Source: Patescibacteria group bacterium (GTDB lineage Bacteria; Patescibacteriota; Minisyncoccia; Minisyncoccales; RBG-13-36-15). From it: a DNA stretch of 59,268 nucleotides. Positions 1-59,268 of the stretch are shown piece after piece; the first letter of the stretch is position 1; each line of letters starts with the position of its first letter. The stretch lies in assembly GCA_022574775.1 (NCBI GenBank), contig JACZRI010000004.1:1-59268 (forward strand). The letters run 5' to 3'. Below the pieces are notes generated by a model. That model did not search any database. It saw nothing but the letters and a program-made list of their open reading frames with translations, and was not told the origin of the DNA. A program made the position numbers and the translations under genes.

Positions 1-6
1 ACATGC

Positions 7-426
7 TTGCGGAGGAGAAAGGCGATGCCGTATCACACCTATCGGCCCGATCTCATGGGTTATGCCGAGATTGACCCCAAAGGCCGCTTTGAGGCAGGCT
101 CTTGGGGTAGCTTCACGCTGACATATACCTGTGGCAAGTTTGGTATTGACGAGTGGGGCACTCTCAAGATTGCCTTCCGCCCGCTGACGGATATGACAAG
201 GCTTCAGCTTGACGACCCCAAAGCGCCGGGCTATACAACGGTTGAAACCTCCACGGGGATTCCGCTTACCTGCGCATATGAGTTGCGACGCAACATTCTC
301 TGGACAAAGTGTCTCTACATCCGTTGCGATGGCCTCCTCAGGCAGGGCGACCAGATTATCGTGCGCATTGGCAACCGGGATGAGGGCTCGCCCAGCGTGC
401 GCTGTCCTTCGCCAATACTCATCTGA
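7..426 (+). CDS. hypothetical protein fragment in the high-GC head of the window
   Basis: 139-aa ORF with non-repetitive, protein-like sequence. It lies in 1..~760, where three long ORFs overlap on both strands (typical of high-GC DNA), so the frame and reality are uncertain. Confidence 0.3.
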   Translation: MRRRKAMPYHTYRPDLMGYAEIDPKGRFEAGSWGSFTLTYTCGKFGIDEWGTLKIAFRPLTDMTRLQLDDPKAPGYTTVETSTGIPLTCAYELRRNILWTKCLYIRCDGLLRQGDQIIVRIGNRDEGSPSVRCPSPILI

Positions 427-643
427 GCCATGGTCCGCTCGATCACGACGACCTCGATCAGGTCCGTCGGTCCGACCTGGGCCTCGACGACGACGGAGAA
501 CTGGTCGAGGGCGTCGCACGGGACCTTCCTGGCACCGATCAGCAGGCCACGGACACAGCTCACCGTGACGGCATCTCCCCGCCGCCATCCGCTCGACCCC
601 GGAGCAGCGAAGCCGACTACGCCGCGTCGCGCCACTCGTATCG

Positions 644-1639
644 ATGATGGAGGCCGCCGACTCGCGGGAGGGCTACGACCTTGGCGCGGAGGGAGGGTTT
701 CGGCGTCACCGCTCGCGAGATGGGCGTGTCCTTGCCCAGCCCAAGATGCGTTCGGTCCTCGTGATGATAGACCATTTCTTGCTTCAGGTTTTAAACGCAA
801 TATTTCTCGCATTCACCTTTGGCCAGATTGGCTTCTTAGGCCACGATGCTGGTCACCGACAGATTTTCAATATAGTTCGGAGGAACGATTTCCTTGGGCT
901 CTTTGTAAACTTTCTTCTCGGAATAAGCCGGAGCTGGTGGGTTGATCAACATAACGAGCACCACGCAAGTCCCAATGTTCTTGAAAAGGATCCTCATACC
1001 AATATTCCCATTATTGCGTTTGATCAAGGGCAGGCAATAGAAAAGACAAGATTTCTTCAGACCATCATTTAATACCAGGCATTTTATTTTGTCCCGTTGC
1101 TCTTACTTGAGGGAATTGGCATCAGACTTACGAGCATCCAATTCCTGCGCAAGGGAGACAATGTAAAATATCCCAAGATTGAACCGATTCTCATGCTTGC
1201 GCACTTTGTAGTGTATGCGGGATTGGTGTTTTTCTTCATGAATGTCTGGCAAGGGATTCTCTTCATTACTATTCATCAAGCAATGTTTGGCCTTTACCTC
1301 GGATCGGTATTTGCCCCGAACCACAAAGGCATGCTTATTCCTGATGAGACTGTTCAACGTGACTTCCTGCTTCTCCAAGTGCTCACTGCCCGAAATCTCA
1401 GGGGCAACCCAATTATCGACTTCGTATACGGGGGGCTTGGCTATCAGATTGAGCATCACCTCTTCACGAGTATGCCGCGAAATAACCTGAGAAAAGCACA
1501 AAAGATTGTCAGAGCATTCTGTTGGGAGCGTTCTATACCCTATCAAGAATCTACGTTTATCCAATCCTGGCGCGAGATTCTTAGCTCTTTGCATAATGCT
1601 GGTACTCAGCTGCCTCAGGGGATTTCCCAGGAAGCATAA
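644..1639 (+). pseudogene. membrane fatty-acid desaturase, N-terminally truncated and interrupted by an in-frame TAA
   Basis: His boxes HDAGH and HNEHH are in ORF 644..1072; QIEHHLF is in ORF 1097..1639. Both ORFs share one frame and are separated only by TAA at 1070-1072 (..LQTII*YQAFYFVP..). AT-rich desaturase sequence starts only ~764 (MIDHFLLQ..), one TM helix before box 1. Upstream codons are high-GC filler. Confidence 0.7.
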
Positions 1640-1662
1640 TATCCTATTCTTTCTTAATGAAC

Positions 1663-1690
1663 AAACCGCTCCATTCGAGCGGTTTTATAT
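1663..1690 (+). terminator. intrinsic terminator after the desaturase
   Basis: AAACCGCTC-cattc-GAGCGGTTT hairpin followed by a T-rich run. Confidence 0.6.
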
Positions 1691-1771
1691 TTGAAAATTC
1701 AGGGGAAAAGAGTAAAATGAAGAGTGGTTGAGAAACTAAACAAAAGGTTAAAAAGATAAATAATTTGAATA

Positions 1772-1972
1772 ATGATTGCTCTAATTCTTATTTTTCTTTC
1801 CATAGCTATAATTGTATTCAGCTTAATATCGGCGATAATCATTTTCTATCATTTCAAAAGATTTGCTTTATCTGCTGACCAAAATGTGAAAAAAATTTTG
1901 AATGTTTTTAAATTTGGAATAATAATCCTTATTCTTCTCAACCTTTTCTTTTTAATTCTGACTCTTTTTTAA
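1772..1972 (+). CDS. small two-TM membrane protein
   Basis: 66-aa ORF, almost entirely hydrophobic (two predicted helices), tightly followed by the next ORF. Confidence 0.4.
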   Translation: MIALILIFLSIAIIVFSLISAIIIFYHFKRFALSADQNVKKILNVFKFGIIILILLNLFFLILTLF

Positions 1973-1975
1973 ACA

Positions 1976-2539
1976 ATGATTACTTTAAGAAAAAATGAAA
2001 AAATCTATCTGATTAAAAGGCGCCACCCGATTGTTTTGAGACTGGAACTCCTTCCCGAAGTTTTCATTTTTTTCGCAATCTTGGTTTTAATGACCTTCCT
2101 TTTATTTATGCCCTTGCCGTCTTTGCCGGAATGGGTGATAGAATTTGCGCCTTCTCTCTTGGAATTTGAAATTCGCGGGCTCTTGTTGTTCTCTCTTTCC
2201 TTTTTGCTTTTAATTTTTTGGCAAGTCATTTGGTTAACTATTACCAATTATTATTTAGATTCTTGGATTATTACCAATAAGAGAACTATTCATACCGAAC
2301 TCAGGGGTTTATTTAGCCGAATTGTATCAAGTGTTCCTCACGATCGAATTCAAGATATCACAATTGATGTTCATGGAATTTTGCCAACAGTCCTTCATTT
2401 TGGCGATCTCCATATTCAGACCGCAGGAGAATTCAGAGAATTTATTTTTCGCCAGATTCCTGATCCATATAAGACAAAAGAAGTTATTTTTGAAGCCCGA
2501 AGAGAATTTCTAAAAGCTCTTAAAAAAGAGGATGCTTGA
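1976..2539 (+). CDS. membrane protein with bacterial PH domain (bPH_2 / YdbT-like)
   Basis: N-terminal TM hairpin followed by ..YYLDSWIITNKRTIH..DITIDVHGIL..GDLHIQTAG.., the typical bPH_2 (DUF304) pattern. Confidence 0.6.
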   Translation: MITLRKNEKIYLIKRRHPIVLRLELLPEVFIFFAILVLMTFLLFMPLPSLPEWVIEFAPSLLEFEIRGLLLFSLSFLLLIFWQVIWLTITNYYLDSWIITNKRTIHTELRGLFSRIVSSVPHDRIQDITIDVHGILPTVLHFGDLHIQTAGEFREFIFRQIPDPYKTKEVIFEARREFLKALKKEDA

Positions 2540-2755
2540 TAGTTATAATCCCCGCTTTCCTAAAGTTACCCAGCTCTGCAGGGTTTTTTTACTTGAAAAT
2601 TCAGGAGAAAATGCTTGCCAAGTCTGAGTTGGCTTGCCTTAAGTTTACTGAAGGGGTAAAATAAAACAAATATCCAAACAAAGAAATGGATATCCAGAGA
2701 TGTTCAAAAGGTCGAATTTGTATTATTAACATAATAAATCAAATTCACAATTTTC

Positions 2756-3058
2756 ATGACAACAAAGAGTGGGATAATAATTTTCGCGGTTGTCGCAACA
2801 GTGATTGCTGCTATTTTTGTCTATTACGCATTTCTACTGCCAGAAGAGCCACTTGTGAGTCCAGCACCTACTAAAACTCCAGAAATTGTTTCACCTCCTG
2901 TAACCGGAAACATAGACGATGTTATAGACGCTTTACTGAAAGAATTATCTGATGAGGAGTCAGTGTTTATTGCAGAAGAAGGCGATACCGTATTGGTAAC
3001 TGGCGACAGTCAAGAGGTTGGTGATTTTGGTCAATCCATCAATGAAAGCGAGTTTTAG
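2756..3058 (+). CDS. TM-anchored acidic hypothetical protein
   Basis: 100-aa ORF with an N-terminal hydrophobic anchor (IIIFAVVATVIAAIFVYYAF) and an acidic tail. Confidence 0.4.
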   Translation: MTTKSGIIIFAVVATVIAAIFVYYAFLLPEEPLVSPAPTKTPEIVSPPVTGNIDDVIDALLKELSDEESVFIAEEGDTVLVTGDSQEVGDFGQSINESEF

Positions 3059-3812
3059 AAAAATATTTACCATTGGGTTGGGAGCTGTAGTAATAGCGAG
3101 TTTTTTGGTGCCCCTTCTGATTTTAGCTCAAGCTGATAATGCCGATGAGAGGGCAAAAGGTTTCTGTGCAAGGCTTTCAATAACTTCTTCGAGGACTGAC
3201 CAAAGAATTGCCAATCGTGATTCAAAGCTGGAAGCTAAACGTATAGAAATAGCAAATAGAATTGATGTACGTAAAAGCGAACGTGATGCGAGGATTTTAG
3301 AGAAACGTGCGAAATGGGATGCCAATCGCGCAGAGCACTTTGCAAAGTTAGATGCACGAGCACAGACTGATGAACAAAAACAGGCGGTAGTGGCGTTTAA
3401 GGAAACAGTGACAGCTGAAATAGCAGCCCGTCGAGCAGCAGTCAACACTGCAATCCAAGATTTTCGTCAAGGCGTCAGTCAAGCGATTGCCTCGCGAAAA
3501 TCATCTGCCGATGCAGTAATCAGCGTCTTTCGGAATTCCGTTCAAGCAGCTTTTGAAAAAGCTAACTCTGATTGTGATAACGGCGTTGACCAAAGAACCG
3601 TTCGAGAGAATTTGCGTGCAGACCTTAGTGCAGCTCGAGAAACGCTTGCAAGCGATCGGCAAAACATTGAAAAGCTAAAGATTTCCATGGAATCACTTAT
3701 TATTGCTAAAAGAGAAGCAGTTAAAGCAGCGATTGAAGATTTTAAAGCAGCTATCGAACAAGCCAGAGCCGATTTTAAAACTGCATTACCTCAAGAGTTT
3801 CCTGAAGAGTAA
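3042..3812 (+). CDS. secreted coiled-coil protein, Ala/Arg/Glu-rich (apolipoprotein-like)
   Basis: Signal-like start MKASFRKIFTIGLGAVVIASFLVPLLILAQA (ATG at 3042 inside track ORF 3018..3812), then a long helical, charged repeat-like sequence. Confidence 0.5.
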   Translation: MKASFRKIFTIGLGAVVIASFLVPLLILAQADNADERAKGFCARLSITSSRTDQRIANRDSKLEAKRIEIANRIDVRKSERDARILEKRAKWDANRAEHFAKLDARAQTDEQKQAVVAFKETVTAEIAARRAAVNTAIQDFRQGVSQAIASRKSSADAVISVFRNSVQAAFEKANSDCDNGVDQRTVRENLRADLSAARETLASDRQNIEKLKISMESLIIAKREAVKAAIEDFKAAIEQARADFKTALPQEFPEE

Positions 3813-3840
3813 GAGAAATTAGCAAGGTCGGGGTCAAATC

Positions 3841-3868
3841 AAAAAATCGCCCTCTTGGCGATTTTTTG
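3841..3868 (+). terminator. T-hairpin terminator, plus-strand copy (AATCGCC-ctctt-GGCGATTTTTT)
   Basis: Perfect 7-bp stem flanked by A6 and T6. Same stem sequence as the minus-strand T-hairpin family. Confidence 0.7.
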
Positions 3869-3959
3869 TTTGTCCTCCAAAACCGAGCACCGAGCACATA
3901 ACATTTTAATATGCTCGGTGCTTCGGCTAGAATGGCTTGCTCTAAATTTGTCGAGAAGT

Positions 3960-3971
3960 TAGGATAAGGTA
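3960..3971 (+). promoter_or_regulatory. -10-like TAGGAT placed 6 nt before the ATG (leaderless-type start)
   Basis: TAGGAT at 3960-3965, spacer AAGGTA, ATG at 3972. No Shine-Dalgarno. Confidence 0.4.
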
Positions 3972-4817
3972 ATGCGTACAAAAATAATCTATTCTGAGAA
4001 GTGTTTGGAATATGGAAAATCTCACATTGAGAGCCCAGAAAGAGTTGAAATTGCAGCTCAAGTTCTAAAAGAAAAAGGGTATGAGTTTTTGGAGCCAGAG
4101 CCAGTCTCTGAGAAAGTTTTGCTTTCAGTTCACGAGGCAAATTACATTGAAAAACTCAAAAAAGGGCTCATTGAAGATCACGAGACTCCAGCTTATAAAA
4201 ATATTTATGAATTAGCCAGATTATCTGCAGGAGGAGCTGTTTTGGCCGCAAAAGTCAAAGGATTTTCTTTAATGAGGCCTCCTGGGCATCATGCTGGAAA
4301 ATCAGGTCTTGCTCTCTCTGTCCAAACGAGAGGGTTTTGCTATCTCAATAGTATAGCTATAGCTGTAAAATTTCTCAGAAAGCAAACTCTCATTTTAGAT
4401 ATAGATGGACATCACGGAAATGGAACTGAAGAAATTTTCTTTGGAGATAAAAAGGTAACCTATCTCTCTTTGCATAGATTTCCCGATTATCCCGGCACAG
4501 GCTTTGAATCGAGGGAAAATTGTTTTAATATTCCCCTTCCAGCTGATTGCGGAGAGAAAGTATATTTAAAAGCTTTTGATGATGTTTTCAGGAAAATTGA
4601 TGTAAGTAAAATAGAAGTCATTGCGGTTTCAACAGGCCTTGATACTCATCAGGGAGACTTGGCTTCTCTTGCGCTGACCGGAAAAACCTACAGGAAAATA
4701 GGAGAACAGCTTGCAAAATTTAAAAAACAAACCTTTTTTGTTTTAGAAGGAGGCTATGTTGGCCGAGATGTCGGTAAAGATATTGATGAATTGCTAAAAG
4801 GATTTGAGAGAGCTTAA
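3972..4817 (+). CDS. histone deacetylase / acetoin-utilisation family deacetylase
   Basis: Motifs RPPGHHA and DIDGHHGNGTEEIF, typical of the Zn-dependent HDAC/AcuC family. Confidence 0.8.
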   Translation: MRTKIIYSEKCLEYGKSHIESPERVEIAAQVLKEKGYEFLEPEPVSEKVLLSVHEANYIEKLKKGLIEDHETPAYKNIYELARLSAGGAVLAAKVKGFSLMRPPGHHAGKSGLALSVQTRGFCYLNSIAIAVKFLRKQTLILDIDGHHGNGTEEIFFGDKKVTYLSLHRFPDYPGTGFESRENCFNIPLPADCGEKVYLKAFDDVFRKIDVSKIEVIAVSTGLDTHQGDLASLALTGKTYRKIGEQLAKFKKQTFFVLEGGYVGRDVGKDIDELLKGFERA

Positions 4818-4928
4818 ATTTTTATTTTCTGGTAGGATTAAGGATATAGGTGCCAAAGCTGAAGAAGAGAAGTAACTATTCCAATATTCTTGAGAATGTG
4901 AGAGTATTAATAATGAAAAAATAAAATT

Positions 4929-5219
4929 GTGGAGAAACTTGAAATTAAAAAAGAGAAGGAAATGAAAAATGGATGGAAGTTTTTGGTTGAGGTCGGTGAT
5001 GATAAGGATAAAATTGAGTATTCGGTGACTTTTGATAAAGATTACTGGGAGAAACTGACAGATAGCCGGCACGTACCGGAGGAAGTGGTAAGAAAATCGT
5101 TTGAATTTTTACTTCAACGGGAGCCGAAAGAGTCTATTTTGAGAGAGTTTAATTTAAAGGTGATTAGTAATTATTTTCCAGAATACGAAAAAGAAATTGG
5201 AAAACTTCTTCCAAAATAA
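4929..5219 (+). CDS. hypothetical protein
   Basis: 96-aa charged ORF. The start is uncertain: GTG at 4929 or ATG at 4962. Confidence 0.35.
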   Translation: MEKLEIKKEKEMKNGWKFLVEVGDDKDKIEYSVTFDKDYWEKLTDSRHVPEEVVRKSFEFLLQREPKESILREFNLKVISNYFPEYEKEIGKLLPK

Positions 5220-5313
5220 ACTTTGTGTATCAGGAGAATTTTTTTGAAAATAAAAACAGAGTAGAGATAGTAGAAAATGGTCGAGCAATTAATTAAGAGT
5301 TAAAGTAAAAAAT

Positions 5314-5493
5314 ATGACACATTATATTTGTACTGGTGGATGTAAAGGTGTTGCTGACAATCCCGGCGTTTGCCAAGCGCAAGATTGTCCCAAAAATAAT
5401 CAATCACTCAAAGAATGCAACTGTACCGATGGTGAACACGGCGGCGCTTTTGAAAAAGAAGATGATCCGTCGCAAGCTGAAGCTGAAAAATAA
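5314..5493 (+). CDS. small Cys-rich (putative metal-binding) protein, 59 aa
   Basis: Below the ORF-track cutoff. Translation: MTHYICTGGCKGVADNPGVCQAQDCPKNNQSLKECNCTDGEHGGAFEKEDDPSQAEAEK. It has a regular Cys pattern and a T-hairpin terminator directly downstream. Track ORF 5336..5521 is the out-of-frame shadow. Confidence 0.55.
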   Translation: MTHYICTGGCKGVADNPGVCQAQDCPKNNQSLKECNCTDGEHGGAFEKEDDPSQAEAEK

Positions 5494-5506
5494 TCAACCG
5501 TCATGC

Positions 5507-5533
5507 AAAAAATCGCCATAACGGCGATTTTTT
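5507..5533 (+). terminator. T-hairpin terminator, plus-strand copy (AATCGCC-ataac-GGCGATTTTTT)
   Basis: 7-bp stem plus a T6 run, 14 nt after the stop of the 59-aa ORF. Confidence 0.7.
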
Positions 5534-5548
5534 GGTAGGATAGATAAG
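5533..5548 (+). promoter_or_regulatory. extended -10 (TGGTAGGAT) fused to the terminator T-tract, 7 nt before the ATG
   Basis: Sequence is ..GGCGATTTTTTGGTAGGATagataagATG. TAGGAT lies at 5536-5541 and the ATG at 5549. No SD. Confidence 0.45.
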
Positions 5549-6421
5549 ATGAAATATCTTAAATATATTTTGGTTTTCGTTGTTATTTTGGGATTTTTTT
5601 ATTTTTTCCAGGCTGATATTCTACGGCTTTTTACTCAGTTCTCAAATCTTGAAGAGATAGTTCAAAAAGTACCTTCAGAACTCGCAATTGAGAAAATTAG
5701 TAAAGATATTTCCTCTCCTCCCCCGCTTCGCGCGACCAAAGAATCTTCAGAGTCTTTTCTCACCGGTTCTGGAATAATCATATGGACCAATATTCAAAGA
5801 AATGCGCAAGGATTCTTACCTTTATCAGAAAATGAGCAGCTTCATACAGTAGCTGTTCTTAAGGCGCAAGATATGTTTGAAAAACAATATTTTGGCCATG
5901 TTTCGCTTTCTGGCGCGGATGTTGGAGATTTAGCTGAGATTGCAGGATACAAATTTCTTGCCATTGGTGAAAATTTAGCACTTGGTAATTTTGAGGATAA
6001 TCAAACAGTGGTGCAAGGATGGATGGATAGCCCGGGACACAAGGCTAATATCCTGAGTCTCCGCTATACAGAAGTAGGGGTAGCTGCCACTCGAGGTATT
6101 TTTGAGGGTAAATCCACCTGGATTGTAGTTCAAGAGTTTGGTCTTCCTCTTTCTGTCTGTTTAGAGCCGCAGGAATCCTTAAGATTACAAATTGAGGGAA
6201 GCGTGACTCAACTTCAAGAGCTTGAGAGAGAATTGATAGCAAAACAAAGAGAACTAAAGCTAATGCGTCCTAAATTTGGACCAAAATATAACAGAAAAAT
6301 AGATGACTACAATGCCTTAGTTGTTCAATACAATAGTTTTTCTAACACGACTAAGGAGCTTCTTCTTAGATATAATAATCAAGTCAAGAAGTTTAATGCG
6401 TGTGTTTTAGATAGAGTGTAA
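5549..6421 (+). CDS. secreted CAP/SCP (YkwD-like) domain protein with C-terminal coiled coil
   Basis: N-terminal TM/signal, then ..YFGHVS..IGENLA..VQGWMDSPGHKANIL..YTEVGVA.., the CAP-domain signature. Confidence 0.75.
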   Translation: MKYLKYILVFVVILGFFYFFQADILRLFTQFSNLEEIVQKVPSELAIEKISKDISSPPPLRATKESSESFLTGSGIIIWTNIQRNAQGFLPLSENEQLHTVAVLKAQDMFEKQYFGHVSLSGADVGDLAEIAGYKFLAIGENLALGNFEDNQTVVQGWMDSPGHKANILSLRYTEVGVAATRGIFEGKSTWIVVQEFGLPLSVCLEPQESLRLQIEGSVTQLQELERELIAKQRELKLMRPKFGPKYNRKIDDYNALVVQYNSFSNTTKELLLRYNNQVKKFNACVLDRV

Positions 6422-6441
6422 AAAAGAAGAAAATTAGATAT

Positions 6442-6735
6442 ATGAAATTTAATGTGACGAGGGCAAAAGAAAATATTTTGGCTTTGGCGAGGAAATTGGG
6501 ATATAGGCCACTTTCAAAAACCGAGGAAGAATTCACTTGCGTGAGATTTTTAGCTTCCAGTGAATATCCTCGTTTCCATCTTTACATAAAAGAGAATAAA
6601 GATGAGCTTCTTTTCAATTTACACTTGGATCAGAAAAAGCCGACTTATGCAGGAAGTAAGGCTCATAGTGGAGAATACACGGGAGCGGCAGTTGAAAGAG
6701 AGGCAGAAAGAATAAAAAAGATTCTTGAGAGTTAA
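6442..6735 (+). CDS. hypothetical protein
   Basis: 97-aa ORF, compact spacing, no recognisable motif. Confidence 0.4.
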   Translation: MKFNVTRAKENILALARKLGYRPLSKTEEEFTCVRFLASSEYPRFHLYIKENKDELLFNLHLDQKKPTYAGSKAHSGEYTGAAVEREAERIKKILES

Positions 6736-6779
6736 ATTAACCATCCTTCGCTAAAGCTACGGACTGGCATGTAAAAATT

Positions 6780-7514
6780 ATGAAAAAAGAAGGAAAAAAA
6801 GAATTAGATTCTACTTTTGACGATAGTATGTTTGAAGAAGAAGAAGAGATTGAAAAGAAAAAGCCTGATCCAATTTGGAAAACCTTACTCATTACAAGTG
6901 TTGTCCTTATGGTGATCGGGGGTTTAATTTGGCTGTCTGGTGGATACCAGGCTTTTTTATATCGAAAAACCCCGCCAATAAAAGAAAAAGAGTTTCAAAG
7001 CATACTTGAGGCAGAAAAGATCGTAGTACCACTTAATATCATTGTTTTTCAAAATGAGGGCAATTTGGGAAGCCAAAGGGATAAAGCCAACATTAGACAA
7101 CTTATTGACAACGCTTCCCGTATTTGGGCCCAGGCCGATATTACTCTTTCGATTCAGGCTATTCATTCAATTGTGGCGACAGATGATACTATTTCTCGAT
7201 TTTTCAGAACACCTAATCTTTTAGCAAGAGATATTCCTCAATTTGAACTCACAGTTTTTAATTTGTTTTTGGTAGGAAATCTTGGTGGTATAAATGGCAT
7301 TGCTTTTGGTGGTATCAACAGTTTAGCTGTTGCTGATTATACGACCGTGCATGATTTTCGCGTCACAGCCCATGAAATAGGCCATCTTCTCTCGCTTTCT
7401 CATACGGAGGAGGTAAGAAATCGTTTGATGTTCAGAGGGGCAAATGGAACAAAACTCACCGAAGGAGAAGTAATTGCTGCTTATACTACCGCCCTTGAGT
7501 TTTTCGGCGAATAA
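6780..7514 (+). CDS. membrane-anchored putative metzincin-type Zn metalloprotease
   Basis: Acidic N-terminus and one TM helix, with HEIGHLLSLSH (HExxHxxxxxH) near the C-terminus. Confidence 0.5.
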   Translation: MKKEGKKELDSTFDDSMFEEEEEIEKKKPDPIWKTLLITSVVLMVIGGLIWLSGGYQAFLYRKTPPIKEKEFQSILEAEKIVVPLNIIVFQNEGNLGSQRDKANIRQLIDNASRIWAQADITLSIQAIHSIVATDDTISRFFRTPNLLARDIPQFELTVFNLFLVGNLGGINGIAFGGINSLAVADYTTVHDFRVTAHEIGHLLSLSHTEEVRNRLMFRGANGTKLTEGEVIAAYTTALEFFGE

Positions 7515-7524
7515 TTTATTGGCC

Positions 7525-7596
7525 CAATTCAGAGATAAGTCGTCCTATGGTGGCTGCCGCCATGCCTTATTGGTGGGACGGATCTCTAACGAATTG
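7525..7596 (+). other. 72-nt multi-helix imperfect hairpin
   Basis: Nested stems CAATTC/GAATTG, AGAGAT/ATCTCT, TCGTCC/GGGACG(G) and ATGG/CCAT. GC-rich relative to the flanks. Overlaps a TTGACA box. Confidence 0.4.
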
Positions 7597-7654
7597 ACAT
7601 TTTATGGAAAATTACTAAAGTAGAGTTAGTCTGGATAAAAAGGAGGTAACGAGT

Positions 7655-7882
7655 ATGATAGCGCGTACTGTGGGATTGTCAGTTCAAGGGGTTCAGCCTG
7701 AGCTTTGGCTTACCCCTCAACAAAAGCTGAGAGTTCTAAAGAGAGAAGCCCACCGGCTGGGAATATCAAAACAAGCGTTCTCGGAGACCCAGGCGATCGG
7801 GTCCCGCGAGTCCCAAATCCAGGACCAGACAGCCCGGCTTCAGGAATGGATTAATTCCGCCAGAATTAATTCGGACAGATAA
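7655..7882 (+). CDS. 75-aa ORF in a GC-rich structured locus (may instead be part of an ncRNA)
   Basis: Strong SD (AAAGGAGGT, 7 nt spacer). However, GC and GC3 are far above the neighbours and the region is full of stable hairpins. Confidence 0.3.
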   Translation: MIARTVGLSVQGVQPELWLTPQQKLRVLKREAHRLGISKQAFSETQAIGSRESQIQDQTARLQEWINSARINSDR

Positions 7883-7929
7883 CCTTTAAGTTCCGTACCA
7901 GAACAAAGCCCGGTATAGGAGGGCTAAGC

Positions 7930-7975
7930 GCTCCCAGGTAAAGTATTGACGCAATACCTGGGAGCCTTTTATTTT
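7930..7975 (+). terminator. strong intrinsic terminator
   Basis: 11-bp stem GCTCCCAGGTA/TACCTGGGAGC followed by CTTTTATTTT. Confidence 0.75.
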
Positions 7976-7988
7976 GTAGTTGTTTTTG

Positions 7989-8000
7989 TATAATAAAAAC
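7989..8000 (+). promoter_or_regulatory. TATAAT box 6 nt before the ATG (leaderless-type start)
   Basis: TATAAT at 7989-7994, spacer AAAAAC, ATG at 8001. Confidence 0.45.
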
Positions 8001-8714
8001 ATGAATAATAGGAAATATACCCTAAATCGTAATGGTTCAAGGCATATCCAACTTTCACCCACAAGCTTGAATTTATTTTACGATTGTCCTCTTTGTTTTT
8101 GGCTGGAGAAGCGAGAAAAAATCAGGAGACCTCCTCCCTACCCATATGCATTAAACTCAGCCGTAGACATTCTTTTAAAGCAGGAATTCGACAGTTATCG
8201 AGCCAAGGGAAAACTCCACCCATTACTTGTAGAAAATAATATCCAAGCAAAACTTTTTCGTGACCAAAATGAGTTAAATCAATGGCGCAGTAATTTTGAA
8301 GGGATCAGGTTTTTTGATCCTGAGCTTGAAGCCACCCTTTTTGGAGTAGTTGATGATGTTTTGGAGTTTCCAGATGGAAAATTAGCCGTACTTGACTATA
8401 AATCAACCGGGAGTTCAGTTGCCCGTGTATATGATCGTTTTCAGGTACAAATGGATGTTTATAGCTACTTGCTTGAGAAAAATGGATTTTTGACTACAGG
8501 AAAAGGGTACTTAGCTTTTTATATTGTTGATAAAAAGAACGGTTTTGGCGACAGACTGCCTTTCAGAAAAGAACTTCACGAGATAGAGACAGACACTTCT
8601 TATGTCCAGGGACTTTTTGAAGAAGCTGTAACGCTTTTGAGAAAAAGTACACCGCCTGTTCATCACCAAGATTGTAAATTTGGCATATGGTTTGGTCAAG
8701 TAGCTAAGTTTTAG
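8001..8714 (+). CDS. PD-(D/E)XK (RecB/Cas4-like) nuclease family protein
   Basis: N-terminal CPLCFW and central ..VVDDVLEF..GKLAVLDYKS.. (D..D/ExK core), plus QMDVYSYLL and a C-terminal Cys. Start moved to ATG 8001. Confidence 0.6.
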   Translation: MNNRKYTLNRNGSRHIQLSPTSLNLFYDCPLCFWLEKREKIRRPPPYPYALNSAVDILLKQEFDSYRAKGKLHPLLVENNIQAKLFRDQNELNQWRSNFEGIRFFDPELEATLFGVVDDVLEFPDGKLAVLDYKSTGSSVARVYDRFQVQMDVYSYLLEKNGFLTTGKGYLAFYIVDKKNGFGDRLPFRKELHEIETDTSYVQGLFEEAVTLLRKSTPPVHHQDCKFGIWFGQVAKF

Positions 8715-8911
8715 TTAAGAGTGTTGCTAAGCTTGACTTTGCATACTAAAATTATAAAACGAAAATTAAAAGCTTGATCTTTAATAAATTCGTTCGGTCG
8801 TTAAAAAAGTCCTCCTAATCAATAAATAGGAAGTTTTTTATTTTACATTTAAAGATGTATAATTATACAATAAGGTCGTTTAAAATAACTAATTAAATCT
8901 TTCAAGAAAAA

Positions 8912-9238
8912 ATGTACATATTAATTTTAATTGCCGGATTTGGAGGAGGAGTTTTACGGGGATTGGTTGGTTTTATCAAGCATCAATACTCCTACAAAAA
9001 TGTTCGCTTCCAGCTCCCCTATTTTTTCGTAATGATGTTCATTTCAGGAATTATTGGCCTTTTAACAGCCGCAGTTATTAAAGAACTTGGTATTAATTTC
9101 TTAGGCATAATTTCTCTCACTCCAGCTTTAGCTTTCGTCATTGGCTATGCAGGAGGAGACTTCCTGGAGAATATTTATAAAATCATCGTTAAAAAACCTT
9201 CTCTATACTCTCTTCCAAAGGATTTAAAGGTAAAATAA
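8912..9238 (+). CDS. small membrane protein
   Basis: 108-aa ORF with three hydrophobic helices. Confidence 0.45.
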   Translation: MYILILIAGFGGGVLRGLVGFIKHQYSYKNVRFQLPYFFVMMFISGIIGLLTAAVIKELGINFLGIISLTPALAFVIGYAGGDFLENIYKIIVKKPSLYSLPKDLKVK

Positions 9239-9268
9239 ATCTTGCGAGGTTTAATTTCGTAAATTTGG

Positions 9269-9532
9269 ATGAAAAGAAAAATTTATATAACAGCGTTTAC
9301 GTTTTTGGGAATATTGCTTCAGTTTCTTGCGCATGCAATAGTTGAAATTTGGTATGTCGGTTTACTTTTGCAGGATTTTCAAAAATACAGCTTTGGCTTT
9401 TCCTGGAATCAGTGGTTTTTTATACACCATATAGGAACAGTTGTCCTTTTTGTTGCGGGGACTTTGTTTGGTTTTTGGCAAGGAAAATTCTGGTGGCGCA
9501 TAATTTATGAAGAGAGGAAATTTCGTACTTAG
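9269..9532 (+). CDS. small membrane protein
   Basis: 87-aa ORF with Trp-rich hydrophobic helices. Confidence 0.45.
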   Translation: MKRKIYITAFTFLGILLQFLAHAIVEIWYVGLLLQDFQKYSFGFSWNQWFFIHHIGTVVLFVAGTLFGFWQGKFWWRIIYEERKFRT

Positions 9533-9554
9533 ACTATGCTGACAAAATAAAAAA

Positions 9555-9582
9555 TTGACAATTTCCTTTGCTGGAATATACT
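9555..9582 (+). promoter_or_regulatory. sigma70-type promoter
   Basis: TTGACA (9555-9560), 16-nt spacer, TATACT (9577-9582). The downstream gene has AAGGAGGTG as its SD. Confidence 0.55.
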
Positions 9583-9637
9583 AATAACACACAGCACTTT
9601 TACAACAAGCCAGACTTATTACAAGGAGGTGAGCCAG

Positions 9638-10294
9638 ATGACCGATATAGAAGAGATTTTAAGGCGTATCGCCGAATGCATGGAGAGAGAAGACCATCAG
9701 GAAGATTGGTTTCGGGCTTTGCTTGCCTTGACTGAGATCGGGGATATTGCGAAGTATATAACTCATGATCCAACGCTGAATCCTGGTGCTCGTCCTCATG
9801 GCATTCCTGCAGAAGAAGAACTTGCGTGGGGTCAAGTTTTCGTTCAAATATTTGCCACTGCGATGCAGCGCAATATAGATATTCACAGGGCACTAGAAGT
9901 TGGTTTAGTCAACTGGGAACAAGCTGATTGGCGCAAACGCCGAACTGAAAATGGAAAAAGAGAAATTGAAGGTGAGATTGCATACAAAGGATTGGCTGAA
10001 GGTAAAGCTTATGTTGTTTCTGAGGAGCATCCGTTTTCCGAACTCGAGCAAGGATGCGTTTTAGTAATAGAATTTTTTACACCGAAAAAGACTTCATATT
10101 TAGTAGCCAAAAAACCAATTGCTATTGTAACAGACCAAGGAGGTACTCTTTCGCATCCTGCGATTATCGCAAGAGAATTTCAAATACCTTGTATCGTTGG
10201 TACTGGAAATGCTACTGACATAATTAAGCACGGCGAGCAGATTATCGTAAATGCAAGCGGTAAAGATAAAGGATTTGTAAGAAAAAACACATAG
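9638..10294 (+). CDS. fusion of MazG-like NTP pyrophosphohydrolase domain and PEP-utilising 'swivel' phosphohistidine domain
   Basis: N-terminal half: ..LTEIGDIAKY..EEELAWGQVFVQIF.. (MazG-like acidic helices). C-terminal half: ..IAIVTDQGGTLSHPAIIAREFQIPCIVGTG.. (PEP-utilizer mobile domain with its His). Start set at the ATG 7 nt after the SD. Confidence 0.6.
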   Translation: MTDIEEILRRIAECMEREDHQEDWFRALLALTEIGDIAKYITHDPTLNPGARPHGIPAEEELAWGQVFVQIFATAMQRNIDIHRALEVGLVNWEQADWRKRRTENGKREIEGEIAYKGLAEGKAYVVSEEHPFSELEQGCVLVIEFFTPKKTSYLVAKKPIAIVTDQGGTLSHPAIIAREFQIPCIVGTGNATDIIKHGEQIIVNASGKDKGFVRKNT

Positions 10295-10306
10295 TTTATA
10301 AAGCAG

Positions 10307-10336
10307 TAAAAGATTGACAATCGTCAATCTTTTTTC
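10307..10336 (+). terminator. intrinsic terminator
   Basis: AGATTGAC-aatc-GTCAATCT hairpin followed by T6. Confidence 0.7.
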
Positions 10337-10396
10337 TTGCCAAATTCTTTGCTTGTGTTAAATTAAAAGCAGAACCTTTACAAGAAAGGAGGAGAA

Positions 10397-11818
10397 ATGA
10401 AGACTAAAAGAATCGATCTCTTTAACGGACAAAGTTTTATCGAATTAGTTGATTTTGCAGCAATGGGAAATAAAGGAGAACACCTTGGAGATTGGGCCGT
10501 AGTAGATGGAGCAAGGGTTTCTTTCGGAAGAGAATCATCTGAATTTTCCTTTGAGAAAAACAGAGAGTTAGCTGGATACCTTTGGGATGCTTCCGACGCT
10601 TCGCCATTTGACCAGTTTATCATGCAATTCAGGGTCAGAATACCTATTCATATTGCTCTGGAATGGTTCTTATTTCCTCACGCTTCCTATAATGAAATTT
10701 CTGGCAGGTATACAAAAGCAATATCGGAAACTGAGCGTTGTTTTGTTCCGCCAGACTTTTCAGTAGATCTTGCAGAACTTCTCCGTTCAGATTTTGAACA
10801 AGGTCAGCAAATGTACAAAAGGTTTTATAGTCCGCGTAAGTTTGAGGCTGGAGAAAAGCAAGTTGCAAAAGAGTTAGCGCGGGCTGTCCTTCTCTTTACC
10901 TTTTCAACAGAATTTATTTTCACAATAAGCCTGCGAAAACTTGCCCATTTTATGATGTTTTTTGGAGCAAATTCTGTCTTTCAGCCAATTAACGAAGTAT
11001 TTCTGAATTTCATTCAGAACCACGCGCCTATATTCTCAGAAATATTTGAACCTCAATGGAGCGCAGTAACTAAAGAGAAATCTTTAAAGAAAGAAGCATC
11101 TGAAATTCCGTTTGCTGACGATGAAACAGGGATTCTTGATGATGAATTTTCTGCTCTTAAGTTAATGAAAGCTAGAGGGTCAGATGAAGAGCTTGCCCAC
11201 ACCTTACGCTTTTCCCGCGGATGCAGTGGGGGAAATGCAGAGGTAATAAAAAGTGTATTGCGAGGGTGCAAGAAAGATGATTTACCTCCTGAACTTTCTG
11301 AAATCGGACTTAGTTTGGCTATTCGCTGCCCGGTATATATTTTTCGGCAGATGTACCGCCATAAAAGAGCTATGTGGTATGGGCTTCAGATAATTCCTGA
11401 CCATTTCTATATACCTCAGCAATGGAGAGCCCAAACAAAAGGATCGAGATATGTTTTTGAACCATTCGGTGAAAAAGAGAACACCGAATTAACTGAAGTT
11501 TTTAGCGAATATATCGAGGAACGAAGGGACCGTTGCGCAGAACTTTTACTGGATGGAGTATCTATCGAGCAAACTGAGAGATTTACGCCCTACTGCTTTT
11601 ATATTCAGGTTTTGCGTAATTCAGATGGAATAGAGCTTTTTAATTTTCTTAACCTGCGCTGTGATTGGCATGCGCAGCTTGAGCACCAAAGATATGCTCT
11701 CAGAGTTGCTGAAATCTTTGCCGAGCGTTTTCCTCTTACCTTTATCAGCTGGTATGAAGAGTATTGGTCAGGCCAAAACGAAAAAGTTGATGAACTTTAT
11801 CAGCGAACAAAATCGTAG
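10397..11818 (+). CDS. tandem-duplicated (pseudo-dimeric) flavin-dependent thymidylate synthase ThyX-like protein
   Basis: Two ThyX-like halves. The N-half has FIELVD..ARVSF.. and ..EWFLFPHASYNEISGRY (RHR replaced by FPH, S..R.Y kept). The C-half has ..FRQMYRHKRAMWYGLQ (RH kept, S..R.Y lost) and LNLRCDWHAQLEHQRYAL (the ThyX C-terminal motif). Confidence 0.7.
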   Translation: MKTKRIDLFNGQSFIELVDFAAMGNKGEHLGDWAVVDGARVSFGRESSEFSFEKNRELAGYLWDASDASPFDQFIMQFRVRIPIHIALEWFLFPHASYNEISGRYTKAISETERCFVPPDFSVDLAELLRSDFEQGQQMYKRFYSPRKFEAGEKQVAKELARAVLLFTFSTEFIFTISLRKLAHFMMFFGANSVFQPINEVFLNFIQNHAPIFSEIFEPQWSAVTKEKSLKKEASEIPFADDETGILDDEFSALKLMKARGSDEELAHTLRFSRGCSGGNAEVIKSVLRGCKKDDLPPELSEIGLSLAIRCPVYIFRQMYRHKRAMWYGLQIIPDHFYIPQQWRAQTKGSRYVFEPFGEKENTELTEVFSEYIEERRDRCAELLLDGVSIEQTERFTPYCFYIQVLRNSDGIELFNFLNLRCDWHAQLEHQRYALRVAEIFAERFPLTFISWYEEYWSGQNEKVDELYQRTKS

Positions 11819-11837
11819 GTTTGATAAATGTTAATTT

Positions 11838-11865
11838 AAAAGGTCCTTTTTGGACCTTTTTATTT
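11838..11865 (+). terminator. intrinsic terminator
   Basis: AAAGGTCC-ttttt-GGACCTTT followed by TTATTT. Confidence 0.7.
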
Positions 11866-12068
11866 CTTGAGTCTTTTTATAAAAAATCAAGCCTGACTCA
11901 GGACAATGGTTATAAAGACTTGATTTTTTCTAGGATTTTATTACAATCAATAAATATGAATAAATTTGATATATTAACCGTTTTTATTTTTGTCGGCTTT
12001 ATTGTTTGGTATTTAAGCAATAATGTTGAGATAATACTTCCCTTAAAGGTATTGATAGTTAACTGAAT

Positions 12069-12278
12069 ATGGTAACAACTAGCCTTGTTTCTCCTACTAT
12101 CCAAACTGAGGCTGAAAAAATAGTTCAAGAACAACTCCAGAGGCAATTCCAGGAAATGATTCCGGCCGATTCTATCCCGCAGCTTTTAAATTTATTGAGC
12201 TGGTCAATTTTGACAGGAATTTTCATATTTGGAGGAGCTCAGATTTCAGGTCTAGGAATTAGACTGTTAAAAAAATAA
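12069..12278 (+). CDS. small hypothetical protein with C-terminal TM helix
   Basis: 69-aa ORF, no motif. Confidence 0.3.
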   Translation: MVTTSLVSPTIQTEAEKIVQEQLQRQFQEMIPADSIPQLLNLLSWSILTGIFIFGGAQISGLGIRLLKK

Positions 12279-12287
12279 TCGTTTTCT

Positions 12288-12503
12288 ATGAAAAAAGACA
12301 TACATCCAAAATATTTTCCGGAAGCTAGGATCATTTGCGCTTGTGGGAATACGTTTACTGTTGGCTCGACAAAAGACTCTATTAAGGTTGAAATTTGTTC
12401 AAAGTGCCACCCTTTTTATACTGGAAAGGAAAAGCTTGTAGATACAATGGGGAGAGTGGAAAAATTCAGAAAGAGATTAGCAAGGAAAGCAAAGCGACAC
12501 TAA
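12288..12503 (+). CDS. rpmE: 50S ribosomal protein L31
   Basis: MKKDIHPKY.., Cx[12 protein letters not shown].., the canonical L31 sequence. Confidence 0.9.
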
Positions 12504-12580
12504 TCACAGATTGCGTTTGAGTTTACTAATAATTTATTAGTATGCATTCATATGCATTCTTGTGTTGGCATCGCATCGAG

Positions 12581-13696
12581 ATGACAGATCTAGAGGAAAT
12601 TAAAAAGGAATATAAATTAATTATTCCAAAGCTCAGTGATCCTGAGCTAATTTCAAATCGGAAAAAATTTGAAGCCATGACTAAAAGAAAATTTTTTCTG
12701 GAGAATATTATTAAAAAAAATGAAGAAATAAAAAACCTGAAGAGTCAAATTGAAGAAAATAAGGCAATATTAAACGCCAAAGAAGACTCTTTGTTGGTGA
12801 TACTGGCAAAAGAGGATATCTTGCTGCTAAAAACGAAAGAGGAAATTTTAGGGAAGGAATTAGAAAATCTAATAAAAAAGGAGGAAGATACAAATTCAGA
12901 GTTCAAGGCCACTATGGAGAACGTTGCTATATCTTCGCCAAATGCTATGGAGGGCGCAGCAGCAGTAATTGTTGAAATTCGAGCTGGTACAGGAGGAGAA
13001 GAAGCCGCGCTTTTTGCTAGGGATTTATTCAGGATGTATACAAAATATGCCCAAACTCAAGGTTGGAGGCAAAAAACCTTAGATTCAAGAGAGAGTTCTT
13101 TGTCTGGTTTAAAAACAGTTACTTTTGAATTGTCTGATAGTAATGTTTTTTCAAAAATGAAGTATGAAGGCGGAGTACATCGGATCCAAAGAATTCCTAC
13201 GACCGAAAAAAGCGGGAGAATTCATACTTCAACCGCCACCGTTGCTGTTTTACCTAAACCAAAGAAAGCGAAAATTAAAATAAAACCGGAAGAAATAAGA
13301 GTTGACCTTTACCGAGCTTCGGGGCCCGGCGGGCAATATGTAAATAAAAGGGAAACGGCAGTAAGGCTTACCCATTTGCCCTCAAACATTGTAGTTACAT
13401 CTCAAACAGAAAGGAACCAGCTGAAAAACAAAGAAAATGCCCTTGCGATTTTAGAGGCTAAGCTTTTGGAAAAAGCGGAACGGGAGATTGCGGAAAAAGC
13501 CAGCGGGAAGAGACGATCGCAAATTGGCTGGGCAAAGAGGGCAGAAAAAATTAGAACCTATAATTTTCCTCAAGATAGATTGACAGACCACCGAATTAAA
13601 AAATCCTGGAAAAATTTAGATAAGATTTTAGCTGGCAGCTTAGATAGAATAATTAAGACACTTGAACAATCGCTTAACAAGAATCAGGAAGAATAA
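12581..13696 (+). CDS. prfA: peptide chain release factor 1
   Basis: GGQ motif ([10 protein letters not shown]) and a PxT-type codon-recognition tripeptide ([18 protein letters not shown]), as in RF1. Start placed at MTDLEEIKK (ATG 12581). Confidence 0.85.
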
Positions 13697-13735
13697 GCCC
13701 TACGTTTTAGCAATTAGGTTGTCGAGCGCCTATTT

Positions 13736-15067
13736 TCATTTAAGAGCGTTAATATCTTTTTGATAATTAGCAGCTAAAGCTAAAACAGAGTCTCCGTAAA
13801 ATCTGTATCTTATATTGGTGCTGCCGGAAAAGTAAATCATAGCTGCTTTCCACTCGCTATTTGGATTTTGCGTGGCGGCTCCATAATCTTTTAAGTATAA
13901 TGCCGATGCCAAGAAAGCGTCTCTAATATTCCATGGATCACCTGCTTTTCCGGTTATACGCTCCAATTCGTTTTTGTATATTATCCAAGTAGAAGGGATG
14001 AATTGGGCAGGGCCCATTGCACCTCCCCATCCAAAAGACATTGGACAAGAAACAGGGGTGTTATATGGATCCCTGCCCAAGGCCTGTGTAATTTTTAAAA
14101 AGGGAGTTATATCACGTGAAGGTTTCATTACTCGAGATAATAATTTCCCGCTTTTAATACCTACTCCCTCACCGGTCTTTGGATTTTTTAAATAACATTG
14201 TCCAACATTTCTTCCTATATTTGATTCTTGAGTTAAGATAGCGAGTAAAAGAGCTGGCCTTACTCCGGTAATATTTTCTACGTATTTTGCAATTTCTAAG
14301 GCCTCCCCAAAATTTGGAGCTTTGGGCACACCGATTAATTCAAAGATTCTTGCTCTAATCTCAGCTGCTTTTCTTTGGCTCTTTTGAAGATAATTTTGAT
14401 AGAGAGCCTCTTCGCCTTTGGTTCTTTCTAATAGCTCGTTTTTTATTTCTTTCGTTGTATCAGTATCTCTTTTTTGTAGGATTTGTATCTTGCGAATTCT
14501 TGCAAGATCTTCCTTTTCTGTATCTAAATCCACTTCTTGAGTTTCAAGTTGAGATCTCAGCTGTTTAATATTTTGAAGCAGCTGGAATGAGCTTTCGCTT
14601 AGATTCTCAAGGTAGACTAAATTTTCAAAGAAATCAGAAAGTTTATCTTCGGAGAGCAATATTTCTAAAAGAGTTTTTTCATCTTCTTCGTAGATTATTC
14701 TTAAAATGGCTGAAAGTTGTTCTTTAGAATCCCCGATTTTAAAAGATGTGGTTGTAATAGAATATTTTGTGTCTTGAATCTGAAGAGTTACATCCTGGAT
14801 CATTATACTTGATTCTTGAATCTGGAGGTTTAATTTCTCAATACTACTTCTTAGAATATAAATTTGGTTCTGCAGAGTTTTCTTTTCTTGTCGAGTTTTA
14901 GAAATACCATATTCATATTGTGCAATCTCTTTCTCTAATTTTTTTAACTCAGTTTCCAGTGTTTGCCTTTCTTCCTGAGGAGTTAAGGCAAAGGTAAAAT
15001 TGGGCATAGAGAACACAAAGATCAATAAAATACAGAGAGAAATTTTAATAAGCTTTTGATAAACCAT
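13736..15067 (-). CDS. secreted coiled-coil protein with C-terminal lytic transglycosylase-like domain
   Basis: Signal-like MVYQKLIKISLCILLIFVFS, a long coiled coil, then a C-terminal ..LLAILTQESNIGRNVGQCY..GPAQFIPSTW.. (SLT/MltB-like, catalytic E). Start moved to ATG 15067. Confidence 0.6.
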   Translation of the reverse strand: MVYQKLIKISLCILLIFVFSMPNFTFALTPQEERQTLETELKKLEKEIAQYEYGISKTRQEKKTLQNQIYILRSSIEKLNLQIQESSIMIQDVTLQIQDTKYSITTTSFKIGDSKEQLSAILRIIYEEDEKTLLEILLSEDKLSDFFENLVYLENLSESSFQLLQNIKQLRSQLETQEVDLDTEKEDLARIRKIQILQKRDTDTTKEIKNELLERTKGEEALYQNYLQKSQRKAAEIRARIFELIGVPKAPNFGEALEIAKYVENITGVRPALLLAILTQESNIGRNVGQCYLKNPKTGEGVGIKSGKLLSRVMKPSRDITPFLKITQALGRDPYNTPVSCPMSFGWGGAMGPAQFIPSTWIIYKNELERITGKAGDPWNIRDAFLASALYLKDYGAATQNPNSEWKAAMIYFSGSTNIRYRFYGDSVLALAANYQKDINALK

Positions 15068-15167
15068 CTTATAATTTGCCGCGCTATGGGTTATAGCAGG
15101 CGGGTATCTTGTAGTTTTTATCTCGGGAATTAAAAATCCCAAACTAGCAGCTATAAACTACTGTTTA

Positions 15168-15854
15168 TTAATCATTTTTTTTAGTTTCTTCTTTTTTTTC
15201 TTCTTTTTCTTCCAGCCCTCGGCTAAGCTCTCTTTCGGCGGCTACCTTCTCTACTTCATCTACTTTTTCTTCGATTGGTTTTTCTAACTCCTCTTCAACT
15301 TTTTCAGGAGGTGAAACGTTAGCCACAATTTCTTTCGGGTCTTTTAAAATTTTTATTCCTTCTGGTAACTTCAAATCTTTAATTAAAATATGGTCTTCAA
15401 AGGTTTTTAACTTAGATATATCAACTTTAATTTCCTTTGGTAAATGTTGAGGTAAGGATTTCACTTCTAGCTCAGAGATATCTTTTACTAATGTTCCACC
15501 CAGTTCTTTTACAGCGAGCGCTATTCCTTCAAAAATTAAAGGAACCTTAACATCAACCTCTTTGCTTAATGGAACTTGGTAAAAATCAACATGGATTATT
15601 TTATCAGAAAGAGGGTCTTGTTGGATATCGTGGATTAGTACTGATGACTTTTCTTTTTTATTCTCAACTTCAAGAGAAATCAGAGAGCTTTCACCGGATT
15701 CTTTATAGATTTTTTCAAATTCTTTATAATCCAATTCTAAAGACAAAGCCTCAATTTTGGGACCATATACCACAGCAGGTAAAAGACCTTTTTCTCTAAG
15801 GGTTTTTGTTTTTTTACCAGAAGTTTTGCGAATTTTGGCAGATAACGTTAACAT
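15168..15854 (-). CDS. rplY: 50S ribosomal protein L25 / general stress protein Ctc
   Basis: MLTLSAKIRK..GLLPAVVYG.., followed by an acidic/Lys-rich tail. Start at ATG 15854, 4 nt after the upstream stop. Confidence 0.85.
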   Translation of the reverse strand: MLTLSAKIRKTSGKKTKTLREKGLLPAVVYGPKIEALSLELDYKEFEKIYKESGESSLISLEVENKKEKSSVLIHDIQQDPLSDKIIHVDFYQVPLSKEVDVKVPLIFEGIALAVKELGGTLVKDISELEVKSLPQHLPKEIKVDISKLKTFEDHILIKDLKLPEGIKILKDPKEIVANVSPPEKVEEELEKPIEEKVDEVEKVAAERELSRGLEEKEEKKEETKKND

Positions 15855-15858
15855 ATTT

Positions 15859-16308
15859 TTACCTAATAAGGAATTCGTCTGAATAGAAGAATTTATCCTT
15901 TCTAAAAGTTTGCTGTAGAACACAGCCAATACAAGCAGGAACAGCTATTCGGTGAATGCCTTTCTTCAGGTCCATCTTATGCAATACGAGTTCAAAGAAT
16001 TTACTCTCGCCAGATTTAATACAAGTTTCGTTTATATCTGGATAAGGGCAGAAACCATAATGGTAAGATTTGAGAGATCCATTGTCACTCTCTAGATAAT
16101 AAGGATAGCAGGAAGAAAGGCAAACAGTTTTTGTTGCATCGTTTTTAATTTCTATTTTTGGATTTTCTCCTATCTGATATTCTTTCTTATAAACTGACAG
16201 GGAAAGCTCATTTCTACTTGATATCTGATAACCTTTCCAGGCAAGAAAGGCAAATACTAAAAGAATAAGCAGGGTTACCAAAATAATAAAAATTAAGATT
16301 CTGTTCAT
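15859..16308 (-). CDS. TM-anchored Cys-rich hypothetical protein
   Basis: 149-aa ORF with an N-terminal TM helix and 8 Cys. No known motif. Confidence 0.45.
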   Translation of the reverse strand: MNRILIFIILVTLLILLVFAFLAWKGYQISSRNELSLSVYKKEYQIGENPKIEIKNDATKTVCLSSCYPYYLESDNGSLKSYHYGFCPYPDINETCIKSGESKFFELVLHKMDLKKGIHRIAVPACIGCVLQQTFRKDKFFYSDEFLIR

Positions 16309-16432
16309 TTTTTCACTTTGCTGTGGTGAATCTTTTCTTCAATTTTTCTAACATTTCTACTTTAATGTTAGCATAATTTAATTTTCAATAAAAGAGTTTA
16401 TTATCGCTCTTTCGCAGTATTTTTTGGTTCAA

Positions 16433-17386
16433 TTAACGATTTCCAACCAAGACATCTTTCACTTTTTTGGTGATTTCTAAAGCTTCCTTGAATGGACGTT
16501 GCCACATATTACGCCCGAAAATTACCCCATCCACTCCCGCCTTAACGGCAAGATCAACTTTATCTAACATATCTTTGTCTCCCAACTTACTTCCACCAGA
16601 TATCAATACTCCTGTCGATCCAGCATTGATAATAGCCCAGGTAAGTTGTTCTTCAACACTAAGCTCAAGGAGTTCATTATATTTTTTAAATTGTCCTTCC
16701 TCATTATATTTTCCAGCTTCCACGGGTTTGGGAATATTAATCTTACAGATATCAGCTCCTAATTCATGAGCTAATCTGGTGGCATAAGCTACAAAAGCTA
16801 TAGTGTCTTTACCACCTTTTTCGTTAGCAAATTTACCTCGGGGATAAGCCCACATAATAATTGGTAATCCAGCCGTTTCCGCCTTAAGACGAACTCCTAG
16901 GAATTGCAAAACATCCTCATATTGTTTTGGAGAACCAACATAGAGAGTGTAACCTACTGCATCTGCTCCTAATTTTAAAGCGTCTTCAACGGTGCCCGTT
17001 AATGGAGAAATGGCTTCTTCGTCAGAAGGGATATTGGTTTTCCCGTTGATTTTTAAAATCAGTGGTACTGTTCTGCGATATTGTTTTTTTTGCCAATATT
17101 TTTCAGCAAGACCAATATGCATAGCAATTGCAGAATACTTGCCTTCTTTAGCTAACTCAAGTTGGTATTCTGGATTTGAAGCCCACGGAGAATCTAAGAA
17201 GTCTCCGGGTCCATGCTCTATTCCGTGGTCAATGGGAAGAAAGAGAAATTTTTCTTTCATTCTTCCAGCATTAAACATTCGCTGGAGATGATTCCGCTTT
17301 TTGGCGTTTATATGGGGGTTATTAAGAGAAAATTTGTGAATCCGGCCTTTTTTGAGAAATTCTCTGATATTTTCTAACCTAGACAT
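16433..17386 (-). CDS. class I fructose-bisphosphate aldolase (DhnA/archaeal type)
   Basis: ..FLPIDHGIEHGP.., ..PLILKINGKT.., ..GVDGVIFGRN.., the pattern of the DhnA-family TIM-barrel aldolase. Confidence 0.8.
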   Translation of the reverse strand: MSRLENIREFLKKGRIHKFSLNNPHINAKKRNHLQRMFNAGRMKEKFLFLPIDHGIEHGPGDFLDSPWASNPEYQLELAKEGKYSAIAMHIGLAEKYWQKKQYRRTVPLILKINGKTNIPSDEEAISPLTGTVEDALKLGADAVGYTLYVGSPKQYEDVLQFLGVRLKAETAGLPIIMWAYPRGKFANEKGGKDTIAFVAYATRLAHELGADICKINIPKPVEAGKYNEEGQFKKYNELLELSVEEQLTWAIINAGSTGVLISGGSKLGDKDMLDKVDLAVKAGVDGVIFGRNMWQRPFKEALEITKKVKDVLVGNR

Positions 17387-17411
17387 AATATATTTTTTCT
17401 TGAAATAGTAA

Positions 17412-18308
17412 TTATTTTAATGATAATTTTTCTTTAATTTTTAAAACTACCTCTTTTGATCCAATATACACCGGCGTCCTTTGGTCGACCTTAGTAGGTA
17501 TAATATCCAAAATTCGACTTTTGCCATCAATCGCAGCTCCGCCTGCTTTCTCGGCAATAAAAGCCATTGGCCCTACCTCAAAGAGCACCCGAAGTTTACC
17601 ATAAGGTTTATCAGTCAGGGCAGGATAAGTAAAAACTCCACCATAATTCAATATTTGATGAAAGTCAGGAGTAAACGAACCACTGTAACGAAGCTTAAAA
17701 CCATTTTCTTGTAAAGTGCGAATGACATCGCGATGAGCGTCTGTCCATTTATTCTTTAAACCCCCAGGAGAATATATCTTGCCTTCTGGGAGAATTATAC
17801 CTTCTTTCACTAAATCAAAAATACCTTCCTTATTGTAAAGAAATTCAGCTACCTCGTTTTTGCCAGCAAAAACCATTACTGTCAGAGGTCCTAATAAAAT
17901 ATAAAAAGCCTGAGTAATATTTTTAAGCCCACTCATAACTTCCCCGTTCTTGTAAATAGAGATAATGATTCCTACTGTAAGATTGGTAGGGATGAGTGAC
18001 GACCCATCAAGAGGATCCATAGTGACTCCGAAGTGGCCCTTTTTAGAATTTAGATGAATTACTTCGTTTTCTTCTTCACTGGCCACTTGTTTTACTAAAT
18101 TTGAATTTCGGAAAGCTTCAAGTAATATTTCGTTAGCGCGTTTATCGAGTTTAATTTGTTCTTCTCCATAGATATTGTAGGTACCGGCTTTCTCCTCACC
18201 CCCTAAAAACTCATCTTTAATAGGCTGAACCTGGGCAGTAATAACCTGGATTAAATCACGCAGATCCTGCGAATAACCATTTTTTTCTAAATAACTGTCT
18301 AAAGTCAT
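17412..18308 (-). CDS. fbp: fructose-1,6-bisphosphatase class 1
   Basis: DPLDGSS metal motif, ..GKLRVLFE.., ..AFIAEKAGGAA.. Confidence 0.85.
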   Translation of the reverse strand: MTLDSYLEKNGYSQDLRDLIQVITAQVQPIKDEFLGGEEKAGTYNIYGEEQIKLDKRANEILLEAFRNSNLVKQVASEEENEVIHLNSKKGHFGVTMDPLDGSSLIPTNLTVGIIISIYKNGEVMSGLKNITQAFYILLGPLTVMVFAGKNEVAEFLYNKEGIFDLVKEGIILPEGKIYSPGGLKNKWTDAHRDVIRTLQENGFKLRYSGSFTPDFHQILNYGGVFTYPALTDKPYGKLRVLFEVGPMAFIAEKAGGAAIDGKSRILDIIPTKVDQRTPVYIGSKEVVLKIKEKLSLK

Positions 18309-18349
18309 AAAATATCGTTAAAAATATTTAAATATTGAAATCTAATATA

Positions 18350-18385
18350 AATTTAAATCTTAACGGGAACAGTTCCCGTTTTGTT
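18350..18385 (-). terminator. palindromic terminator of the CGGGAAC-N-GTTCCCG family
   Basis: AACGGGAACnGTTCCCGTT at 18362-18380, directly after the ppsA stop, followed by a U-rich run on the minus strand. Confidence 0.55.
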
Positions 18386-18389
18386 ATGT

Positions 18390-20801
18390 TTATCGCTTTC
18401 TCCGCAGCGCTTTTTCCTTTTTGGCGATGATTAGGGTGGTGGCAATGACTGTATCCGGGTTCAAAGAAATTGAGTCAATCCCCTGTTCAACCAAGAATTC
18501 AGCAAATTCTGGATAGGTGCTGGGCGCCTCGCCGCAAATACCGATATATTTTTTTCTTTTTTTGCAATCTGCAATCACTTTTTTAATGAGATTTTTTACA
18601 GCAGGGTTTCTTTCGTCTCCAACCTCATTAACTATTGCCGAATCTCTGCCTAATCCTAAAACTAATTGGGTTAAGTCATTAGAGCCAATACTCATACCGT
18701 CAAAAATGTCTAAAAACTGATCGGCCAAAATTATATTTGAAGGAATTTCACACATCATATAAACTTTCAAGCCATCTTTTCCGCTTTTTAACCCATATTC
18801 TTTCATTAATTTTAACACTTTTTCTCCTTCCTCAACAGTCCTGCAAAACGGAATCATTACCAAGAGATTTTTTAATCCGAACTTTTCCCTCACTTTTTTT
18901 ATCGCCTCACATTCCATCTTAAATGCCGGCTTAAACTTTTTATCGTAATATCTTGATGCTCCACGCCAGCCAAGCATCGGGTTTGCTTCAACCGGTTCGA
19001 AAAGTTCTCCGCCAATCAGTTCGCTGTATTCATTTGTTTTAAAGTCAGAAAATCTGATAATCACAGGTTTTGGATAAAAGGCTGCTGCAATCTTGGCTAT
19101 TCCCTGCGAAAGTTTGTCAATATAATAATCTTTTTTGTCATCATACCCGATTGTAAGCTTTGAAATTTTGTTTTTTAGCTTTTTATCCTTTAGCTTTTCA
19201 AAATGGTAAAGCGCTAAAGGATGGATTTGTATTTTGGAAGCAATGATAAATTCTTCTCTGGCCAATCCTATCCCAGAATTTGGCAGAAAAGATTTTGCAA
19301 AAGCAGAGTCCGGGTGTCCGATATTCATCATAATCTCTGTTTTTGTCTTCGGGATTTTTTTGAGATTATATTTTCTAATTTCAAATTCTAGCTTTCCAGA
19401 GAGAATTCTTCCGTTCTGTCCTTCGGAACAATCTACGGTAATCATTTTGCCGGTTTTTAAAACTTTGGTTGCATTTTGTGTTCCCACAACTGCCGGAATT
19501 CCAAGCTCGCGAGATATAATTGCCGCATGACTGGTACGAGAACCAGAATCGGTAATGATGGCTTTGGCAATTTTCATTATCGGTTCCCAATCAGGGTCAG
19601 TGATTTTGGTAACCAAGATCTCTCCAGGCTTGAACTGTCTTATTTTTGAAGCATCAGAAATCACTCTTGTTTTTCCAGAGGCTATTTTTGAGCCTATTGC
19701 TTCTCCTTCCAAAATAAGCTTCCCTTTTTCCTTTAAAACATACTGGCTGAAGCTTGTAATCTCTTTTGTGGCATGAATAGTTTCAGGCCTTGCCTGCACA
19801 ATAAATAACTGGTTTAATTTCCCGTCTTTTGCCCACTCAATATCTTGAGGCATCCACCTCTTCATCTTTTTTGAATAATGACTTTCAATAATTGTGCCCC
19901 ATTTCGCTAATTTTAAAATTTCTTTATCTGATAAGGTGAACTTGTTTCTATTTGCGTGGGAGACTGAAGTGATCTTTGTCTCTTTCTTGGAATAAATCAG
20001 TTTTTTCCTTTTTGTTCCTAAATCTTTAGAAATTATGGGAGCAAAGCCTTTCTTTAAGGTCGGCTTGAAAACCAAAAATTCATCAGCAATGACTTTTCCT
20101 TTTACAATCATTTCTCCCAATCCCCAGGCGCTGTTAATAAGAACAATATCCTTAAATCCTGTCTCTGTGTCTAAGGTAAACATTACTCCAGCTGAAGCTA
20201 AATCTGATCTCACCATTTTTTGAACTCCGACTGATAAAGCTACCTTGAAATGATCAAAGCCTTTCTCTTCCCGATAAGAAATAGCCCGGTCATTAAACAA
20301 AGAAGCTATGCATTTTTTGACAGCCTCTAATAATTCTTCCTTTCCCTTGATGTTTAAATAACTCTCGTGCAGGCCAGCAAAGGAGGCTTTGGGAAGATCT
20401 TCAGCTGTTGCAGAACTTCTTACTGCTACATCTATGCCTTTTTGCTCTCCATATTCTTTACTCAATCTTCTGTAAGCTTTTATTATTTCTTTCTTGAAGT
20501 CTTCTGAAAATTCAGCTTTTAAGATTAAACTTCTTGCTTCTTTCCCAACTTTTTGCAAACTTCTTATATTATGGACATTAAGCGTTTTAAAAACTTCTTT
20601 TAGCCTTGGTAAGATTTTATTCTTCTTTAAGAAATATTGATAAGAATATGACGTGGTACAAAATCCATTGGGAATATTAATTCCTTTTTTTTGCAATTGT
20701 GAAAACATTTCTCCCAGAGAGGCATTTTTTCCTCCAACCAAAGCAACATCTTTTGAGCTAATCTCTTTGAACCATAAGATATCTTTTTTAGATTTTTCCA
20801 T
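18390..20801 (-). CDS. ppsA: phosphoenolpyruvate synthase (pyruvate, water dikinase)
   Basis: 803 aa with an ATP-grasp N-terminus, the swivel His motif GSRTSHAAIISRELGIPAVVG and a C-terminal PEP-binding TIM barrel. Confidence 0.9.
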   Translation of the reverse strand: MEKSKKDILWFKEISSKDVALVGGKNASLGEMFSQLQKKGINIPNGFCTTSYSYQYFLKKNKILPRLKEVFKTLNVHNIRSLQKVGKEARSLILKAEFSEDFKKEIIKAYRRLSKEYGEQKGIDVAVRSSATAEDLPKASFAGLHESYLNIKGKEELLEAVKKCIASLFNDRAISYREEKGFDHFKVALSVGVQKMVRSDLASAGVMFTLDTETGFKDIVLINSAWGLGEMIVKGKVIADEFLVFKPTLKKGFAPIISKDLGTKRKKLIYSKKETKITSVSHANRNKFTLSDKEILKLAKWGTIIESHYSKKMKRWMPQDIEWAKDGKLNQLFIVQARPETIHATKEITSFSQYVLKEKGKLILEGEAIGSKIASGKTRVISDASKIRQFKPGEILVTKITDPDWEPIMKIAKAIITDSGSRTSHAAIISRELGIPAVVGTQNATKVLKTGKMITVDCSEGQNGRILSGKLEFEIRKYNLKKIPKTKTEIMMNIGHPDSAFAKSFLPNSGIGLAREEFIIASKIQIHPLALYHFEKLKDKKLKNKISKLTIGYDDKKDYYIDKLSQGIAKIAAAFYPKPVIIRFSDFKTNEYSELIGGELFEPVEANPMLGWRGASRYYDKKFKPAFKMECEAIKKVREKFGLKNLLVMIPFCRTVEEGEKVLKLMKEYGLKSGKDGLKVYMMCEIPSNIILADQFLDIFDGMSIGSNDLTQLVLGLGRDSAIVNEVGDERNPAVKNLIKKVIADCKKRKKYIGICGEAPSTYPEFAEFLVEQGIDSISLNPDTVIATTLIIAKKEKALRRKR

Positions 20802-20829
20802 TTTAAATTAATAAATGAATTTTCATCCT

Positions 20830-21324
20830 TTATTCACATGTATGAACTCGTCCGAAGGAAGAACAGATAGGGTTATTATCATACTGGGCAGACCTAAGCT
20901 TATAATCTACACACCACCATTCCCCAGAATTCAATTGAACCTCAGCACAATACTTGAGATTACCAGAAGATCTGTTGATAGACACTGTACTTCCCTGGTC
21001 ACTAATATCATTGCAGAGCGCTACGATATTACTATCAGGATCAAATCCACCACATCTTACAGTACCGTAATCGCCATCGCCAGAAAAGATAAGTTCAGCT
21101 GTGTTCCGAATCTGATGCATATTAACCATAATTTTTGCATCTTTTGCTCTATCTCTTGCTCCACCCAAAGCTACCAATACAATACCAGCTAAAATACCGA
21201 TAATAGCAATAACCACCAAAAGCTCAATAAGGGTAAACCCCGTTAAAGGTTTGATTGTTTTACGCTTCTCCTTTGCCTTTGTAACCCATAAGGGGATAAT
21301 AAAGTTTCTCCCTATTCTTTTCAT
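20830..21324 (-). CDS. type IV pilin-like protein (prepilin N-terminal methylation motif)
   Basis: ..G/FTLIELLVVIAIIGILAGIVLVAL.. after an unusually long, basic leader of about 29 aa. C-terminal Cys pair. Its ATG overlaps the acs stop (ATGA). Confidence 0.75.
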   Translation of the reverse strand: MKRIGRNFIIPLWVTKAKEKRKTIKPLTGFTLIELLVVIAIIGILAGIVLVALGGARDRAKDAKIMVNMHQIRNTAELIFSGDGDYGTVRCGGFDPDSNIVALCNDISDQGSTVSINRSSGNLKYCAEVQLNSGEWWCVDYKLRSAQYDNNPICSSFGRVHTCE

Positions 21325-23270
21325 TTCGCAATTATTTCCTTGATTTTTTTGACGCTTTCAGGGTTGGCCAGAGTGGAAAGATCGCCCAATTCTTCCCCAG
21401 TGAACAATTTTCTTAAAATTCGGCGCATTATTTTACCACTACGAGTTTTTGGAAGATCTGGTACTACATAGACTTTTTTTGGCAAAGCAATGGGGCCGAT
21501 TACTTTTCTTATTTCTTCTTTTACTTCTTTTTCTATGTCTTTTTCTTTCTTTTTTTCTTTTGAAACTACAAAGGCTACCGGCACCTCTCCTTTAATTTCA
21601 TCATGTACCCCAACGACTGCAGATTCTGTAATGTCTGGGTGTTGGGCAATGGCATTTTCAAGCTCCCCTGTTGTTATCCGATGGCCAGCTACTTTAATCA
21701 CATCATCCACTCTTCCCACAATTCTGATCAAACCATTTTTGTCTTTATAAGCGGTGTCTGAAGTAAAATATATTTTATTTCCGTATTCCGACCAATAAGT
21801 TTTCAAATATTTTTTTGGATTTTTATAAACTCCTCTCAATAAACTTGGGGCAAAAGGCGGTAAGAGCACTAAATTTCCTTCTTTGCCAGCTGGGAGAGAT
21901 TTGCCTTTATCATCTAAAATATCAAATTTGAGTCCTGGGAAAGGAATACCCGTAAAAGCTGGCTTGAAAGGCCCTATTCCGGGAAGCGATGTAATTAAAA
22001 TACCGCCTGTTTCGGTCTGCCACCAAGTATCAACGATGGGGCATCTTTCTTTTCCAACTTTTTTGAAATACCATTTCCAGGCAGCCGTATCTATTGGTTC
22101 CCCTACTGATCCTAAGATTTGCAGCGTGTCAAATTTGTATTTTTTTATAAGATCTGCCCCGTACTTTTCAAACATCCTGATTGCCGTAGGGGCTGTATAG
22201 AAAGTAGTAACTCCATACTTTTCGATGATTTGAGCCCATCTGTCAGGAGCTGGCCAGTCTGGCGCTCCTTCAAAAATCACAAATGTGGTTCCAGCCAGTA
22301 ATGGTCCGTAACAACTATAAGTATGTCCTGTAACCCAACCCACATCAGCCATTGACCAGAAAATATCATCTTCTTTTAAATCAAAAATCCATTTTGCGGT
22401 AAAGTTCGCCTGCACCATATATCCTCCGGAAGTATGAACTACTCCTTTTGGCTTTCCAGTCGAGCCCGAAGTATAGAGAATAAATAAAGTATCTTCGCTG
22501 TCCATTGTTGCTGGAGGACAAAAATCTTTTTCATTTTTTACTAACTCTTCCCACCAAAAATCACGATTTTTCTGCCAGAAAACTTCGTTTCCGGTTCTTC
22601 TCACCACAATTATTTTCTTAACTTCCGTCCCATTAACCCCTTTATCTGCATTTTGTTTTAAATTTATAACTTTTCCTCTTCTGTAATAACCATCGGATGT
22701 AATTAAAATTTTTGCTTTTGTGTCTTGAAGCCTGATATTCAAAGCCTGGGAAGAGAAGGCAGAAAACACTACCACGTGAATAGCCCCAATTCTTGCGCAA
22801 GCCAACATTGAAATTATCACTTCAGGAATCATTGGCAGATAAATTCCTACCCTATCCCCTTTTTTTACTCCTAATTTTTTAAGAGCGTTTGCAAGTTTAT
22901 TAACTTCTCTATATAAATCATAATACGTGAAATATCTTTCTCTTTCTCCGGTTGGTTCTGGCTCCCAAATAAAAGCTACTTTGTTTTTTTTCTTTTCTAA
23001 ATTGCGGTCTAAGCAGTTTTCAGTAATATTTAATTTTCCGCCAACAAACCATTTAAAATAAGGAGGGTTATGCAAAAATGCTTTTTTCCATTTTTTTTGC
23101 CAGAAAAGCTCTTTAGCCAACTTTTCCCAAAATTTGATTGGGTTCTTGGCTGCTTCTAGATAAATTTTCGAACTATTCAATAAAGCTCTTTTCTTGAATT
23201 CTTTTGTCGGATAATACAAATTACCTTTTTTGATAAGTTTTGATTTATTCATAAATTTAGGTTGTTGCAT
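21321..23270 (-). CDS. acs: acetyl-CoA synthetase (AMP-forming)
   Basis: 649 aa with the AMP-binding motif YTSGSTGKPKG and full-length Acs-like sequence. Ends in TGA. Confidence 0.9.
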   Translation of the reverse strand: MQQPKFMNKSKLIKKGNLYYPTKEFKKRALLNSSKIYLEAAKNPIKFWEKLAKELFWQKKWKKAFLHNPPYFKWFVGGKLNITENCLDRNLEKKKNKVAFIWEPEPTGERERYFTYYDLYREVNKLANALKKLGVKKGDRVGIYLPMIPEVIISMLACARIGAIHVVVFSAFSSQALNIRLQDTKAKILITSDGYYRRGKVINLKQNADKGVNGTEVKKIIVVRRTGNEVFWQKNRDFWWEELVKNEKDFCPPATMDSEDTLFILYTSGSTGKPKGVVHTSGGYMVQANFTAKWIFDLKEDDIFWSMADVGWVTGHTYSCYGPLLAGTTFVIFEGAPDWPAPDRWAQIIEKYGVTTFYTAPTAIRMFEKYGADLIKKYKFDTLQILGSVGEPIDTAAWKWYFKKVGKERCPIVDTWWQTETGGILITSLPGIGPFKPAFTGIPFPGLKFDILDDKGKSLPAGKEGNLVLLPPFAPSLLRGVYKNPKKYLKTYWSEYGNKIYFTSDTAYKDKNGLIRIVGRVDDVIKVAGHRITTGELENAIAQHPDITESAVVGVHDEIKGEVPVAFVVSKEKKKEKDIEKEVKEEIRKVIGPIALPKKVYVVPDLPKTRSGKIMRRILRKLFTGEELGDLSTLANPESVKKIKEIIAK

Positions 23271-23288
23271 AATTTCTGATTCAACTTT

Positions 23289-23297
23289 ATTATACCA
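23289..23297 (-). promoter_or_regulatory. extended -10 promoter TGGTATAAT for acs
   Basis: The minus strand reads ..AGAGTTGGTATAATAAAG.., about 20 nt upstream of the acs ATG. Confidence 0.5.
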
Positions 23298-23341
23298 ACT
23301 CTATATGAATTTAAAAAGTGGAAAGTCACACCATAAATAAA

Positions 23342-23362
23342 TAGCGGGAATTGTTCCCGCTA
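23342..23362 (-). terminator. palindromic terminator (CGGGAA-N-TTCCCG family)
   Basis: TAGCGGGAAttgTTCCCGCTA, followed on the minus strand by TTTATTTAT. Confidence 0.55.
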
Positions 23363-23422
23363 CATTAACTTTATTGACTGGGAAAATACTCTTAGCTGTG
23401 GTTCTTGATTTAGGTGAATATC

Positions 23423-23872
23423 CTACTCGCAAAAATAATAAGGAAAAGGATTCCTGGTGCAGGCAGGACTTGAAGTATATTCCTGTGATTTTAAAATACT
23501 ATCTACGCACCAGAATTTATCGGAATTTAACTTTACTTTCGCGCAATAAACAAGATTAGACGCACTACTATGAATTAAGATCTGCCCTGGGGGAGATTCC
23601 TGGGAAAGGATATCTTTGCAAATGGTCTCAATATCTGAATTAGGGCAATCACACTGAGGAGAAGGAGGTGGCTTACAACCCACATTCCTATAATCTCCAT
23701 CTTCCAGAAAAAGAATTTCAGCTACGGATATCAATTGAATCATGCCAGCAATAATTCTCACATCTTTTGCTCTATTTTTGGCTCCACTTAAGGCTACTAA
23801 AACAATTCCTGATAAAATACCAATGATGGCAATGACTACTAAAAGCTCGATGAGGGTAAAGCCCTTACGCAT
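23423..23872 (-). CDS. type IV pilin-like protein
   Basis: MRKG/FTLIELLVVIAIIGILSGIVLVAL.. It is a paralog of 20830..21324, sharing ..AKD..GDY..V.C.. and a C-terminal C..C.E. Confidence 0.8.
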   Translation of the reverse strand: MRKGFTLIELLVVIAIIGILSGIVLVALSGAKNRAKDVRIIAGMIQLISVAEILFLEDGDYRNVGCKPPPSPQCDCPNSDIETICKDILSQESPPGQILIHSSASNLVYCAKVKLNSDKFWCVDSILKSQEYTSSPACTRNPFPYYFCE

Positions 23873-23910
23873 TAAGTTTATTATATCTTAAACAAGAAGT
23901 TAAAACAAAA

Positions 23911-23937
23911 TAAAAAAACGGGAACTGTTCCCGGCTA
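23911..23937 (-). terminator. palindromic terminator (CGGGAAC-N-GTTCCCG family)
   Basis: The minus strand reads AGCCGGGAACAGTTCCCGTTTTTTTATTTT after the gap stop. Confidence 0.65.
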
Positions 23938-23966
23938 TATTAATTTAAATCTTTCTAAATAAAGAA

Positions 23967-24974
23967 TTATAGTTTTTTTCCAACATATTCTGTGAATTCT
24001 GCAAGCCTGCAAGCATAAGCCCATTCGTTATCATACCATGCAACAATTTTTACTAAGTTGTCTTTTACCATAGTCAAAGAACTGTCAATAATGGCAGAAA
24101 ATGAATTTCCAACGTAATCAGAGGAAACTAATTGAGCGTCTTCTACTCCTAAGATTCCCTCAAGATTTTTGGTTTTAGAAGCTTGTTTGAACACATAATT
24201 TACTTCTTCAGCCGTAGTTTTTTTCTCCACTTCACAAATTAAATCCAAAATCGAAACACTCGGACTGGGAATTCGAAAAGCAATGCCGTCCAACTTTCCG
24301 TCAATTTCGGGGATAATTTTGCCAATGGCTTTTGCAGCTCCTGTACTCGTTGGAATAATATTTATGGCAGCTGCCCTGCCTCTTCTTAAATCTTTGTGAG
24401 GCAAATCCAAAATTTTTTGATCATTAGTATAACTGTGGCAGGTAGTCATAAAACCTTTAACTATTTTAAAATTGTCGTTCAAAACTTTACTTACTGGGGC
24501 CAAACAATTAGTTGTGCAAGAAGCCATTGATATTATATTATCCGTTTTTGAGTTATATGTTTCCTCGTTAACTCCTAAGACAAACATTTTTACCTCTGGA
24601 CTTTTGCATGGAGCAGAAATTATTACTTTCTTAACTCCAGCTGATAAATGTTTTTTTGCGCCTTCGTAATCAGTAAAACGGCCAGTACATTCCAAAACAA
24701 TATCTATTCCAAACTCCTTCCAGGGAAGTTTCGCAGGATCTGTTTTTGCCAAAACCTTAATTTCCTTTCTATTAATTAAAATAGAATTTTCAGTAGAATC
24801 TACTTGTTTATCGTAAATTCCATACACAGAATCATATCTTAGCAAATGAGCTAATGTTTTGGTGTCTGTCAAGTCATTAATTACAACTACGTCCAAATCC
24901 GGATGGTCTTTTAAAATTTTCTTGAACGTTGGCCGTCCGATCCTTCCAAAACCATTGATTGCAATTTTTACCAT
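23967..24974 (-). CDS. gap: glyceraldehyde-3-phosphate dehydrogenase, type I
   Basis: INGFGRIGR NAD motif and the active-site SCTTNCLAP. Confidence 0.9.
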   Translation of the reverse strand: MVKIAINGFGRIGRPTFKKILKDHPDLDVVVINDLTDTKTLAHLLRYDSVYGIYDKQVDSTENSILINRKEIKVLAKTDPAKLPWKEFGIDIVLECTGRFTDYEGAKKHLSAGVKKVIISAPCKSPEVKMFVLGVNEETYNSKTDNIISMASCTTNCLAPVSKVLNDNFKIVKGFMTTCHSYTNDQKILDLPHKDLRRGRAAAINIIPTSTGAAKAIGKIIPEIDGKLDGIAFRIPSPSVSILDLICEVEKKTTAEEVNYVFKQASKTKNLEGILGVEDAQLVSSDYVGNSFSAIIDSSLTMVKDNLVKIVAWYDNEWAYACRLAEFTEYVGKKL

Positions 24975-24986
24975 AATTTCTTTAAA

Positions 24987-25220
24987 TTACTCTTTAATAT
25001 TTAAAAGCTCGGAAATTTTGTTCTTATCAAATCCTACTATGATTTGGCCGTCAATTTCAGTGACAGGCACTCCCATCTGACCTGATTTTTGAACCATTTC
25101 TTCCAAAGCCTTTTTATCTTCACCGACATTAATATCTTCAAACTCAATATTATGTTCTGTTAAGAACTTTTTTAGAGTGATGCAATAAACACAGGTAGGA
25201 GTTGAAAAAATTTTAACCAT
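24987..25220 (-). CDS. glutaredoxin-like (NrdH/YruB-type) small redoxin
   Basis: 77 aa with a CVYC active site and ..GVPVT..DG..IVGFD.. Confidence 0.75.
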   Translation of the reverse strand: MVKIFSTPTCVYCITLKKFLTEHNIEFEDINVGEDKKALEEMVQKSGQMGVPVTEIDGQIIVGFDKNKISELLNIKE

Positions 25221-25280
25221 ATTTTTATTATTTAGCCTTTAATATATTTTACCATATATTCTTTCTTGCAACAAAATCTA

Positions 25281-26477
25281 TTATTTTGCCAGAGTCAAAA
25301 TTTTCGGCATCACATTTAACCCTTTCATTTTTCCAAATCCACCCTTTTTACACGCTCTTTCTCCAAATTCTCGAACTTTATCTTTTTCTTTACCATAGAC
25401 TAAAATTGGCACAGGCTCCAAACAATGACCCTTAATAAGGGAACAAGTGGCATGATCCCCTGTAATAATAATTAAGGTATTTTTTAAATTTTTTAAAATA
25501 TTTAAATTCCTGTCAATTTTCTCAATAAATTTCTTTTTCCCAAGGAAATTCCCGTCTTCTCCAAAGCTATCCACAGCTTTTATATGACAAAAAATAAAAT
25601 CGTATTTTCCTAAAGATTTTTTGACAGCCAGAAATTTCCTTTTTAAGTCAGTATTAGCGAAACCAGTAGCTCCTTTAACATTTATCAATGTCATTCCCAG
25701 AATCCTTCCTATTCCTTTATATAGCGTGCCTCCCGCAACACAACAAGCCTTCAATTTATATTTCTGATAAAAACTGATTGTTCTTCTAAATTTCCCTGCC
25801 CCCCTGAGTAATAAATAGTTTGCCGGCAGCTTATTTTCTTTTATTCTTTTTTTATTTAATGTATGATTTTTTAAAGTCTGATGAGCCTTGCTTAAAAATT
25901 CATTTAAAACTTTTGCTGTAAATCTAGCCCCATTGGATTTATTTCTTGGAATTATTTTCTTAATCTGTACCCCAATTTTATGGGGATCGGAATCTGAAAT
26001 TTTATCAGAAAGATTTTTTCCGCGTAAAATTACCACTGCCCGATGGCCAAAAGATTTCTTTACCAAAAATTTAATCCCGCCAATTGTTATTCCGTTAAGA
26101 GTTTTTATCAAAGATTCAGTCTCTGTTATTCTCCCTGCCCTTCTGTCAATTACCTTAAGCTTTCTATCTACCGTAGCAAAATTTGCCCTGAGGGTTACAT
26201 CTCCCTTTTTTAAATCAAAGCTAATTCCAGCTGCCTCATATGGCCCTCTGCCTAAATAATAAGTTTTTGGATTATAGCCGAATAAAGCTAAATGAGCTGT
26301 GTCTGAGCGAGGATATTTTTGCCAGGGAAAATAAAAAGGGTTTACCAGACCACACATTCCATTTTTAGCCAAAAAATCTAAGTTTGGTGTTTTCGCGGCC
26401 TCTAGCGGAGTTTTGTTATGTAATTCAGGAATGGATCTATCACCAAGCCCATCAATAATAAGCAAAACGATCTTCAT
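25281..26477 (-). CDS. apgM: cofactor-independent phosphoglycerate mutase, archaeal type
   Basis: MKIVLLIIDGLGD.. metal site and ..ITGDHA.., length about 400 aa. Confidence 0.8.
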   Translation of the reverse strand: MKIVLLIIDGLGDRSIPELHNKTPLEAAKTPNLDFLAKNGMCGLVNPFYFPWQKYPRSDTAHLALFGYNPKTYYLGRGPYEAAGISFDLKKGDVTLRANFATVDRKLKVIDRRAGRITETESLIKTLNGITIGGIKFLVKKSFGHRAVVILRGKNLSDKISDSDPHKIGVQIKKIIPRNKSNGARFTAKVLNEFLSKAHQTLKNHTLNKKRIKENKLPANYLLLRGAGKFRRTISFYQKYKLKACCVAGGTLYKGIGRILGMTLINVKGATGFANTDLKRKFLAVKKSLGKYDFIFCHIKAVDSFGEDGNFLGKKKFIEKIDRNLNILKNLKNTLIIITGDHATCSLIKGHCLEPVPILVYGKEKDKVREFGERACKKGGFGKMKGLNVMPKILTLAK

Positions 26478-26510
26478 TTTAGGAATTAGATATTAAAAAT
26501 TAGAAATTAT

Positions 26511-27758
26511 TTATATTTCTTCTTCAATTTTCAATAGCCTATCATATTTTGCCATTCTCTCTTTTTTCTCTCTGATTGGCGCGCCTGCTTTAATGAAATC
26601 AGCAGAAATTCCTACTGCAAAATCTGCAATGAAATAATCATTGGTTTCTCCGGAACGATGGGAAGCCATTATTTTCCAGTCAAAGCTTTGTGCTAATTTT
26701 GTGGCCTCTATTGTCTCAGTCACAGTTCCTATCTGATTTGGTTTAATAATGGCGGCGTTACAAAGATTTTCTTCTTTTGCTATTTTCATGCGTTCTGGAT
26801 TCGTTGTCAATAAATCATCACCAATAATTAAAACTTCAGACTTCAAACTTTCAACTTCAGACTTCAACATTTTCCATCCTTCCCAGTCATCTTCTGAAAA
26901 AGGGTCTTCAATAGCGAAAATTGGATATTTTTCAAAAAGTTTTTGATAAAAACTTGAAAGACCATTTTTCATAATATTTTCTCTATCAAATTGATAAACT
27001 CCATCTTGATAAAAAGAGGAAGCTGCTACATCAAGCAGGATTTTAACTTTTTCTTCATACCCTGCTGCTTGTATAGCTTTCAGGATTAAATCTAAGGGTT
27101 CTTTTGTATATTTTAAAGTCGGAACTGTAAAACCTCCTTCCAAGCCGACATTTATCGCTGGTTTTCCGTATTCTTTTTCAAGAATTGAACCCAATGTATG
27201 ATAAATTTCAACTCCAATTCGTAAGTGTTCTTTGAAAGAATTTCCCTTGGGGGATATCATAAATTCTTGGACTGATAATGCGTTGCCAGCATGAAGCCCT
27301 CCTTCAATAAGTAAAAAACAAGGGCTGGGGAGATTAATTGTTAAATTTGAAACCCTGGCAATATACTGATAAAGGGGTAAATTATTAGCAGAAGCTCCGG
27401 CTCGGCATACAGCTATAGATACAGGTAAAATAGCATTGGCGCCTAATTTTGATTTATTTTTTGTCCCATCAAGCTCAATTAAAATTTGGTCAATCTTTTT
27501 CTGTTCTGTCACATCTTGCCCTTGAAGTTTTTCGGCTATAACTTCATTCACATTCTTTACAGCTTTCAACACCCCTTTTCCTTGATAACGTTCCTTTCTA
27601 TCTCTTAATTCCGCTGCTTCATATTTTCCTGTTGAGGTTCCTGAAGGAACTGAAGAAAAAAAAGAACCCTGGTCAGTAATAAGTTGTACTTCAACTGTAG
27701 GTTCTCCCTTGGAATTTAAAATCTCCTTCGCTTTCAAGCTTTTTATTTTAGATTTCAT
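26511..27758 (-). CDS. eno: enolase
   Basis: ..SHRSGETND.., ..IKPNQIGT.. and other canonical enolase motifs. Confidence 0.9.
   Translation of the reverse strand: MKSKIKSLKAKEILNSKGEPTVEVQLITDQGSFFSSVPSGTSTGKYEAAELRDRKERYQGKGVLKAVKNVNEVIAEKLQGQDVTEQKKIDQILIELDGTKNKSKLGANAILPVSIAVCRAGASANNLPLYQYIARVSNLTINLPSPCFLLIEGGLHAGNALSVQEFMISPKGNSFKEHLRIGVEIYHTLGSILEKEYGKPAINVGLEGGFTVPTLKYTKEPLDLILKAIQAAGYEEKVKILLDVAASSFYQDGVYQFDRENIMKNGLSSFYQKLFEKYPIFAIEDPFSEDDWEGWKMLKSEVESLKSEVLIIGDDLLTTNPERMKIAKEENLCNAAIIKPNQIGTVTETIEATKLAQSFDWKIMASHRSGETNDYFIADFAVGISADFIKAGAPIREKKERMAKYDRLLKIEEEI
26832..26867 (-). repeat. 21-nt in-frame tandem duplication inside eno
   Basis: AACTTCAGACTTCAA occurs at 26832 and 26853 (period 21 nt) and encodes LKSEVES-LKSEV in the enolase. 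Confidence 0.6.
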
Positions 27759-27761
27759 TTT

Positions 27762-28634
27762 TCATTTTAAGACCTCGGGTATTTCCTCTATTAAATCAGT
27801 GGCCGTTAGGGATTCTCCTAATTTTTTAGCTGATATTTCACCAGCTAAGCCATTAATATAGGCTGCGGCTTGCCCTGCCTCAAAAGGAGATATGCCTCGC
27901 GCAAGCAAAGCTCCTGCAATTCCTGCGAGAGTATCACCAGTTCCGCCAACAGTCAAAAAAGAGGTGCCAGTTTTATTCAAAGCCACTTCTTGTCCGTTTG
28001 AAATTATATCTATCTCTCCTTTAAGTAAAATTGTAGTTTGTAATCTTTGAGCCTCTTCCTGAACAATTTTTATTTTTTCCTCATCGGTTTTTCCAAATAC
28101 CTCTTTCCCAGTTAAAATGGAAAACTCATAACTATGAGGGGTAAATAGAAATAGTTTGCCAGAGATTATTTCTGGTTTGTTATATACAGCATGAATTGCA
28201 TCTGCATCGATTACACAGGGGATATCGACATTAGAAATTTCAGAAAGGAAATCTACGATTACTTCCTGAGTCTCTTGCGACCTTCCCATTCCACCTCCGA
28301 TAACTACCGCTGCTTTTCCTCTCGCTACTTCTTTTGCCCCTTTTGTCATTTCAAGTAAGGTGGCCAAATGTTCTTTCGTTAGCAAATCCCCTTTTAGAGG
28401 ATAAGCTGCTAAATTCGGAGTAAAGGAAGCAATAATATCTGCTGCTCGTTTTGGAGCAATAATTCTTACCATATCTACTCCCGAGTGAAAAGCAGCGAGA
28501 GAAGATAACGCAGGAGGTCCTGAATAAAATTCAGAGCCTCCAATGACGATCAATAAGCCATAATCATATTTTCTTCTTACATTTGGCCTTTTTGGATAAA
28601 TATTTTTTAGGATATCTTTTGATACTTCAATCAT
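27762..28634 (-). CDS. NAD(P)H-hydrate dehydratase (YjeF C-terminal domain family)
   Basis: GGGMGRS and GGTGDTLAG motifs of the carbohydrate-kinase-like NnrD family. Confidence 0.8.
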   Translation of the reverse strand: MIEVSKDILKNIYPKRPNVRRKYDYGLLIVIGGSEFYSGPPALSSLAAFHSGVDMVRIIAPKRAADIIASFTPNLAAYPLKGDLLTKEHLATLLEMTKGAKEVARGKAAVVIGGGMGRSQETQEVIVDFLSEISNVDIPCVIDADAIHAVYNKPEIISGKLFLFTPHSYEFSILTGKEVFGKTDEEKIKIVQEEAQRLQTTILLKGEIDIISNGQEVALNKTGTSFLTVGGTGDTLAGIAGALLARGISPFEAGQAAAYINGLAGEISAKKLGESLTATDLIEEIPEVLK

Positions 28635-28666
28635 AAATCATACAAACATTCAAACAAATACTAAAT

Positions 28667-29542
28667 TCAAAATGTTTGTTTTAAGTATTGTTTAAGATTA
28701 GGTCCTATCTCCGGGTGTTTTAGCGAAAGATATAAATTTGACTTAATCCAGTCTAATTTATTTCCGCATTCTAACCATTTACCTTCAATTTCATATCCAT
28801 AAATTATTTTACCATTTTTTATCATTTCAAACAAAGCATCGGCGAATAAAATTTCCCCTTCTTGGGAAAACGGCATCATTTTTAAATAATCAAAAACTTC
28901 AGGAGTAATAATATATTTACCTACAATTGCCAGGTCAGAAGGTAGTTTTTCAAGAGAGGGTTTTTCTACAATTTCCTTGATTTTGTAAAGACGGCTTGCG
29001 ATTTTCTCAGTTTTTACCACACCGTAAGCAGAGAGTTTTTCTTGTGGAAGGCGATAAAGTGCAACAACTGGTTTTTGACAGGTTTTAAAGACAGTCATCA
29101 ACTGTGAAAGGCATGGAGTTTTTGAATCAACAACGTCGTCTGCAAATAGAATTGCGCATGACTCTCTGCCTATCTTCTTTTTTGCGAGCAATATGGCATG
29201 GCCGTCACCCAAAGGTTTTTTTTGCAAGACATAAGAAAATGAGATATCCTCAGAAAGTTCTTGCAGGCTCTTGAGCTCTGGCAAAAGATAGCTTCGTTTT
29301 TTTTCTTTCAGGATTTTTTCCAACTTGTGAGGTTTTTGGAAGTAATCCAAAATAAATTTCTTTTCTGGAGATATGACAAAAATTATTTCCTCAATGCCTG
29401 AATTTTTAGCTTCCTCGACAATATATTGAAGCACTGGTTTGTCAACTAAAGGCCAAAGTTCTTTTGGCACGATTTTGCTCAAGGGCAAAAATCTTGTCCC
29501 GAGCCCTGCTATTGGAATGATAGCTTTTTTAATATCTGACAT
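28667..29542 (-). CDS. galU: UTP--glucose-1-phosphate uridylyltransferase
   Basis: AIIPIAGLGTRFLPLSK..PKE.. nucleotidyltransferase motif, about 290 aa. Confidence 0.85.
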   Translation of the reverse strand: MSDIKKAIIPIAGLGTRFLPLSKIVPKELWPLVDKPVLQYIVEEAKNSGIEEIIFVISPEKKFILDYFQKPHKLEKILKEKKRSYLLPELKSLQELSEDISFSYVLQKKPLGDGHAILLAKKKIGRESCAILFADDVVDSKTPCLSQLMTVFKTCQKPVVALYRLPQEKLSAYGVVKTEKIASRLYKIKEIVEKPSLEKLPSDLAIVGKYIITPEVFDYLKMMPFSQEGEILFADALFEMIKNGKIIYGYEIEGKWLECGNKLDWIKSNLYLSLKHPEIGPNLKQYLKQTF

Positions 29543-29630
29543 GCCTTTTTATTTTACCATAAAGTGAAATAAAAAGAGTGGCCCAAATCGGCTTACTCTT
29601 TTTATATCAAAACTTATTTTAGAATATATT

Positions 29631-31169
29631 TTATGCCTTTTTCCTACGCAAGAAAGCTGGAACATCCCATTCAGCGTCATATTTTAAATATTCTTTTTCG
29701 GTTTTCTCGGTGTCTCTTTTAAGATCCAGGGCATTCCTTCTTGTTATAGTTTCTTTTGTTATAGTTTCTTTTGTTATAGTTTCTGCCTTGCGTTCTGGAG
29801 AAGATGTTGGATTTTTATCAGAATCTGTGTTTTCTGTTGTTTTCTTTTTTTGAACCGGCTGAATAGAAACCTTCGATTTAGGTCTCTGAGGCTTTGGTTT
29901 AATCCTTTTATTTTTACTCTCAGCTTTCCTTTTTTTTGTTTCTGGATCTGGCTGTGTGATTTTGACGATTTCTTTAATCTCTGAAATTTTTCTCCTAATC
30001 TTGTGGATGGAAATTTTAGACTTTTCTCCACAACCCACTGCCAGTAGTGTAATCTTTATTTTACCCCTATATTTTTCATTCTCTGATATCCCAAAAATAA
30101 TCTTTGCCATTCTATTGGAGTCTGCAATAGATCTGCTAATTTTTTCAACCTCGGTAATCTTTAAATCCTTACCGCCTGTGATATTAAATAGAATCTTATC
30201 TGCTCCGGTAATATTGTATTCATAAAAAGGCTTTTCCAAGATTTTCTTTGCTCCTTCTTCAGCCCTATTTTCCCCTTGAACTACAACTGTATTTAAGAAG
30301 GCTAATGCGCCTTTACCAGAAAGAATGGTTTTTAAATCTGCAAAGTCAATATTAATCAAGCCGGGAGAGAACAACATTTCAATCAATCCTTTTATGTCAT
30401 CAGCTAAAATTTTATTAACAACAGAAAAAGCCTCTCTGAGCGCTGTTTTTTGAGAAATTACTTGAAAAATCTTTTCGTTAGGAAAAATGATAACTGCATT
30501 TAGATGCGGCCTTATTTTTTCCAAAGCATTCTCCGCTATTTCTAATCTTTTGCTTCCTTCAAATGCAAAAGGAAGAGTAAATATACCCAAGGTATAATTT
30601 TTTAAATCCCTGGCTGATTCGGCAAAAATTGGAGTGGCTCCAGCCCCAGTTCCACCACCTAAACAAGAAATTAAGATTGAGAAATCCTGGTCCCGAAAGA
30701 TTTTTTTAATTCTTTCTATTTCTGCAGAAGCTGCTTTTTCGCCTTTTTCAGGATTCATTCCTGTTCCTAAGCCTTGAGTTAAGCTTCGGCCAAATTGAAA
30801 CTTCTCTATTCCTTTAGCTGATTTTTTCAAAGCCTGTACGTCGGTGTTCGCCGCTAAAAACTTTATTTTATTTAATTTCGGGGCAATTTCTGAGATAATT
30901 GAGCCTCCGCCGCCGCCAATACCAATTATCTTCATCTTGATTTTTCTTATTCGTAAATCAAGACCCTTCTCCTGGAGAGTGGGTCTTTTGACTTTCTTTG
31001 TTCTTTTTCGCTTTATTTTTATCTGCTTTTTTCGTCTTGTCTTCGGACGTGCTTTTTGTAAACTGCGAGATGCTCGTTTCTTATTTTTTTTTCTTTTACT
31101 GAATATTTTGGCAGAGCGTTTTTTCTGCGAGTGTGTTAAAGATGAACGTTTTGAGGATTTTTTTGCCAT
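29631..31169 (-). CDS. ftsZ: cell division protein FtsZ with polybasic N-terminal and long C-terminal extensions
   Basis: IIGIGGGGGS.. and the tubulin signature GGGTGAGATP. It is preceded by about 78 aa of K/R-rich sequence and followed by about 130 aa of charged tail. Confidence 0.85.
   Translation of the reverse strand: MAKKSSKRSSLTHSQKKRSAKIFSKRKKNKKRASRSLQKARPKTRRKKQIKIKRKRTKKVKRPTLQEKGLDLRIRKIKMKIIGIGGGGGSIISEIAPKLNKIKFLAANTDVQALKKSAKGIEKFQFGRSLTQGLGTGMNPEKGEKAASAEIERIKKIFRDQDFSILISCLGGGTGAGATPIFAESARDLKNYTLGIFTLPFAFEGSKRLEIAENALEKIRPHLNAVIIFPNEKIFQVISQKTALREAFSVVNKILADDIKGLIEMLFSPGLINIDFADLKTILSGKGALAFLNTVVVQGENRAEEGAKKILEKPFYEYNITGADKILFNITGGKDLKITEVEKISRSIADSNRMAKIIFGISENEKYRGKIKITLLAVGCGEKSKISIHKIRRKISEIKEIVKITQPDPETKKRKAESKNKRIKPKPQRPKSKVSIQPVQKKKTTENTDSDKNPTSSPERKAETITKETITKETITRRNALDLKRDTEKTEKEYLKYDAEWDVPAFLRRKKA
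29741..29785 (-). repeat. 3 x 15-nt tandem repeat in the ftsZ 3' end
   Basis: TTGTTATAGTTTCTT x3 (last copy ..CTG), encoding (E)TITK-ETITK-ETITR. Confidence 0.8.
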
Positions 31170-31231
31170 TACTCTAATATAGAATTTGAAGAAAGACCTG
31201 TCAACTGAAAATTACTTCACCTATATAACAA

Positions 31232-31262
31232 CAAAAAAGCGGCTCTCTGTTTTTGAACCGCT
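31232..31262 (-). terminator. intrinsic terminator
   Basis: The minus strand reads AGCGGttcaaaaacagagagCCGCTTTTTTGTT. It overlaps the stop of the Zn-ribbon ORF. Confidence 0.55.
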
Positions 31263-31431
31263 ATTTTAATGAATGTTTTGCTAACTCTCTTGCTAGTTTT
31301 ATAAGCCTTGTTTTTTCATTAAAAGCATTTGTACATTTTCGACAAGTACTGTGAGTAATTCCTCCTTCTACTTCTCCTTCTTTTTTTCCTATTTCTTTTC
31401 CGCAATCGGCACAGATAATTTTAATTGTCAT
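31261..31431 (-). CDS. 56-aa zinc-ribbon protein (CxxC..CxxC)
   Basis: Not in the ORF track (<60 aa). Translation: MTIKIICADCGKEIGKKEGEVEGGITHSTCRKCTNAFNEKTRLIKLARELAKHSLK. A terminator follows. Confidence 0.45.
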   Translation of the reverse strand: MTIKIICADCGKEIGKKEGEVEGGITHSTCRKCTNAFNEKTRLIKLARELAKHSLK

Positions 31432-31565
31432 TTTCAAATCCCTTTATGTTTTGAAGAGTCAAAATTGTTTCCTGTCCGCGTCTGGCTTATCCCTTCTTTT
31501 GTTTTCAAGGTGCTTACCTCCTTTTTATATTTTTAACATAAATTATACAGTAATGTCAAGCAAAA

Positions 31566-31600
31566 ACAAAAAACGGTTTGATATTATTACACCGTTTTTA
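31566..31600 (-). terminator. intrinsic terminator after greA
   Basis: The minus strand reads AAAAACGGTgtaataatatcaaACCGTTTTTTGTTTTT. Confidence 0.65.
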
Positions 31601-31667
31601 ATACTTATTTTAATGCTTACAAATTATCTCTAGTCGTTCAGCGCTTGTCCAAAACTGAGGACAACAA

Positions 31668-32120
31668 CTATTTAATTTCAAGAATTTTATATTCAATCTG
31701 CCCTGACGGAGTTTTAAGCATTACTTTACTGCCTTTGGTTTTGCCTAGAATAATTTTCCCCAAAGGGGATTGATAGGAAATTTTATTATTAGCAATATCT
31801 GCTTCGTTAGGATCGACAATTTGAAATTCTTCTTTTTCATTGCCAGAGTTGAGTAAAACAGTTGAACCAACCTGAATTTCTCCTTTATTATTTTCCTTAA
31901 TTAATTTAGCCGTAGAAATAATTTCTCTTAATTCTGAAATCCTGCCCTCTAAAAAACCTTGGGCTTCTTTTGCCTCGTCATAGGCTGCGTTCTCTTTAAG
32001 GTCGCCAAATGCAGCAGTATGTTTTATTCTTTTTGCAATTTCTTTTCTTTTAACATTTTTTAAATAATCCAACTCTTTTTTTAGTTTTTCCAAGCCTTCA
32101 GGCGTTAAATATCTTGTCAT
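31668..32120 (-). CDS. greA: transcription elongation factor GreA
   Basis: 150 aa. N-terminal coiled coil with ..AAFGDLKENAAYDEAKE.. and the C-terminal FKBP-like domain. Confidence 0.9.
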   Translation of the reverse strand: MTRYLTPEGLEKLKKELDYLKNVKRKEIAKRIKHTAAFGDLKENAAYDEAKEAQGFLEGRISELREIISTAKLIKENNKGEIQVGSTVLLNSGNEKEEFQIVDPNEADIANNKISYQSPLGKIILGKTKGSKVMLKTPSGQIEYKILEIK

Positions 32121-32124
32121 AAAA

Positions 32125-32730
32125 CTATTTGTCCGTTATTTTAATGCTTTCAACAATTATGTCATCAATCGGGCGGTTCGGACCTTCTGTGGTTACATTT
32201 TCAATGCTTTCAACAACATCAATTCCCTCTATTACTTTGCCAAAAACAGTATGCTTGGCGTCAAGATGATTATTATCAACAGTATTGATAAAAAATTGGC
32301 TGCCATTGGTGTTCGGTCCGGCATTAGCCATAGCAATTGTGCCTTTTACATTATGATTATTTGAATGAATCTCGTCAGAAAAGGTATAACCCGGCCCACC
32401 AGTTCCCCACTTGTCTTTAAGAGAATTGTCCTTACTGAAAGGATCGCCGCCTTGAATCATAAACCCTTTAATAACCCTGTGGAATTTTGTGCCGTCATAA
32501 AAACCGGATTCAGCAAGTTTGATGAAATTCTCTACTGTTTCAGGAGCTGCAGATGTGAATAGCTCTAACTTAATTTCACCAAAATTGGTCTGCATTATTG
32601 CAATCATATCAGCTTTAGGCGAAGTTACGATATTATTGTCCGTGGATTCTTTTCCCCCGTCTCGGGCAAGAAAAAAATAACCCCCAAAAATTAAAATAAT
32701 TAATATTAATAAAATATAAATTTTATTCAT
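32125..32730 (-). CDS. peptidyl-prolyl cis-trans isomerase, cyclophilin type, TM-anchored
   Basis: FHRVIKGFMIQGGDP.. and ..GSQFFI.. motifs. N-terminal TM helix. Confidence 0.9.
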   Translation of the reverse strand: MNKIYILLILIILIFGGYFFLARDGGKESTDNNIVTSPKADMIAIMQTNFGEIKLELFTSAAPETVENFIKLAESGFYDGTKFHRVIKGFMIQGGDPFSKDNSLKDKWGTGGPGYTFSDEIHSNNHNVKGTIAMANAGPNTNGSQFFINTVDNNHLDAKHTVFGKVIEGIDVVESIENVTTEGPNRPIDDIIVESIKITDK

Positions 32731-32739
32731 ACAAAAACA

Positions 32740-32820
32740 TTATCTTTTTCTTTTAAAGATGTTTTTGGGCAATCTTCTTTTTAATCTTTGTTTTCTTCTA
32801 GCTTTTTTACTTTTTGCCAT
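32740..32820 (-). CDS. 26-aa polybasic micro-ORF (MAKSKKARRKQRLKRRLPKNIFKRKR)
   Basis: The ATG sits 6 nt after TATAAT (leaderless pattern), with TTGATT-17-TAGAAT just upstream. The ORF ends 9 nt before the PPIase ATG. Confidence 0.35.
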   Translation of the reverse strand: MAKSKKARRKQRLKRRLPKNIFKRKR

Positions 32821-32826
32821 ATTTCT

Positions 32827-32863
32827 ATTATATTATTCTAATCTTTTTAGAAATAAAAATCAA
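32827..32863 (-). promoter_or_regulatory. promoter (TTGATT-17 nt-TAGAAT, plus TATAAT 6 nt from the ATG)
   Basis: The minus strand reads TTGATTtttatttctaaaaagatTAGAATAATATAATagaaatATG. Confidence 0.5.
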
Positions 32864-32900
32864 CTCGCCTTTAAGAAAACAAAAGATACCTGCTTGAACA

Positions 32901-32931
32901 AATAAAAGCCCTCCTAATTGGATTAAGAGGG
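32901..32931 (-). terminator. intrinsic terminator overlapping the ispG stop codon
   Basis: The minus strand reads CCCTCTTAAT-cca-ATTAGGAGGG followed by CTTTTATTT. The TAA stop lies in the 5' arm. Confidence 0.6.
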
Positions 32932-34149
32932 TTTGCTTTGAGCAAATTTTTGCCTTACGTAGTTTTCCAAAATCTTAATGAAATCTTGTACAATAGTAGG
33001 TCCACTTAGAGTAGTGTGTAGTTCTCCATCTATAAACACTGGAGCTTTTGGGTTTTCCCCGGTGCCGGGCAAAGAAATTCCAATATCTGCATATTTTGAT
33101 TCTCCCGGCCCGTTCACTACACACCCCATTACTGCAACTTTCAGGCTTTCAACCCCTGGGTATTCAGTTTTCCATCGTTTCATCTGTTGCGCGATACTCT
33201 GATTAACCTCTTCTGTCATTTCCATAAAAAATGTGCTTGTCGTACGGCCGCATCCAGGGCACGCTGAAACAGAAGGCGTAAAAGCACGTATTCCTAATGA
33301 CTGAAGAATGTGCTGGCATATACGAACTTCTGTGGCGCGATCTTCACCGGGAGCTGGAGTCAATGAAACTCGAATCGTATCCCCTATTCCTTCAGACAAC
33401 AATGTGGTAAGCGCTGCTGTTGAAGCAATAATACCTTGAAGCCCCATCCCGGCTTCAGTAAGCCCGATGTGGAGTGGGTAATCACACAAACCGGCCAGTA
33501 TCTGATTAGCTTTCACCACATCAGGAACGGAAGAAAGTTTTACGCTCAAGATAATTTTATTATGCGCTAAACCGAACTCCTCTGCCATACGTGCTGACTG
33601 TAGGGCGCTCTCAACCACTACATCCAAAAGCACCTCATGGGCATCCTTTGGCACAGGCAATCTTGCATTTTTATCCATTAATCGGGTAAGAAGGTGTTGA
33701 TCAACCGATCCCCAATTCACTCCAATGCGAACTGGTTTTTCATTTTGTATTGCAATCTCAATCATTTGTCGGAAATTAGCATTCCGCCCCATATTTCCAG
33801 GATTAATGCGGTATTTATCAAGAAAGCTGGCGCAGGATGGGAAATCACGCAAAAGGATATGCCCGTTATAGTGAAAATCACCAATAATGGGAACTTCCAC
33901 TCCGTCTCTTGCAAGTAATTCTTTAATAATGTCAACTGCAGCTGCAGCTTCTTTTGTGTTCACCGTAATGCGCACAAGTTCAGATCCTGCTTCTCCGAGT
34001 TCTTTGATTTGTTTTACTGTGGCTTCAATATCCGCAGTATCAGTATTGGTCATTGACTGAATTCGTATTGGATTTGATCCTCCAATACCAATCCCGCCAA
34101 CATCAACTGTTTGGGAAAAACGCCTTGTTGCAGAATTTTGTTCTGTCAT
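32923..34149 (-). CDS. ispG: 4-hydroxy-3-methylbut-2-enyl diphosphate synthase (GcpE)
   Basis: 408 aa with full-length IspG-like sequence (..IRIQSMTNT.., C-terminal Cys ligands ..ACPGCGRT.., ..GCVVNGPGE..). Confidence 0.9.
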
Positions 34150-34221
34150 CTCTTACACCTCCGTTTTGTAAATGTCCTATTTTCACTATACAAAATTTCT
34201 AACCAAAATCAAGCTTGATGA

Positions 34222-34260
34222 AAAACAAAAAGGCGGTGAGAATGTTATCGCACCGCTTTT
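34222..34260 (-). terminator. terminator of the GCGGTG..CACCGC family
   Basis: The minus strand reads AAAAGCGGTGcgataacattctCACCGCCTTTTTGTTTTT, directly after the ispH stop. Confidence 0.7.
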
Positions 34261-34262
34261 GA

Positions 34263-35255
34263 TTAAGTTAATTCGCTTATGGTTCTTCGAATTTGTGCAA
34301 CATCAAGTCCTTTTTCCTCAGCTTTCAACACTAACTCCTCTGGGAATTTAAAAGGAGAAACATCTTCTTCAACAACTGCCAGTTCTTCGATACTGCCAGC
34401 TCCCTGTTTTTCTAAATAATCTAATACTTCTTTCACAAGCTTTTCTGGCGTTGATGCTCCTGAGGTGACCAGGACTGTTTTCACTCCTTTAAGCCAATCA
34501 ACATAGATATCGTTTGCTCGAGCTATAAGATGGGCCTCTTTTGCCCCATATGCTTTTGCAACTTCCCGTAAACGATTGCTGTTTGAACTTTCTTGCGAGC
34601 CTACAACGAGCACCAAATCTGCTTTCTTTGCAAGCTCTTTGACCGCAGCCTGGCGGTTATCAGTTGCATAACAGATATCTTTTTTTTCCAAAAGCTTTGG
34701 GAAGCGTTGTCGGAGAACTCTGGTGACATCTTCAACGTCATCTTCAGAAAGTGTTGTCTGGGTAAGCCTGACTACTCTGCTGGGATCTGGAACCTGAACA
34801 GCTTTTGCTTCTTCTGTGGTCTCAACAAATCGCCTTTGTAGTTTTGGGATACGCCCTAATACTCCCCGAGGCTCAATATGGTCGCGATGACCAACAACGA
34901 TAATAGTGTATTTTTGTTTAGCGTATTTAATGGCTTCGTTGTGAACCTTGAGAACCAACGGACAGACAGCATCAATCACTTCAATTTCTCTTGCTTCAGC
35001 AATCTCATAATCTTCAGGCGGAGATCCATGGGCCGAGAACACAGCTACTGCTCCCGAAGGAATTTCCTCTACCGTTTCAACGAAAATTACTCCTTTTTCT
35101 TGAAAATGCTGAACTATAAAGTCATTGTGCACGATCTGATGTTTCATGTAAATCGGGGGACCGTAGATTTCAAGTACAATCTCTAAAAGATCGACCGCCA
35201 TCTCCACGCCTCCGCAAAAACCACGGGGTTTAGCCACGAAAACCTCAAAAACCAT
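34263..35255 (-). CDS. ispH: 4-hydroxy-3-methylbut-2-enyl diphosphate reductase (LytB)
   Basis: 330 aa with ..GFCGGVE.., ..SAHG.., ..VVGH..H.E.. motifs. SD AAGGAGGG upstream. Confidence 0.9.
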   Translation of the reverse strand: MVFEVFVAKPRGFCGGVEMAVDLLEIVLEIYGPPIYMKHQIVHNDFIVQHFQEKGVIFVETVEEIPSGAVAVFSAHGSPPEDYEIAEAREIEVIDAVCPLVLKVHNEAIKYAKQKYTIIVVGHRDHIEPRGVLGRIPKLQRRFVETTEEAKAVQVPDPSRVVRLTQTTLSEDDVEDVTRVLRQRFPKLLEKKDICYATDNRQAAVKELAKKADLVLVVGSQESSNSNRLREVAKAYGAKEAHLIARANDIYVDWLKGVKTVLVTSGASTPEKLVKEVLDYLEKQGAGSIEELAVVEEDVSPFKFPEELVLKAEEKGLDVAQIRRTISELT

Positions 35256-35370
35256 AAAATCCCTCCTTGGAAAGTTTGACTTTCCTTGTTGATAATGTGC
35301 TACCTAACGAACTATTTTAAGATTATTATAGATATATTTTTTTGTCAAACCGCGTCTAACGTGGTCAAGC

Positions 35371-35393
35371 AAAAACCGCCTTCTTGGCGATTT
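35371..35393 (-). terminator. T-hairpin terminator (AATCGCCAAGAAGGCGGTTTTT)
   Basis: About 80 nt downstream of the typA stop. Contains the exact 17-mer ACCGCCTTCTTGGCGAT (plus strand) shared with 8 other copies. Confidence 0.7.
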
Positions 35394-35473
35394 GTTGCAA
35401 ATCTAAAGAGACCATTCAAGGCTAAGATTTAATAAAATAGATTGGGCGTAGGGGCGGTCTTTGATTATACATA

Positions 35474-37345
35474 TTATTTATTTTTGAGCGAAGCGAGAAA
35501 ACAAGGTTCTTGCGTTGAAGGCGAAAGATTCTTATTTTCTCGTTTTGCTCTTGCACGATCTGTTTCTGTAAGATATTCCTTTCGCAACCTTACACTTTCA
35601 GGGGTTATTTCTAGATATTCGTCTTTATCCATTATCTCTAACCCCGTTTCAATGGTTATAATTTGAGGATGCGTAAGGTTAATCGCTTTGTCAGCAGCAC
35701 CAGCTCGCACATTGGTGAGATGCTTGCCTTTGACTGGATTCACCGTCATTTGCCCTCCTTTTGCTGTGTTTCCAATTACCATACCCTCATACACTTCGGT
35801 GTTTTCTTTAATATACAAGGTACCTCTGGTTTGCAAGTTATCTAGTGAATAGGCCGATGCTTTGCCGGTTACCCCGGAAATAATCGACCCCACTTTTCTA
35901 TGTGTAATTTCTCCCGCGTATGGACGGTACCCAACAACCCAGCTTGTTAAAATTCCGTTTCCTTTCGTGTCTGTAATAAATTGGTTTCTGTATCCAAATA
36001 AACCGCGGCTTGGACCTTTGAACTGCATAAAAGAACGGCCTTCTTTTAACTCCATATGTACCAGTTGCGCTTTACGAGAACTTAACTTTTTAATAACTAT
36101 TCCTTGAAACTCTTCTGGCACATCTGCTATAATTTCTTCAAATGGTTCATACTTTTTGCCGTCAATTTCTTTTATAATGACCTGAGGCTGAGAAACTTGG
36201 ATCTCATACCCTTCTCTACGCATGTTTTCGATAAGAATAGCTATATGTAATTCCCCTCTTCCATATACGACAAATCGTCCGACGCTTTCGCGTGCTTGTC
36301 CTGAACTTATCGAAGGATCAAAATCTATTTTTAACCCTACGTTTACTTCGAGCTCTTTTTCTAAACGTTCTCGAAGTTGTCTACTTGTTACAAACTTTCC
36401 TTCGCGTCCAGCGAACGGAGAGTCGTTCGCTGAAAACGTAAGTTCAATAGTGGGTTCGTCTACTGTAATAGCATCTAAAAGTTTAGCTTCCGCCGAATCT
36501 GCAACAGTGTCTCCAATGTATATGTCAGACAATCCGGCAATAATAACAATATCTCCCGCTTCAGCTGTTTGTGAATCTTTTCTAACAATGCCTTCAAATG
36601 TAAATAATTTTGTCACCTTATGACTTGTAGTTTGCCCAGAATGCTTTTTTACATATACAGTATCCCCAATATCAATACTGCCGCTATACACACGAACAAT
36701 TGCAAGTCGCCCCAAAAAATTGTCATACGCCAAATTAAAAGATTGAGCGCGAAACGGCTTGTTGCTATCTTTTGAAGCTATCGGTACATGCTCTAAAATT
36801 ATATCTAATACCGGAGTAATATCTTTTGCTTTATCAGCAAGGTTGCGTTTTGCAATACCATCTCTTGCAATAGTGTATATTACTGGGAAATCGAGTTGCT
36901 CGTCGGTCGCTCCAAGCTCTGCAAACAATTCAAATACCTTGTTATGCACACGATCTGGGTTTGCTGCCGGATTATCTATTTTGTTAATTATTAGTATGGG
37001 CCTCAATCCGAGCTCCAGAGACTTTTTTAATACAAAACGAGTTTGTGGCATTGGGCCTTCTTGCGCATCCACCACCAACAAGACTGAATCAATAGAGAGC
37101 AATACTCTTTCTACCTCAGAGCCAAAATCTGCGTGCCCCGGCGTATCTACAATGTTAATTTTGGTACCTTTATACAGCACAGCAGCATTCTTTGAGTAAA
37201 TCGTAATTCCACGCTCTTTTTCAAGCGTGTTTGAGTCCATGCTTACTTCACTATCTGCGGCACCTGTTTGCCGTAAAATAGCTTCGGTAAGCGTTGTTTT
37301 CCCATGATCAATATGGGCTATAATAGCGACATTTCGAATTTCCAT
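35474..37345 (-). CDS. typA: translational GTPase TypA/BipA
   Basis: AIIAHIDHGKTTL and DTPGHADF G-motifs, with EF-G-like domains over the full length. Confidence 0.9.
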   Translation of the reverse strand: MEIRNVAIIAHIDHGKTTLTEAILRQTGAADSEVSMDSNTLEKERGITIYSKNAAVLYKGTKINIVDTPGHADFGSEVERVLLSIDSVLLVVDAQEGPMPQTRFVLKKSLELGLRPILIINKIDNPAANPDRVHNKVFELFAELGATDEQLDFPVIYTIARDGIAKRNLADKAKDITPVLDIILEHVPIASKDSNKPFRAQSFNLAYDNFLGRLAIVRVYSGSIDIGDTVYVKKHSGQTTSHKVTKLFTFEGIVRKDSQTAEAGDIVIIAGLSDIYIGDTVADSAEAKLLDAITVDEPTIELTFSANDSPFAGREGKFVTSRQLRERLEKELEVNVGLKIDFDPSISSGQARESVGRFVVYGRGELHIAILIENMRREGYEIQVSQPQVIIKEIDGKKYEPFEEIIADVPEEFQGIVIKKLSSRKAQLVHMELKEGRSFMQFKGPSRGLFGYRNQFITDTKGNGILTSWVVGYRPYAGEITHRKVGSIISGVTGKASAYSLDNLQTRGTLYIKENTEVYEGMVIGNTAKGGQMTVNPVKGKHLTNVRAGAADKAINLTHPQIITIETGLEIMDKDEYLEITPESVRLRKEYLTETDRARAKRENKNLSPSTQEPCFLASLKNK

Positions 37346-37400
37346 GTTGGCAAATTTAGCTTAATGAAGGATTTGAGCCTAAATTTATTTCGCTCGCTCG

Positions 37401-37428
37401 GAAATACAAAAGCAAGCTTTTGTATTTC
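37401..37428 (-). promoter_or_regulatory. perfect 13-bp-arm palindrome in the typA upstream region
   Basis: GAAATACAAAAGC-aa-GCTTTTGTATTTC, about 55 nt upstream of the typA ATG. It is flanked by the complementary segments TTTCGCTCG/CGAGCGAAA. Confidence 0.4.
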
Positions 37429-37597
37429 TCTTAAATTGCTCACAAATAAAAAATCTCCTCGACAATATAAAGAGATCGCGGCAGCTCCGTGAACGAGCGA
37501 AACCATAAATAGTTCTCGTAATTTTGTCTCCTTGTAAAGCTTTACTGGCGGTTTCTCGAATAGAATGTCTTTAACAGTATCATATTTGCTCCCGCTT

Positions 37598-37724
37598 GTC
37601 AACCCATTCGAGACCCCGATGGCAAGTATCGGGGCTTGCCTCAGGGTTGACACTGAACGATAAGCCCTTCGGGTTTGTTCGACTCTGAATCCCCAATGCC
37701 AAGCATTGGGGCTTGTCGTCGAAG
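37598..37724 (-). repeat. two tandem nested hairpins with compensatory substitutions
   Basis: Copy 1 (37677-37724): TTCGAC..CCCCAATGC-ttg-GCATTGGGG..GTCGAA. Copy 2 (37598-37651): GTCAACCC..CCCCGAT-acttgcc-ATCGGGG..GGGTTGAC. Both inner and outer stems differ yet stay paired. Confidence 0.6.
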
Positions 37725-37759
37725 TGTCAAGGAAGGCTTTTTCATTTGATTGCCCTACT

Positions 37760-37790
37760 AAAAAACAGTTCTCCTTAACAGAGTTGCTGT
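37760..37790 (-). terminator. terminator hairpin with GCAACTCTGT loop motif
   Basis: The minus strand reads ACAGcaactctgttaaggagaACTGTTTTTT. It is homologous to 41365-41397. Confidence 0.5.
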
Positions 37791-37815
37791 GGGTTAACCA
37801 TCTTGGCGATTTTTA

Positions 37816-37832
37816 TTACCCTACTCTGCTGC
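37816..37832 (-). repeat. solo M1 boundary module
   Basis: The minus strand reads TAA-AGCAGCAGAGTAGGGTAAT, immediately after the permease stop. This is the same block that follows genes in the 42-59 kb array. Confidence 0.6.
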
Positions 37833-37833
37833 T

Positions 37834-39072
37834 TTATTCATACCTTAATGCTTCAATCGGGCTTTTGAGAGAGGCCTGACGGGCGGGATAAATGCCGAAA
37901 ATAAGACCAACAAACACGGCAACTCCCAAACCCAAAAGAGCGGCCGAGATAGGAAATGTAAAAGACCAGGTAAGATTTAGGACTCGACCAAGAATTATTG
38001 AAGTGGCAAATGATAATAGACCGCCGAACAAAATACCTACTACTCCGCCGGCAAGGGTGAGAAATACTGCTTCCAATAAAAATTGGGTCAAAATATCTTT
38101 GTTTGTTGCGCCTACTGCCTTTCGAAGCCCAATTTCTCGCGTGCGTTCGGTTACGGAAACAAGCATTATATTCATGATACCGATCCCTCCGACAACGAGC
38201 GATATCGCTGCAACTGCGACAAGGAGAGCGGTAAGTATTCCCGTAATTGTCCCTACACGCTCGGCAATATCAGCCTGTGTGGTGACATGGAAATCGTCTT
38301 TTTCAGGATCGGTAATGTTATGCAGTTCTCGAAGAGTAAGCTTGATGTCGCGAGCAGTGCGTTCAACCATTGCCTCGGATTCAGCACTTACTAAAATAAA
38401 ATTGTAATGACTTATTCCCAGAAGATACTGTTGGGCTGTCGATACTGGTATCATGACTTGCTCATCAATGTTAAAAAATCCTTTTTGACCCAATGGTGCA
38501 AATGCCCCAATCACTTTGAAATTTCTTGTGCCGACTTTAATGGTTTCCCCTACTGCGTCCGAGGAGCCGAAGAGTTCTTTTTTGACCTCTGAACCTATGA
38601 CGGCAACGCTTGCGCGGGATCGCACATCAGTTTTCGTGAAAAAAGATCCCTGCCCTGGCTGTATTTCAAATATATTAAGGATACTCGGTGTGGTTCCTAA
38701 AATGCCGGCATTTTTTGTCTCATTCCGAAAAAGGATGGTGGCAGAACTGATAACAGTTGGAGTAACATCCTCAACTCCTCTCACGAGGGCGGGGTTTTCT
38801 ATGGCCTTTACCTCGCGATCTTTGAGTGAAGTAGTAAAAATTGCTCCGAATTCTGAAGGTCCGCGCGGTTCTCTTCCCGGCTCCACAGTGATCGTGCGTG
38901 AACCAATCCCTTGGATTTGAGCTAAAATAAGATTTGTAGCTCCTTGGCTTATAGACATAACCAAAATAATTGCTGTAATCCCAATAACAATTCCGAGTAT
39001 CGTAAGAGCGGAACGAGACTTATTTGTCTTAATCCCAGAAAGAGAAGTTTTCAAACTGTTTTTTAGGTTCAT
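37834..39072 (-). CDS. MacB-like ABC transporter permease (FtsX/MacB_PCD)
   Basis: 412 aa with one TM helix, a large extracytoplasmic domain, then three C-terminal TM helices carrying ..ERTREIGLRKAVGA.. Confidence 0.85.
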   Translation of the reverse strand: MNLKNSLKTSLSGIKTNKSRSALTILGIVIGITAIILVMSISQGATNLILAQIQGIGSRTITVEPGREPRGPSEFGAIFTTSLKDREVKAIENPALVRGVEDVTPTVISSATILFRNETKNAGILGTTPSILNIFEIQPGQGSFFTKTDVRSRASVAVIGSEVKKELFGSSDAVGETIKVGTRNFKVIGAFAPLGQKGFFNIDEQVMIPVSTAQQYLLGISHYNFILVSAESEAMVERTARDIKLTLRELHNITDPEKDDFHVTTQADIAERVGTITGILTALLVAVAAISLVVGGIGIMNIMLVSVTERTREIGLRKAVGATNKDILTQFLLEAVFLTLAGGVVGILFGGLLSFATSIILGRVLNLTWSFTFPISAALLGLGVAVFVGLIFGIYPARQASLKSPIEALRYE

Positions 39073-39074
39073 GG

Positions 39075-39791
39075 TTATTTTATATAATGATCCTTTGTAT
39101 AGCGACGTCTTGAAACTTTTTCATCACTTTCTATGAAACCATCTTTTAAACGAATAATGCGTTCAGCATACTCCGAAATATAGGTTTCGTGAGTAATAAG
39201 GATAATGGTATGTCCTTTGGCATGCAGTTTTTCAATAAATTCCATTATCTGACCGCCTGATTTTGAATCAAGGTTACCTGTTGGTTCATCGGCAAAAATA
39301 ACTGAGGGATTATTCACAAAAGCTCGAGCAATAGCCAATCTTTGTCTTTCACCGCCAGAAAGCTGTGAAGATTCGTGATACAAACGTTCGGTAAGTCCGA
39401 CCACCTCAATGACTTTTTTTGCAATTTCATCTTGTTCTTGATCAGGAATATCAGTATAAAGAAGCGGTAATTTTACATTTTCTAAAACAGTGGTGCGCGG
39501 CAAAAGATTAAAAGCCTGAAACACAAATCCCATTCTTTTATTTCTTACTTTGGCCAACTCATCATCAGAGTATTCATCAATACTTCTTCCTTCAAAACGA
39601 TACTCGCCTTTTGTGGGACGGTCCAGAAACCCCAAGATATGTAAAAGTGTGGATTTCCCTGATCCTGAAGGTCCCATCACTGCCACAAATTCACCTTTCT
39701 GAATCTCAAGAGATACGCCAGCTAGGGCTGGCGTTTTGACACCGTCATCTATATAGACTTTTTCAATATTTTTTACTTTTATAAGAGGCAT
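39075..39791 (-). CDS. ABC transporter ATP-binding protein (MacB/LolD-type)
   Basis: Walker [10 protein letters not shown], signature LSGGERQR, Walker B IIFADEPT. Confidence 0.9.
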
Positions 39792-39794
39792 AGA

Positions 39795-41348
39795 CTATTC
39801 TTCTATAAAAGTGATGATTTGATTACCTTCGCTTAAACCTTGGATAATCTCAACCATTCCGTTTTTGCCGATAAGCCCGGTTTCAACTTTTATTTCTTCA
39901 ATGCGATTATCTCGAATCACACGAACAATTTTTTCTTTATCCTTGGTAATAATGGCGCGCTGAGGAATAGCAATAACTCCTTTACGCATATTCGTGAGGA
40001 TATCTATGTTAGCTGTCATACTTGATCTAATACGCTCATTTTCTGTGCCGAACTGGAGCGTTATTTTGTAAGTCGTCACTCCTTCAATAATAGTTTCAGC
40101 TGGATCAATCTTGATGATGCGTGCTTGAAAAATAATATCCTGCCCGTAAGCATCAAGGGTAAGACGGGCTATATTATCGACTTTTATTTTAGCGATATCG
40201 GCTTCCGGCACATTGGCTTCAATCTCAAATTCAGCTTCTGAAATAATAGAAACAATATTACTGTTTGCTGAAACTATCTCTCCGACTTTTGCATTTTGAG
40301 TCACAACAATTCCATCAAAGGGACTACGGAGAATTGTTTTTACAAGCTGAGTTTGGTAATATTGCGAATTTGCTTTTGATTTCTCTAACTGCGCCTCTTG
40401 TGTTACTATTTGTTCTTTTATAGTTCCAGCTTTTTTCAAAGTAAGTTCTTGTTCAGCGATCGCATGATCAGATCCGGCTTTTTTTAGTTTTTCTTCTGCT
40501 GCAGTGAAATTACTTATGGCGGTATTAATATTTGAACGGGCAGTTGAGATATCAGATTTCCAACTCGCAGGAATACTTTCGCCTAATCCGCTAACAAGGT
40601 TATTTGGATTATTTACTGCTAATGCGACTTTGTTAAGAAATGATTTAATTTGTTCTAGATTTTTATTAGCAACCTCAAGATACAAGGTGAAGTCAGAGTT
40701 AAGGGTAAGATTAGCTAAAGATACTTGCCAAGTTTTCAAAACCGGTTCTAAAACTGACCGTCTCCCCTCAATATCAGTTTTTAATTGATAGTCTATTGTA
40801 ATAAGCGCTAACTGGGGGGTATGCGTTAGCGGATTAGTGAAGAATTGGTCCACCTTGTTTCTTATCGCATCGTCTGCTTTTGTATATGCGTCTTGCAGTT
40901 TATCAAGCAAATTTTTCTTCGCATCCTCAAGCGCAACTTTTGCGCCTGCCACTTTTGTTTCTTGCACTTGGATTTCTTCTGGTTGTGTTCCTTGTTTAAG
41001 CTCATCAAGTTTTGCCAGTTGAATTTTGACATTTGCTTCTGCCTCGCGAAGTTGGGCAAGAAGTTCAGCGCTTTCAAGCACGATGAGTATTTGCCCAGTC
41101 TCCACCTTTTGGCCTACTTTCACAAGTACTTGGTTTACTTTACCGCTTTTCTCAAATGCTAAATCAACGCTCTCAACTGGCTTTACTTTACCCGTTACAC
41201 TTACTTCTTGGATAAGATCACCTTTTTTGGCAATGATAAAATCATAAGTTAACACATCATCTCTGCCAAAATATATATAACCAACAATGATCCCAATAAT
41301 AATAATAAAGGAAATAATAACTATTGGTTTTTTAATCAGGTTTTTCAT
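39795..41348 (-). CDS. HlyD/MacA-family periplasmic adaptor protein
   Basis: N-terminal TM helix, lipoyl-like and long coiled-coil segments, and a C-terminal beta-barrel. Sits in an operon with the ABC pair. Confidence 0.75.
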   Translation of the reverse strand: MKNLIKKPIVIISFIIIIGIIVGYIYFGRDDVLTYDFIIAKKGDLIQEVSVTGKVKPVESVDLAFEKSGKVNQVLVKVGQKVETGQILIVLESAELLAQLREAEANVKIQLAKLDELKQGTQPEEIQVQETKVAGAKVALEDAKKNLLDKLQDAYTKADDAIRNKVDQFFTNPLTHTPQLALITIDYQLKTDIEGRRSVLEPVLKTWQVSLANLTLNSDFTLYLEVANKNLEQIKSFLNKVALAVNNPNNLVSGLGESIPASWKSDISTARSNINTAISNFTAAEEKLKKAGSDHAIAEQELTLKKAGTIKEQIVTQEAQLEKSKANSQYYQTQLVKTILRSPFDGIVVTQNAKVGEIVSANSNIVSIISEAEFEIEANVPEADIAKIKVDNIARLTLDAYGQDIIFQARIIKIDPAETIIEGVTTYKITLQFGTENERIRSSMTANIDILTNMRKGVIAIPQRAIITKDKEKIVRVIRDNRIEEIKVETGLIGKNGMVEIIQGLSEGNQIITFIEE

Positions 41349-41364
41349 GATAATTTATTCTACC
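41349..41364 (-). promoter_or_regulatory. extended -10 TGGTAGAAT, 8 nt before the ATG (leaderless-type)
   Basis: The minus strand reads GGCGGTTTTTTGGTAGAATaaattatcATG. Confidence 0.45.
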
Positions 41365-41397
41365 AAAAAACCGCCATTCTTCACAGAGTTGCGGCGG
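41365..41397 (-). terminator. terminator hairpin with GCAACTCTGT loop motif
   Basis: The minus strand reads CCGCCgcaactctgtgaagaatGGCGGTTTTTT. The AATCGCC half of a T-hairpin lies about 60 nt further upstream (41445-41451). Confidence 0.5.
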
Positions 41398-41593
41398 GTT
41401 ACTCTTCTTGTCGCTGACGCTATATAGTTTTAGCGATGGAGCGGCGATTTTTGAAACGTCTCGGTTCCCCTTTTGCCAAGTACGGTACTGTGCCTGGCTT
41501 CGCTAAAACTAAGGAAGAACAAGTCAAGGTTGTTTTAAAATTATAACAATGGTTAAAAATATCTAAAATTATTGCCGATAAATTTCAAGCAGG

Positions 41594-41622
41594 AATGAAA
41601 AAATCCTCTTATGAGGATTTTT
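41594..41622 (-). terminator. intrinsic terminator after the RRM gene
   Basis: The minus strand reads AAAATCCTCataaGAGGATTTTTTC. Confidence 0.7.
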
Positions 41623-41631
41623 CCAATGTTT

Positions 41632-41952
41632 TTACCAACGATCTCTTCGGTTTCCGCCGAACCCTCGATTTCCGCGATTAAATACATCTCTTCGAGGACG
41701 AGACTCTAAAGGTCTAGCTTCGTTTACTGTAACGTTTTTTCCATCCATCTCTTTACCATTGAACATCTCAATGGCCTTTTGAGCTTCTTCTTCAGAAGAC
41801 ATTTCAACAAAACCAAATCCTTTTGAACGGCCAGACATTTTATCGGTAATCACAGTTGCCGATTCAACAGTCCCAGCTTGAGAAAAAGTCTCTTTTAAAG
41901 TCGTTTCGGTGGTTTCGTTTGATAATCCACCGACAAACAATTTTTTTGCCAT
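41632..41952 (-). CDS. RNA-binding protein (RRM domain) with RGG tail
   Basis: RNP-2 LFVGGL, RNP-1 KGFGFVEM, and a C-terminal RGNRGFGGNRR. Confidence 0.85.
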   Translation of the reverse strand: MAKKLFVGGLSNETTETTLKETFSQAGTVESATVITDKMSGRSKGFGFVEMSSEEEAQKAIEMFNGKEMDGKNVTVNEARPLESRPRRDVFNRGNRGFGGNRRDRW

Positions 41953-42272
41953 AATGCGAGCGAAATGAAAATTATCTCTAGAATTATTGCAACTTGCGTT
42001 GCAATTATAACTTTGTAGTAAAAAAATATCCCTAGAGATATAATTGTTCCTTACGCTATTTATTTATGAGTAAGCCGACCACTGTTTTTATTCTCTTTCA
42101 AAACTTACATAGTTAATAAATACGCAAGGAAAGGAAAATTAACAGAAACTTACCTTATTATAATAGCTTATCGTTGACAAAAAGTCACGGGTTTATTTTT
42201 TATTTCTATGCTTTTTTAAAAACCTGCGATGTTTTGTTCTGTTTCTATTTCTATTCGGATTGTGTGAGTTTT

Positions 42273-42488
42273 TCACATTTTCTTCTTCTTAGTATTTCTT
42301 TTTTCTCCGGATGGTAAAGAAGTAAGCCATAAAATAAATGGCCTCCGAAGTTTATCTATAGGCCAGTCATCGTTTTTAAAAAGTGATGCCTTATCTATTC
42401 TAAAACGAGAAAGTAAAGCTATTGTAACTTGCAGATTCAAAGGAGATAATCTGTTATGTTCTAATAAAAATTGTTCTTTTTTAGTCAT
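42273..42488 (-). CDS. hypothetical protein
   Basis: 71-aa ORF with a Lys-rich tail and no motif. Confidence 0.35.
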   Translation of the reverse strand: MTKKEQFLLEHNRLSPLNLQVTIALLSRFRIDKASLFKNDDWPIDKLRRPFILWLTSLPSGEKRNTKKKKM

Positions 42489-42635
42489 GTTAAAATTAAA
42501 AAAAATCTTAATTACTGTGAGTTACAAATAGTATTATTTATTACCCATCTGGAATAACGAATATACCTATTTATAATCAAAACTCTCAATTGATTCTATC
42601 TTACATTAATTCTTTTAAAAAATCAAGCTCTTGTC

Positions 42636-42658
42636 AAAAAACCGCCTTCTTGGCGATT
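42636..42658 (-). terminator. T-hairpin terminator copy
   Basis: Exact ACCGCCTTCTTGGCGAT core. On the minus strand the U-tract runs into TTGACA. Confidence 0.65.
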
Positions 42659-42703
42659 AAAAGTTGGGGTTCTCTGGTGCGACAAAATCAGAGGATTGTT
42701 CAT

Positions 42704-43111
42704 TTAAATACCATAAATATCTATAAAAATTCCTATAAGTAAAGCTATTAGAGAAAGTATGAAAATAACCGCTGCATTCCATCTTGATTTTGAAGTTACC
42801 GTGGTTTTGGCCAGATAATGAAGGGCTAACTTCTTTTGCGAATCAATGTCAGAATTATCTATAGCTTCAACCAGCTTGTAATCTTGAATCAATTTTGCTT
42901 TTTTCCTGGCAACATCAAAACGATGGCCAAAATAAAGGACAAAGCCGATGGTGCCAATATACCAAGCAATCTTTACCCATGAAGGACTGTAAAAATCCAA
43001 GACGATAATTATCCTATATGCAATTGTAGCGATTATTCCAGCCCAAAAGAAAAATAAACGAATTGGTTTTGGGTTTGGCTTTATGAGCTTTAGAATTCCC
43101 TTATCTTCCAT
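42704..43111 (-). CDS. membrane protein (4 TM helices)
   Basis: Start moved to MEDKGILK (ATG 43111), 6 nt after TACGAT. The upstream part of the track ORF runs through the terminator hairpins. Confidence 0.5.
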   Translation of the reverse strand: MEDKGILKLIKPNPKPIRLFFFWAGIIATIAYRIIIVLDFYSPSWVKIAWYIGTIGFVLYFGHRFDVARKKAKLIQDYKLVEAIDNSDIDSQKKLALHYLAKTTVTSKSRWNAAVIFILSLIALLIGIFIDIYGI

Positions 43112-43117
43112 TCCGTT

Positions 43118-43150
43118 ATCGTAACAAAAAACCGCCGTCTTGGCTATTTT
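43118..43150 (-). terminator. T-hairpin variant fused to extended -10 (TGTTACGAT)
   Basis: The minus strand reads AATAGCCAAGACGGCGGTTTTTTGTTACGATaacggaATG. Confidence 0.55.
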
Positions 43151-43154
43151 AAAA

Positions 43155-43178
43155 GAAAAAAGCAGTTTTTGCTGCTTC
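43155..43178 (-). terminator. intrinsic terminator
   Basis: The minus strand reads AAGCAGcaaaaaCTGCTTTTTTC. Confidence 0.6.
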
Positions 43179-43185
43179 ATCTCCT

Positions 43186-43294
43186 AGCTGGCTTGCGGGG
43201 CTTGGACGACGTTAGAACCTCTCTCCAGGGTATTTTGTTGTGTCTATTTCTGTTTAAAATAGGTATTACCCTACTCTGCTACTCGCTATTTCTT
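43186..43294 (-). repeat. type II boundary element (M1 + centre II + M2), copy E
   Basis: The minus strand reads AAGAAATAGCGAGTAGCAGAGTAGGGTAATACCTATTTTAAACAGAAATAG..CCTGGAGAGAGGTTCTAACGTCGTCCAAGCCCCGCAAGCC. The HAD ORF ends on its TAG. Confidence 0.8.
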
Positions 43295-43963
43295 AAGTTT
43301 ATGTAATATCTCCTCCAAATGGGTCACATTCTTTATAATATGTTTAACGCCTAAATTTTGTGCCTCTTCTTGGTTTAAATGACCAGTTAAGACAACAATC
43401 GGCGTAATGCCTGCGTTCTTTGCCATCTGGACATCGCTTTGAGCATCCCCAACTAAAACTGTCTCGTTAGGTAAAGTATTTTGTGACTTCATTATTGTTT
43501 CGAGCATAAAAGGATGCGGCTTTAATTTACTTGGGTCATCTATATCGTAAGAGGTAACAATCTTTGTAAAAACATCTGGAATATCGAATTTAGGTATAAT
43601 TCTCTCTTTTAATAACTTTGGATGAACACCCGTGGCAAGGGCAAGAGTATAATTTCTTTGTAATTTATTAAGCAACTCTCGGCTTCCCGGCACTATACTT
43701 AGACAATCAACAAATGTATTTCCAAATAGAATATCTTCATATATCTTACAAGCTCTATCTATAAACTCTGGATGTTCCTTTAATAATTCAGTAAGCCCTT
43801 CTCTATGAGTCTTTCCCCATTGTGATAAGATTCTTCTTTTTTCTTCTTCGGAATCCAAATGAATTCCTAATTGCGTTATGGTCTCGTGATAACATTTAAA
43901 ATACCCTTCTTTAGAACCAAGGGTAAATACATCGTCCCAGTCGAAAATTATAAGTTTAATCAT
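43286..43963 (-). CDS. HAD-superfamily hydrolase
   Basis: Motif I IIFDWDDVF (DxD) and motif IV ..VGDAQSDVQMA.. Confidence 0.8.
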   Translation of the reverse strand: MIKLIIFDWDDVFTLGSKEGYFKCYHETITQLGIHLDSEEEKRRILSQWGKTHREGLTELLKEHPEFIDRACKIYEDILFGNTFVDCLSIVPGSRELLNKLQRNYTLALATGVHPKLLKERIIPKFDIPDVFTKIVTSYDIDDPSKLKPHPFMLETIMKSQNTLPNETVLVGDAQSDVQMAKNAGITPIVVLTGHLNQEEAQNLGVKHIIKNVTHLEEILHKLKK

Positions 43964-43975
43964 ATGATTTTTTTT

Positions 43976-44092
43976 ATAGCTGCGGAGCGTGAAAGAAGTT
44001 AGAACCTGGATTATGGCTAATAGCGCTACTTTCAGAGTACCTGATCTCGCTCCACAGACTTAGTTACCCTACCCTACTACTCACTATTTCTT
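43976..44092 (-). repeat. type I boundary element (M1 + centre I + M2 variant), copy A
   Basis: About 117 nt, one of four near-identical copies. It has a 10-bp closing stem CTGTGGAGCG/CGCTCCGCAG and inner stems TGAAAG/CTTTCA. Confidence 0.85.
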
Positions 44093-44095
44093 ATA

Positions 44096-44596
44096 TTACC
44101 TACAATTATTGCAGATACCAATTACCTTTCGGGAAGTAAAATAAAGAGAAAATAACATAAAAGCTAAGGCTATAAAGAACACCCACCATTGATACTGAAT
44201 AAGAAAGCTAACAGTCCCAAATCCTAAAAATCCAAAAAGTGATGCGATACACATCGGACAGGAAGCAGCTCCGAAAATGGAAGCGAACGTCCCGGAAATA
44301 CTTCCCACACCACCTTTAGCCAGCGCTCCAAGCCGATCTTTTGACTGTTTGTAGATATACACATTCATCAGAATAAAAAGCGAGCCAAGTATAGAGAGTG
44401 CCGCAAGGGTAATATAGTCGAAAGGAATGTAGAGAGAAAATTGCAGTTATAGTGTATTTGAAGGAATTGCAATGAGTGGTATCGCCACAAAAAAGATGAA
44501 AAAGGCGAGAGAAAATGGCAAGAAAAGTATGCGATACATTTTTTCTCGAAGAATAACCTTTGCAGCAGAAAAGATTGTTTGAGGATAACGAAACAT
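44096..44596 (-). pseudogene. paralog of the CxxC membrane protein 46022..46537, interrupted by an in-frame TAA
   Basis: Track ORFs 44447..44680 and 44096..44368 share one frame. Read through TAA (44447-44449), the translation ..IPSNTL*LQFSLYIPFDY.. aligns with ..IPANTISFQLSIFTIRDY.. of the paralog. The ATG at 44596 lies 1 nt after the ccdA stop. Confidence 0.6.
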
Positions 44597-44597
44597 A

Positions 44598-45455
44598 TTA
44601 TGGGAAAAGTATATTAGTAAATACTGTAATGAAAATAGAAGAAAGGATAAGAAAAGCTCCGACAATAAGAAGCAGCACACCGCTTACTCGTTGGATGGCA
44701 ACAGTTGATTGACGAAGACTCTGGAGTAAAGTTTCTTTAGAAAAAGCAATGAGCAGTGATACAACAATCATAAGCACCGCCATAACTAATGAGTAAATAA
44801 TAAAAGCAAGGAAGGCATCTGCGAAACCGCCCCGAGAAAGGGCAAATACAAAAAGTATAGCCATAATCGGTCCTCCACAACCAATGCCAAGTAATGAATA
44901 GCCAAAGCCATAAGCATAGAGTTTTCTAAACTTTGCTTGTTTTTCTTGCGGAGATGATTTCGGATGCCAAAGATGCCCTAATTTCCCAAAAGGATTCCCT
45001 TTACCTGTCGCGTGGCTAAAGCCAAGATATAGAATAAATATACCCGCAATACCACGAAGCCATCTTACAGATATACTTGGGTTTTCTCCTGCAAGCCCCA
45101 ATGATTTTCCAAAACCAGCTCCCAAAATACCAATACCAACACCGAGCAAAAGATTAAATGTGATAAGACCTAATGCTGCTGCTAATCCAGAAAGAAGCAG
45201 TTGCTCCTTTGGCTTTTTGTTTTCACCTTCTTTCGTTGTGTAGTATTGGGCAAGATAAACTGGAAGCAAAGGAAAGGCACAAGGGTTAAAAAAACTTGCT
45301 ACTCCTGCGACTACAGCTACGAACAGTAACCCAAAAGCAACACTTCCTTTCATTATGTTGATAACAAACCAAATGAAGAGACCGTAGCCGCCTGCAACAA
45401 GTGCAAGAATCAAGAAAATAAATAGGAATAATTTCAAATTGAGTTTTGGTATCAT
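44598..45455 (-). CDS. ccdA: CcdA/DsbD-family thiol-disulfide electron transporter
   Basis: ..FFNPCAFPLLPVYL.. and a second conserved Cys region (..GIGCGGP..). Multi-TM protein. Confidence 0.8.
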   Translation of the reverse strand: MIPKLNLKLFLFIFLILALVAGGYGLFIWFVINIMKGSVAFGLLFVAVVAGVASFFNPCAFPLLPVYLAQYYTTKEGENKKPKEQLLLSGLAAALGLITFNLLLGVGIGILGAGFGKSLGLAGENPSISVRWLRGIAGIFILYLGFSHATGKGNPFGKLGHLWHPKSSPQEKQAKFRKLYAYGFGYSLLGIGCGGPIMAILFVFALSRGGFADAFLAFIIYSLVMAVLMIVVSLLIAFSKETLLQSLRQSTVAIQRVSGVLLLIVGAFLILSSIFITVFTNILFP

Positions 45456-45481
45456 AACATTTGTCGCTTAAGATATTGTTA

Positions 45482-46018
45482 TCAGTTAGTTAGTGCTCTA
45501 GCCACAATGTTGCGTAAAGTCTCTGCGGTAGTTATAGAGCTGTCTTGATAAATAATATCGCTATTTTTATCTACGATAACAGTCTCATCTAATGACTTAA
45601 TCCCATATAAGTTAATAAAACCTGATTGGAATCCGAAATACCACTCACCATCTGCTCCGTAGGTCTGCTGAAACCTTAATAAATCTGCTGGCGTTGACCG
45701 TTCTGGTTGAATATCAAAAGACATCACCACAAGCCCTTTTTCTTGAAACTCTTGAAAGACTTTTTTAACCTCTCCTGCTTGGAGTTTACAGCTTGGACAC
45801 CACGCTGCCATAGCTTGTAAGATAACTACTCTTCCCCTGAACTGCGATAAACTTATCTCTTGTCCCTCTGTTGAGATAAAGGATATTTGTGGTGCTTCTT
45901 TTATGGAATTCAGTGCTAACTCTGTAGTATTACCTTCTCCACCAGATTTCATCGAGGATAACAGAAAGAACCCTCCTATACCCACGAGCAAAATTAAAAG
46001 AATGCCTATAACTTTCAT
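45482..46018 (-). CDS. TlpA/ResA-like membrane-anchored thioredoxin
   Basis: Signal anchor and the WCPSC active site in a thioredoxin-fold context. Confidence 0.8.
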   Translation of the reverse strand: MKVIGILLILLVGIGGFFLLSSMKSGGEGNTTELALNSIKEAPQISFISTEGQEISLSQFRGRVVILQAMAAWCPSCKLQAGEVKKVFQEFQEKGLVVMSFDIQPERSTPADLLRFQQTYGADGEWYFGFQSGFINLYGIKSLDETVIVDKNSDIIYQDSSITTAETLRNIVARALTN

Positions 46019-46021
46019 TTT

Positions 46022-46537
46022 TTAGTTTTCTTTTTTACTATCTGTAATACAAGAAGCACACTTTCTCGATGTAAAGTAAATAGAGATAAGTATGAGCAAA
46101 ATTGCCCCACTAACTATGAGCCACTGGTAACGGATAAGAAAAAATACTGTTCCCAAACCCAAGAATCCGAATAATGCAGCAAGGCAAGAAGCACAGGCAG
46201 CGGTTCCAAATACTGCAGCAACCAGGCCGCCATAACCGCCAACCGCACCTTGTCCAAGAACTTTTGCCCGCTCTTTAGTCCCCCGTGTTATCTTATAAGT
46301 GTATACCTGTAACACAATAAAAAATGAAGCGATTATAGAGAGGGTAGAAATAAGAGTATAGTCTCTGATAGTAAAAATACTTAGCTGAAAGGAAATAGTA
46401 TTAGCAGGGATTGTTAATACTGGTATAAGGACGAAAATAAAGAATATGACGGGGATAAAGATGAAAAATCCTAAAAGATAATTCCTCTTTGTAAGAACTT
46501 CTTTAGCGGTAGTGAATATTTGGGCGATAATGTTCAT
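46022..46537 (-). CDS. 4-TM membrane protein with intramembrane CxxC (putative Hg(II)/thiol handling)
   Basis: ..GTAACASCLAALFGFLG.. lies in a TM helix. Its ATG overlaps the merA TGA (ATGA). Confidence 0.55.
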   Translation of the reverse strand: MNIIAQIFTTAKEVLTKRNYLLGFFIFIPVIFFIFVLIPVLTIPANTISFQLSIFTIRDYTLISTLSIIASFFIVLQVYTYKITRGTKERAKVLGQGAVGGYGGLVAAVFGTAACASCLAALFGFLGLGTVFFLIRYQWLIVSGAILLILISIYFTSRKCASCITDSKKEN

Positions 46538-47937
46538 ACGCAACAGCTTAACTTGGAAATATCTTTGGTAAATGATAATGCAACAATCTTTATTGATTCA
46601 GAAAGTGTTGGAAACATAGGAAGGGAACTTGTGACATCATCAATAGTATTCTTATTTTTCACCAGCATCATAGCTTCTGCAATAAGCTCACTCGCATGTG
46701 GTGCTAAAATATGAACGCCCATAATTTGCTTTGTTTTTGGGTGAATCGCCATTTTAATCAATCCTTCAGTGCGGTGTATAATTATTGCTTTAGGGACATC
46801 TGCAAAAGAAACCGTACGGCAAGCACAAACTCCTATTTTACTCATCTGCTCGTCCTCAGTAAGACCCACGCCAGCGAGTTGAGGATCGGTGAAAACCGTA
46901 TAGGGCACGGTGTTATAATCAATGCTCTCTCGGGAGTCAGTCAGCGCGTTTGAAGCTGAAAGTGTTCCCTCACGTCCTGCAGTGGTTTCAAGCCGTAAAG
47001 GCAGATTCGTTACATCCCCTACTGCAAAAATGTGTGGTTGCGAAGTTTGAAAGAATTTATTAACAACGATAGCTTGTTTTTGGTCAATCTTGACATTAAT
47101 CTTTTCTAAACCAAGACCTTTTGTATTTGCTGTTTTTCCTGTTGCAAGCAGTATCTCATCGCACGCCACTTCTTCCTGTTTTCCGTCAATGAGATAGGAA
47201 AGAACCTTTTTATCTTTTTCTTTGTGTGCCTTTTTAACTTCGACATTGGTTTTAATGGTTATGCCCTCTTTTGTCAGTATTTCGCTTAGGCGTTCAGTAA
47301 GTTCTTTCTCGGTAGATGGAAAAATAGAAGGTCCTCTCTGCAAAATCGTTACCTTTGTTCCAAAACGGGAATACATTTGAGCGAACTCAAGCCCCAATGC
47401 TCCAGCTCCCACAACAACTAATTCTCTTGGCCGCTGTTCAAGTCTTAGTGCTTCAATATGAGTGATAAATCCAACTTCTTTAATTCCTTCAATCGATGGA
47501 ACATTGGCAGTTGATCCTGTGGCGATAATAAATTTGTCTGCTGATAACCTCTCGCCATTTATTTCAATTTCTTTTGGCGAGATAAATGTTGCTTTTCCTT
47601 CAATATGGAAAACATGCTCTAAACTTTTCAAAACTTTTTCATACTTTTCAACTCTTAAACGCTCCACGAGCGAAAGTTCATCTTGAACAACCTTTTGAAA
47701 GTCAAAATTCTTAACTGTTAATTCAATACCGGGAATATCGTGATGTTGTGCAAGGTGCATTATTTCTCCTGCCCAAAGGAGAGTTTTGGATGGAACACAA
47801 CCAACATTGACACAGGTTCCACCGAGTGGCAGTCCTGCATTTATCATTGCCGTTTTTGCTTTAAGTTCGTTAGCACGAATAGCAGCTGCGAAAGCACCTG
47901 CCCCACCGCCGATAATAATTAGGTCATATTGTTTCAT
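46534..47937 (-). CDS. merA: mercuric reductase-like flavoprotein disulfide reductase (core MerA, no NmerA domain)
   Basis: FAD motif GGGAGAFAAA, redox-active GGTCVNVGCVPSK, and the C-terminal vicinal Cys pair ..KLSCCV characteristic of MerA. Confidence 0.75.
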   Translation of the reverse strand: MKQYDLIIIGGGAGAFAAAIRANELKAKTAMINAGLPLGGTCVNVGCVPSKTLLWAGEIMHLAQHHDIPGIELTVKNFDFQKVVQDELSLVERLRVEKYEKVLKSLEHVFHIEGKATFISPKEIEINGERLSADKFIIATGSTANVPSIEGIKEVGFITHIEALRLEQRPRELVVVGAGALGLEFAQMYSRFGTKVTILQRGPSIFPSTEKELTERLSEILTKEGITIKTNVEVKKAHKEKDKKVLSYLIDGKQEEVACDEILLATGKTANTKGLGLEKINVKIDQKQAIVVNKFFQTSQPHIFAVGDVTNLPLRLETTAGREGTLSASNALTDSRESIDYNTVPYTVFTDPQLAGVGLTEDEQMSKIGVCACRTVSFADVPKAIIIHRTEGLIKMAIHPKTKQIMGVHILAPHASELIAEAMMLVKNKNTIDDVTSSLPMFPTLSESIKIVALSFTKDISKLSCCV

Positions 47938-48245
47938 AAATTATGTAAGCTCTTTTTCAAGAGACGATTAAAACTGGTATTTGAGAGACTATAAAAGACC
48001 TGTTTGTAGTCTCGTCTGGAATTGACCAAGTGATGTTTACGAAGTCGTCTTAAAGAATGTGATACAACGGAAATTGAAACATTAAGTGTTTCTGCTATTT
48101 CTCCCACAGATAATTCTTTATACTCACATAATAGCCAACATATTTTCATTCTCGTTAGGTCTCCTACCAATCCAAACTGCTTAGCACACTCCAATAATGC
48201 CTTTCTATTTTTAAGCTTTTTCCTGATTTGTTTTTTATTAACCAT
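47934..48245 (-). CDS. ArsR/SmtB-family metalloregulator
   Basis: Winged HTH ..ELSVGEIAETLNVSISVVSHSLRRLRKHHLV.. Its stop overlaps the merA ATG (ATGA). Confidence 0.8.
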   Translation of the reverse strand: MVNKKQIRKKLKNRKALLECAKQFGLVGDLTRMKICWLLCEYKELSVGEIAETLNVSISVVSHSLRRLRKHHLVNSRRDYKQVFYSLSNTSFNRLLKKSLHNL

Positions 48246-48255
48246 AATAGTTCAC

Positions 48256-48300
48256 TTGAAAGTCTATTCAAATGATATCTTGTTATAAATATACTGTCAA
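48256..48300 (-). promoter_or_regulatory. promoter TTGACA-17-TATCAT with downstream TTGAA-N6-TTCAA inverted repeat (candidate ArsR operator)
   Basis: The minus strand reads TTGACAgtatatttataacaagaTATCATTTGAATAGACTTTCAAgtgaactattATG. Confidence 0.5.
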
Positions 48301-48337
48301 GCGATAGTTATCCACAAACAGAATCAGCGTGAAAAAC

Positions 48338-48360
48338 AAAAAATCGCCTTCTTGGCGATT
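48338..48360 (-). terminator. T-hairpin terminator copy (perfect AATCGCC/GGCGATT version)
   Basis: The minus strand reads AATCGCCAAGAAGGCGATTTTTTG. Confidence 0.65.
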
Positions 48361-48365
48361 GATTT

Positions 48366-48483
48366 CATAGCTGCGGAGCGTGAAAGAAGTTAGAACATGG
48401 ATTATGGCTAATAGAGCTACTTTCAGAGTACCTGATCTCGTCCCACGGGCTTAGTTACCTTACTCTGCTACTCGCTATTTCTT
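48366..48483 (-). repeat. type I boundary element, copy B
   Basis: Near-identical to copies A, C and D. The ORF 48475..48852 terminates on the TAG of its M1 block (..AAG AAA TAG CGAGTAG..). Confidence 0.85.
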
Positions 48484-48852
48484 AAAGTTTTTCGGCCAAC
48501 CGAGTAAAAAGAATAAAGCCAAAGGTGCTCCCCAGTTCGCCCAGCGTTCGACAAAATCCCAAATCGGATCGGACCCGAATGGCCAGCGAATCATTGCGGT
48601 CCAAAGACCCCAGATAGCCATCCAGAGAATTGCTATACGAACTGGTCTAATGAGGATAAGTAGAGCCAACGCTATATCCATAATGCCGACGAGGAAAAGA
48701 AGTATGGTGATTGTTTCGGTATTGGTAATACCGAATGTATAGAAATATTTGAACCAGCCCTCTTTTCCTTGGAGGGCAAACATGCCGTGACCAAAAAACG
48801 AGCCGGCAATAGCTATCCGCAGAACCCATTCGATTTTTTTTGAATTTTCCAT
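48475..48852 (-). CDS. DoxX-like small membrane protein
   Basis: 125 aa, 4 TM helices, ..LRIAIAGSFFGHG.. resembles DoxX-family N-termini. Confidence 0.5.
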   Translation of the reverse strand: MENSKKIEWVLRIAIAGSFFGHGMFALQGKEGWFKYFYTFGITNTETITILLFLVGIMDIALALLILIRPVRIAILWMAIWGLWTAMIRWPFGSDPIWDFVERWANWGAPLALFFLLGWPKNFKK

Positions 48853-48858
48853 ATTCTT

Positions 48859-48889
48859 ATCCTACCAAAAAACCGCCTTCTTGGCGATT
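48859..48889 (-). terminator. T-hairpin fused to extended -10 TGGTAGGAT, 6 nt before the ATG
   Basis: The minus strand reads AATCGCCAAGAAGGCGGTTTTTTGGTAGGATaagaatATG. Confidence 0.6.
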
Positions 48890-48894
48890 GATTT

Positions 48895-49008
48895 CATAGC
48901 TGCGGGGCGTGAAGAAGTTAGAACCTGGATTATGGCTAATAGTGCTACTTTCAGAGTACCTGATCTCGTCCCACGGGCTTAGTTATCCTGCCCTACTACT
49001 CACTATTT
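48895..49008 (-). repeat. type I boundary element, copy C
   Basis: Near-identical to A, B and D, with a one-base deletion in GTGAAG-AAG and a few substitutions. Confidence 0.85.
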
Positions 49009-49034
49009 AGTTTGCTTTATTTTTTGACATCATT

Positions 49035-49172
49035 TTAAGGTAAAGGTAAAAGTTTGATAAAACAATAATACCCATGGTAAGCATGCCAAAATCCATCATA
49101 AGTATTGCCGCGTCCAAACCAAACAAAAACTAAATAGAAAATGGTAAGAGCGCCAAAAAAAATTAACCACAT
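49035..49172 (-). CDS. possible 45-aa hydrophobic micro-ORF
   Basis: MWLIFFGALTIFYLVFVWFGRGNTYDGFWHAYHGYYCFIKLLPLP. No clear start signals. Confidence 0.2.
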   Translation of the reverse strand: MWLIFFGALTIFYLVFVWFGRGNTYDGFWHAYHGYYCFIKLLPLP

Positions 49173-49220
49173 TGCAACTTAATGCAAAAGTTTATTCGTA
49201 GTTATAGTTGTATGGTAACG

Positions 49221-50273
49221 CTATGGACGGCGTTTCACCACCACTGAATTATGGAGCTCCTCTCCTACCTTGATTTTCTTCACTACTTTCCTTTTCTCAA
49301 CATCAATGATGACTAGTTCGCCAGGCTTATATAAGGGAACAAAAGCAAGAGTTTTATCGGTCGAAAAGGAAATACCGTGCGGTGTTTCTCCAACAGTAAT
49401 TTGGCCAATAATCTTATTTTGCCCTACGTCAATAATAGAGATATAATGCGCTCCGATGTTAGTGACCCAAAGTTCTGTGTCGTTTTTAAAGACAGCAAAT
49501 TCAGTAGCAGCTCCGGTATCAATATGATTTATTTCTTCAAACGTTTCTGCATCTAAAAGATAAATAAAATTACTACCCAGGTTTGTAATAACAATACTAT
49601 TGCCATCAGGAGATAACGCCCAGCCGTGAGGATCAATACCCGAAGCCATCTCTTTTATCACTTTTGACTCAAAACCGTCATTCTTTAACACGGTTATTGA
49701 TCCTTCATCACCAAGATTGGTGGTAAAAATTTTAGAACCGTCTTTGGTAACCCCGATATATTCTGGGTAATCCCCGACATTGACCTTGGTTTGTTTCGTG
49801 AAGGTTGCGGTTTCAATAATCGACAGTGTATTTTCTCTGGCGTTTGCAATAAAAAGAAAGCTGCCATCTGGACTAAACACTACTCCGTGAGCACCATCCC
49901 CAGTTGTGATGGTTTTTTGTAAAGACAAACTCTGAACACTAATGACACTTATCGTATTACTGTAGAAGTTAGCTGTAACGACAAATTTGCCGTCTGGCGA
50001 GAGAGCGATATCATGCGGACCGTGATCAACTTTAATTCGTTTTACGATTTCCCCTTCTTTAGTAAGTACAATAACTTCATCATTTTTGGAATCCTCAACA
50101 AAAACAAGCTCCCTGGCTTCGCTTTCTTGCTCTTCATTTGGCAAGGATACTCCTTTTAATTCTTCTGGTTCTGGAGCTAAAACTTCTGTTCGTTCTTGCA
50201 AAACAAACCATCCTCCGAAAACAAGGAGACCCGTCAATGACAATATGAGTATCGGCAAAAACCTGCTAGGCAT
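49221..50273 (-). CDS. secreted YVTN-type beta-propeller repeat protein
   Basis: N-terminal TM/signal and repeated ..P(H)GIA/LSPDG..(Y)V(T)N.. units. Confidence 0.7.
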   Translation of the reverse strand: MPSRFLPILILSLTGLLVFGGWFVLQERTEVLAPEPEELKGVSLPNEEQESEARELVFVEDSKNDEVIVLTKEGEIVKRIKVDHGPHDIALSPDGKFVVTANFYSNTISVISVQSLSLQKTITTGDGAHGVVFSPDGSFLFIANARENTLSIIETATFTKQTKVNVGDYPEYIGVTKDGSKIFTTNLGDEGSITVLKNDGFESKVIKEMASGIDPHGWALSPDGNSIVITNLGSNFIYLLDAETFEEINHIDTGAATEFAVFKNDTELWVTNIGAHYISIIDVGQNKIIGQITVGETPHGISFSTDKTLAFVPLYKPGELVIIDVEKRKVVKKIKVGEELHNSVVVKRRP

Positions 50274-50283
50274 ATTATTGGAC

Positions 50284-51483
50284 TCAATTATTCTTAGGTT
50301 TCAAGCGGATAATTCTGTCGTCTTCTGTCGCCGGGTCGCCCCGTCCGTCTCGGTTGCTGGTAAGAATGTAGAGATTGCCATCCGGCCCCGGTTCTGCCGT
50401 TCTCAACCTTCCGAACTCATTTTCAAGGAGAAAATCATGCTCTTTTACTGATCTATAGTCTGAATCAAAGGTTACTCGGTGAAGGGCCCGTCTGCCCTCT
50501 CCCGGAGTAAATCCCAGGGCCGTGAAGTAGAGCTCTCCTCTCCAGAAAGAAGCTCCGGAGGGCGCCCAAGGTTTCTCTCCACTGCTGAGAATCGGGTCAA
50601 CATACTCTGGCTCACCCGCTTTGCCGGCAACCTCGGGCCAACCGTAATTGGCTCCGGGTTTAATGAGATTAACTTCATCACGACCCGGACCGCGGCCGCG
50701 CATGTCATTCGGATCCGGGCCATGCTCAGTAGCCCAAAGATCGCCGGTGGGACTCCAAGCCAAACCTTGAGGGTTTCTGTGTCCATAACTCCATACCGGA
50801 GAGTCGGGGAAAGGATTGTCTTCTGGCACCGTCCCGTCTGGATTTATACGAAGTATCTTCCCGGCCAGAGAGTTGAGGTCTTGAACAAGGTGCTCCCTGC
50901 CGGCATCTCCGGTGGTAATGTAGAGCTTTTCATCAGGACCGAACTTCATCCTTCCCCCATTGTGAATGCTTGTGCCCGGAATGCCATCCAAAATTACTTC
51001 GCTTATTTCGGCGTAGTCTCCCCTATCTACAAGTTTTAATACTCTGTTCCAAACCAAGCCATCTTCACCAACATAAGTATAATAAATATACACAAACCTG
51101 TTTCGGGAAAAATCGGGGTGCAGAGCAATCCCCAAAAGCCCGGTTTCTTGTCCGCCGGTATAAACATCAAGAATAAAGTAGGGATCTGGCAGAAACTCTC
51201 CGTTTTCTATAACTCGTATTCTTCCCGCCCTCTCGGTAACGAAAATCCTGTCTTCCCAAAAGTCCAGGTCCCAGGGAGCTTCAAGGTTTTCTGCTATCAC
51301 TTCCACTTCAAACCGACTGAAGGGAATATCTTCATCTGCCGAAGCACTCTCATCCGCAGGATGCTCGGATTGAGATGTTAAGGCCTTTTCTTCGGATAAA
51401 AATTGAATGCCAAAAAACCCGGCAATCAAAGCAGCGACAATAATAACGATAACAACAAAAGCAAATTTTATTTGGAAAGACAT
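50284..51483 (-). CDS. PQQ-dependent (soluble glucose/sorbosone) sugar dehydrogenase family protein
   Basis: ..GLLGIALHPDF.., ..GGR..FGPDG.LY.., ..GHRNPQGLAW.. motifs. Visibly GC-richer than its neighbours (hand count about 57% on line 50641-50700). Confidence 0.8.
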   Translation of the reverse strand: MSFQIKFAFVVIVIIVAALIAGFFGIQFLSEEKALTSQSEHPADESASADEDIPFSRFEVEVIAENLEAPWDLDFWEDRIFVTERAGRIRVIENGEFLPDPYFILDVYTGGQETGLLGIALHPDFSRNRFVYIYYTYVGEDGLVWNRVLKLVDRGDYAEISEVILDGIPGTSIHNGGRMKFGPDEKLYITTGDAGREHLVQDLNSLAGKILRINPDGTVPEDNPFPDSPVWSYGHRNPQGLAWSPTGDLWATEHGPDPNDMRGRGPGRDEVNLIKPGANYGWPEVAGKAGEPEYVDPILSSGEKPWAPSGASFWRGELYFTALGFTPGEGRRALHRVTFDSDYRSVKEHDFLLENEFGRLRTAEPGPDGNLYILTSNRDGRGDPATEDDRIIRLKPKNN

Positions 51484-51623
51484 TGTGATTGTGGTTGATG
51501 TTAAAATCCTTTTTCTTTTTTGCGCTGTTATTCAAACCCTCGGCCTCGAATAAAGTTCGGTGTCCTAGACGGGTGCGGATTTAGGGCGTCCTAGACCCGT
51601 CAAGAAAATAGCTTTAAAATAAG

Positions 51624-51664
51624 CCTCTCGGTCGACCTCGATACTACGCTGACTGGTGCTGGCA
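51624..51664 (-). repeat. module 4 repeat, copy 1
   Basis: CCTCTCGGTCGACCTCGATACTACGCTGACTGGTGCTGGCA. One mismatch against 52944-52984. Confidence 0.8.
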
Positions 51665-51716
51665 TCCTCGGTCTAGGACCGTAGGATGGTGTCGGTCACC
51701 TAACTTACCATATAAC

Positions 51717-51750
51717 GGCTGCGGGGTTTGGACAACGTTAGAACCTGTTT
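51717..51750 (-). repeat. M2 core copy G (no M1)
   Basis: The minus strand reads AAACAGGTTCTAACGTTGTCCAAACCCCGCAGCC, directly after the stop of 51764..51961. Confidence 0.75.
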
Positions 51751-51763
51751 GGAATTGCTTTAT

Positions 51764-51961
51764 TTATAACAACTTAAACAACAAAATAATTGAAAGAATT
51801 ATTCCTTCTATTCTAAAGTATAGAATGCAAGTCTTTCTATTATAAAATTTTCTAACAAGTGGGATCCTGCCCCAAAGTTTATAATATATCTCACAAAAAA
51901 ATTTAGGAAATATGAATAAGCCAATAATTAAACCGATCAAAAAGATGTCAAAAATATCCAT
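51764..51961 (-). CDS. small two-TM membrane protein
   Basis: 65-aa hydrophobic ORF. Confidence 0.35.
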   Translation of the reverse strand: MDIFDIFLIGLIIGLFIFPKFFCEIYYKLWGRIPLVRKFYNRKTCILYFRIEGIILSIILLFKLL

Positions 51962-52030
51962 AGATTTATTTGGTTTTAACTCTTTTATATATCTGATCTT
52001 ATAATATCTTTTAATTTTAAAAAAACAACC

Positions 52031-52054
52031 AAAAAAACCGCCTTCTTGGCGATT
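52031..52054 (-). terminator. T-hairpin terminator copy
   Basis: Exact ACCGCCTTCTTGGCGAT core. It is the second of two back-to-back terminators. Confidence 0.65.
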
Positions 52055-52063
52055 TTGAAATAA

Positions 52064-52098
52064 ACAAAAAGGCGGTGGAATGTAATCGCACCGCTTTT
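52064..52098 (-). terminator. terminator of the GCGGTG..CACCGC family
   Basis: The minus strand reads AAAAGCGGTGcgattacattcCACCGCCTTTTTGTTT. Confidence 0.65.
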
Positions 52099-52167
52099 AT
52101 AGAACTTAAACTTATTTTCTGGCTCTTCTATCGTTTTTTAATCCGCTCTTTCAACCACAAAAGGTCT

Positions 52168-52299
52168 TCATGGCATCCTCTTTTCGCTGGACGACAAACG
52201 TTTTTGCCGAGCGATTCTCCCTGGCTTTTTTCTCATCGCCTTACGATGATCAAAGTTGGGGGTTCTTCTCTTTCTCCACATCCATCGTCTGTAATACAT
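52168..52299 (-). CDS. 43-aa polybasic small protein
   Basis: Not in the ORF track. It has SD AAAGGAGGG 5 nt before the ATG, its own TTGACA-17-TAATAT promoter and two terminators. Translation: MYYRRWMWRKRRTPNFDHRKAMRKKPGRIARQKRLSSSEKRMP. Confidence 0.45.
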   Translation of the reverse strand: MYYRRWMWRKRRTPNFDHRKAMRKKPGRIARQKRLSSSEKRMP

Positions 52300-52338
52300 C
52301 AATCCCTCCTTTTAGAAAATGTGCTGTTTACTACTTCG

Positions 52339-52367
52339 ATATTATTACAGACCCTTTTCTTTGTCAA
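52339..52367 (-). promoter_or_regulatory. promoter TTGACA-17-TAATAT
   Basis: The -35 is fused to the preceding T-hairpin U-tract (GGCGGTTTTTGTTTGACA). Confidence 0.55.
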
Positions 52368-52369
52368 AC

Positions 52370-52392
52370 AAAAACCGCCTTCTTAGCGATTT
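52370..52392 (-). terminator. T-hairpin variant (AATCGCTAAGAAGGCGGTTTTT)
   Basis: One stem mismatch. Follows the NADAR stop by about 25 nt. Confidence 0.55.
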
Positions 52393-52415
52393 CTATATTT
52401 TTATAATCATGGTAT

Positions 52416-52865
52416 TTAATTTTTAAATTCCTCCCTAACTTCCATCCAAAGTTTCCCCAAGTGATTTTCTCCATCTTTATTGGGTCCCCAGCCCCAATAT
52501 GAATCACGCCAAGAATCTTCGATAATCTCTTTGTCTCCTGATTCAGTTAGTTTCTTTTTTACATAGGGGTGCTGTTCGACTTTTACTCGCAAAATTTCTT
52601 TCATCACCTTTAATTTAATCGTATCCCAATCAGCTCTATATTTGCCTTTATTTGATTGTGCCAACTTAAGGGCGTCATGTGCAGAACGAGCATTCCTTAT
52701 TTGCTCTTTTAAATTTATGTCTTCAAATTTCTCTGAATGATAAGCGTGTTCTGAGGTCATGTATAATTTATTTTTCCACTCAATCGTAAAAGAAGAAAAA
52801 TTGGAGAACACATAAAATTCGTGCTCATAAAAGAAAATTTGTTTATCTGTATCACTACCGTGCAT
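52416..52865 (-). CDS. NADAR (YbiA/DUF1768) family protein
   Basis: ..FSNFS.., ..SEHAYHSEKF.. and ..DSYWGWG.. in a 149-aa protein match the NADAR-family pattern. Confidence 0.7.
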   Translation of the reverse strand: MHGSDTDKQIFFYEHEFYVFSNFSSFTIEWKNKLYMTSEHAYHSEKFEDINLKEQIRNARSAHDALKLAQSNKGKYRADWDTIKLKVMKEILRVKVEQHPYVKKKLTESGDKEIIEDSWRDSYWGWGPNKDGENHLGKLWMEVREEFKN

Positions 52866-52874
52866 AATAGTTGT

Positions 52875-52925
52875 ATTCTATCAAAAAACCGTCTTCCCCT
52901 CCATAGGCAGATAAATTGGCGATTT
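52875..52925 (-). terminator. T-hairpin variant with expanded loop, fused to extended -10 TGATAGAAT (9 nt before the ATG)
   Basis: The minus strand reads AATCGCCaatttatctgcctatggaggggaaGACGGTTTTTTGATAGAATacaactattATG. Confidence 0.5.
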
Positions 52926-52943
52926 TGAAATTCGTAAATAACA

Positions 52944-52984
52944 CCTCTCGGTCGGCCTCGATACTACGCTGACTGGTGCTGGCA
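52944..52984 (-). repeat. module 4 repeat, copy 2
   Basis: CCTCTCGGTCGGCCTCGATACTACGCTGACTGGTGCTGGCA. Confidence 0.8.
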
Positions 52985-53030
52985 CAGAACCAGTCGGTTC
53001 GTGCCTAGCAACGCACCGTATGGTACTGTT

Positions 53031-53122
53031 GCTGCGGGGCGTGAAAGAAGTTAGAACCTGGATTATAGTTAATGGCGCTACTTTCAGAGTACCTGATCTC
53101 GCTCCACAGGCTTAGTTACCCT
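53031..53122 (-). repeat. type I boundary element, copy D (M1 truncated)
   Basis: Same centre I and M2 variant as A-C. M1 is cut after GGGTAAC and abuts a GCGGTG-type terminator. Confidence 0.85.
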
Positions 53123-53129
53123 TCTAAAT

Positions 53130-53160
53130 AAAAAGGCGGTGGGATGTTATCGCACCGCTT
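53130..53160 (-). terminator. terminator of the GCGGTG..CACCGC family
   Basis: The minus strand reads AAGCGGTGcgataacatcCCACCGCCTTTTTATTT. The ORF stop TAA lies in the loop. Confidence 0.6.
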
Positions 53161-53500
53161 GGACTGTTGTTTTTTCTGTAAAAACTTGGGAAAAAGCTCT
53201 AAAAATATCTATATCATTCCAGTGATTTACGCACAAATGAATAATAATGTGTGTCCCGAATTTACCCTTCAAGAAAAAACTTACGAGACCAACCGAAGGA
53301 GTTTTTTTACAGAGTGTACATTCATTTGAATGAATACCTTGATGTACATAAAATTGGGTTTCAATATCTAGAAGAAGAGCGCCATGGCATCTGAACGGTC
53401 CGTTTCCCCACTCCCGCGGTTCCCCTTCCTCAGGAAACCACTCGTGAAGCGTATGTGGATTGCTCACTCCACAGAATTTTGGTGCTGTTTGGCTACTCAT
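53147..53500 (-). CDS. Cys/His-rich hypothetical protein
   Basis: 117 aa with SD AAGGAGGT 10 nt upstream and its own TTGACA-17-TAATAT promoter. No recognised family. Confidence 0.5.
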   Translation of the reverse strand: MSSQTAPKFCGVSNPHTLHEWFPEEGEPREWGNGPFRCHGALLLDIETQFYVHQGIHSNECTLCKKTPSVGLVSFFLKGKFGTHIIIHLCVNHWNDIDIFRAFSQVFTEKTTVQAVR

Positions 53501-53547
53501 ACTATTATGTACCTCCTTGGTAATGTGCAGACTAACGAACTACTAAG

Positions 53548-53576
53548 ATATTATTACAAACTTCGTTTTTTGTCAA
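53548..53576 (-). promoter_or_regulatory. promoter TTGACA-17-TAATAT
   Basis: The minus strand reads GGCGGTTTTTTGTTTGACAaaaaacgaagtttgtaaTAATAT. Same architecture as 52339-52367. Confidence 0.55.
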
Positions 53577-53578
53577 AC

Positions 53579-53604
53579 AAAAAACCGCCGAAATGGTGAT
53601 TTTT
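53579..53604 (-). terminator. T-hairpin variant (AATCACCatttcGGCGGTTTTTT)
   Basis: One stem mismatch. Directly preceded by a partial M2. Confidence 0.5.
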
Positions 53605-53622
53605 CGGACGACGTTAGAACCT
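53605..53622 (-). repeat. partial M2 core
   Basis: The minus strand reads AGGTTCTAACGTCGTCCG, 20 nt after the SRPBCC stop. Confidence 0.7.
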
Positions 53623-53644
53623 ACTTCTCCTCGAAGGTTTTAGT

Positions 53645-54028
53645 TTAATTCTCCAGGGCCTCCTTTAGTCTCTCTAATATTTCTTGAATAAATGGCTCAT
53701 CAAGCTCTCCCGTATCTACCCATTCATAGTACTCAAGCTCCGTAGTGTTCTCATCCACTAGTGTAAAGGTATACCTGACGTGATAACCGCTATTCTTTTT
53801 ATCCCATACAAACATCTTATTTTCCCTAAACTCGGCTACGGTATATTCAGACCAATTTCCGTCTTTGTCTTGATTTCTGTAGATACTTCCCTGCTTTGCT
53901 GGCCACTCATTTACTTGTTCACTGATTACTGAATCTATCCACAGAGGAGTGTTATGAGGGTTTATAGTAAAAGCAAAAACCTCTGGAACGGGTTTGTTGA
54001 TCTGAATCGTTAGCTTATTCTCTCGCAT
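53645..54028 (-). CDS. SRPBCC (START/AHSA1-like) superfamily protein
   Basis: 127 aa. The alternating beta/helix pattern and ..VF.F..NP.N.P.W.. resemble SRPBCC ligand-binding proteins. Confidence 0.6.
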
Positions 54029-54054
54029 TGTGATTTTTGTTATTCAAAATTGTT

Positions 54055-54156
54055 AGCTGCGGGGCTTGGACGACGTTAGAACCTCTCTCCAGGATATTTT
54101 ATGTCCTATTTCTGTTTAAAATGGGTATTACCCCACCCCGCTACTCACTATTTCTT
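54055..54156 (-). repeat. type II boundary element, copy F
   Basis: The minus strand reads AAAGAAATAGTGAGTAGCGGGGTGGGGTAATACCCATTTTAAACAGAAATAGG..CCTGGAGAGAGGTTCTAACGTCGTCCAAGCCCCGCAGCT. Confidence 0.8.
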
Positions 54157-54248
54157 TATTTAAAAAGCAAAAGTCTCCTAACTGGCTGCTAAGAGACCTT
54201 CTTGAGCCGAAGCCCTTATTGGGAGATGGGAAATCAGTTGTTCAGGTC

Positions 54249-54509
54249 TCATTCTCCCTTGATGTTTTGGTGATATTCTTTACGATAGCGATTGAAACGT
54301 GGTCGCCAGCTTATCCAAAAGGCTGACGCAATCCAAAGGAGAAGAATAATCACCAAGTCAAAAACGTCAAGAGAAGCGAAGAGTGGAAAGCCTATAAATA
54401 TACCAATGAGTAGTGCAAAAAGAAATAGATGGGTTTCAATCCAGAATCCCTTATCTCTTATTATTTTTCGAACAACCCAGTCCATCATTTTACTGTCGTT
54501 TTCTTGCAT
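54249..54509 (-). CDS. small membrane protein (86 aa)
   Basis: Start moved to MQENDSK (ATG 54509), 4 nt after GGAGGTAAAA. Two TM helices. Confidence 0.45.
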   Translation of the reverse strand: MQENDSKMMDWVVRKIIRDKGFWIETHLFLFALLIGIFIGFPLFASLDVFDLVIILLLWIASAFWISWRPRFNRYRKEYHQNIKGE

Positions 54510-54528
54510 TTTTACCTCCTCTATTCCT

Positions 54529-54557
54529 ACTATACATCCATACTTTAAATTTGTCAA
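54529..54557 (-). promoter_or_regulatory. promoter TTGACA-17-TATAGT
   Basis: The minus strand reads TTGACAaatttaaagtatggatgTATAGT, 19 nt before the ATG. Confidence 0.6.
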
Positions 54558-54558
54558 G

Positions 54559-54682
54559 AAAAAAATGCCAGGGACAGAGTTGCTATTCTCTACCCCTGGC
54601 TTGAGGTGGTTAGGCTGGTAGGCTTTACCGAAATAGGGAGGGAACCCTAAGATTTTCGGCTTAGCACCACAGCCAGACCTAT
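54559..54682 (-). ncRNA. candidate independent small RNA (~120 nt) with its own promoter-like box and terminator
   Basis: Lies between TTGACA (54711-54716) and the hairpin GCCAGGG..CCCTGGC plus U7 (54559-54600). Internal stems are CCGAAA/TTTCGG and TAGGG/CCCTA. The terminator loop carries GCAACTCTGT. A separate promoter for the next gene follows. Confidence 0.35.
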
Positions 54683-54718
54683 CTATAAGTTAGCATAGAT
54701 TACAAATACCTGTCAAAC

Positions 54719-54744
54719 AAAAAACCGCCTTCTTGGCGATTTTT
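54719..54744 (-). terminator. T-hairpin terminator copy
   Basis: Exact core. The U-tract is fused to TTGACA. Confidence 0.65.
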
Positions 54745-54757
54745 AAGAATAAAAGAG

Positions 54758-55354
54758 CTATCTACCTGCGTTCGGGATTTTAAGCCATTTATTCGCTGTC
54801 AAATGCCAGTCTGCAACATTTGCTTCTTGGATTTTATCCCATAGTCCTCTTGCAGATTTGGTATATAATTTTTCGTTGCGAACCTGTTTGCGAAACCTTC
54901 TCCATTTTTTCGGTAATTGCGATCCTCTTTCCTCAAGCTCTTTGAGTTCCAAGTCTATATCTAAATTATCTGCGTCTTTCACAATTTTTGCTTCTTTTGA
55001 TTTTCTTTCTTCATATTCTTTGAGAATATCTTTATGAAAATTAGCTAAACTTGTTTTTGTAAAAGTATCTTTTGCTGCCAGGTTTCCTTGCTCTTTCACA
55101 TAAACCTTTTGAACGTAGCTATGATCTGCTGTCCTTATTTCTGCTATATCATGTATCAGGGCCATTTTGATAATTTTTTCTTCATTTTTTACTTTCTCTT
55201 TTCTTGCAAGAATGAGGGCTAACCAGATAACTCGTAAAGTATGTTCTAAAACACTTGCGCAGTCCATTCCTAAATGCTGGCGCCATCCTCGCGGGACATT
55301 GCGAAGCGATCCAACCTCAAATAGAAATTCTATATCTCTTTTATTCACAGCCAT
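54758..55354 (-). CDS. HD-domain phosphohydrolase (YfbR-like 5'-nucleotidase family)
   Basis: ..EHTLRV.., ..LIHDIAE.. and ..D.LD.. are the H..HD..D metal ligands. Confidence 0.75.
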   Translation of the reverse strand: MAVNKRDIEFLFEVGSLRNVPRGWRQHLGMDCASVLEHTLRVIWLALILARKEKVKNEEKIIKMALIHDIAEIRTADHSYVQKVYVKEQGNLAAKDTFTKTSLANFHKDILKEYEERKSKEAKIVKDADNLDIDLELKELEERGSQLPKKWRRFRKQVRNEKLYTKSARGLWDKIQEANVADWHLTANKWLKIPNAGR

Positions 55355-55417
55355 AATTTAATTTTCGGATATTATATTTATTCTATATCAAATTTTTTAA
55401 TCGAACAAGCCAAAAAC

Positions 55418-55441
55418 AAAAAAACCGCCTTCTTGGCGATT
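55418..55441 (-). terminator. T-hairpin terminator copy
   Basis: Exact core, preceded by M2 copy H. Confidence 0.65.
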
Positions 55442-55447
55442 GATTTT

Positions 55448-55486
55448 CATAGCTGCGAGGCTTGGGCAACGTTAGAACCTGTTTAA
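55448..55486 (-). repeat. M2 core copy H
   Basis: The minus strand reads TGA-TGTTAAACAGGTTCTAACGTTGCCCAAGCCTCGCAGCTATG, starting right at the Nudix stop. Confidence 0.75.
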
Positions 55487-55488
55487 CA

Positions 55489-55896
55489 TCAATTTAATGA
55501 GAATAATGCCTTCAGCCAATCTCCTCTAAGTGGTAATTGTTTTATATCATCCTTAGTAAACCATTTCACGTCTAATAAATCTTCTTTATCAATTTTTAAT
55601 TCTCCTCCTATTATTTCACCCTCAAAAAAGTTTAATTCTATTATTTTATCATTATCCTTCTCCCCACCTTTGTATTCTGACCCAGCTACTATTTTAGATT
55701 CTAATTTTCTAATTATTTTAATAGTATAACCAGTTTCTTCTTTTGTTTCCCGTATTGCACTTTCTTCTAACGATTCCTCTGGATCCACGTGTCCAAGAGG
55801 AATTGACCACAATCCCAAAGATTGCCCTTTTTCTTGAACCAAGAGAATCCTATCATCTTTCTCTATGTAAACACCAACTACCTTGACTTTATCCAT
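55489..55896 (-). CDS. NUDIX hydrolase
   Basis: Nudix box GHVDPEESLEESAIRETKEETGY. Confidence 0.85.
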   Translation of the reverse strand: MDKVKVVGVYIEKDDRILLVQEKGQSLGLWSIPLGHVDPEESLEESAIRETKEETGYTIKIIRKLESKIVAGSEYKGGEKDNDKIIELNFFEGEIIGGELKIDKEDLLDVKWFTKDDIKQLPLRGDWLKALFSLN

Positions 55897-55937
55897 TATT
55901 TCATTCTATCAAAAAACCGCCTTCTTGGCGATTTTTT
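55897..55937 (-). terminator. T-hairpin fused to extended -10 TGATAGAAT, 6 nt before the ATG
   Basis: The minus strand reads AAAAAATCGCCAAGAAGGCGGTTTTTTGATAGAATgaaataATG. Confidence 0.65.
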
Positions 55938-55954
55938 AATAAATATTGGATATA

Positions 55955-56479
55955 TTATGATTTACTACTTAAACGCATATAAATACACTTTGCTTTAAGT
56001 CTTTTAGGCCACTCTGCCCAATGACGATAGAAAGCCTTTTTCTTTCGGTCAATCTTAAATCCCCATTTTTTATACATATTAATTGTTTTAAGTTGATGCG
56101 CGTATATATCAAGGGTAATATCTTTACGCTTAGCAAAATTTAAAGCATGCTTCCAGAGTTGTTTCCCTATTCCTCGCCCTTGATACTTAGGCAAAACGTA
56201 AAATCCTCTTAGCTCATACTCCTTACCTTTATCAGTACGAGTAATGGAACCTATCATCTCTGATTTTAAAAAAACGACCCATGTTTTTTGCTTTTTAGTT
56301 AAGGTAAGATTTGATCTCAGATAATCTTGTATTCTTAAAGAAGAAAATACTTTTTTTGAGAAATGTTTCTTTGTTAATCCGATTTTTTTATTGGTATAAG
56401 CATCTTGAAATGTTTTTTGATGCAAAATGGTATATGCGACGAGGTCACTTTTTTTCGCTAGTCTTATGGAAAGTTTCAT
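55955..56479 (-). CDS. GNAT-family N-acetyltransferase
   Basis: Acetyl-CoA motif ..VLPKYQGRGIGKQLW.. Confidence 0.8.
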   Translation of the reverse strand: MKLSIRLAKKSDLVAYTILHQKTFQDAYTNKKIGLTKKHFSKKVFSSLRIQDYLRSNLTLTKKQKTWVVFLKSEMIGSITRTDKGKEYELRGFYVLPKYQGRGIGKQLWKHALNFAKRKDITLDIYAHQLKTINMYKKWGFKIDRKKKAFYRHWAEWPKRLKAKCIYMRLSSKS

Positions 56480-56510
56480 AAATAAAGTTAATGAATAAAT
56501 GTATTGTTTA

Positions 56511-56541
56511 ATCCTACCAAAAAACCGCCTTCTTGGCGATT
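56511..56541 (-). terminator. T-hairpin fused to extended -10 TGGTAGGAT
   Basis: The minus strand reads AATCGCCAAGAAGGCGGTTTTTTGGTAGGAT. Here the ATG is 31 nt downstream. Confidence 0.6.
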
Positions 56542-56560
56542 GATTTATGGCCTATCAAAT

Positions 56561-56656
56561 GGGACTCAAAACGAACCCGTCTCGGTCAGGGTGTTTTTAA
56601 GCTAAAATGAGACAAATGAGACACTACTTAAGGGTATATTTTGGTGTCTCGTTCCA
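56561..56656 (-). repeat. module 5 repeat, copy 1
   Basis: The minus strand reads GAGACACCAAAATATACCCTTAAGTAGTGTCTCATTTGTCTCATTT..CCCTGACCGAGAC. It contains the GAGACAC/GTGTCTC hairpin. Confidence 0.75.
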
Positions 56657-56717
56657 AAAAATTGTGGATCTTTTTTAGGCAGTATACCTTTAATTTCTTA
56701 GCGCCTTTTTTCTTTCT

Positions 56718-57941
56718 CTATTCAATAAATGTTAGCGCCATCCCCCGTTTATTCCAACGACCGGTCCGACCGATGCGATGAATGTAGTCAGTATAGGTTG
56801 CAGGTATGTCATAGTTTATGACGTGACTGATGTCTGCAATATCCAGTCCACGGGCTGCAACATCAGTTGCTACCAGCACCTGAATGTTATTATTCTTGAA
56901 TAAACCCAGGGCTCTTTGGCGCTGAGAGTTATTCTTGTTTCCATGTATGGATTCCACCTTAAAACCGTTGTTAAAAAGCGTTTTTGACAGTCTCTCCACC
57001 CCGTGCTTGGTTCTTCCGAAGATAAGAACCTTGTTGAATTCTATCTGATTTAAAAGTTCATTAAGAACATCTAATTTGGTCTTTCCGCGCTCTATTCTGA
57101 TAATATTCTGTTCAACGTTTTCTGCGGTGTCTCTGGTCTTGACCGAAACCCTGATCGGGACCCTAAGAAACTCTTTAATAAACCTTTCTATATCATGGGA
57201 AAGAGTGGCTGAGAAAAAAAATACTTGGCGATCTTTAGGCATTCCATTCATTATGAAACGGGTGTCATTTATAAATCCCATATCAAGCATCCGGTCTGCT
57301 TCATCCAGCACTATATTATTGAACCTGGATAAATTGATCATTTTTTTCTCTGCCAGATCCTTCAATCTTCCGGGTGTTCCGATGATTGCGTTGTATTTGT
57401 AGCGGAGATTTGAAATCTGCCTGCCTATACTCATTCCCCCTACGCAGCAAACGGAAAACAGCCTCATTCCCTTGGTAAATGATTTGAATTCCTGATCTAT
57501 CTGCAAGGCAAGTTCTCTAGTCGGAGCAATAATCAAAACCTGTTCTTTTGGGTTAATTATGATTTTATTGATTAGAGGTAAAAGAAAAGCAGCTGTTTTT
57601 CCCGTTCCGGTATTAGCAACTCCAACAATATCAGAACCGTTGATGGCGTAAGGAATAACCTTGTCCTGAATCGGCGTAGGCACTTTATAACCCCTGGCCG
57701 CAACAATCTGCTTCAGGCTTTGGTCAATCTTAAAATCCTGAAACTTGTGTTCAGGTTTAAAAATATCAACTTTTTCGGCCATAACCGCTTTGTTGATAAA
57801 TTTGACGGGGTTTATTCTTTCCCCGCCCGAGCCCTTCTTCTGTCCCCTATTAAAGGAATTAGAACGGCCTCTTCTCTTGAATCGAGAAGATTTGAACAAG
57901 AATTTTCTTGATCTATCGTTTTTAAAACTTCTTCTGTGCAT
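56718..57941 (-). CDS. DEAD-box ATP-dependent RNA helicase with basic N-terminal extension
   Basis: Motifs ANTGTGKT (I), DEAD (II), SAT (III) and HRIGRTGR (VI). Confidence 0.9.
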   Translation of the reverse strand: MHRRSFKNDRSRKFLFKSSRFKRRGRSNSFNRGQKKGSGGERINPVKFINKAVMAEKVDIFKPEHKFQDFKIDQSLKQIVAARGYKVPTPIQDKVIPYAINGSDIVGVANTGTGKTAAFLLPLINKIIINPKEQVLIIAPTRELALQIDQEFKSFTKGMRLFSVCCVGGMSIGRQISNLRYKYNAIIGTPGRLKDLAEKKMINLSRFNNIVLDEADRMLDMGFINDTRFIMNGMPKDRQVFFFSATLSHDIERFIKEFLRVPIRVSVKTRDTAENVEQNIIRIERGKTKLDVLNELLNQIEFNKVLIFGRTKHGVERLSKTLFNNGFKVESIHGNKNNSQRQRALGLFKNNNIQVLVATDVAARGLDIADISHVINYDIPATYTDYIHRIGRTGRWNKRGMALTFIE

Positions 57942-58140
57942 ATTTTTTAAAGGGAATTACCCCCATAACATCTAGTCATTATAAATAAAAAAAGGCGACT
58001 AGTTAGTCTCCGAGTTTTCAGATAAAACGCTAAGGCTTTAAAATTTTTAAGAGAGTGTTCCTAAAAAATAAAAACTATGAGATTCAATTATATTAATAGT
58101 ATATATCAATACTAATATTTTGTCAATCTTTTATACCTGA

Positions 58141-58173
58141 ATTCTAACAAAAAATCGCTAATAAGGCGATTTT
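58141..58173 (-). terminator. T-hairpin variant (AATCGCCttattAGCGATTTTTT) fused to TGTTAGAAT
   Basis: The stem is ATCGC/GCGAT. TAGAAT lies at 58141-58146. Confidence 0.5.
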
Positions 58174-58219
58174 AGAATTCGTAAATAACGAGTCTCGGTC
58201 ACCTGACTTAGCATAGGAT

Positions 58220-58305
58220 GGCTGCGGGGCTTGGACGACGTTAGAACCTGTTTGATGGCAATTTAGCAGGGGGGTCGTCTAGCGGATGAAATTAGAACCT
58301 GTTTT
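58220..58305 (-). repeat. M2 core, full copy plus a degenerate tandem half copy
   Basis: The minus strand reads AAACAGGTTCTAATTTCATCC..(31 nt)..AAACAGGTTCTAACGTCGTCCAAGCCCCGCAGCC. Confidence 0.75.
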
Positions 58306-58309
58306 GGAT

Positions 58310-58341
58310 AAAAAAAGGCCTCTGAGCGAAAGCTAGAGGCT
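58310..58341 (-). terminator. intrinsic terminator
   Basis: The minus strand reads GCCTCTagctttcgctcAGAGGCCTTTTTTT. Confidence 0.65.
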
Positions 58342-58357
58342 TAGGAAATGAATATAA

Positions 58358-58615
58358 TTAAAGACGCCTTATCTTCTTATTGAGTGTCCTTAGTTTTATC
58401 CAACCGATAAAAAGGAAACAAAGAGCAGTAATAATCGTAGCACATCCTAATACAAGTAGCAGTATCGCACCTTGGTTCGGTAAATGACTTATTCCAATAC
58501 CAATTGCAAGTGCAGAGAAAGTCCATATAACAGGATTCTTGATCCAATCAATTCTTTCTTTCCATTTTCGCCATTCATAATTAAGATCGCTTCTTCTATC
58601 AACGTCTAGCTGCAT
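58358..58615 (-). CDS. small membrane protein
   Basis: 85 aa with two TM helices. Confidence 0.4.
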   Translation of the reverse strand: MQLDVDRRSDLNYEWRKWKERIDWIKNPVIWTFSALAIGIGISHLPNQGAILLLVLGCATIITALCFLFIGWIKLRTLNKKIRRL

Positions 58616-58684
58616 TACTCATAACCCCCTTCTGGTGTGCTGTTTTCAGCTTAGCAAGTCTTAAAAATATATCAAGCCTGAAAC

Positions 58685-58709
58685 CAAAAAACCGCCTTCT
58701 TGGCGATTT
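58685..58709 (-). terminator. T-hairpin terminator copy
   Basis: Exact core. Confidence 0.65.
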
Positions 58710-58769
58710 TCTCGTAGCTGGCATCCTCGGTCTAGAACCTATGTTTTAAGGGGAAATTCGGGGGTTTGG

Positions 58770-58863
58770 GGCGTGTCTCATTGACGTGTCTCGGTCGGGA
58801 TGCTTTGTTCGGGAAATGAGACAAATGAAATAGTCCTTAAGGGTATGTTTTGGTGTCTCATTT
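58770..58863 (-). repeat. module 5 repeat, copy 2
   Basis: The minus strand reads GAGACACCAAAACATACCCTTAAGGACTATTTCATTTGTCTCATTT..CCCGACCGAGACACGTCAATGAGACAC. Confidence 0.75.
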
Positions 58864-58955
58864 TGGAATCTTCCTTCCGTCGCGCCCAGCGCAATAACCA
58901 AATCCTTAAATCTCTTTTATTGAAGTATTAAAACACGAGTAGTTTTTGTAAATAT

Positions 58956-59264
58956 TCATTGAAAAAGCTTTGCTAAATTTTGATTTTCTCTTGCAGAAAC
59001 AATAATCCTAGAAATAGATATTAAATTGGAAATTACGGCAATTAATATTAATGTAGGAAATATTAAACCTGTTATTCCCGCGAACATAATAAGAAGAAGT
59101 CTTCCTGGTCTTTTAAATTTAGGCCCATACCACACAAGATTACGATTTGTTATGTCGCGGTGCTTGGCAGGTAGATAATTAAGAAGTGCAAGCCCCATGA
59201 TCGCAAATGTTGCAATGGGCCAAACTAATGCATTTTGACTAATTATCCAATAGCCATAAGCCAT
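58956..59264 (-). CDS. membrane protein
   Basis: 102-aa ORF with three hydrophobic helices. It lies next to the window edge. Confidence 0.4.
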   Translation of the reverse strand: MAYGYWIISQNALVWPIATFAIMGLALLNYLPAKHRDITNRNLVWYGPKFKRPGRLLLIMFAGITGLIFPTLILIAVISNLISISRIIVSARENQNLAKLFQ

Positions 59265-59268
59265 ACCA

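Follow-up and report, generated by a model that had tools for sequence, protein, structure and literature searches.

Gene content of the region

The window, i.e. the whole stretch of 59,268 nt that was analyzed, comes from the chromosome of a small Candidatus Nealsonbacteria-like member of the Patescibacteria (Paceibacteria). Together with its extensions, about 76 kb of the host genome were visible. From about 42 kb onward the window carries a run of accessory genes (Table 1). The functionally unrelated products read from the sequence in the original prediction, among them a DEAD-box helicase, GNAT, Nudix, HD, SRPBCC, NADAR and DoxX-like proteins, were borne out by the open reading frames and their Pfam matches, and the GC content of the units does differ, spanning 0.25 to 0.49 in the junction map. 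All of these units are on the minus strand, as was stated; this is however not peculiar to the stretch between 42 and 59 kb, because all genes from 13.7 to 59.3 kb have the same orientation, in agreement with the GC skew. The run also continues past position 59268, as had been expected: two near-identical contigs (L001 and L002) extend it by at least 6.9 kb with five further junction repeats. The stretch between 42 and 59 kb is a flexible and partly foreign accessory-gene region, in which nearly each gene is its own transcription unit.

Two of the units are informative with respect to their origin. The PQQ-type sugar dehydrogenase GSDH has its nearest relatives in archaea, Chloroflexota or Armatimonadota, with at most 59% identity, and is foreign; the gene pair to which it belongs is flanked by M2, trailer and JD modules upstream and by M1, type A and T modules downstream. 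The DEAD-box helicase unit is 93% identical on the DNA level to a unit from a lineage whose TypA protein is only 64% identical. Its dS value is 0.18, while TypA is saturated and the RRM gene reaches 2.4, and the neighborhood of the DEAD gene is different in every genome examined. These comparisons indicate a recent exchange of the DEAD unit between this genome and a distant lineage. Exchange thus acts on single transcription units.

Table 1. Positions of genes, repeat modules and predicted promoters in the window.
Feature	Position	Strand	Remarks
Accessory gene run	41953..59268	-	~20 short co-oriented genes, mostly monocistronic, modular junctions (ORFs, Pfam, junction map)
DEAD-box helicase transcription unit	56617..58134	-	TTGACA/TATACT promoter, conserved ~190-nt leader, CDS, 3' hairpin
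GSDH (GC 0.49) and beta-propeller pair	49221..51483	-	of foreign origin
M1 AAGAAATAGCGAGTAGCAGAGTAAGGTAA	48455..48483	-	supplies final two codons and stop of DoxX-like gene
M1, other copies	54128-54156, 48983-49011, 44064-44092, 43266-43294	-	43266-43294 gives HAD stop codon
Type A unit (M1, centre A, diverged M2), 128 nt	44093-43966; copies 48484-48357, 49012-48885	-
Type A unit, truncated M1 head	53145-53018	-	family D1
Trailer after 53 kb type A unit	53030-52995	-	homologous to tRNA-Gln(UUG) trailer of Bin_194 (alignment)
Type B unit (M1, centre B, M2)	54156-54056; second copy 43294-43192	-	families D4, D6
M2	58249-58221	-	GGTTCTAACGTCG then TCCAAGCCCCGCAGCCA (= last 17 nt of tRNA-Gln)
tRNA-Gln(CUG)-type trailer after M2	58220-58195	-	alignment
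M2 and tRNA-Gln(CUG)-type trailer, second composite	51746-51692	-
M2 half copy GGTTCTAACGTCGTCC	53606..53621	-	joined directly to T-like hairpin 53604-53571; family D5
JD GCCAGCACCAGTCAGCGTAGTATCGAGGYCGACCGAGAGG	51624..51663; second copy 52944-52983	-	family D13
JE	58862-58814; second copy 56653-56605	-	family D15; common to many other genomes
JF	58805-58717	-	ends in second tRNA-3'-end-like motif GGTTCTAGACCGAGGATGCCAGC; common to many other genomes
T, exact copy AATCGCCAAGAAGGCGGTTTTTT	58686..58708	-	mismatch search, RNA fold
T, ≤2 mismatches	56519-56541, 55911-55933, 55419-55441, 54719-54741, 52369-52391, 52032-52054, 48867-48889, 48338-48360, 43126-43148, 42636-42658, 35370-35392, 3841-3863	-
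T, loop-variant and split copies	58174-58141, 53604-53571, ~52926-52880, ~41451-41351
Full T promoter	55896..55933	-	hairpin, T-run, TGATAGAAT (extended -10), 6 nt, Nudix ATG
T promoter, Nudix-like design	48888 to 48852	-	DoxX-like gene start
T with extended -10, longer leader	56540	-	GNAT gene
T promoters read from sequence only, without promoter-classifier confirmation	~52890 to 52865; ~43126 to 43107; ~41375 to 41348	-	NADAR (split T); 158-aa protein; efflux operon (split T)

Repeat modules at the gene junctions

The boundary repeats M1, M2 and T described in the original prediction are real. They are strongly non-random, all on the minus strand and concentrated between 42 and 59 kb; a BLAST of the window against itself gave 135 repeat HSPs, of which 134 were same-strand. 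Maps of ORFs and repeats show modules at about 17 of the 20 junctions in the accessory stretch, compared with 4 of the 12 sizeable gaps in the part with core genes. With up to three mismatches we found 4 copies of M1, 5 of M2 (all on the minus strand, compared with none in shuffled sequences) and 13 of T. Of the T copies, again all on the minus strand, 11 are within 42.6-58.7 kb and the others at 35370 and 3841. The M2 family comprises eight members (D4) if the diverged copies within the 128-nt units are counted. Further M1 copies are at 49011-48983 (4 mismatches), as a partial copy at 37833-37814 (D11), and in 5'-truncated form in the 53 kb unit. The outlying copies that had been noted earlier are present, namely this partial M1, the split T near 41.4 kb and the T at 35370. 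The two alternative centres were also recovered, with four copies of the 128-nt type A unit and two of type B. The motif at the end of JF occurs again at 51680-51658 on the minus strand, and the JD module is also found in Bin_194, the closest GTDB relative, and in further genomes.

Within 27 nt, M1 contains a stop codon for each of the three reading frames. It had been proposed that the ORFs 43286..43963 and 48475..48852 terminate on the TAG of M1, as if a gene had been joined to a boundary element, and this evidence holds. Homologues of the DoxX-like protein end in ...KNFKEWLK, while the copy in the window ends in ...KNFKK*; M1 has therefore displaced the last three to four codons of this gene. 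Of 93 ORFs lying upstream of an M1 copy, 27 (~29%) have their stop codon in the module.

The T module folds as RNA into a stable hairpin with a dG of -12.5 kcal/mol (z -4.7). T is more than a terminator-like hairpin: the predicted promoter of the next gene is fused to it. The module has an A-tract, a hairpin and a T-tract, which merges into an extended -10 or a TTGACA promoter; the copies scored terminator-like and were followed by an extended -10 or TTGAC. The predicted promoter at 55931 reads TCGCCA-17-TAGAAT with TG. The comparison was extended to 117 T sites of other genomes. GnTAnnnT is located right behind the T-run in 76 of them, with GGTAGAAT in 36, and an ATG follows 4-9 nt past GnTAnnnT in 49 of these 76, the commonest spacing being 6 nt. 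T has the same orientation as both flanking genes at 84 of the 117 sites, and it follows the stop codon at a median distance of 95 nt. Because the ATG often occurs about 6 nt after the -10 box, leaderless mRNAs are predicted. These patterns suggest that T has terminator and promoter activity and leaderless starts.

M2 and the sequence downstream of it are best read, from the alignments, as a relic of tRNA-Gln consisting of the last 17 nt and the native trailer, and not as an integron recombination site. The trailers behind the M2 copies derive from two tRNA-Gln isoacceptor genes. In one related genome (L191) the tRNA-Gln gene and the M2 copies both end in GCAAC instead of GCAGC, and in related genomes the tRNA-Gln trailer leads straight into a T promoter. 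In the alignment, the 3' ~40 nt of type A (AATCCAGGTTCTAAC...CGCYCCGCAGC) show homology to tRNA-Gln, covering its variable loop, its T arm and the 3' strand of the acceptor. Type A may be a decayed copy of a whole tRNA-Gln(CUG); ARAGORN and Rfam do not recognize the type A units as tRNA. The constant head of the M2-like modules, ACAGGTTCTAACRTCGTCC, differs from a genuine tRNA T arm. It is joined to Gln-like or Asn-like acceptor ends, each with the trailer of its own tRNA, an arrangement that resembles attR-type junctions more than simple decay.

Distribution in other genomes

At least 111 stretches of 8 kb from GTDB genomes contain the exact T 21-mer; three complete Nealsonbacteria chromosomes and multiple contigs of single MAGs are among them. 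The M1 19-mer was found in at least 120 metagenome contigs. The modules also lie between housekeeping genes, such as those for an rlmE/FtsJ-type methyltransferase, purD, a GTPase and TypA; in L083, T occurs between the VIT1, FtsJ, UPF0182, PurD and GTPase genes. Other T copies are positioned immediately behind real tRNA genes. An M2-like motif follows M1 at a distance of +80 to +120 nt in 29 of 123 copies, and M1 is frequently present without M2. Across 80 further species of Patescibacteria (1.25 Mb of sequence) there was no M1, no M2-like sequence and almost no T. The kit of boundary modules is limited to one clade. The 23-nt T hairpin, including its loop, and the 19-nt core of M1 are identical across genomes whose TypA proteins are only ~64% identical. 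This identity exceeds what terminator or promoter constraint alone would demand, a hint that the modules are being actively copied or are bound by a sequence-specific factor.

Discussion

We consider it probable that the modules represent an oriented, BIME/NIME-like boundary kit, which is shared within one clade and here separates the transcription units of a flexible accessory region. Each junction would act as a compact boundary, at which translation stops, transcription terminates and a new transcript begins. M1 shuts all three frames within 27 nt and often provides the real stop codon; the upstream transcript would end at the T hairpin with its flanking A and T runs. The T-run would then pass into an extended -10 (TGnTAGAAT) or a TTGACA -35, from which transcription would restart; the start would often fall at the A of the ATG or some 6 nt ahead of it, resulting in leaderless mRNAs. 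M2 and its trailer are the remains of tRNA-Gln genes. The kit has been copied many times, presumably through recombination, and gives unrelated genes identical flanks. Such shared flanks probably make it easier to swap and domesticate individual transcription units, foreign ones among them.

An alternative, which we regard as unlikely, is that the units are non-autonomous integrative cassettes, mobilized in trans by a tyrosine integrase encoded elsewhere. M2 and its trailer would then be attR-type junctions. The att site of each unit would combine a conserved arm (M1, centre, ACAGGTTCTAACRTCGTCC) with an identity block that equals the 3' end of tRNA-Gln or tRNA-Asn, and units would be inserted one after another, either at the 3' ends of tRNAs or at the scars of earlier insertions. 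The displacement of a tRNA fragment to the end of an island is a general principle (PMC4383910, PMC9897764). M2 has the anatomy of such a fragment: a constant head without tRNA sequence precedes 17 nt that match the 3' end of tRNA-Gln exactly, and the native trailer follows these. In other genomes the same head carries Asn-like ends followed by the tRNA-Asn trailer. In line with this reading, M1 junctions cut into coding ends, a type A and T block is found on both sides of the DoxX-like CDS, and horizontal transfer occurs at the level of the unit. Furthermore, in Bin_194 the RRM unit is preceded, at about 2 kb, by a real tRNA-Gln(UUG), whereas at that place the window has only a pseudo-copy and ~10 kb of other genes. 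However, neither the window nor the 6.9-kb extension yielded an integrase. Beside the modules in 2.9 Mb of module-bearing loci, a low-sensitivity search with a single query turned up only Xer-like genes, in L166 and L202. Neither the window nor L002 contains an intact tRNA-Gln. The duplication of the trailer at several junctions is not expected from a short core-site exchange, the variable part of M2-like copies often mismatches the resident tRNA, and an inverted partner site is missing. No presence/absence polymorphism of units was seen between the window and contigs L001 and L002, which are colinear with it.

It is quite unlikely that the M1-centre-M2 unit (~110-130 nt) is a transcribed, structured RNA element of the 3'-UTR, acting as an mRNA stabilizer, a processing signal or a mimic of a tRNA end (...GGAGCCA or ...GCAGCCA), with the three-frame stop excluding ribosomes. 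The same architecture does occur in many genomes (families D and E), many copies end in an encoded GCCA, and shuffled sequences fold less well than the 54.1 kb copy of type B (z -3.2). For family E, RNAalifold pairs AGUGAGUA of M1 with UACUCAUU, located ~75 nt downstream, in 12-13 of the 13 members; since neither paired segment varies, the pairing shows no compensatory covariation. The type A units fold no better than shuffled sequences (z +0.5 and +2.2), the acceptor-like strand of M2-like sites has no 5' partner beyond shuffled controls, no Rfam family matches, and the frequent occurrence of M1 without M2 also argues against this function.

REP- or MITE-type mobile repeats, with a transposase encoded elsewhere (RAYT or IS200/IS605-type Y1 enzymes being candidates), are very unlikely. 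Such enzymes recognize GTAG-flanked hairpins, and insertion is one-way relative to replication. The strict single-strand orientation, the GTAG motifs within M1, the many copies across genomes and the T hairpin loops with inserted material (~52.9 kb, ~41.4 kb and L083 9700) would fit this origin. On the other hand, M1 is not palindromic, and neither terminal inverted repeats nor target duplications were seen. The orientation bias is fully accounted for by gene orientation, because the modules point the way the genes are transcribed. Among the window ORFs that were scanned, none encoded a transposase of the Y1 or any other type.

A canonical chromosomal integron, or a CALIN (an attC cluster lacking the integrase) with the junction repeats as attC sites, is extremely unlikely: small co-oriented genes (GNAT, Nudix, HD, SRPBCC, NADAR, DoxX) are typical of cassettes and the junction units of ~100-130 nt have an attC-like length, but a heuristic scan of both strands found no R''/R' box pairs (RYYYAAC...GTTRRRY) with L-box complementarity, type A units lack an imperfect-palindrome fold, most units have their own promoter, and the modules occur genome-wide and between core genes. 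The absence of an integrase or transposase gene, which had been noted for the window, was confirmed for the ORFs scanned and extends to the next 6.9 kb; no intI gene was found.

The oriented boundary kit thus remains our preferred reading. The integron-like gene-capture array of the original prediction is unsupported; T, M2-like and M1 sequences on many contigs of many related genomes, also between housekeeping genes, are largely what a dispersed repeat would produce. Cassette-like behavior of the units survives as a weak possibility, while the term integron does not. Integrative cassettes would be alike in logic to an integron, with tRNA-like sites in place of its attC sites. The second option of the original prediction, a mosaic of the BIME/REP type, is the better description of the junctions.

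Junction modules of the accessory stretch

The original prediction described consensus repeats at the gene junctions of the accessory stretch (41953-59268, minus strand). These repeats are real. M1 (a three-frame stop module), M2 (a module ending as a tRNA-Gln 3' end) and T (a terminator-type hairpin with a putative promoter) all occur far above chance, and each copy lies on the minus strand. The window contains five copies of M2 at three or fewer mismatches, with none in shuffled sequences, four copies of M1 and 13 of T. The repeat search grouped four copies of the type A junction unit (128 nt; M1, centre A and a diverged M2), two of type B (M1, centre B, M2) and an M2 family of eight members. 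When the window was compared with itself by BLAST, 134 of 135 repeat HSPs were on the same strand and nearly all fell within 42.6-58.9 kb; outlying HSPs occurred at 3.8, 34.2, 35.4 and 37.4 kb. Modules are enriched in the accessory stretch, where they occupy about 17 of 20 junctions as compared to 4 of 12 gaps of at least 60 nt in the core part (tallied from the ORF and repeat maps).

ORF and Pfam scans returned the gene content of the stretch as first described, and the GC content of the units differs as stated, from 0.25 to 0.49. The accessory genes are also all on the minus strand; however, this orientation is not peculiar to the array, because every gene from 13.7 kb on shares it, with a matching GC skew. 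The array had been predicted to continue beyond position 59268. Two near-identical contigs of the same species (L001 and L002; 99.8-99.9% identity) carry the run 3.1 and 6.9 kb further, with additional junction repeats and additional small genes. No integrase was found in the 6.9 kb past the window edge. These two contigs, the only others of the species, are colinear with the window and no strain polymorphism was seen. A second shared terminator-type hairpin, AAAAAGGCGGTG...ATCGCACCGCTTTT, which is not T, is present at 34221-34271 and 52059-52109; one copy is located 3' of ispG and the other 3' of a 43-aa basic micro-ORF.

Host genome and core genes

Judged by TypA and the DEAD helicase, the window belongs to the Patescibacteria, near Candidatus Nealsonbacteria. 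The closest GTDB genome seen was the MAG Bin_194, with a TypA identity of 89% and a dS of 0.27. The core genes at 13.7-37 kb encode L25, glycolysis enzymes, FtsZ, GreA, IspG, IspH and TypA.

Genes converge at 12500-15200: prfA, on the plus strand, stops at 13696, facing an SLT-domain gene on the minus strand that stops at 13736. The GC skew turns from positive to negative at ~14 kb. This point may be the replication terminus; the accessory stretch would then be ~30-45 kb away from it. The first 1000 nt of the window have a GC content of 58%, as compared to ~37% elsewhere, and their ORFs have no Pfam matches. A fatty-acid desaturase is distributed over two ORFs (644-1072 and 1097-1639), which suggests that the gene is frameshifted or that the end of the contig is misassembled. 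A 129-nt direct repeat with 77% identity (21113-21241 and 23736-23864) is contained in two small ORFs (20830-21324 and 23423-23872) that are located on either side of the acetyl-CoA synthetase gene; these ORFs are probably paralogous genes.

T joins a putative terminator hairpin to a putative promoter

T folds into a hairpin of 11 pairs, counting the A and T runs, with a dG of -12.5 kcal/mol (z -4.7). It was scored as an intrinsic terminator, and its sequence presents the G+C hairpin, the T-run and the co-oriented position downstream of a gene that are expected of a putative terminator. At least 111 8-kb stretches of GTDB genomes carry the exact 21-mer of T, and nearly all of the matches listed are from Patescibacteria; three complete Nealsonbacteria chromosomes are among the carriers, and in single MAGs the 21-mer occurs on many contigs. 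At 117 sites elsewhere T pointed the same way as both neighbor genes in 84 cases; with respect to the upstream gene, the orientations agreed at 92 of 105 classifiable sites. Its median position over the 117 sites is 95 nt past the stop codon and 23 nt ahead of the next start codon.

The motif GnTAnnnT, mostly GGTAGAAT, an extended -10 box, follows the T-run directly in 76 of these 117 sites, and in 49 of the 76 an ATG occurs 4-9 nt further on, most commonly after 6 nt. The arrangement reads as a putative leaderless promoter of the extended -10 type (TGnTAnAAT with the start codon ~6-8 nt on). With this spacing, transcription is predicted to start at or beside the A of the ATG and to give leaderless mRNAs.

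Predicted promoter elements associated with T in the window
Feature	Position	Strand	Basis
Full T promoter design	55932 (Nudix), 48888 (DoxX-like)	minus	sequence
T and extended -10, longer leader	56540 (GNAT)	minus	sequence
T-run into TTGAC	54740, 52390, 35391, 3862	minus	sequence
TTGACA-17-AAGAAT directly after T	42637	minus	promoter scan
TCGCCA-17-TAGAAT with upstream TG	55931	minus	independent promoter-scan prediction

Several units have strong predicted TTGACA promoters, and T itself bears promoter boxes. Elsewhere T is also located directly 3' of real tRNA genes, and in one locus (L083) it separates housekeeping genes. These locations and the promoter boxes indicate that T is a shared module with terminator and promoter parts, and not the edge of a cassette. 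We infer from its sequence that T acts as both terminator and promoter.

Two other ideas on T were rejected. As a DNA-uptake sequence it would be at odds with the location of the AAAATCGCC half-sites, of which 13 of 13 were in intergenic hairpins and none in genes. T also resembles what we take to be the D arm and anticodon arm of E. coli tRNA-Gln; the clade's own tRNA-Gln sequence gives no support for T as a relic of the tRNA-Gln 5' half, and the idea was dropped.

In some T hairpins (41351-41451, 52880-52926 and L083 9690-9750) 20-70 nt of additional sequence take the place of the loop, and the ATCGCC...GGCGGT stem and T-run are retained; either the terminator stems are extended or T carries an insertion. 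At 54560-54700 (minus strand) a TTGACA box directly after a T copy is followed ~130 nt on by a strong predicted 13-pair terminator (54600-54567), at which the transcript would end and which is positioned upstream of the separate promoter of an 86-aa gene; this candidate small RNA has no match in Rfam. A highly basic ORF of 43 codons (52168-52299, minus strand) has its own TTGACA-17-TAATAT promoter right after a T copy and may encode a genuine micro-protein.

M1 as a three-frame stop

The M1 19-mer, GAAATAGTGAGTAGYAGRG, was present in at least 120 metagenome contigs, and an M2-like motif occurs at +80 to +120 nt behind M1 in 29 of 123 copies. Such pairs of M1 and M2-like motifs define two further unit families in other genomes, D and E, on the same M1-centre-M2 plan. 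The full composite of M1, centre, M2, trailer and T recurs in unrelated samples.

All three frames are closed by M1 within 27 nt. Among 93 upstream ORFs of at least 60 codons, 27 end inside M1: 18 on the first TAG, eight on the second TAG and one on TAA. In the window the ORFs 43286..43963 (HAD) and 48475..48852 (DoxX-like) stop on the TAG of M1, as originally reported. The DoxX-like protein is conserved across Patescibacteria with a normal end ...KNFKEWLK; the window copy ends ...KNFKK*. Its last codons have thus been replaced by M1. These ends had been taken as a sign that genes were joined to a pre-existing boundary element. This evidence is sound, because M1 supplies the stop codons and the C-terminus of the DoxX-like protein is displaced.

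M2 copies the 3' end of tRNA-Gln

The tRNA-Gln genes of the clade end with ...CTTGGTTCGAATCCAAGCCCCGCAGCCA. M2 is composed of GGTTC, TAACGTCG and TCCAAGCCCCGCAGC(CA), and over its final 17 nt it matches the tRNA-Gln 3' end exactly. The similarity extends beyond the module (alignment A1): the sequence after M2 at 58.2 and 51.7 kb matches the trailer of tRNA-Gln(CUG) in another genome (L177), and that at 53.0 kb matches ~60 nt of the tRNA-Gln(UUG) trailer in Bin_194. In both of these genomes the tRNA-Gln trailer leads into a T promoter and then into the next gene. The common match to tRNA-Gln 3' end, trailer and T indicates that the window junctions are copies of this native arrangement. Elsewhere the M2 head ACAGGTTCTAACRTCGTCC precedes tRNA-Asn-like ends (...GGAGC), which are followed by the tRNA-Asn trailer, and in one locus (L191) the tRNA-Gln gene and the M2 copies alike end with GCAAC. 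M2 with its trailer has the anatomy of a displaced tRNA fragment, as in att scars.

Type A shares variable-loop, T-arm and acceptor segments with tRNA-Gln, although only the 3' ~40 nt are securely aligned (alignment A2), and it has an upstream complement to the acceptor strand. Type A folds no better than shuffled sequences, and neither ARAGORN nor Rfam called a tRNA on type A or M2. It is possible, judging from the alignment, that type A is a decayed copy of a whole tRNA. A tRNA-like RNA would need a cloverleaf, or at least an acceptor helix with T arm; for the M2-like sites a 5' acceptor partner was not detected beyond shuffled controls. No intact tRNA is present in the window, L001 or L002. 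The M2 pattern had no match in GTDB representative genomes, and the centre of type A had none in JGI metagenomes. For JF, another intergenic module (58805-58717), a tRNA-like fold was rejected; the closing helix of the window copy is not kept in 17 homologues.

A scan of viral contigs for the M2 head gave two matches, one of which looks like chance. A phage or plasmid attP was dismissed as an explanation. The other match (L198 14690-14819, IMGVR_UViG_3300009529_003397) lies in a GC-rich phage with terminase and capsid genes that ends in ~130 nt of AT-rich, CPR-like DNA. The composition switches exactly past the M2-like motif ...CAGGTTCTAACATCGTCCAGTTCCCGGAGC, and there is no integrase nearby. 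This contig is either a true insertion junction at an M2-like site or an assembly chimera.

Flexible and partly foreign gene content

The accessory region is flexible on three lines of evidence. The first is the PQQ-type sugar dehydrogenase (GSDH; 49221-51483 unit, GC 0.49). It has no close relative in Patescibacteria, and its best named matches, at 59% identity or less, are from archaea, Armatimonadota and Chloroflexota; this protein is foreign.

The second is the exchange of the DEAD helicase unit. From promoter and leader through the CDS to the 3' hairpin (58134-56617), the unit has 93% DNA identity to its counterparts in L083 and L085, where DEAD immediately precedes a TypA gene whose protein shares only 64% identity with that of the window. 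The dS value is 0.18 for DEAD and 2.4 for RRM; that for TypA is saturated. The low dS of DEAD against the saturated TypA indicates the recent exchange of a single transcription unit. Homology stops 8 nt upstream of the -35 box on one side and inside the hairpin of JE (an intergenic module at 58862-58814) on the other. These limits are near modules and none is within M1, M2 or T. The neighbors of DEAD differ in each genome examined.

The third line is given by the RRM and 71-aa genes, which are adjacent in the window and occur apart elsewhere, with breakpoints at promoter edges.

In Bin_194 (L137, JAHCSE010000004.1, 524-3674) TypA is followed directly by a DEAD-box helicase that is only 56% identical to that of the window. 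Compared with L083, this arrangement means that the helicase-TypA neighborhood was rebuilt more than once. The DEAD leader (~190 nt, 57942-58134, minus strand) follows a TTGACA/TATACT promoter, is 82-93% conserved in five other genomes and contains a terminator-like hairpin, GGAGACTAACTAGTCGCCTTTTTTT. It matches no Rfam family and may be an attenuator or autoregulatory leader.

Distribution and interpretation of the modules

M1 and M2-like motifs were absent from 1.25 Mb of 80 other Patescibacteria species, a sample chosen only for carrying TypA, and T was essentially absent. The modules are therefore restricted to the clade and are not phylum-wide. We found no description of these repeats, or of integron arrays, in Patescibacteria in the searchable literature. 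That a 23-nt hairpin and a 19-nt three-frame stop block are conserved exactly across genomes with core proteins of only ~64% identity is a puzzle that needs explaining; a sequence-specific factor, concerted evolution or active mobility are possible causes.

The most fitting description of the stretch is a flexible accessory region in which transcription units are set apart by an oriented, modular and clade-wide boundary kit. By analogy, this kit would work like BIME/NIME mosaics combined with promoter reuse (PMC3575422). At each junction translation would be stopped in three frames, and transcription would be terminated and then restarted; the tRNA-Gln relics have been carried along with the kit.

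In an alternative model, which we consider unlikely, each unit is a cassette of one gene that an unlinked recombinase mobilizes in trans. The site would then mimic the 3' end of tRNA-Gln or tRNA-Asn, with the conserved arm ACAGGTTCTAACRTCGTCC and an acceptor-strand identity block. M1 would form the outer limit of the site and would have evolved as a translation stop for every frame. We keep this model alive because of the att-scar-like anatomy of M2 and because M1 cuts into coding ends. A tyrosine integrase acting on the element was not found in the window, its extension or 2.9 Mb of module-bearing loci. In the latter the only recombinases found were Xer-like genes in two loci (L166 and L202), neither beside modules; this search used tblastn with one CPR Xer-like query and has low sensitivity. 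If the cassette model is true, it would represent gene capture with integron-like logic, built from unrelated parts, across a Patescibacteria clade.

Returning to the boundary kit, its modules have traits of REP/BIME elements in being dispersed, intergenic and mosaic; T is palindromic without a GTAG head, and M1 has GTAG and is not palindromic. No transposase, including RAYT, was among the window ORFs scanned. MITE traits were not seen: matches were on one strand, with no inverted M1 or M2 copies, and there were no flanking duplications at the junctions. M1-to-M2 units as structured RNAs were rejected, since RNAalifold helices in families D and E pair invariant segments only and hence have no covariation; Rfam, at gathering as well as E-value thresholds, gave only chance-level matches for the window and for examples of both families.

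The gene-capture platform of the original prediction, which had itself named dispersal as evidence against it, is contradicted by modules on many contigs and between core genes in the clade. The attC-like folding suggested for the junctions was sought at 41.9-59.3 kb on both strands with a heuristic R''/R'/L-box scan, in which RYYYAAC (R'') and GTTRRRY (R') had to pair across an imperfect palindrome of 50-140 nt with L boxes; this gave no candidates (shuffle mean 0.1). Pfam scans of the window ORFs gave no integron integrase or Phage_integrase, and none is among the genes listed for the 6.9-kb extension. A canonical integron or CALIN fails on these grounds, with no attC or intI found, modules dispersed between core genes and units that have their own predicted promoters.

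The genomes of Patescibacteria (CPR) are tiny and genetics in culture is lacking for them, and to our knowledge almost nothing is known on transcription punctuation or gene shuffling in this group. For one CPR clade the kit yields testable predictions of where promoters and terminators lie and where leaderless genes start, and T, M1 and M2-like motifs can serve as sequence tags that improve gene calling and binning of the clade. It accounts for how foreign genes such as GSDH may gain native expression signals, and it is possibly linked to the scrambling of gene order in the clade at the level of single transcription units. As this case shows, dispersed boundary repeats can produce an array that looks like an integron.

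Comparison with known systems

BIME/REP elements of Enterobacteria and NIME and Correia elements of Neisseria consist of short intergenic modules in variable order at the 3' ends of transcription units. They are high-copy, dispersed and clade-specific, and some copies have terminator or promoter activity. The window modules are likewise short, mosaic, intergenic, high-copy, dispersed and clade-specific. Unlike BIME/REP, they are strictly oriented with transcription, and they are not assembled from a palindromic REP with its RAYT; the kit has instead a tRNA-gene-end module, a three-frame stop block and a terminator hairpin joined to a putative promoter for leaderless genes.

Putative mobile promoters (PMC3575422) also place near-identical upstream regions before unrelated genes, within and between genomes. 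The reused piece in the present case is T with the -10 box, at times with the tRNA-Gln trailer. In contrast to the reported groups, it would also terminate the upstream gene, it travels with tRNA-derived and stop-codon modules and its copy number is far above that of typical groups.

Displaced tRNA fragments mark the ends of genomic islands (Islander, PMC4383910; PMC9897764), and M2 resembles such an attR scar in being an exact tRNA-Gln 3' end with trailer. Here, however, no integrase and no intact partner tRNA were found, and the trailer is copied along. The units are single genes of 0.3-2 kb and not islands of 5-100 kb, with many copies per region.

The stretch shares with integrons and CALINs the co-oriented small unrelated genes, repeats of ~100-130 nt and cassette-typical families. 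It differs in that neither attC architecture nor intI was found, every unit bears a predicted promoter and the repeats are dispersed in genomes and not confined to one array.

Finally, in the terminator-promoter overlaps of compact genomes, a hairpin and U-tract 3' of a gene are likewise followed by a close -10 box. In contrast to ordinary terminators, the whole 23-30 nt of T, including the loop, recur unchanged at dozens of sites, in different species as well.
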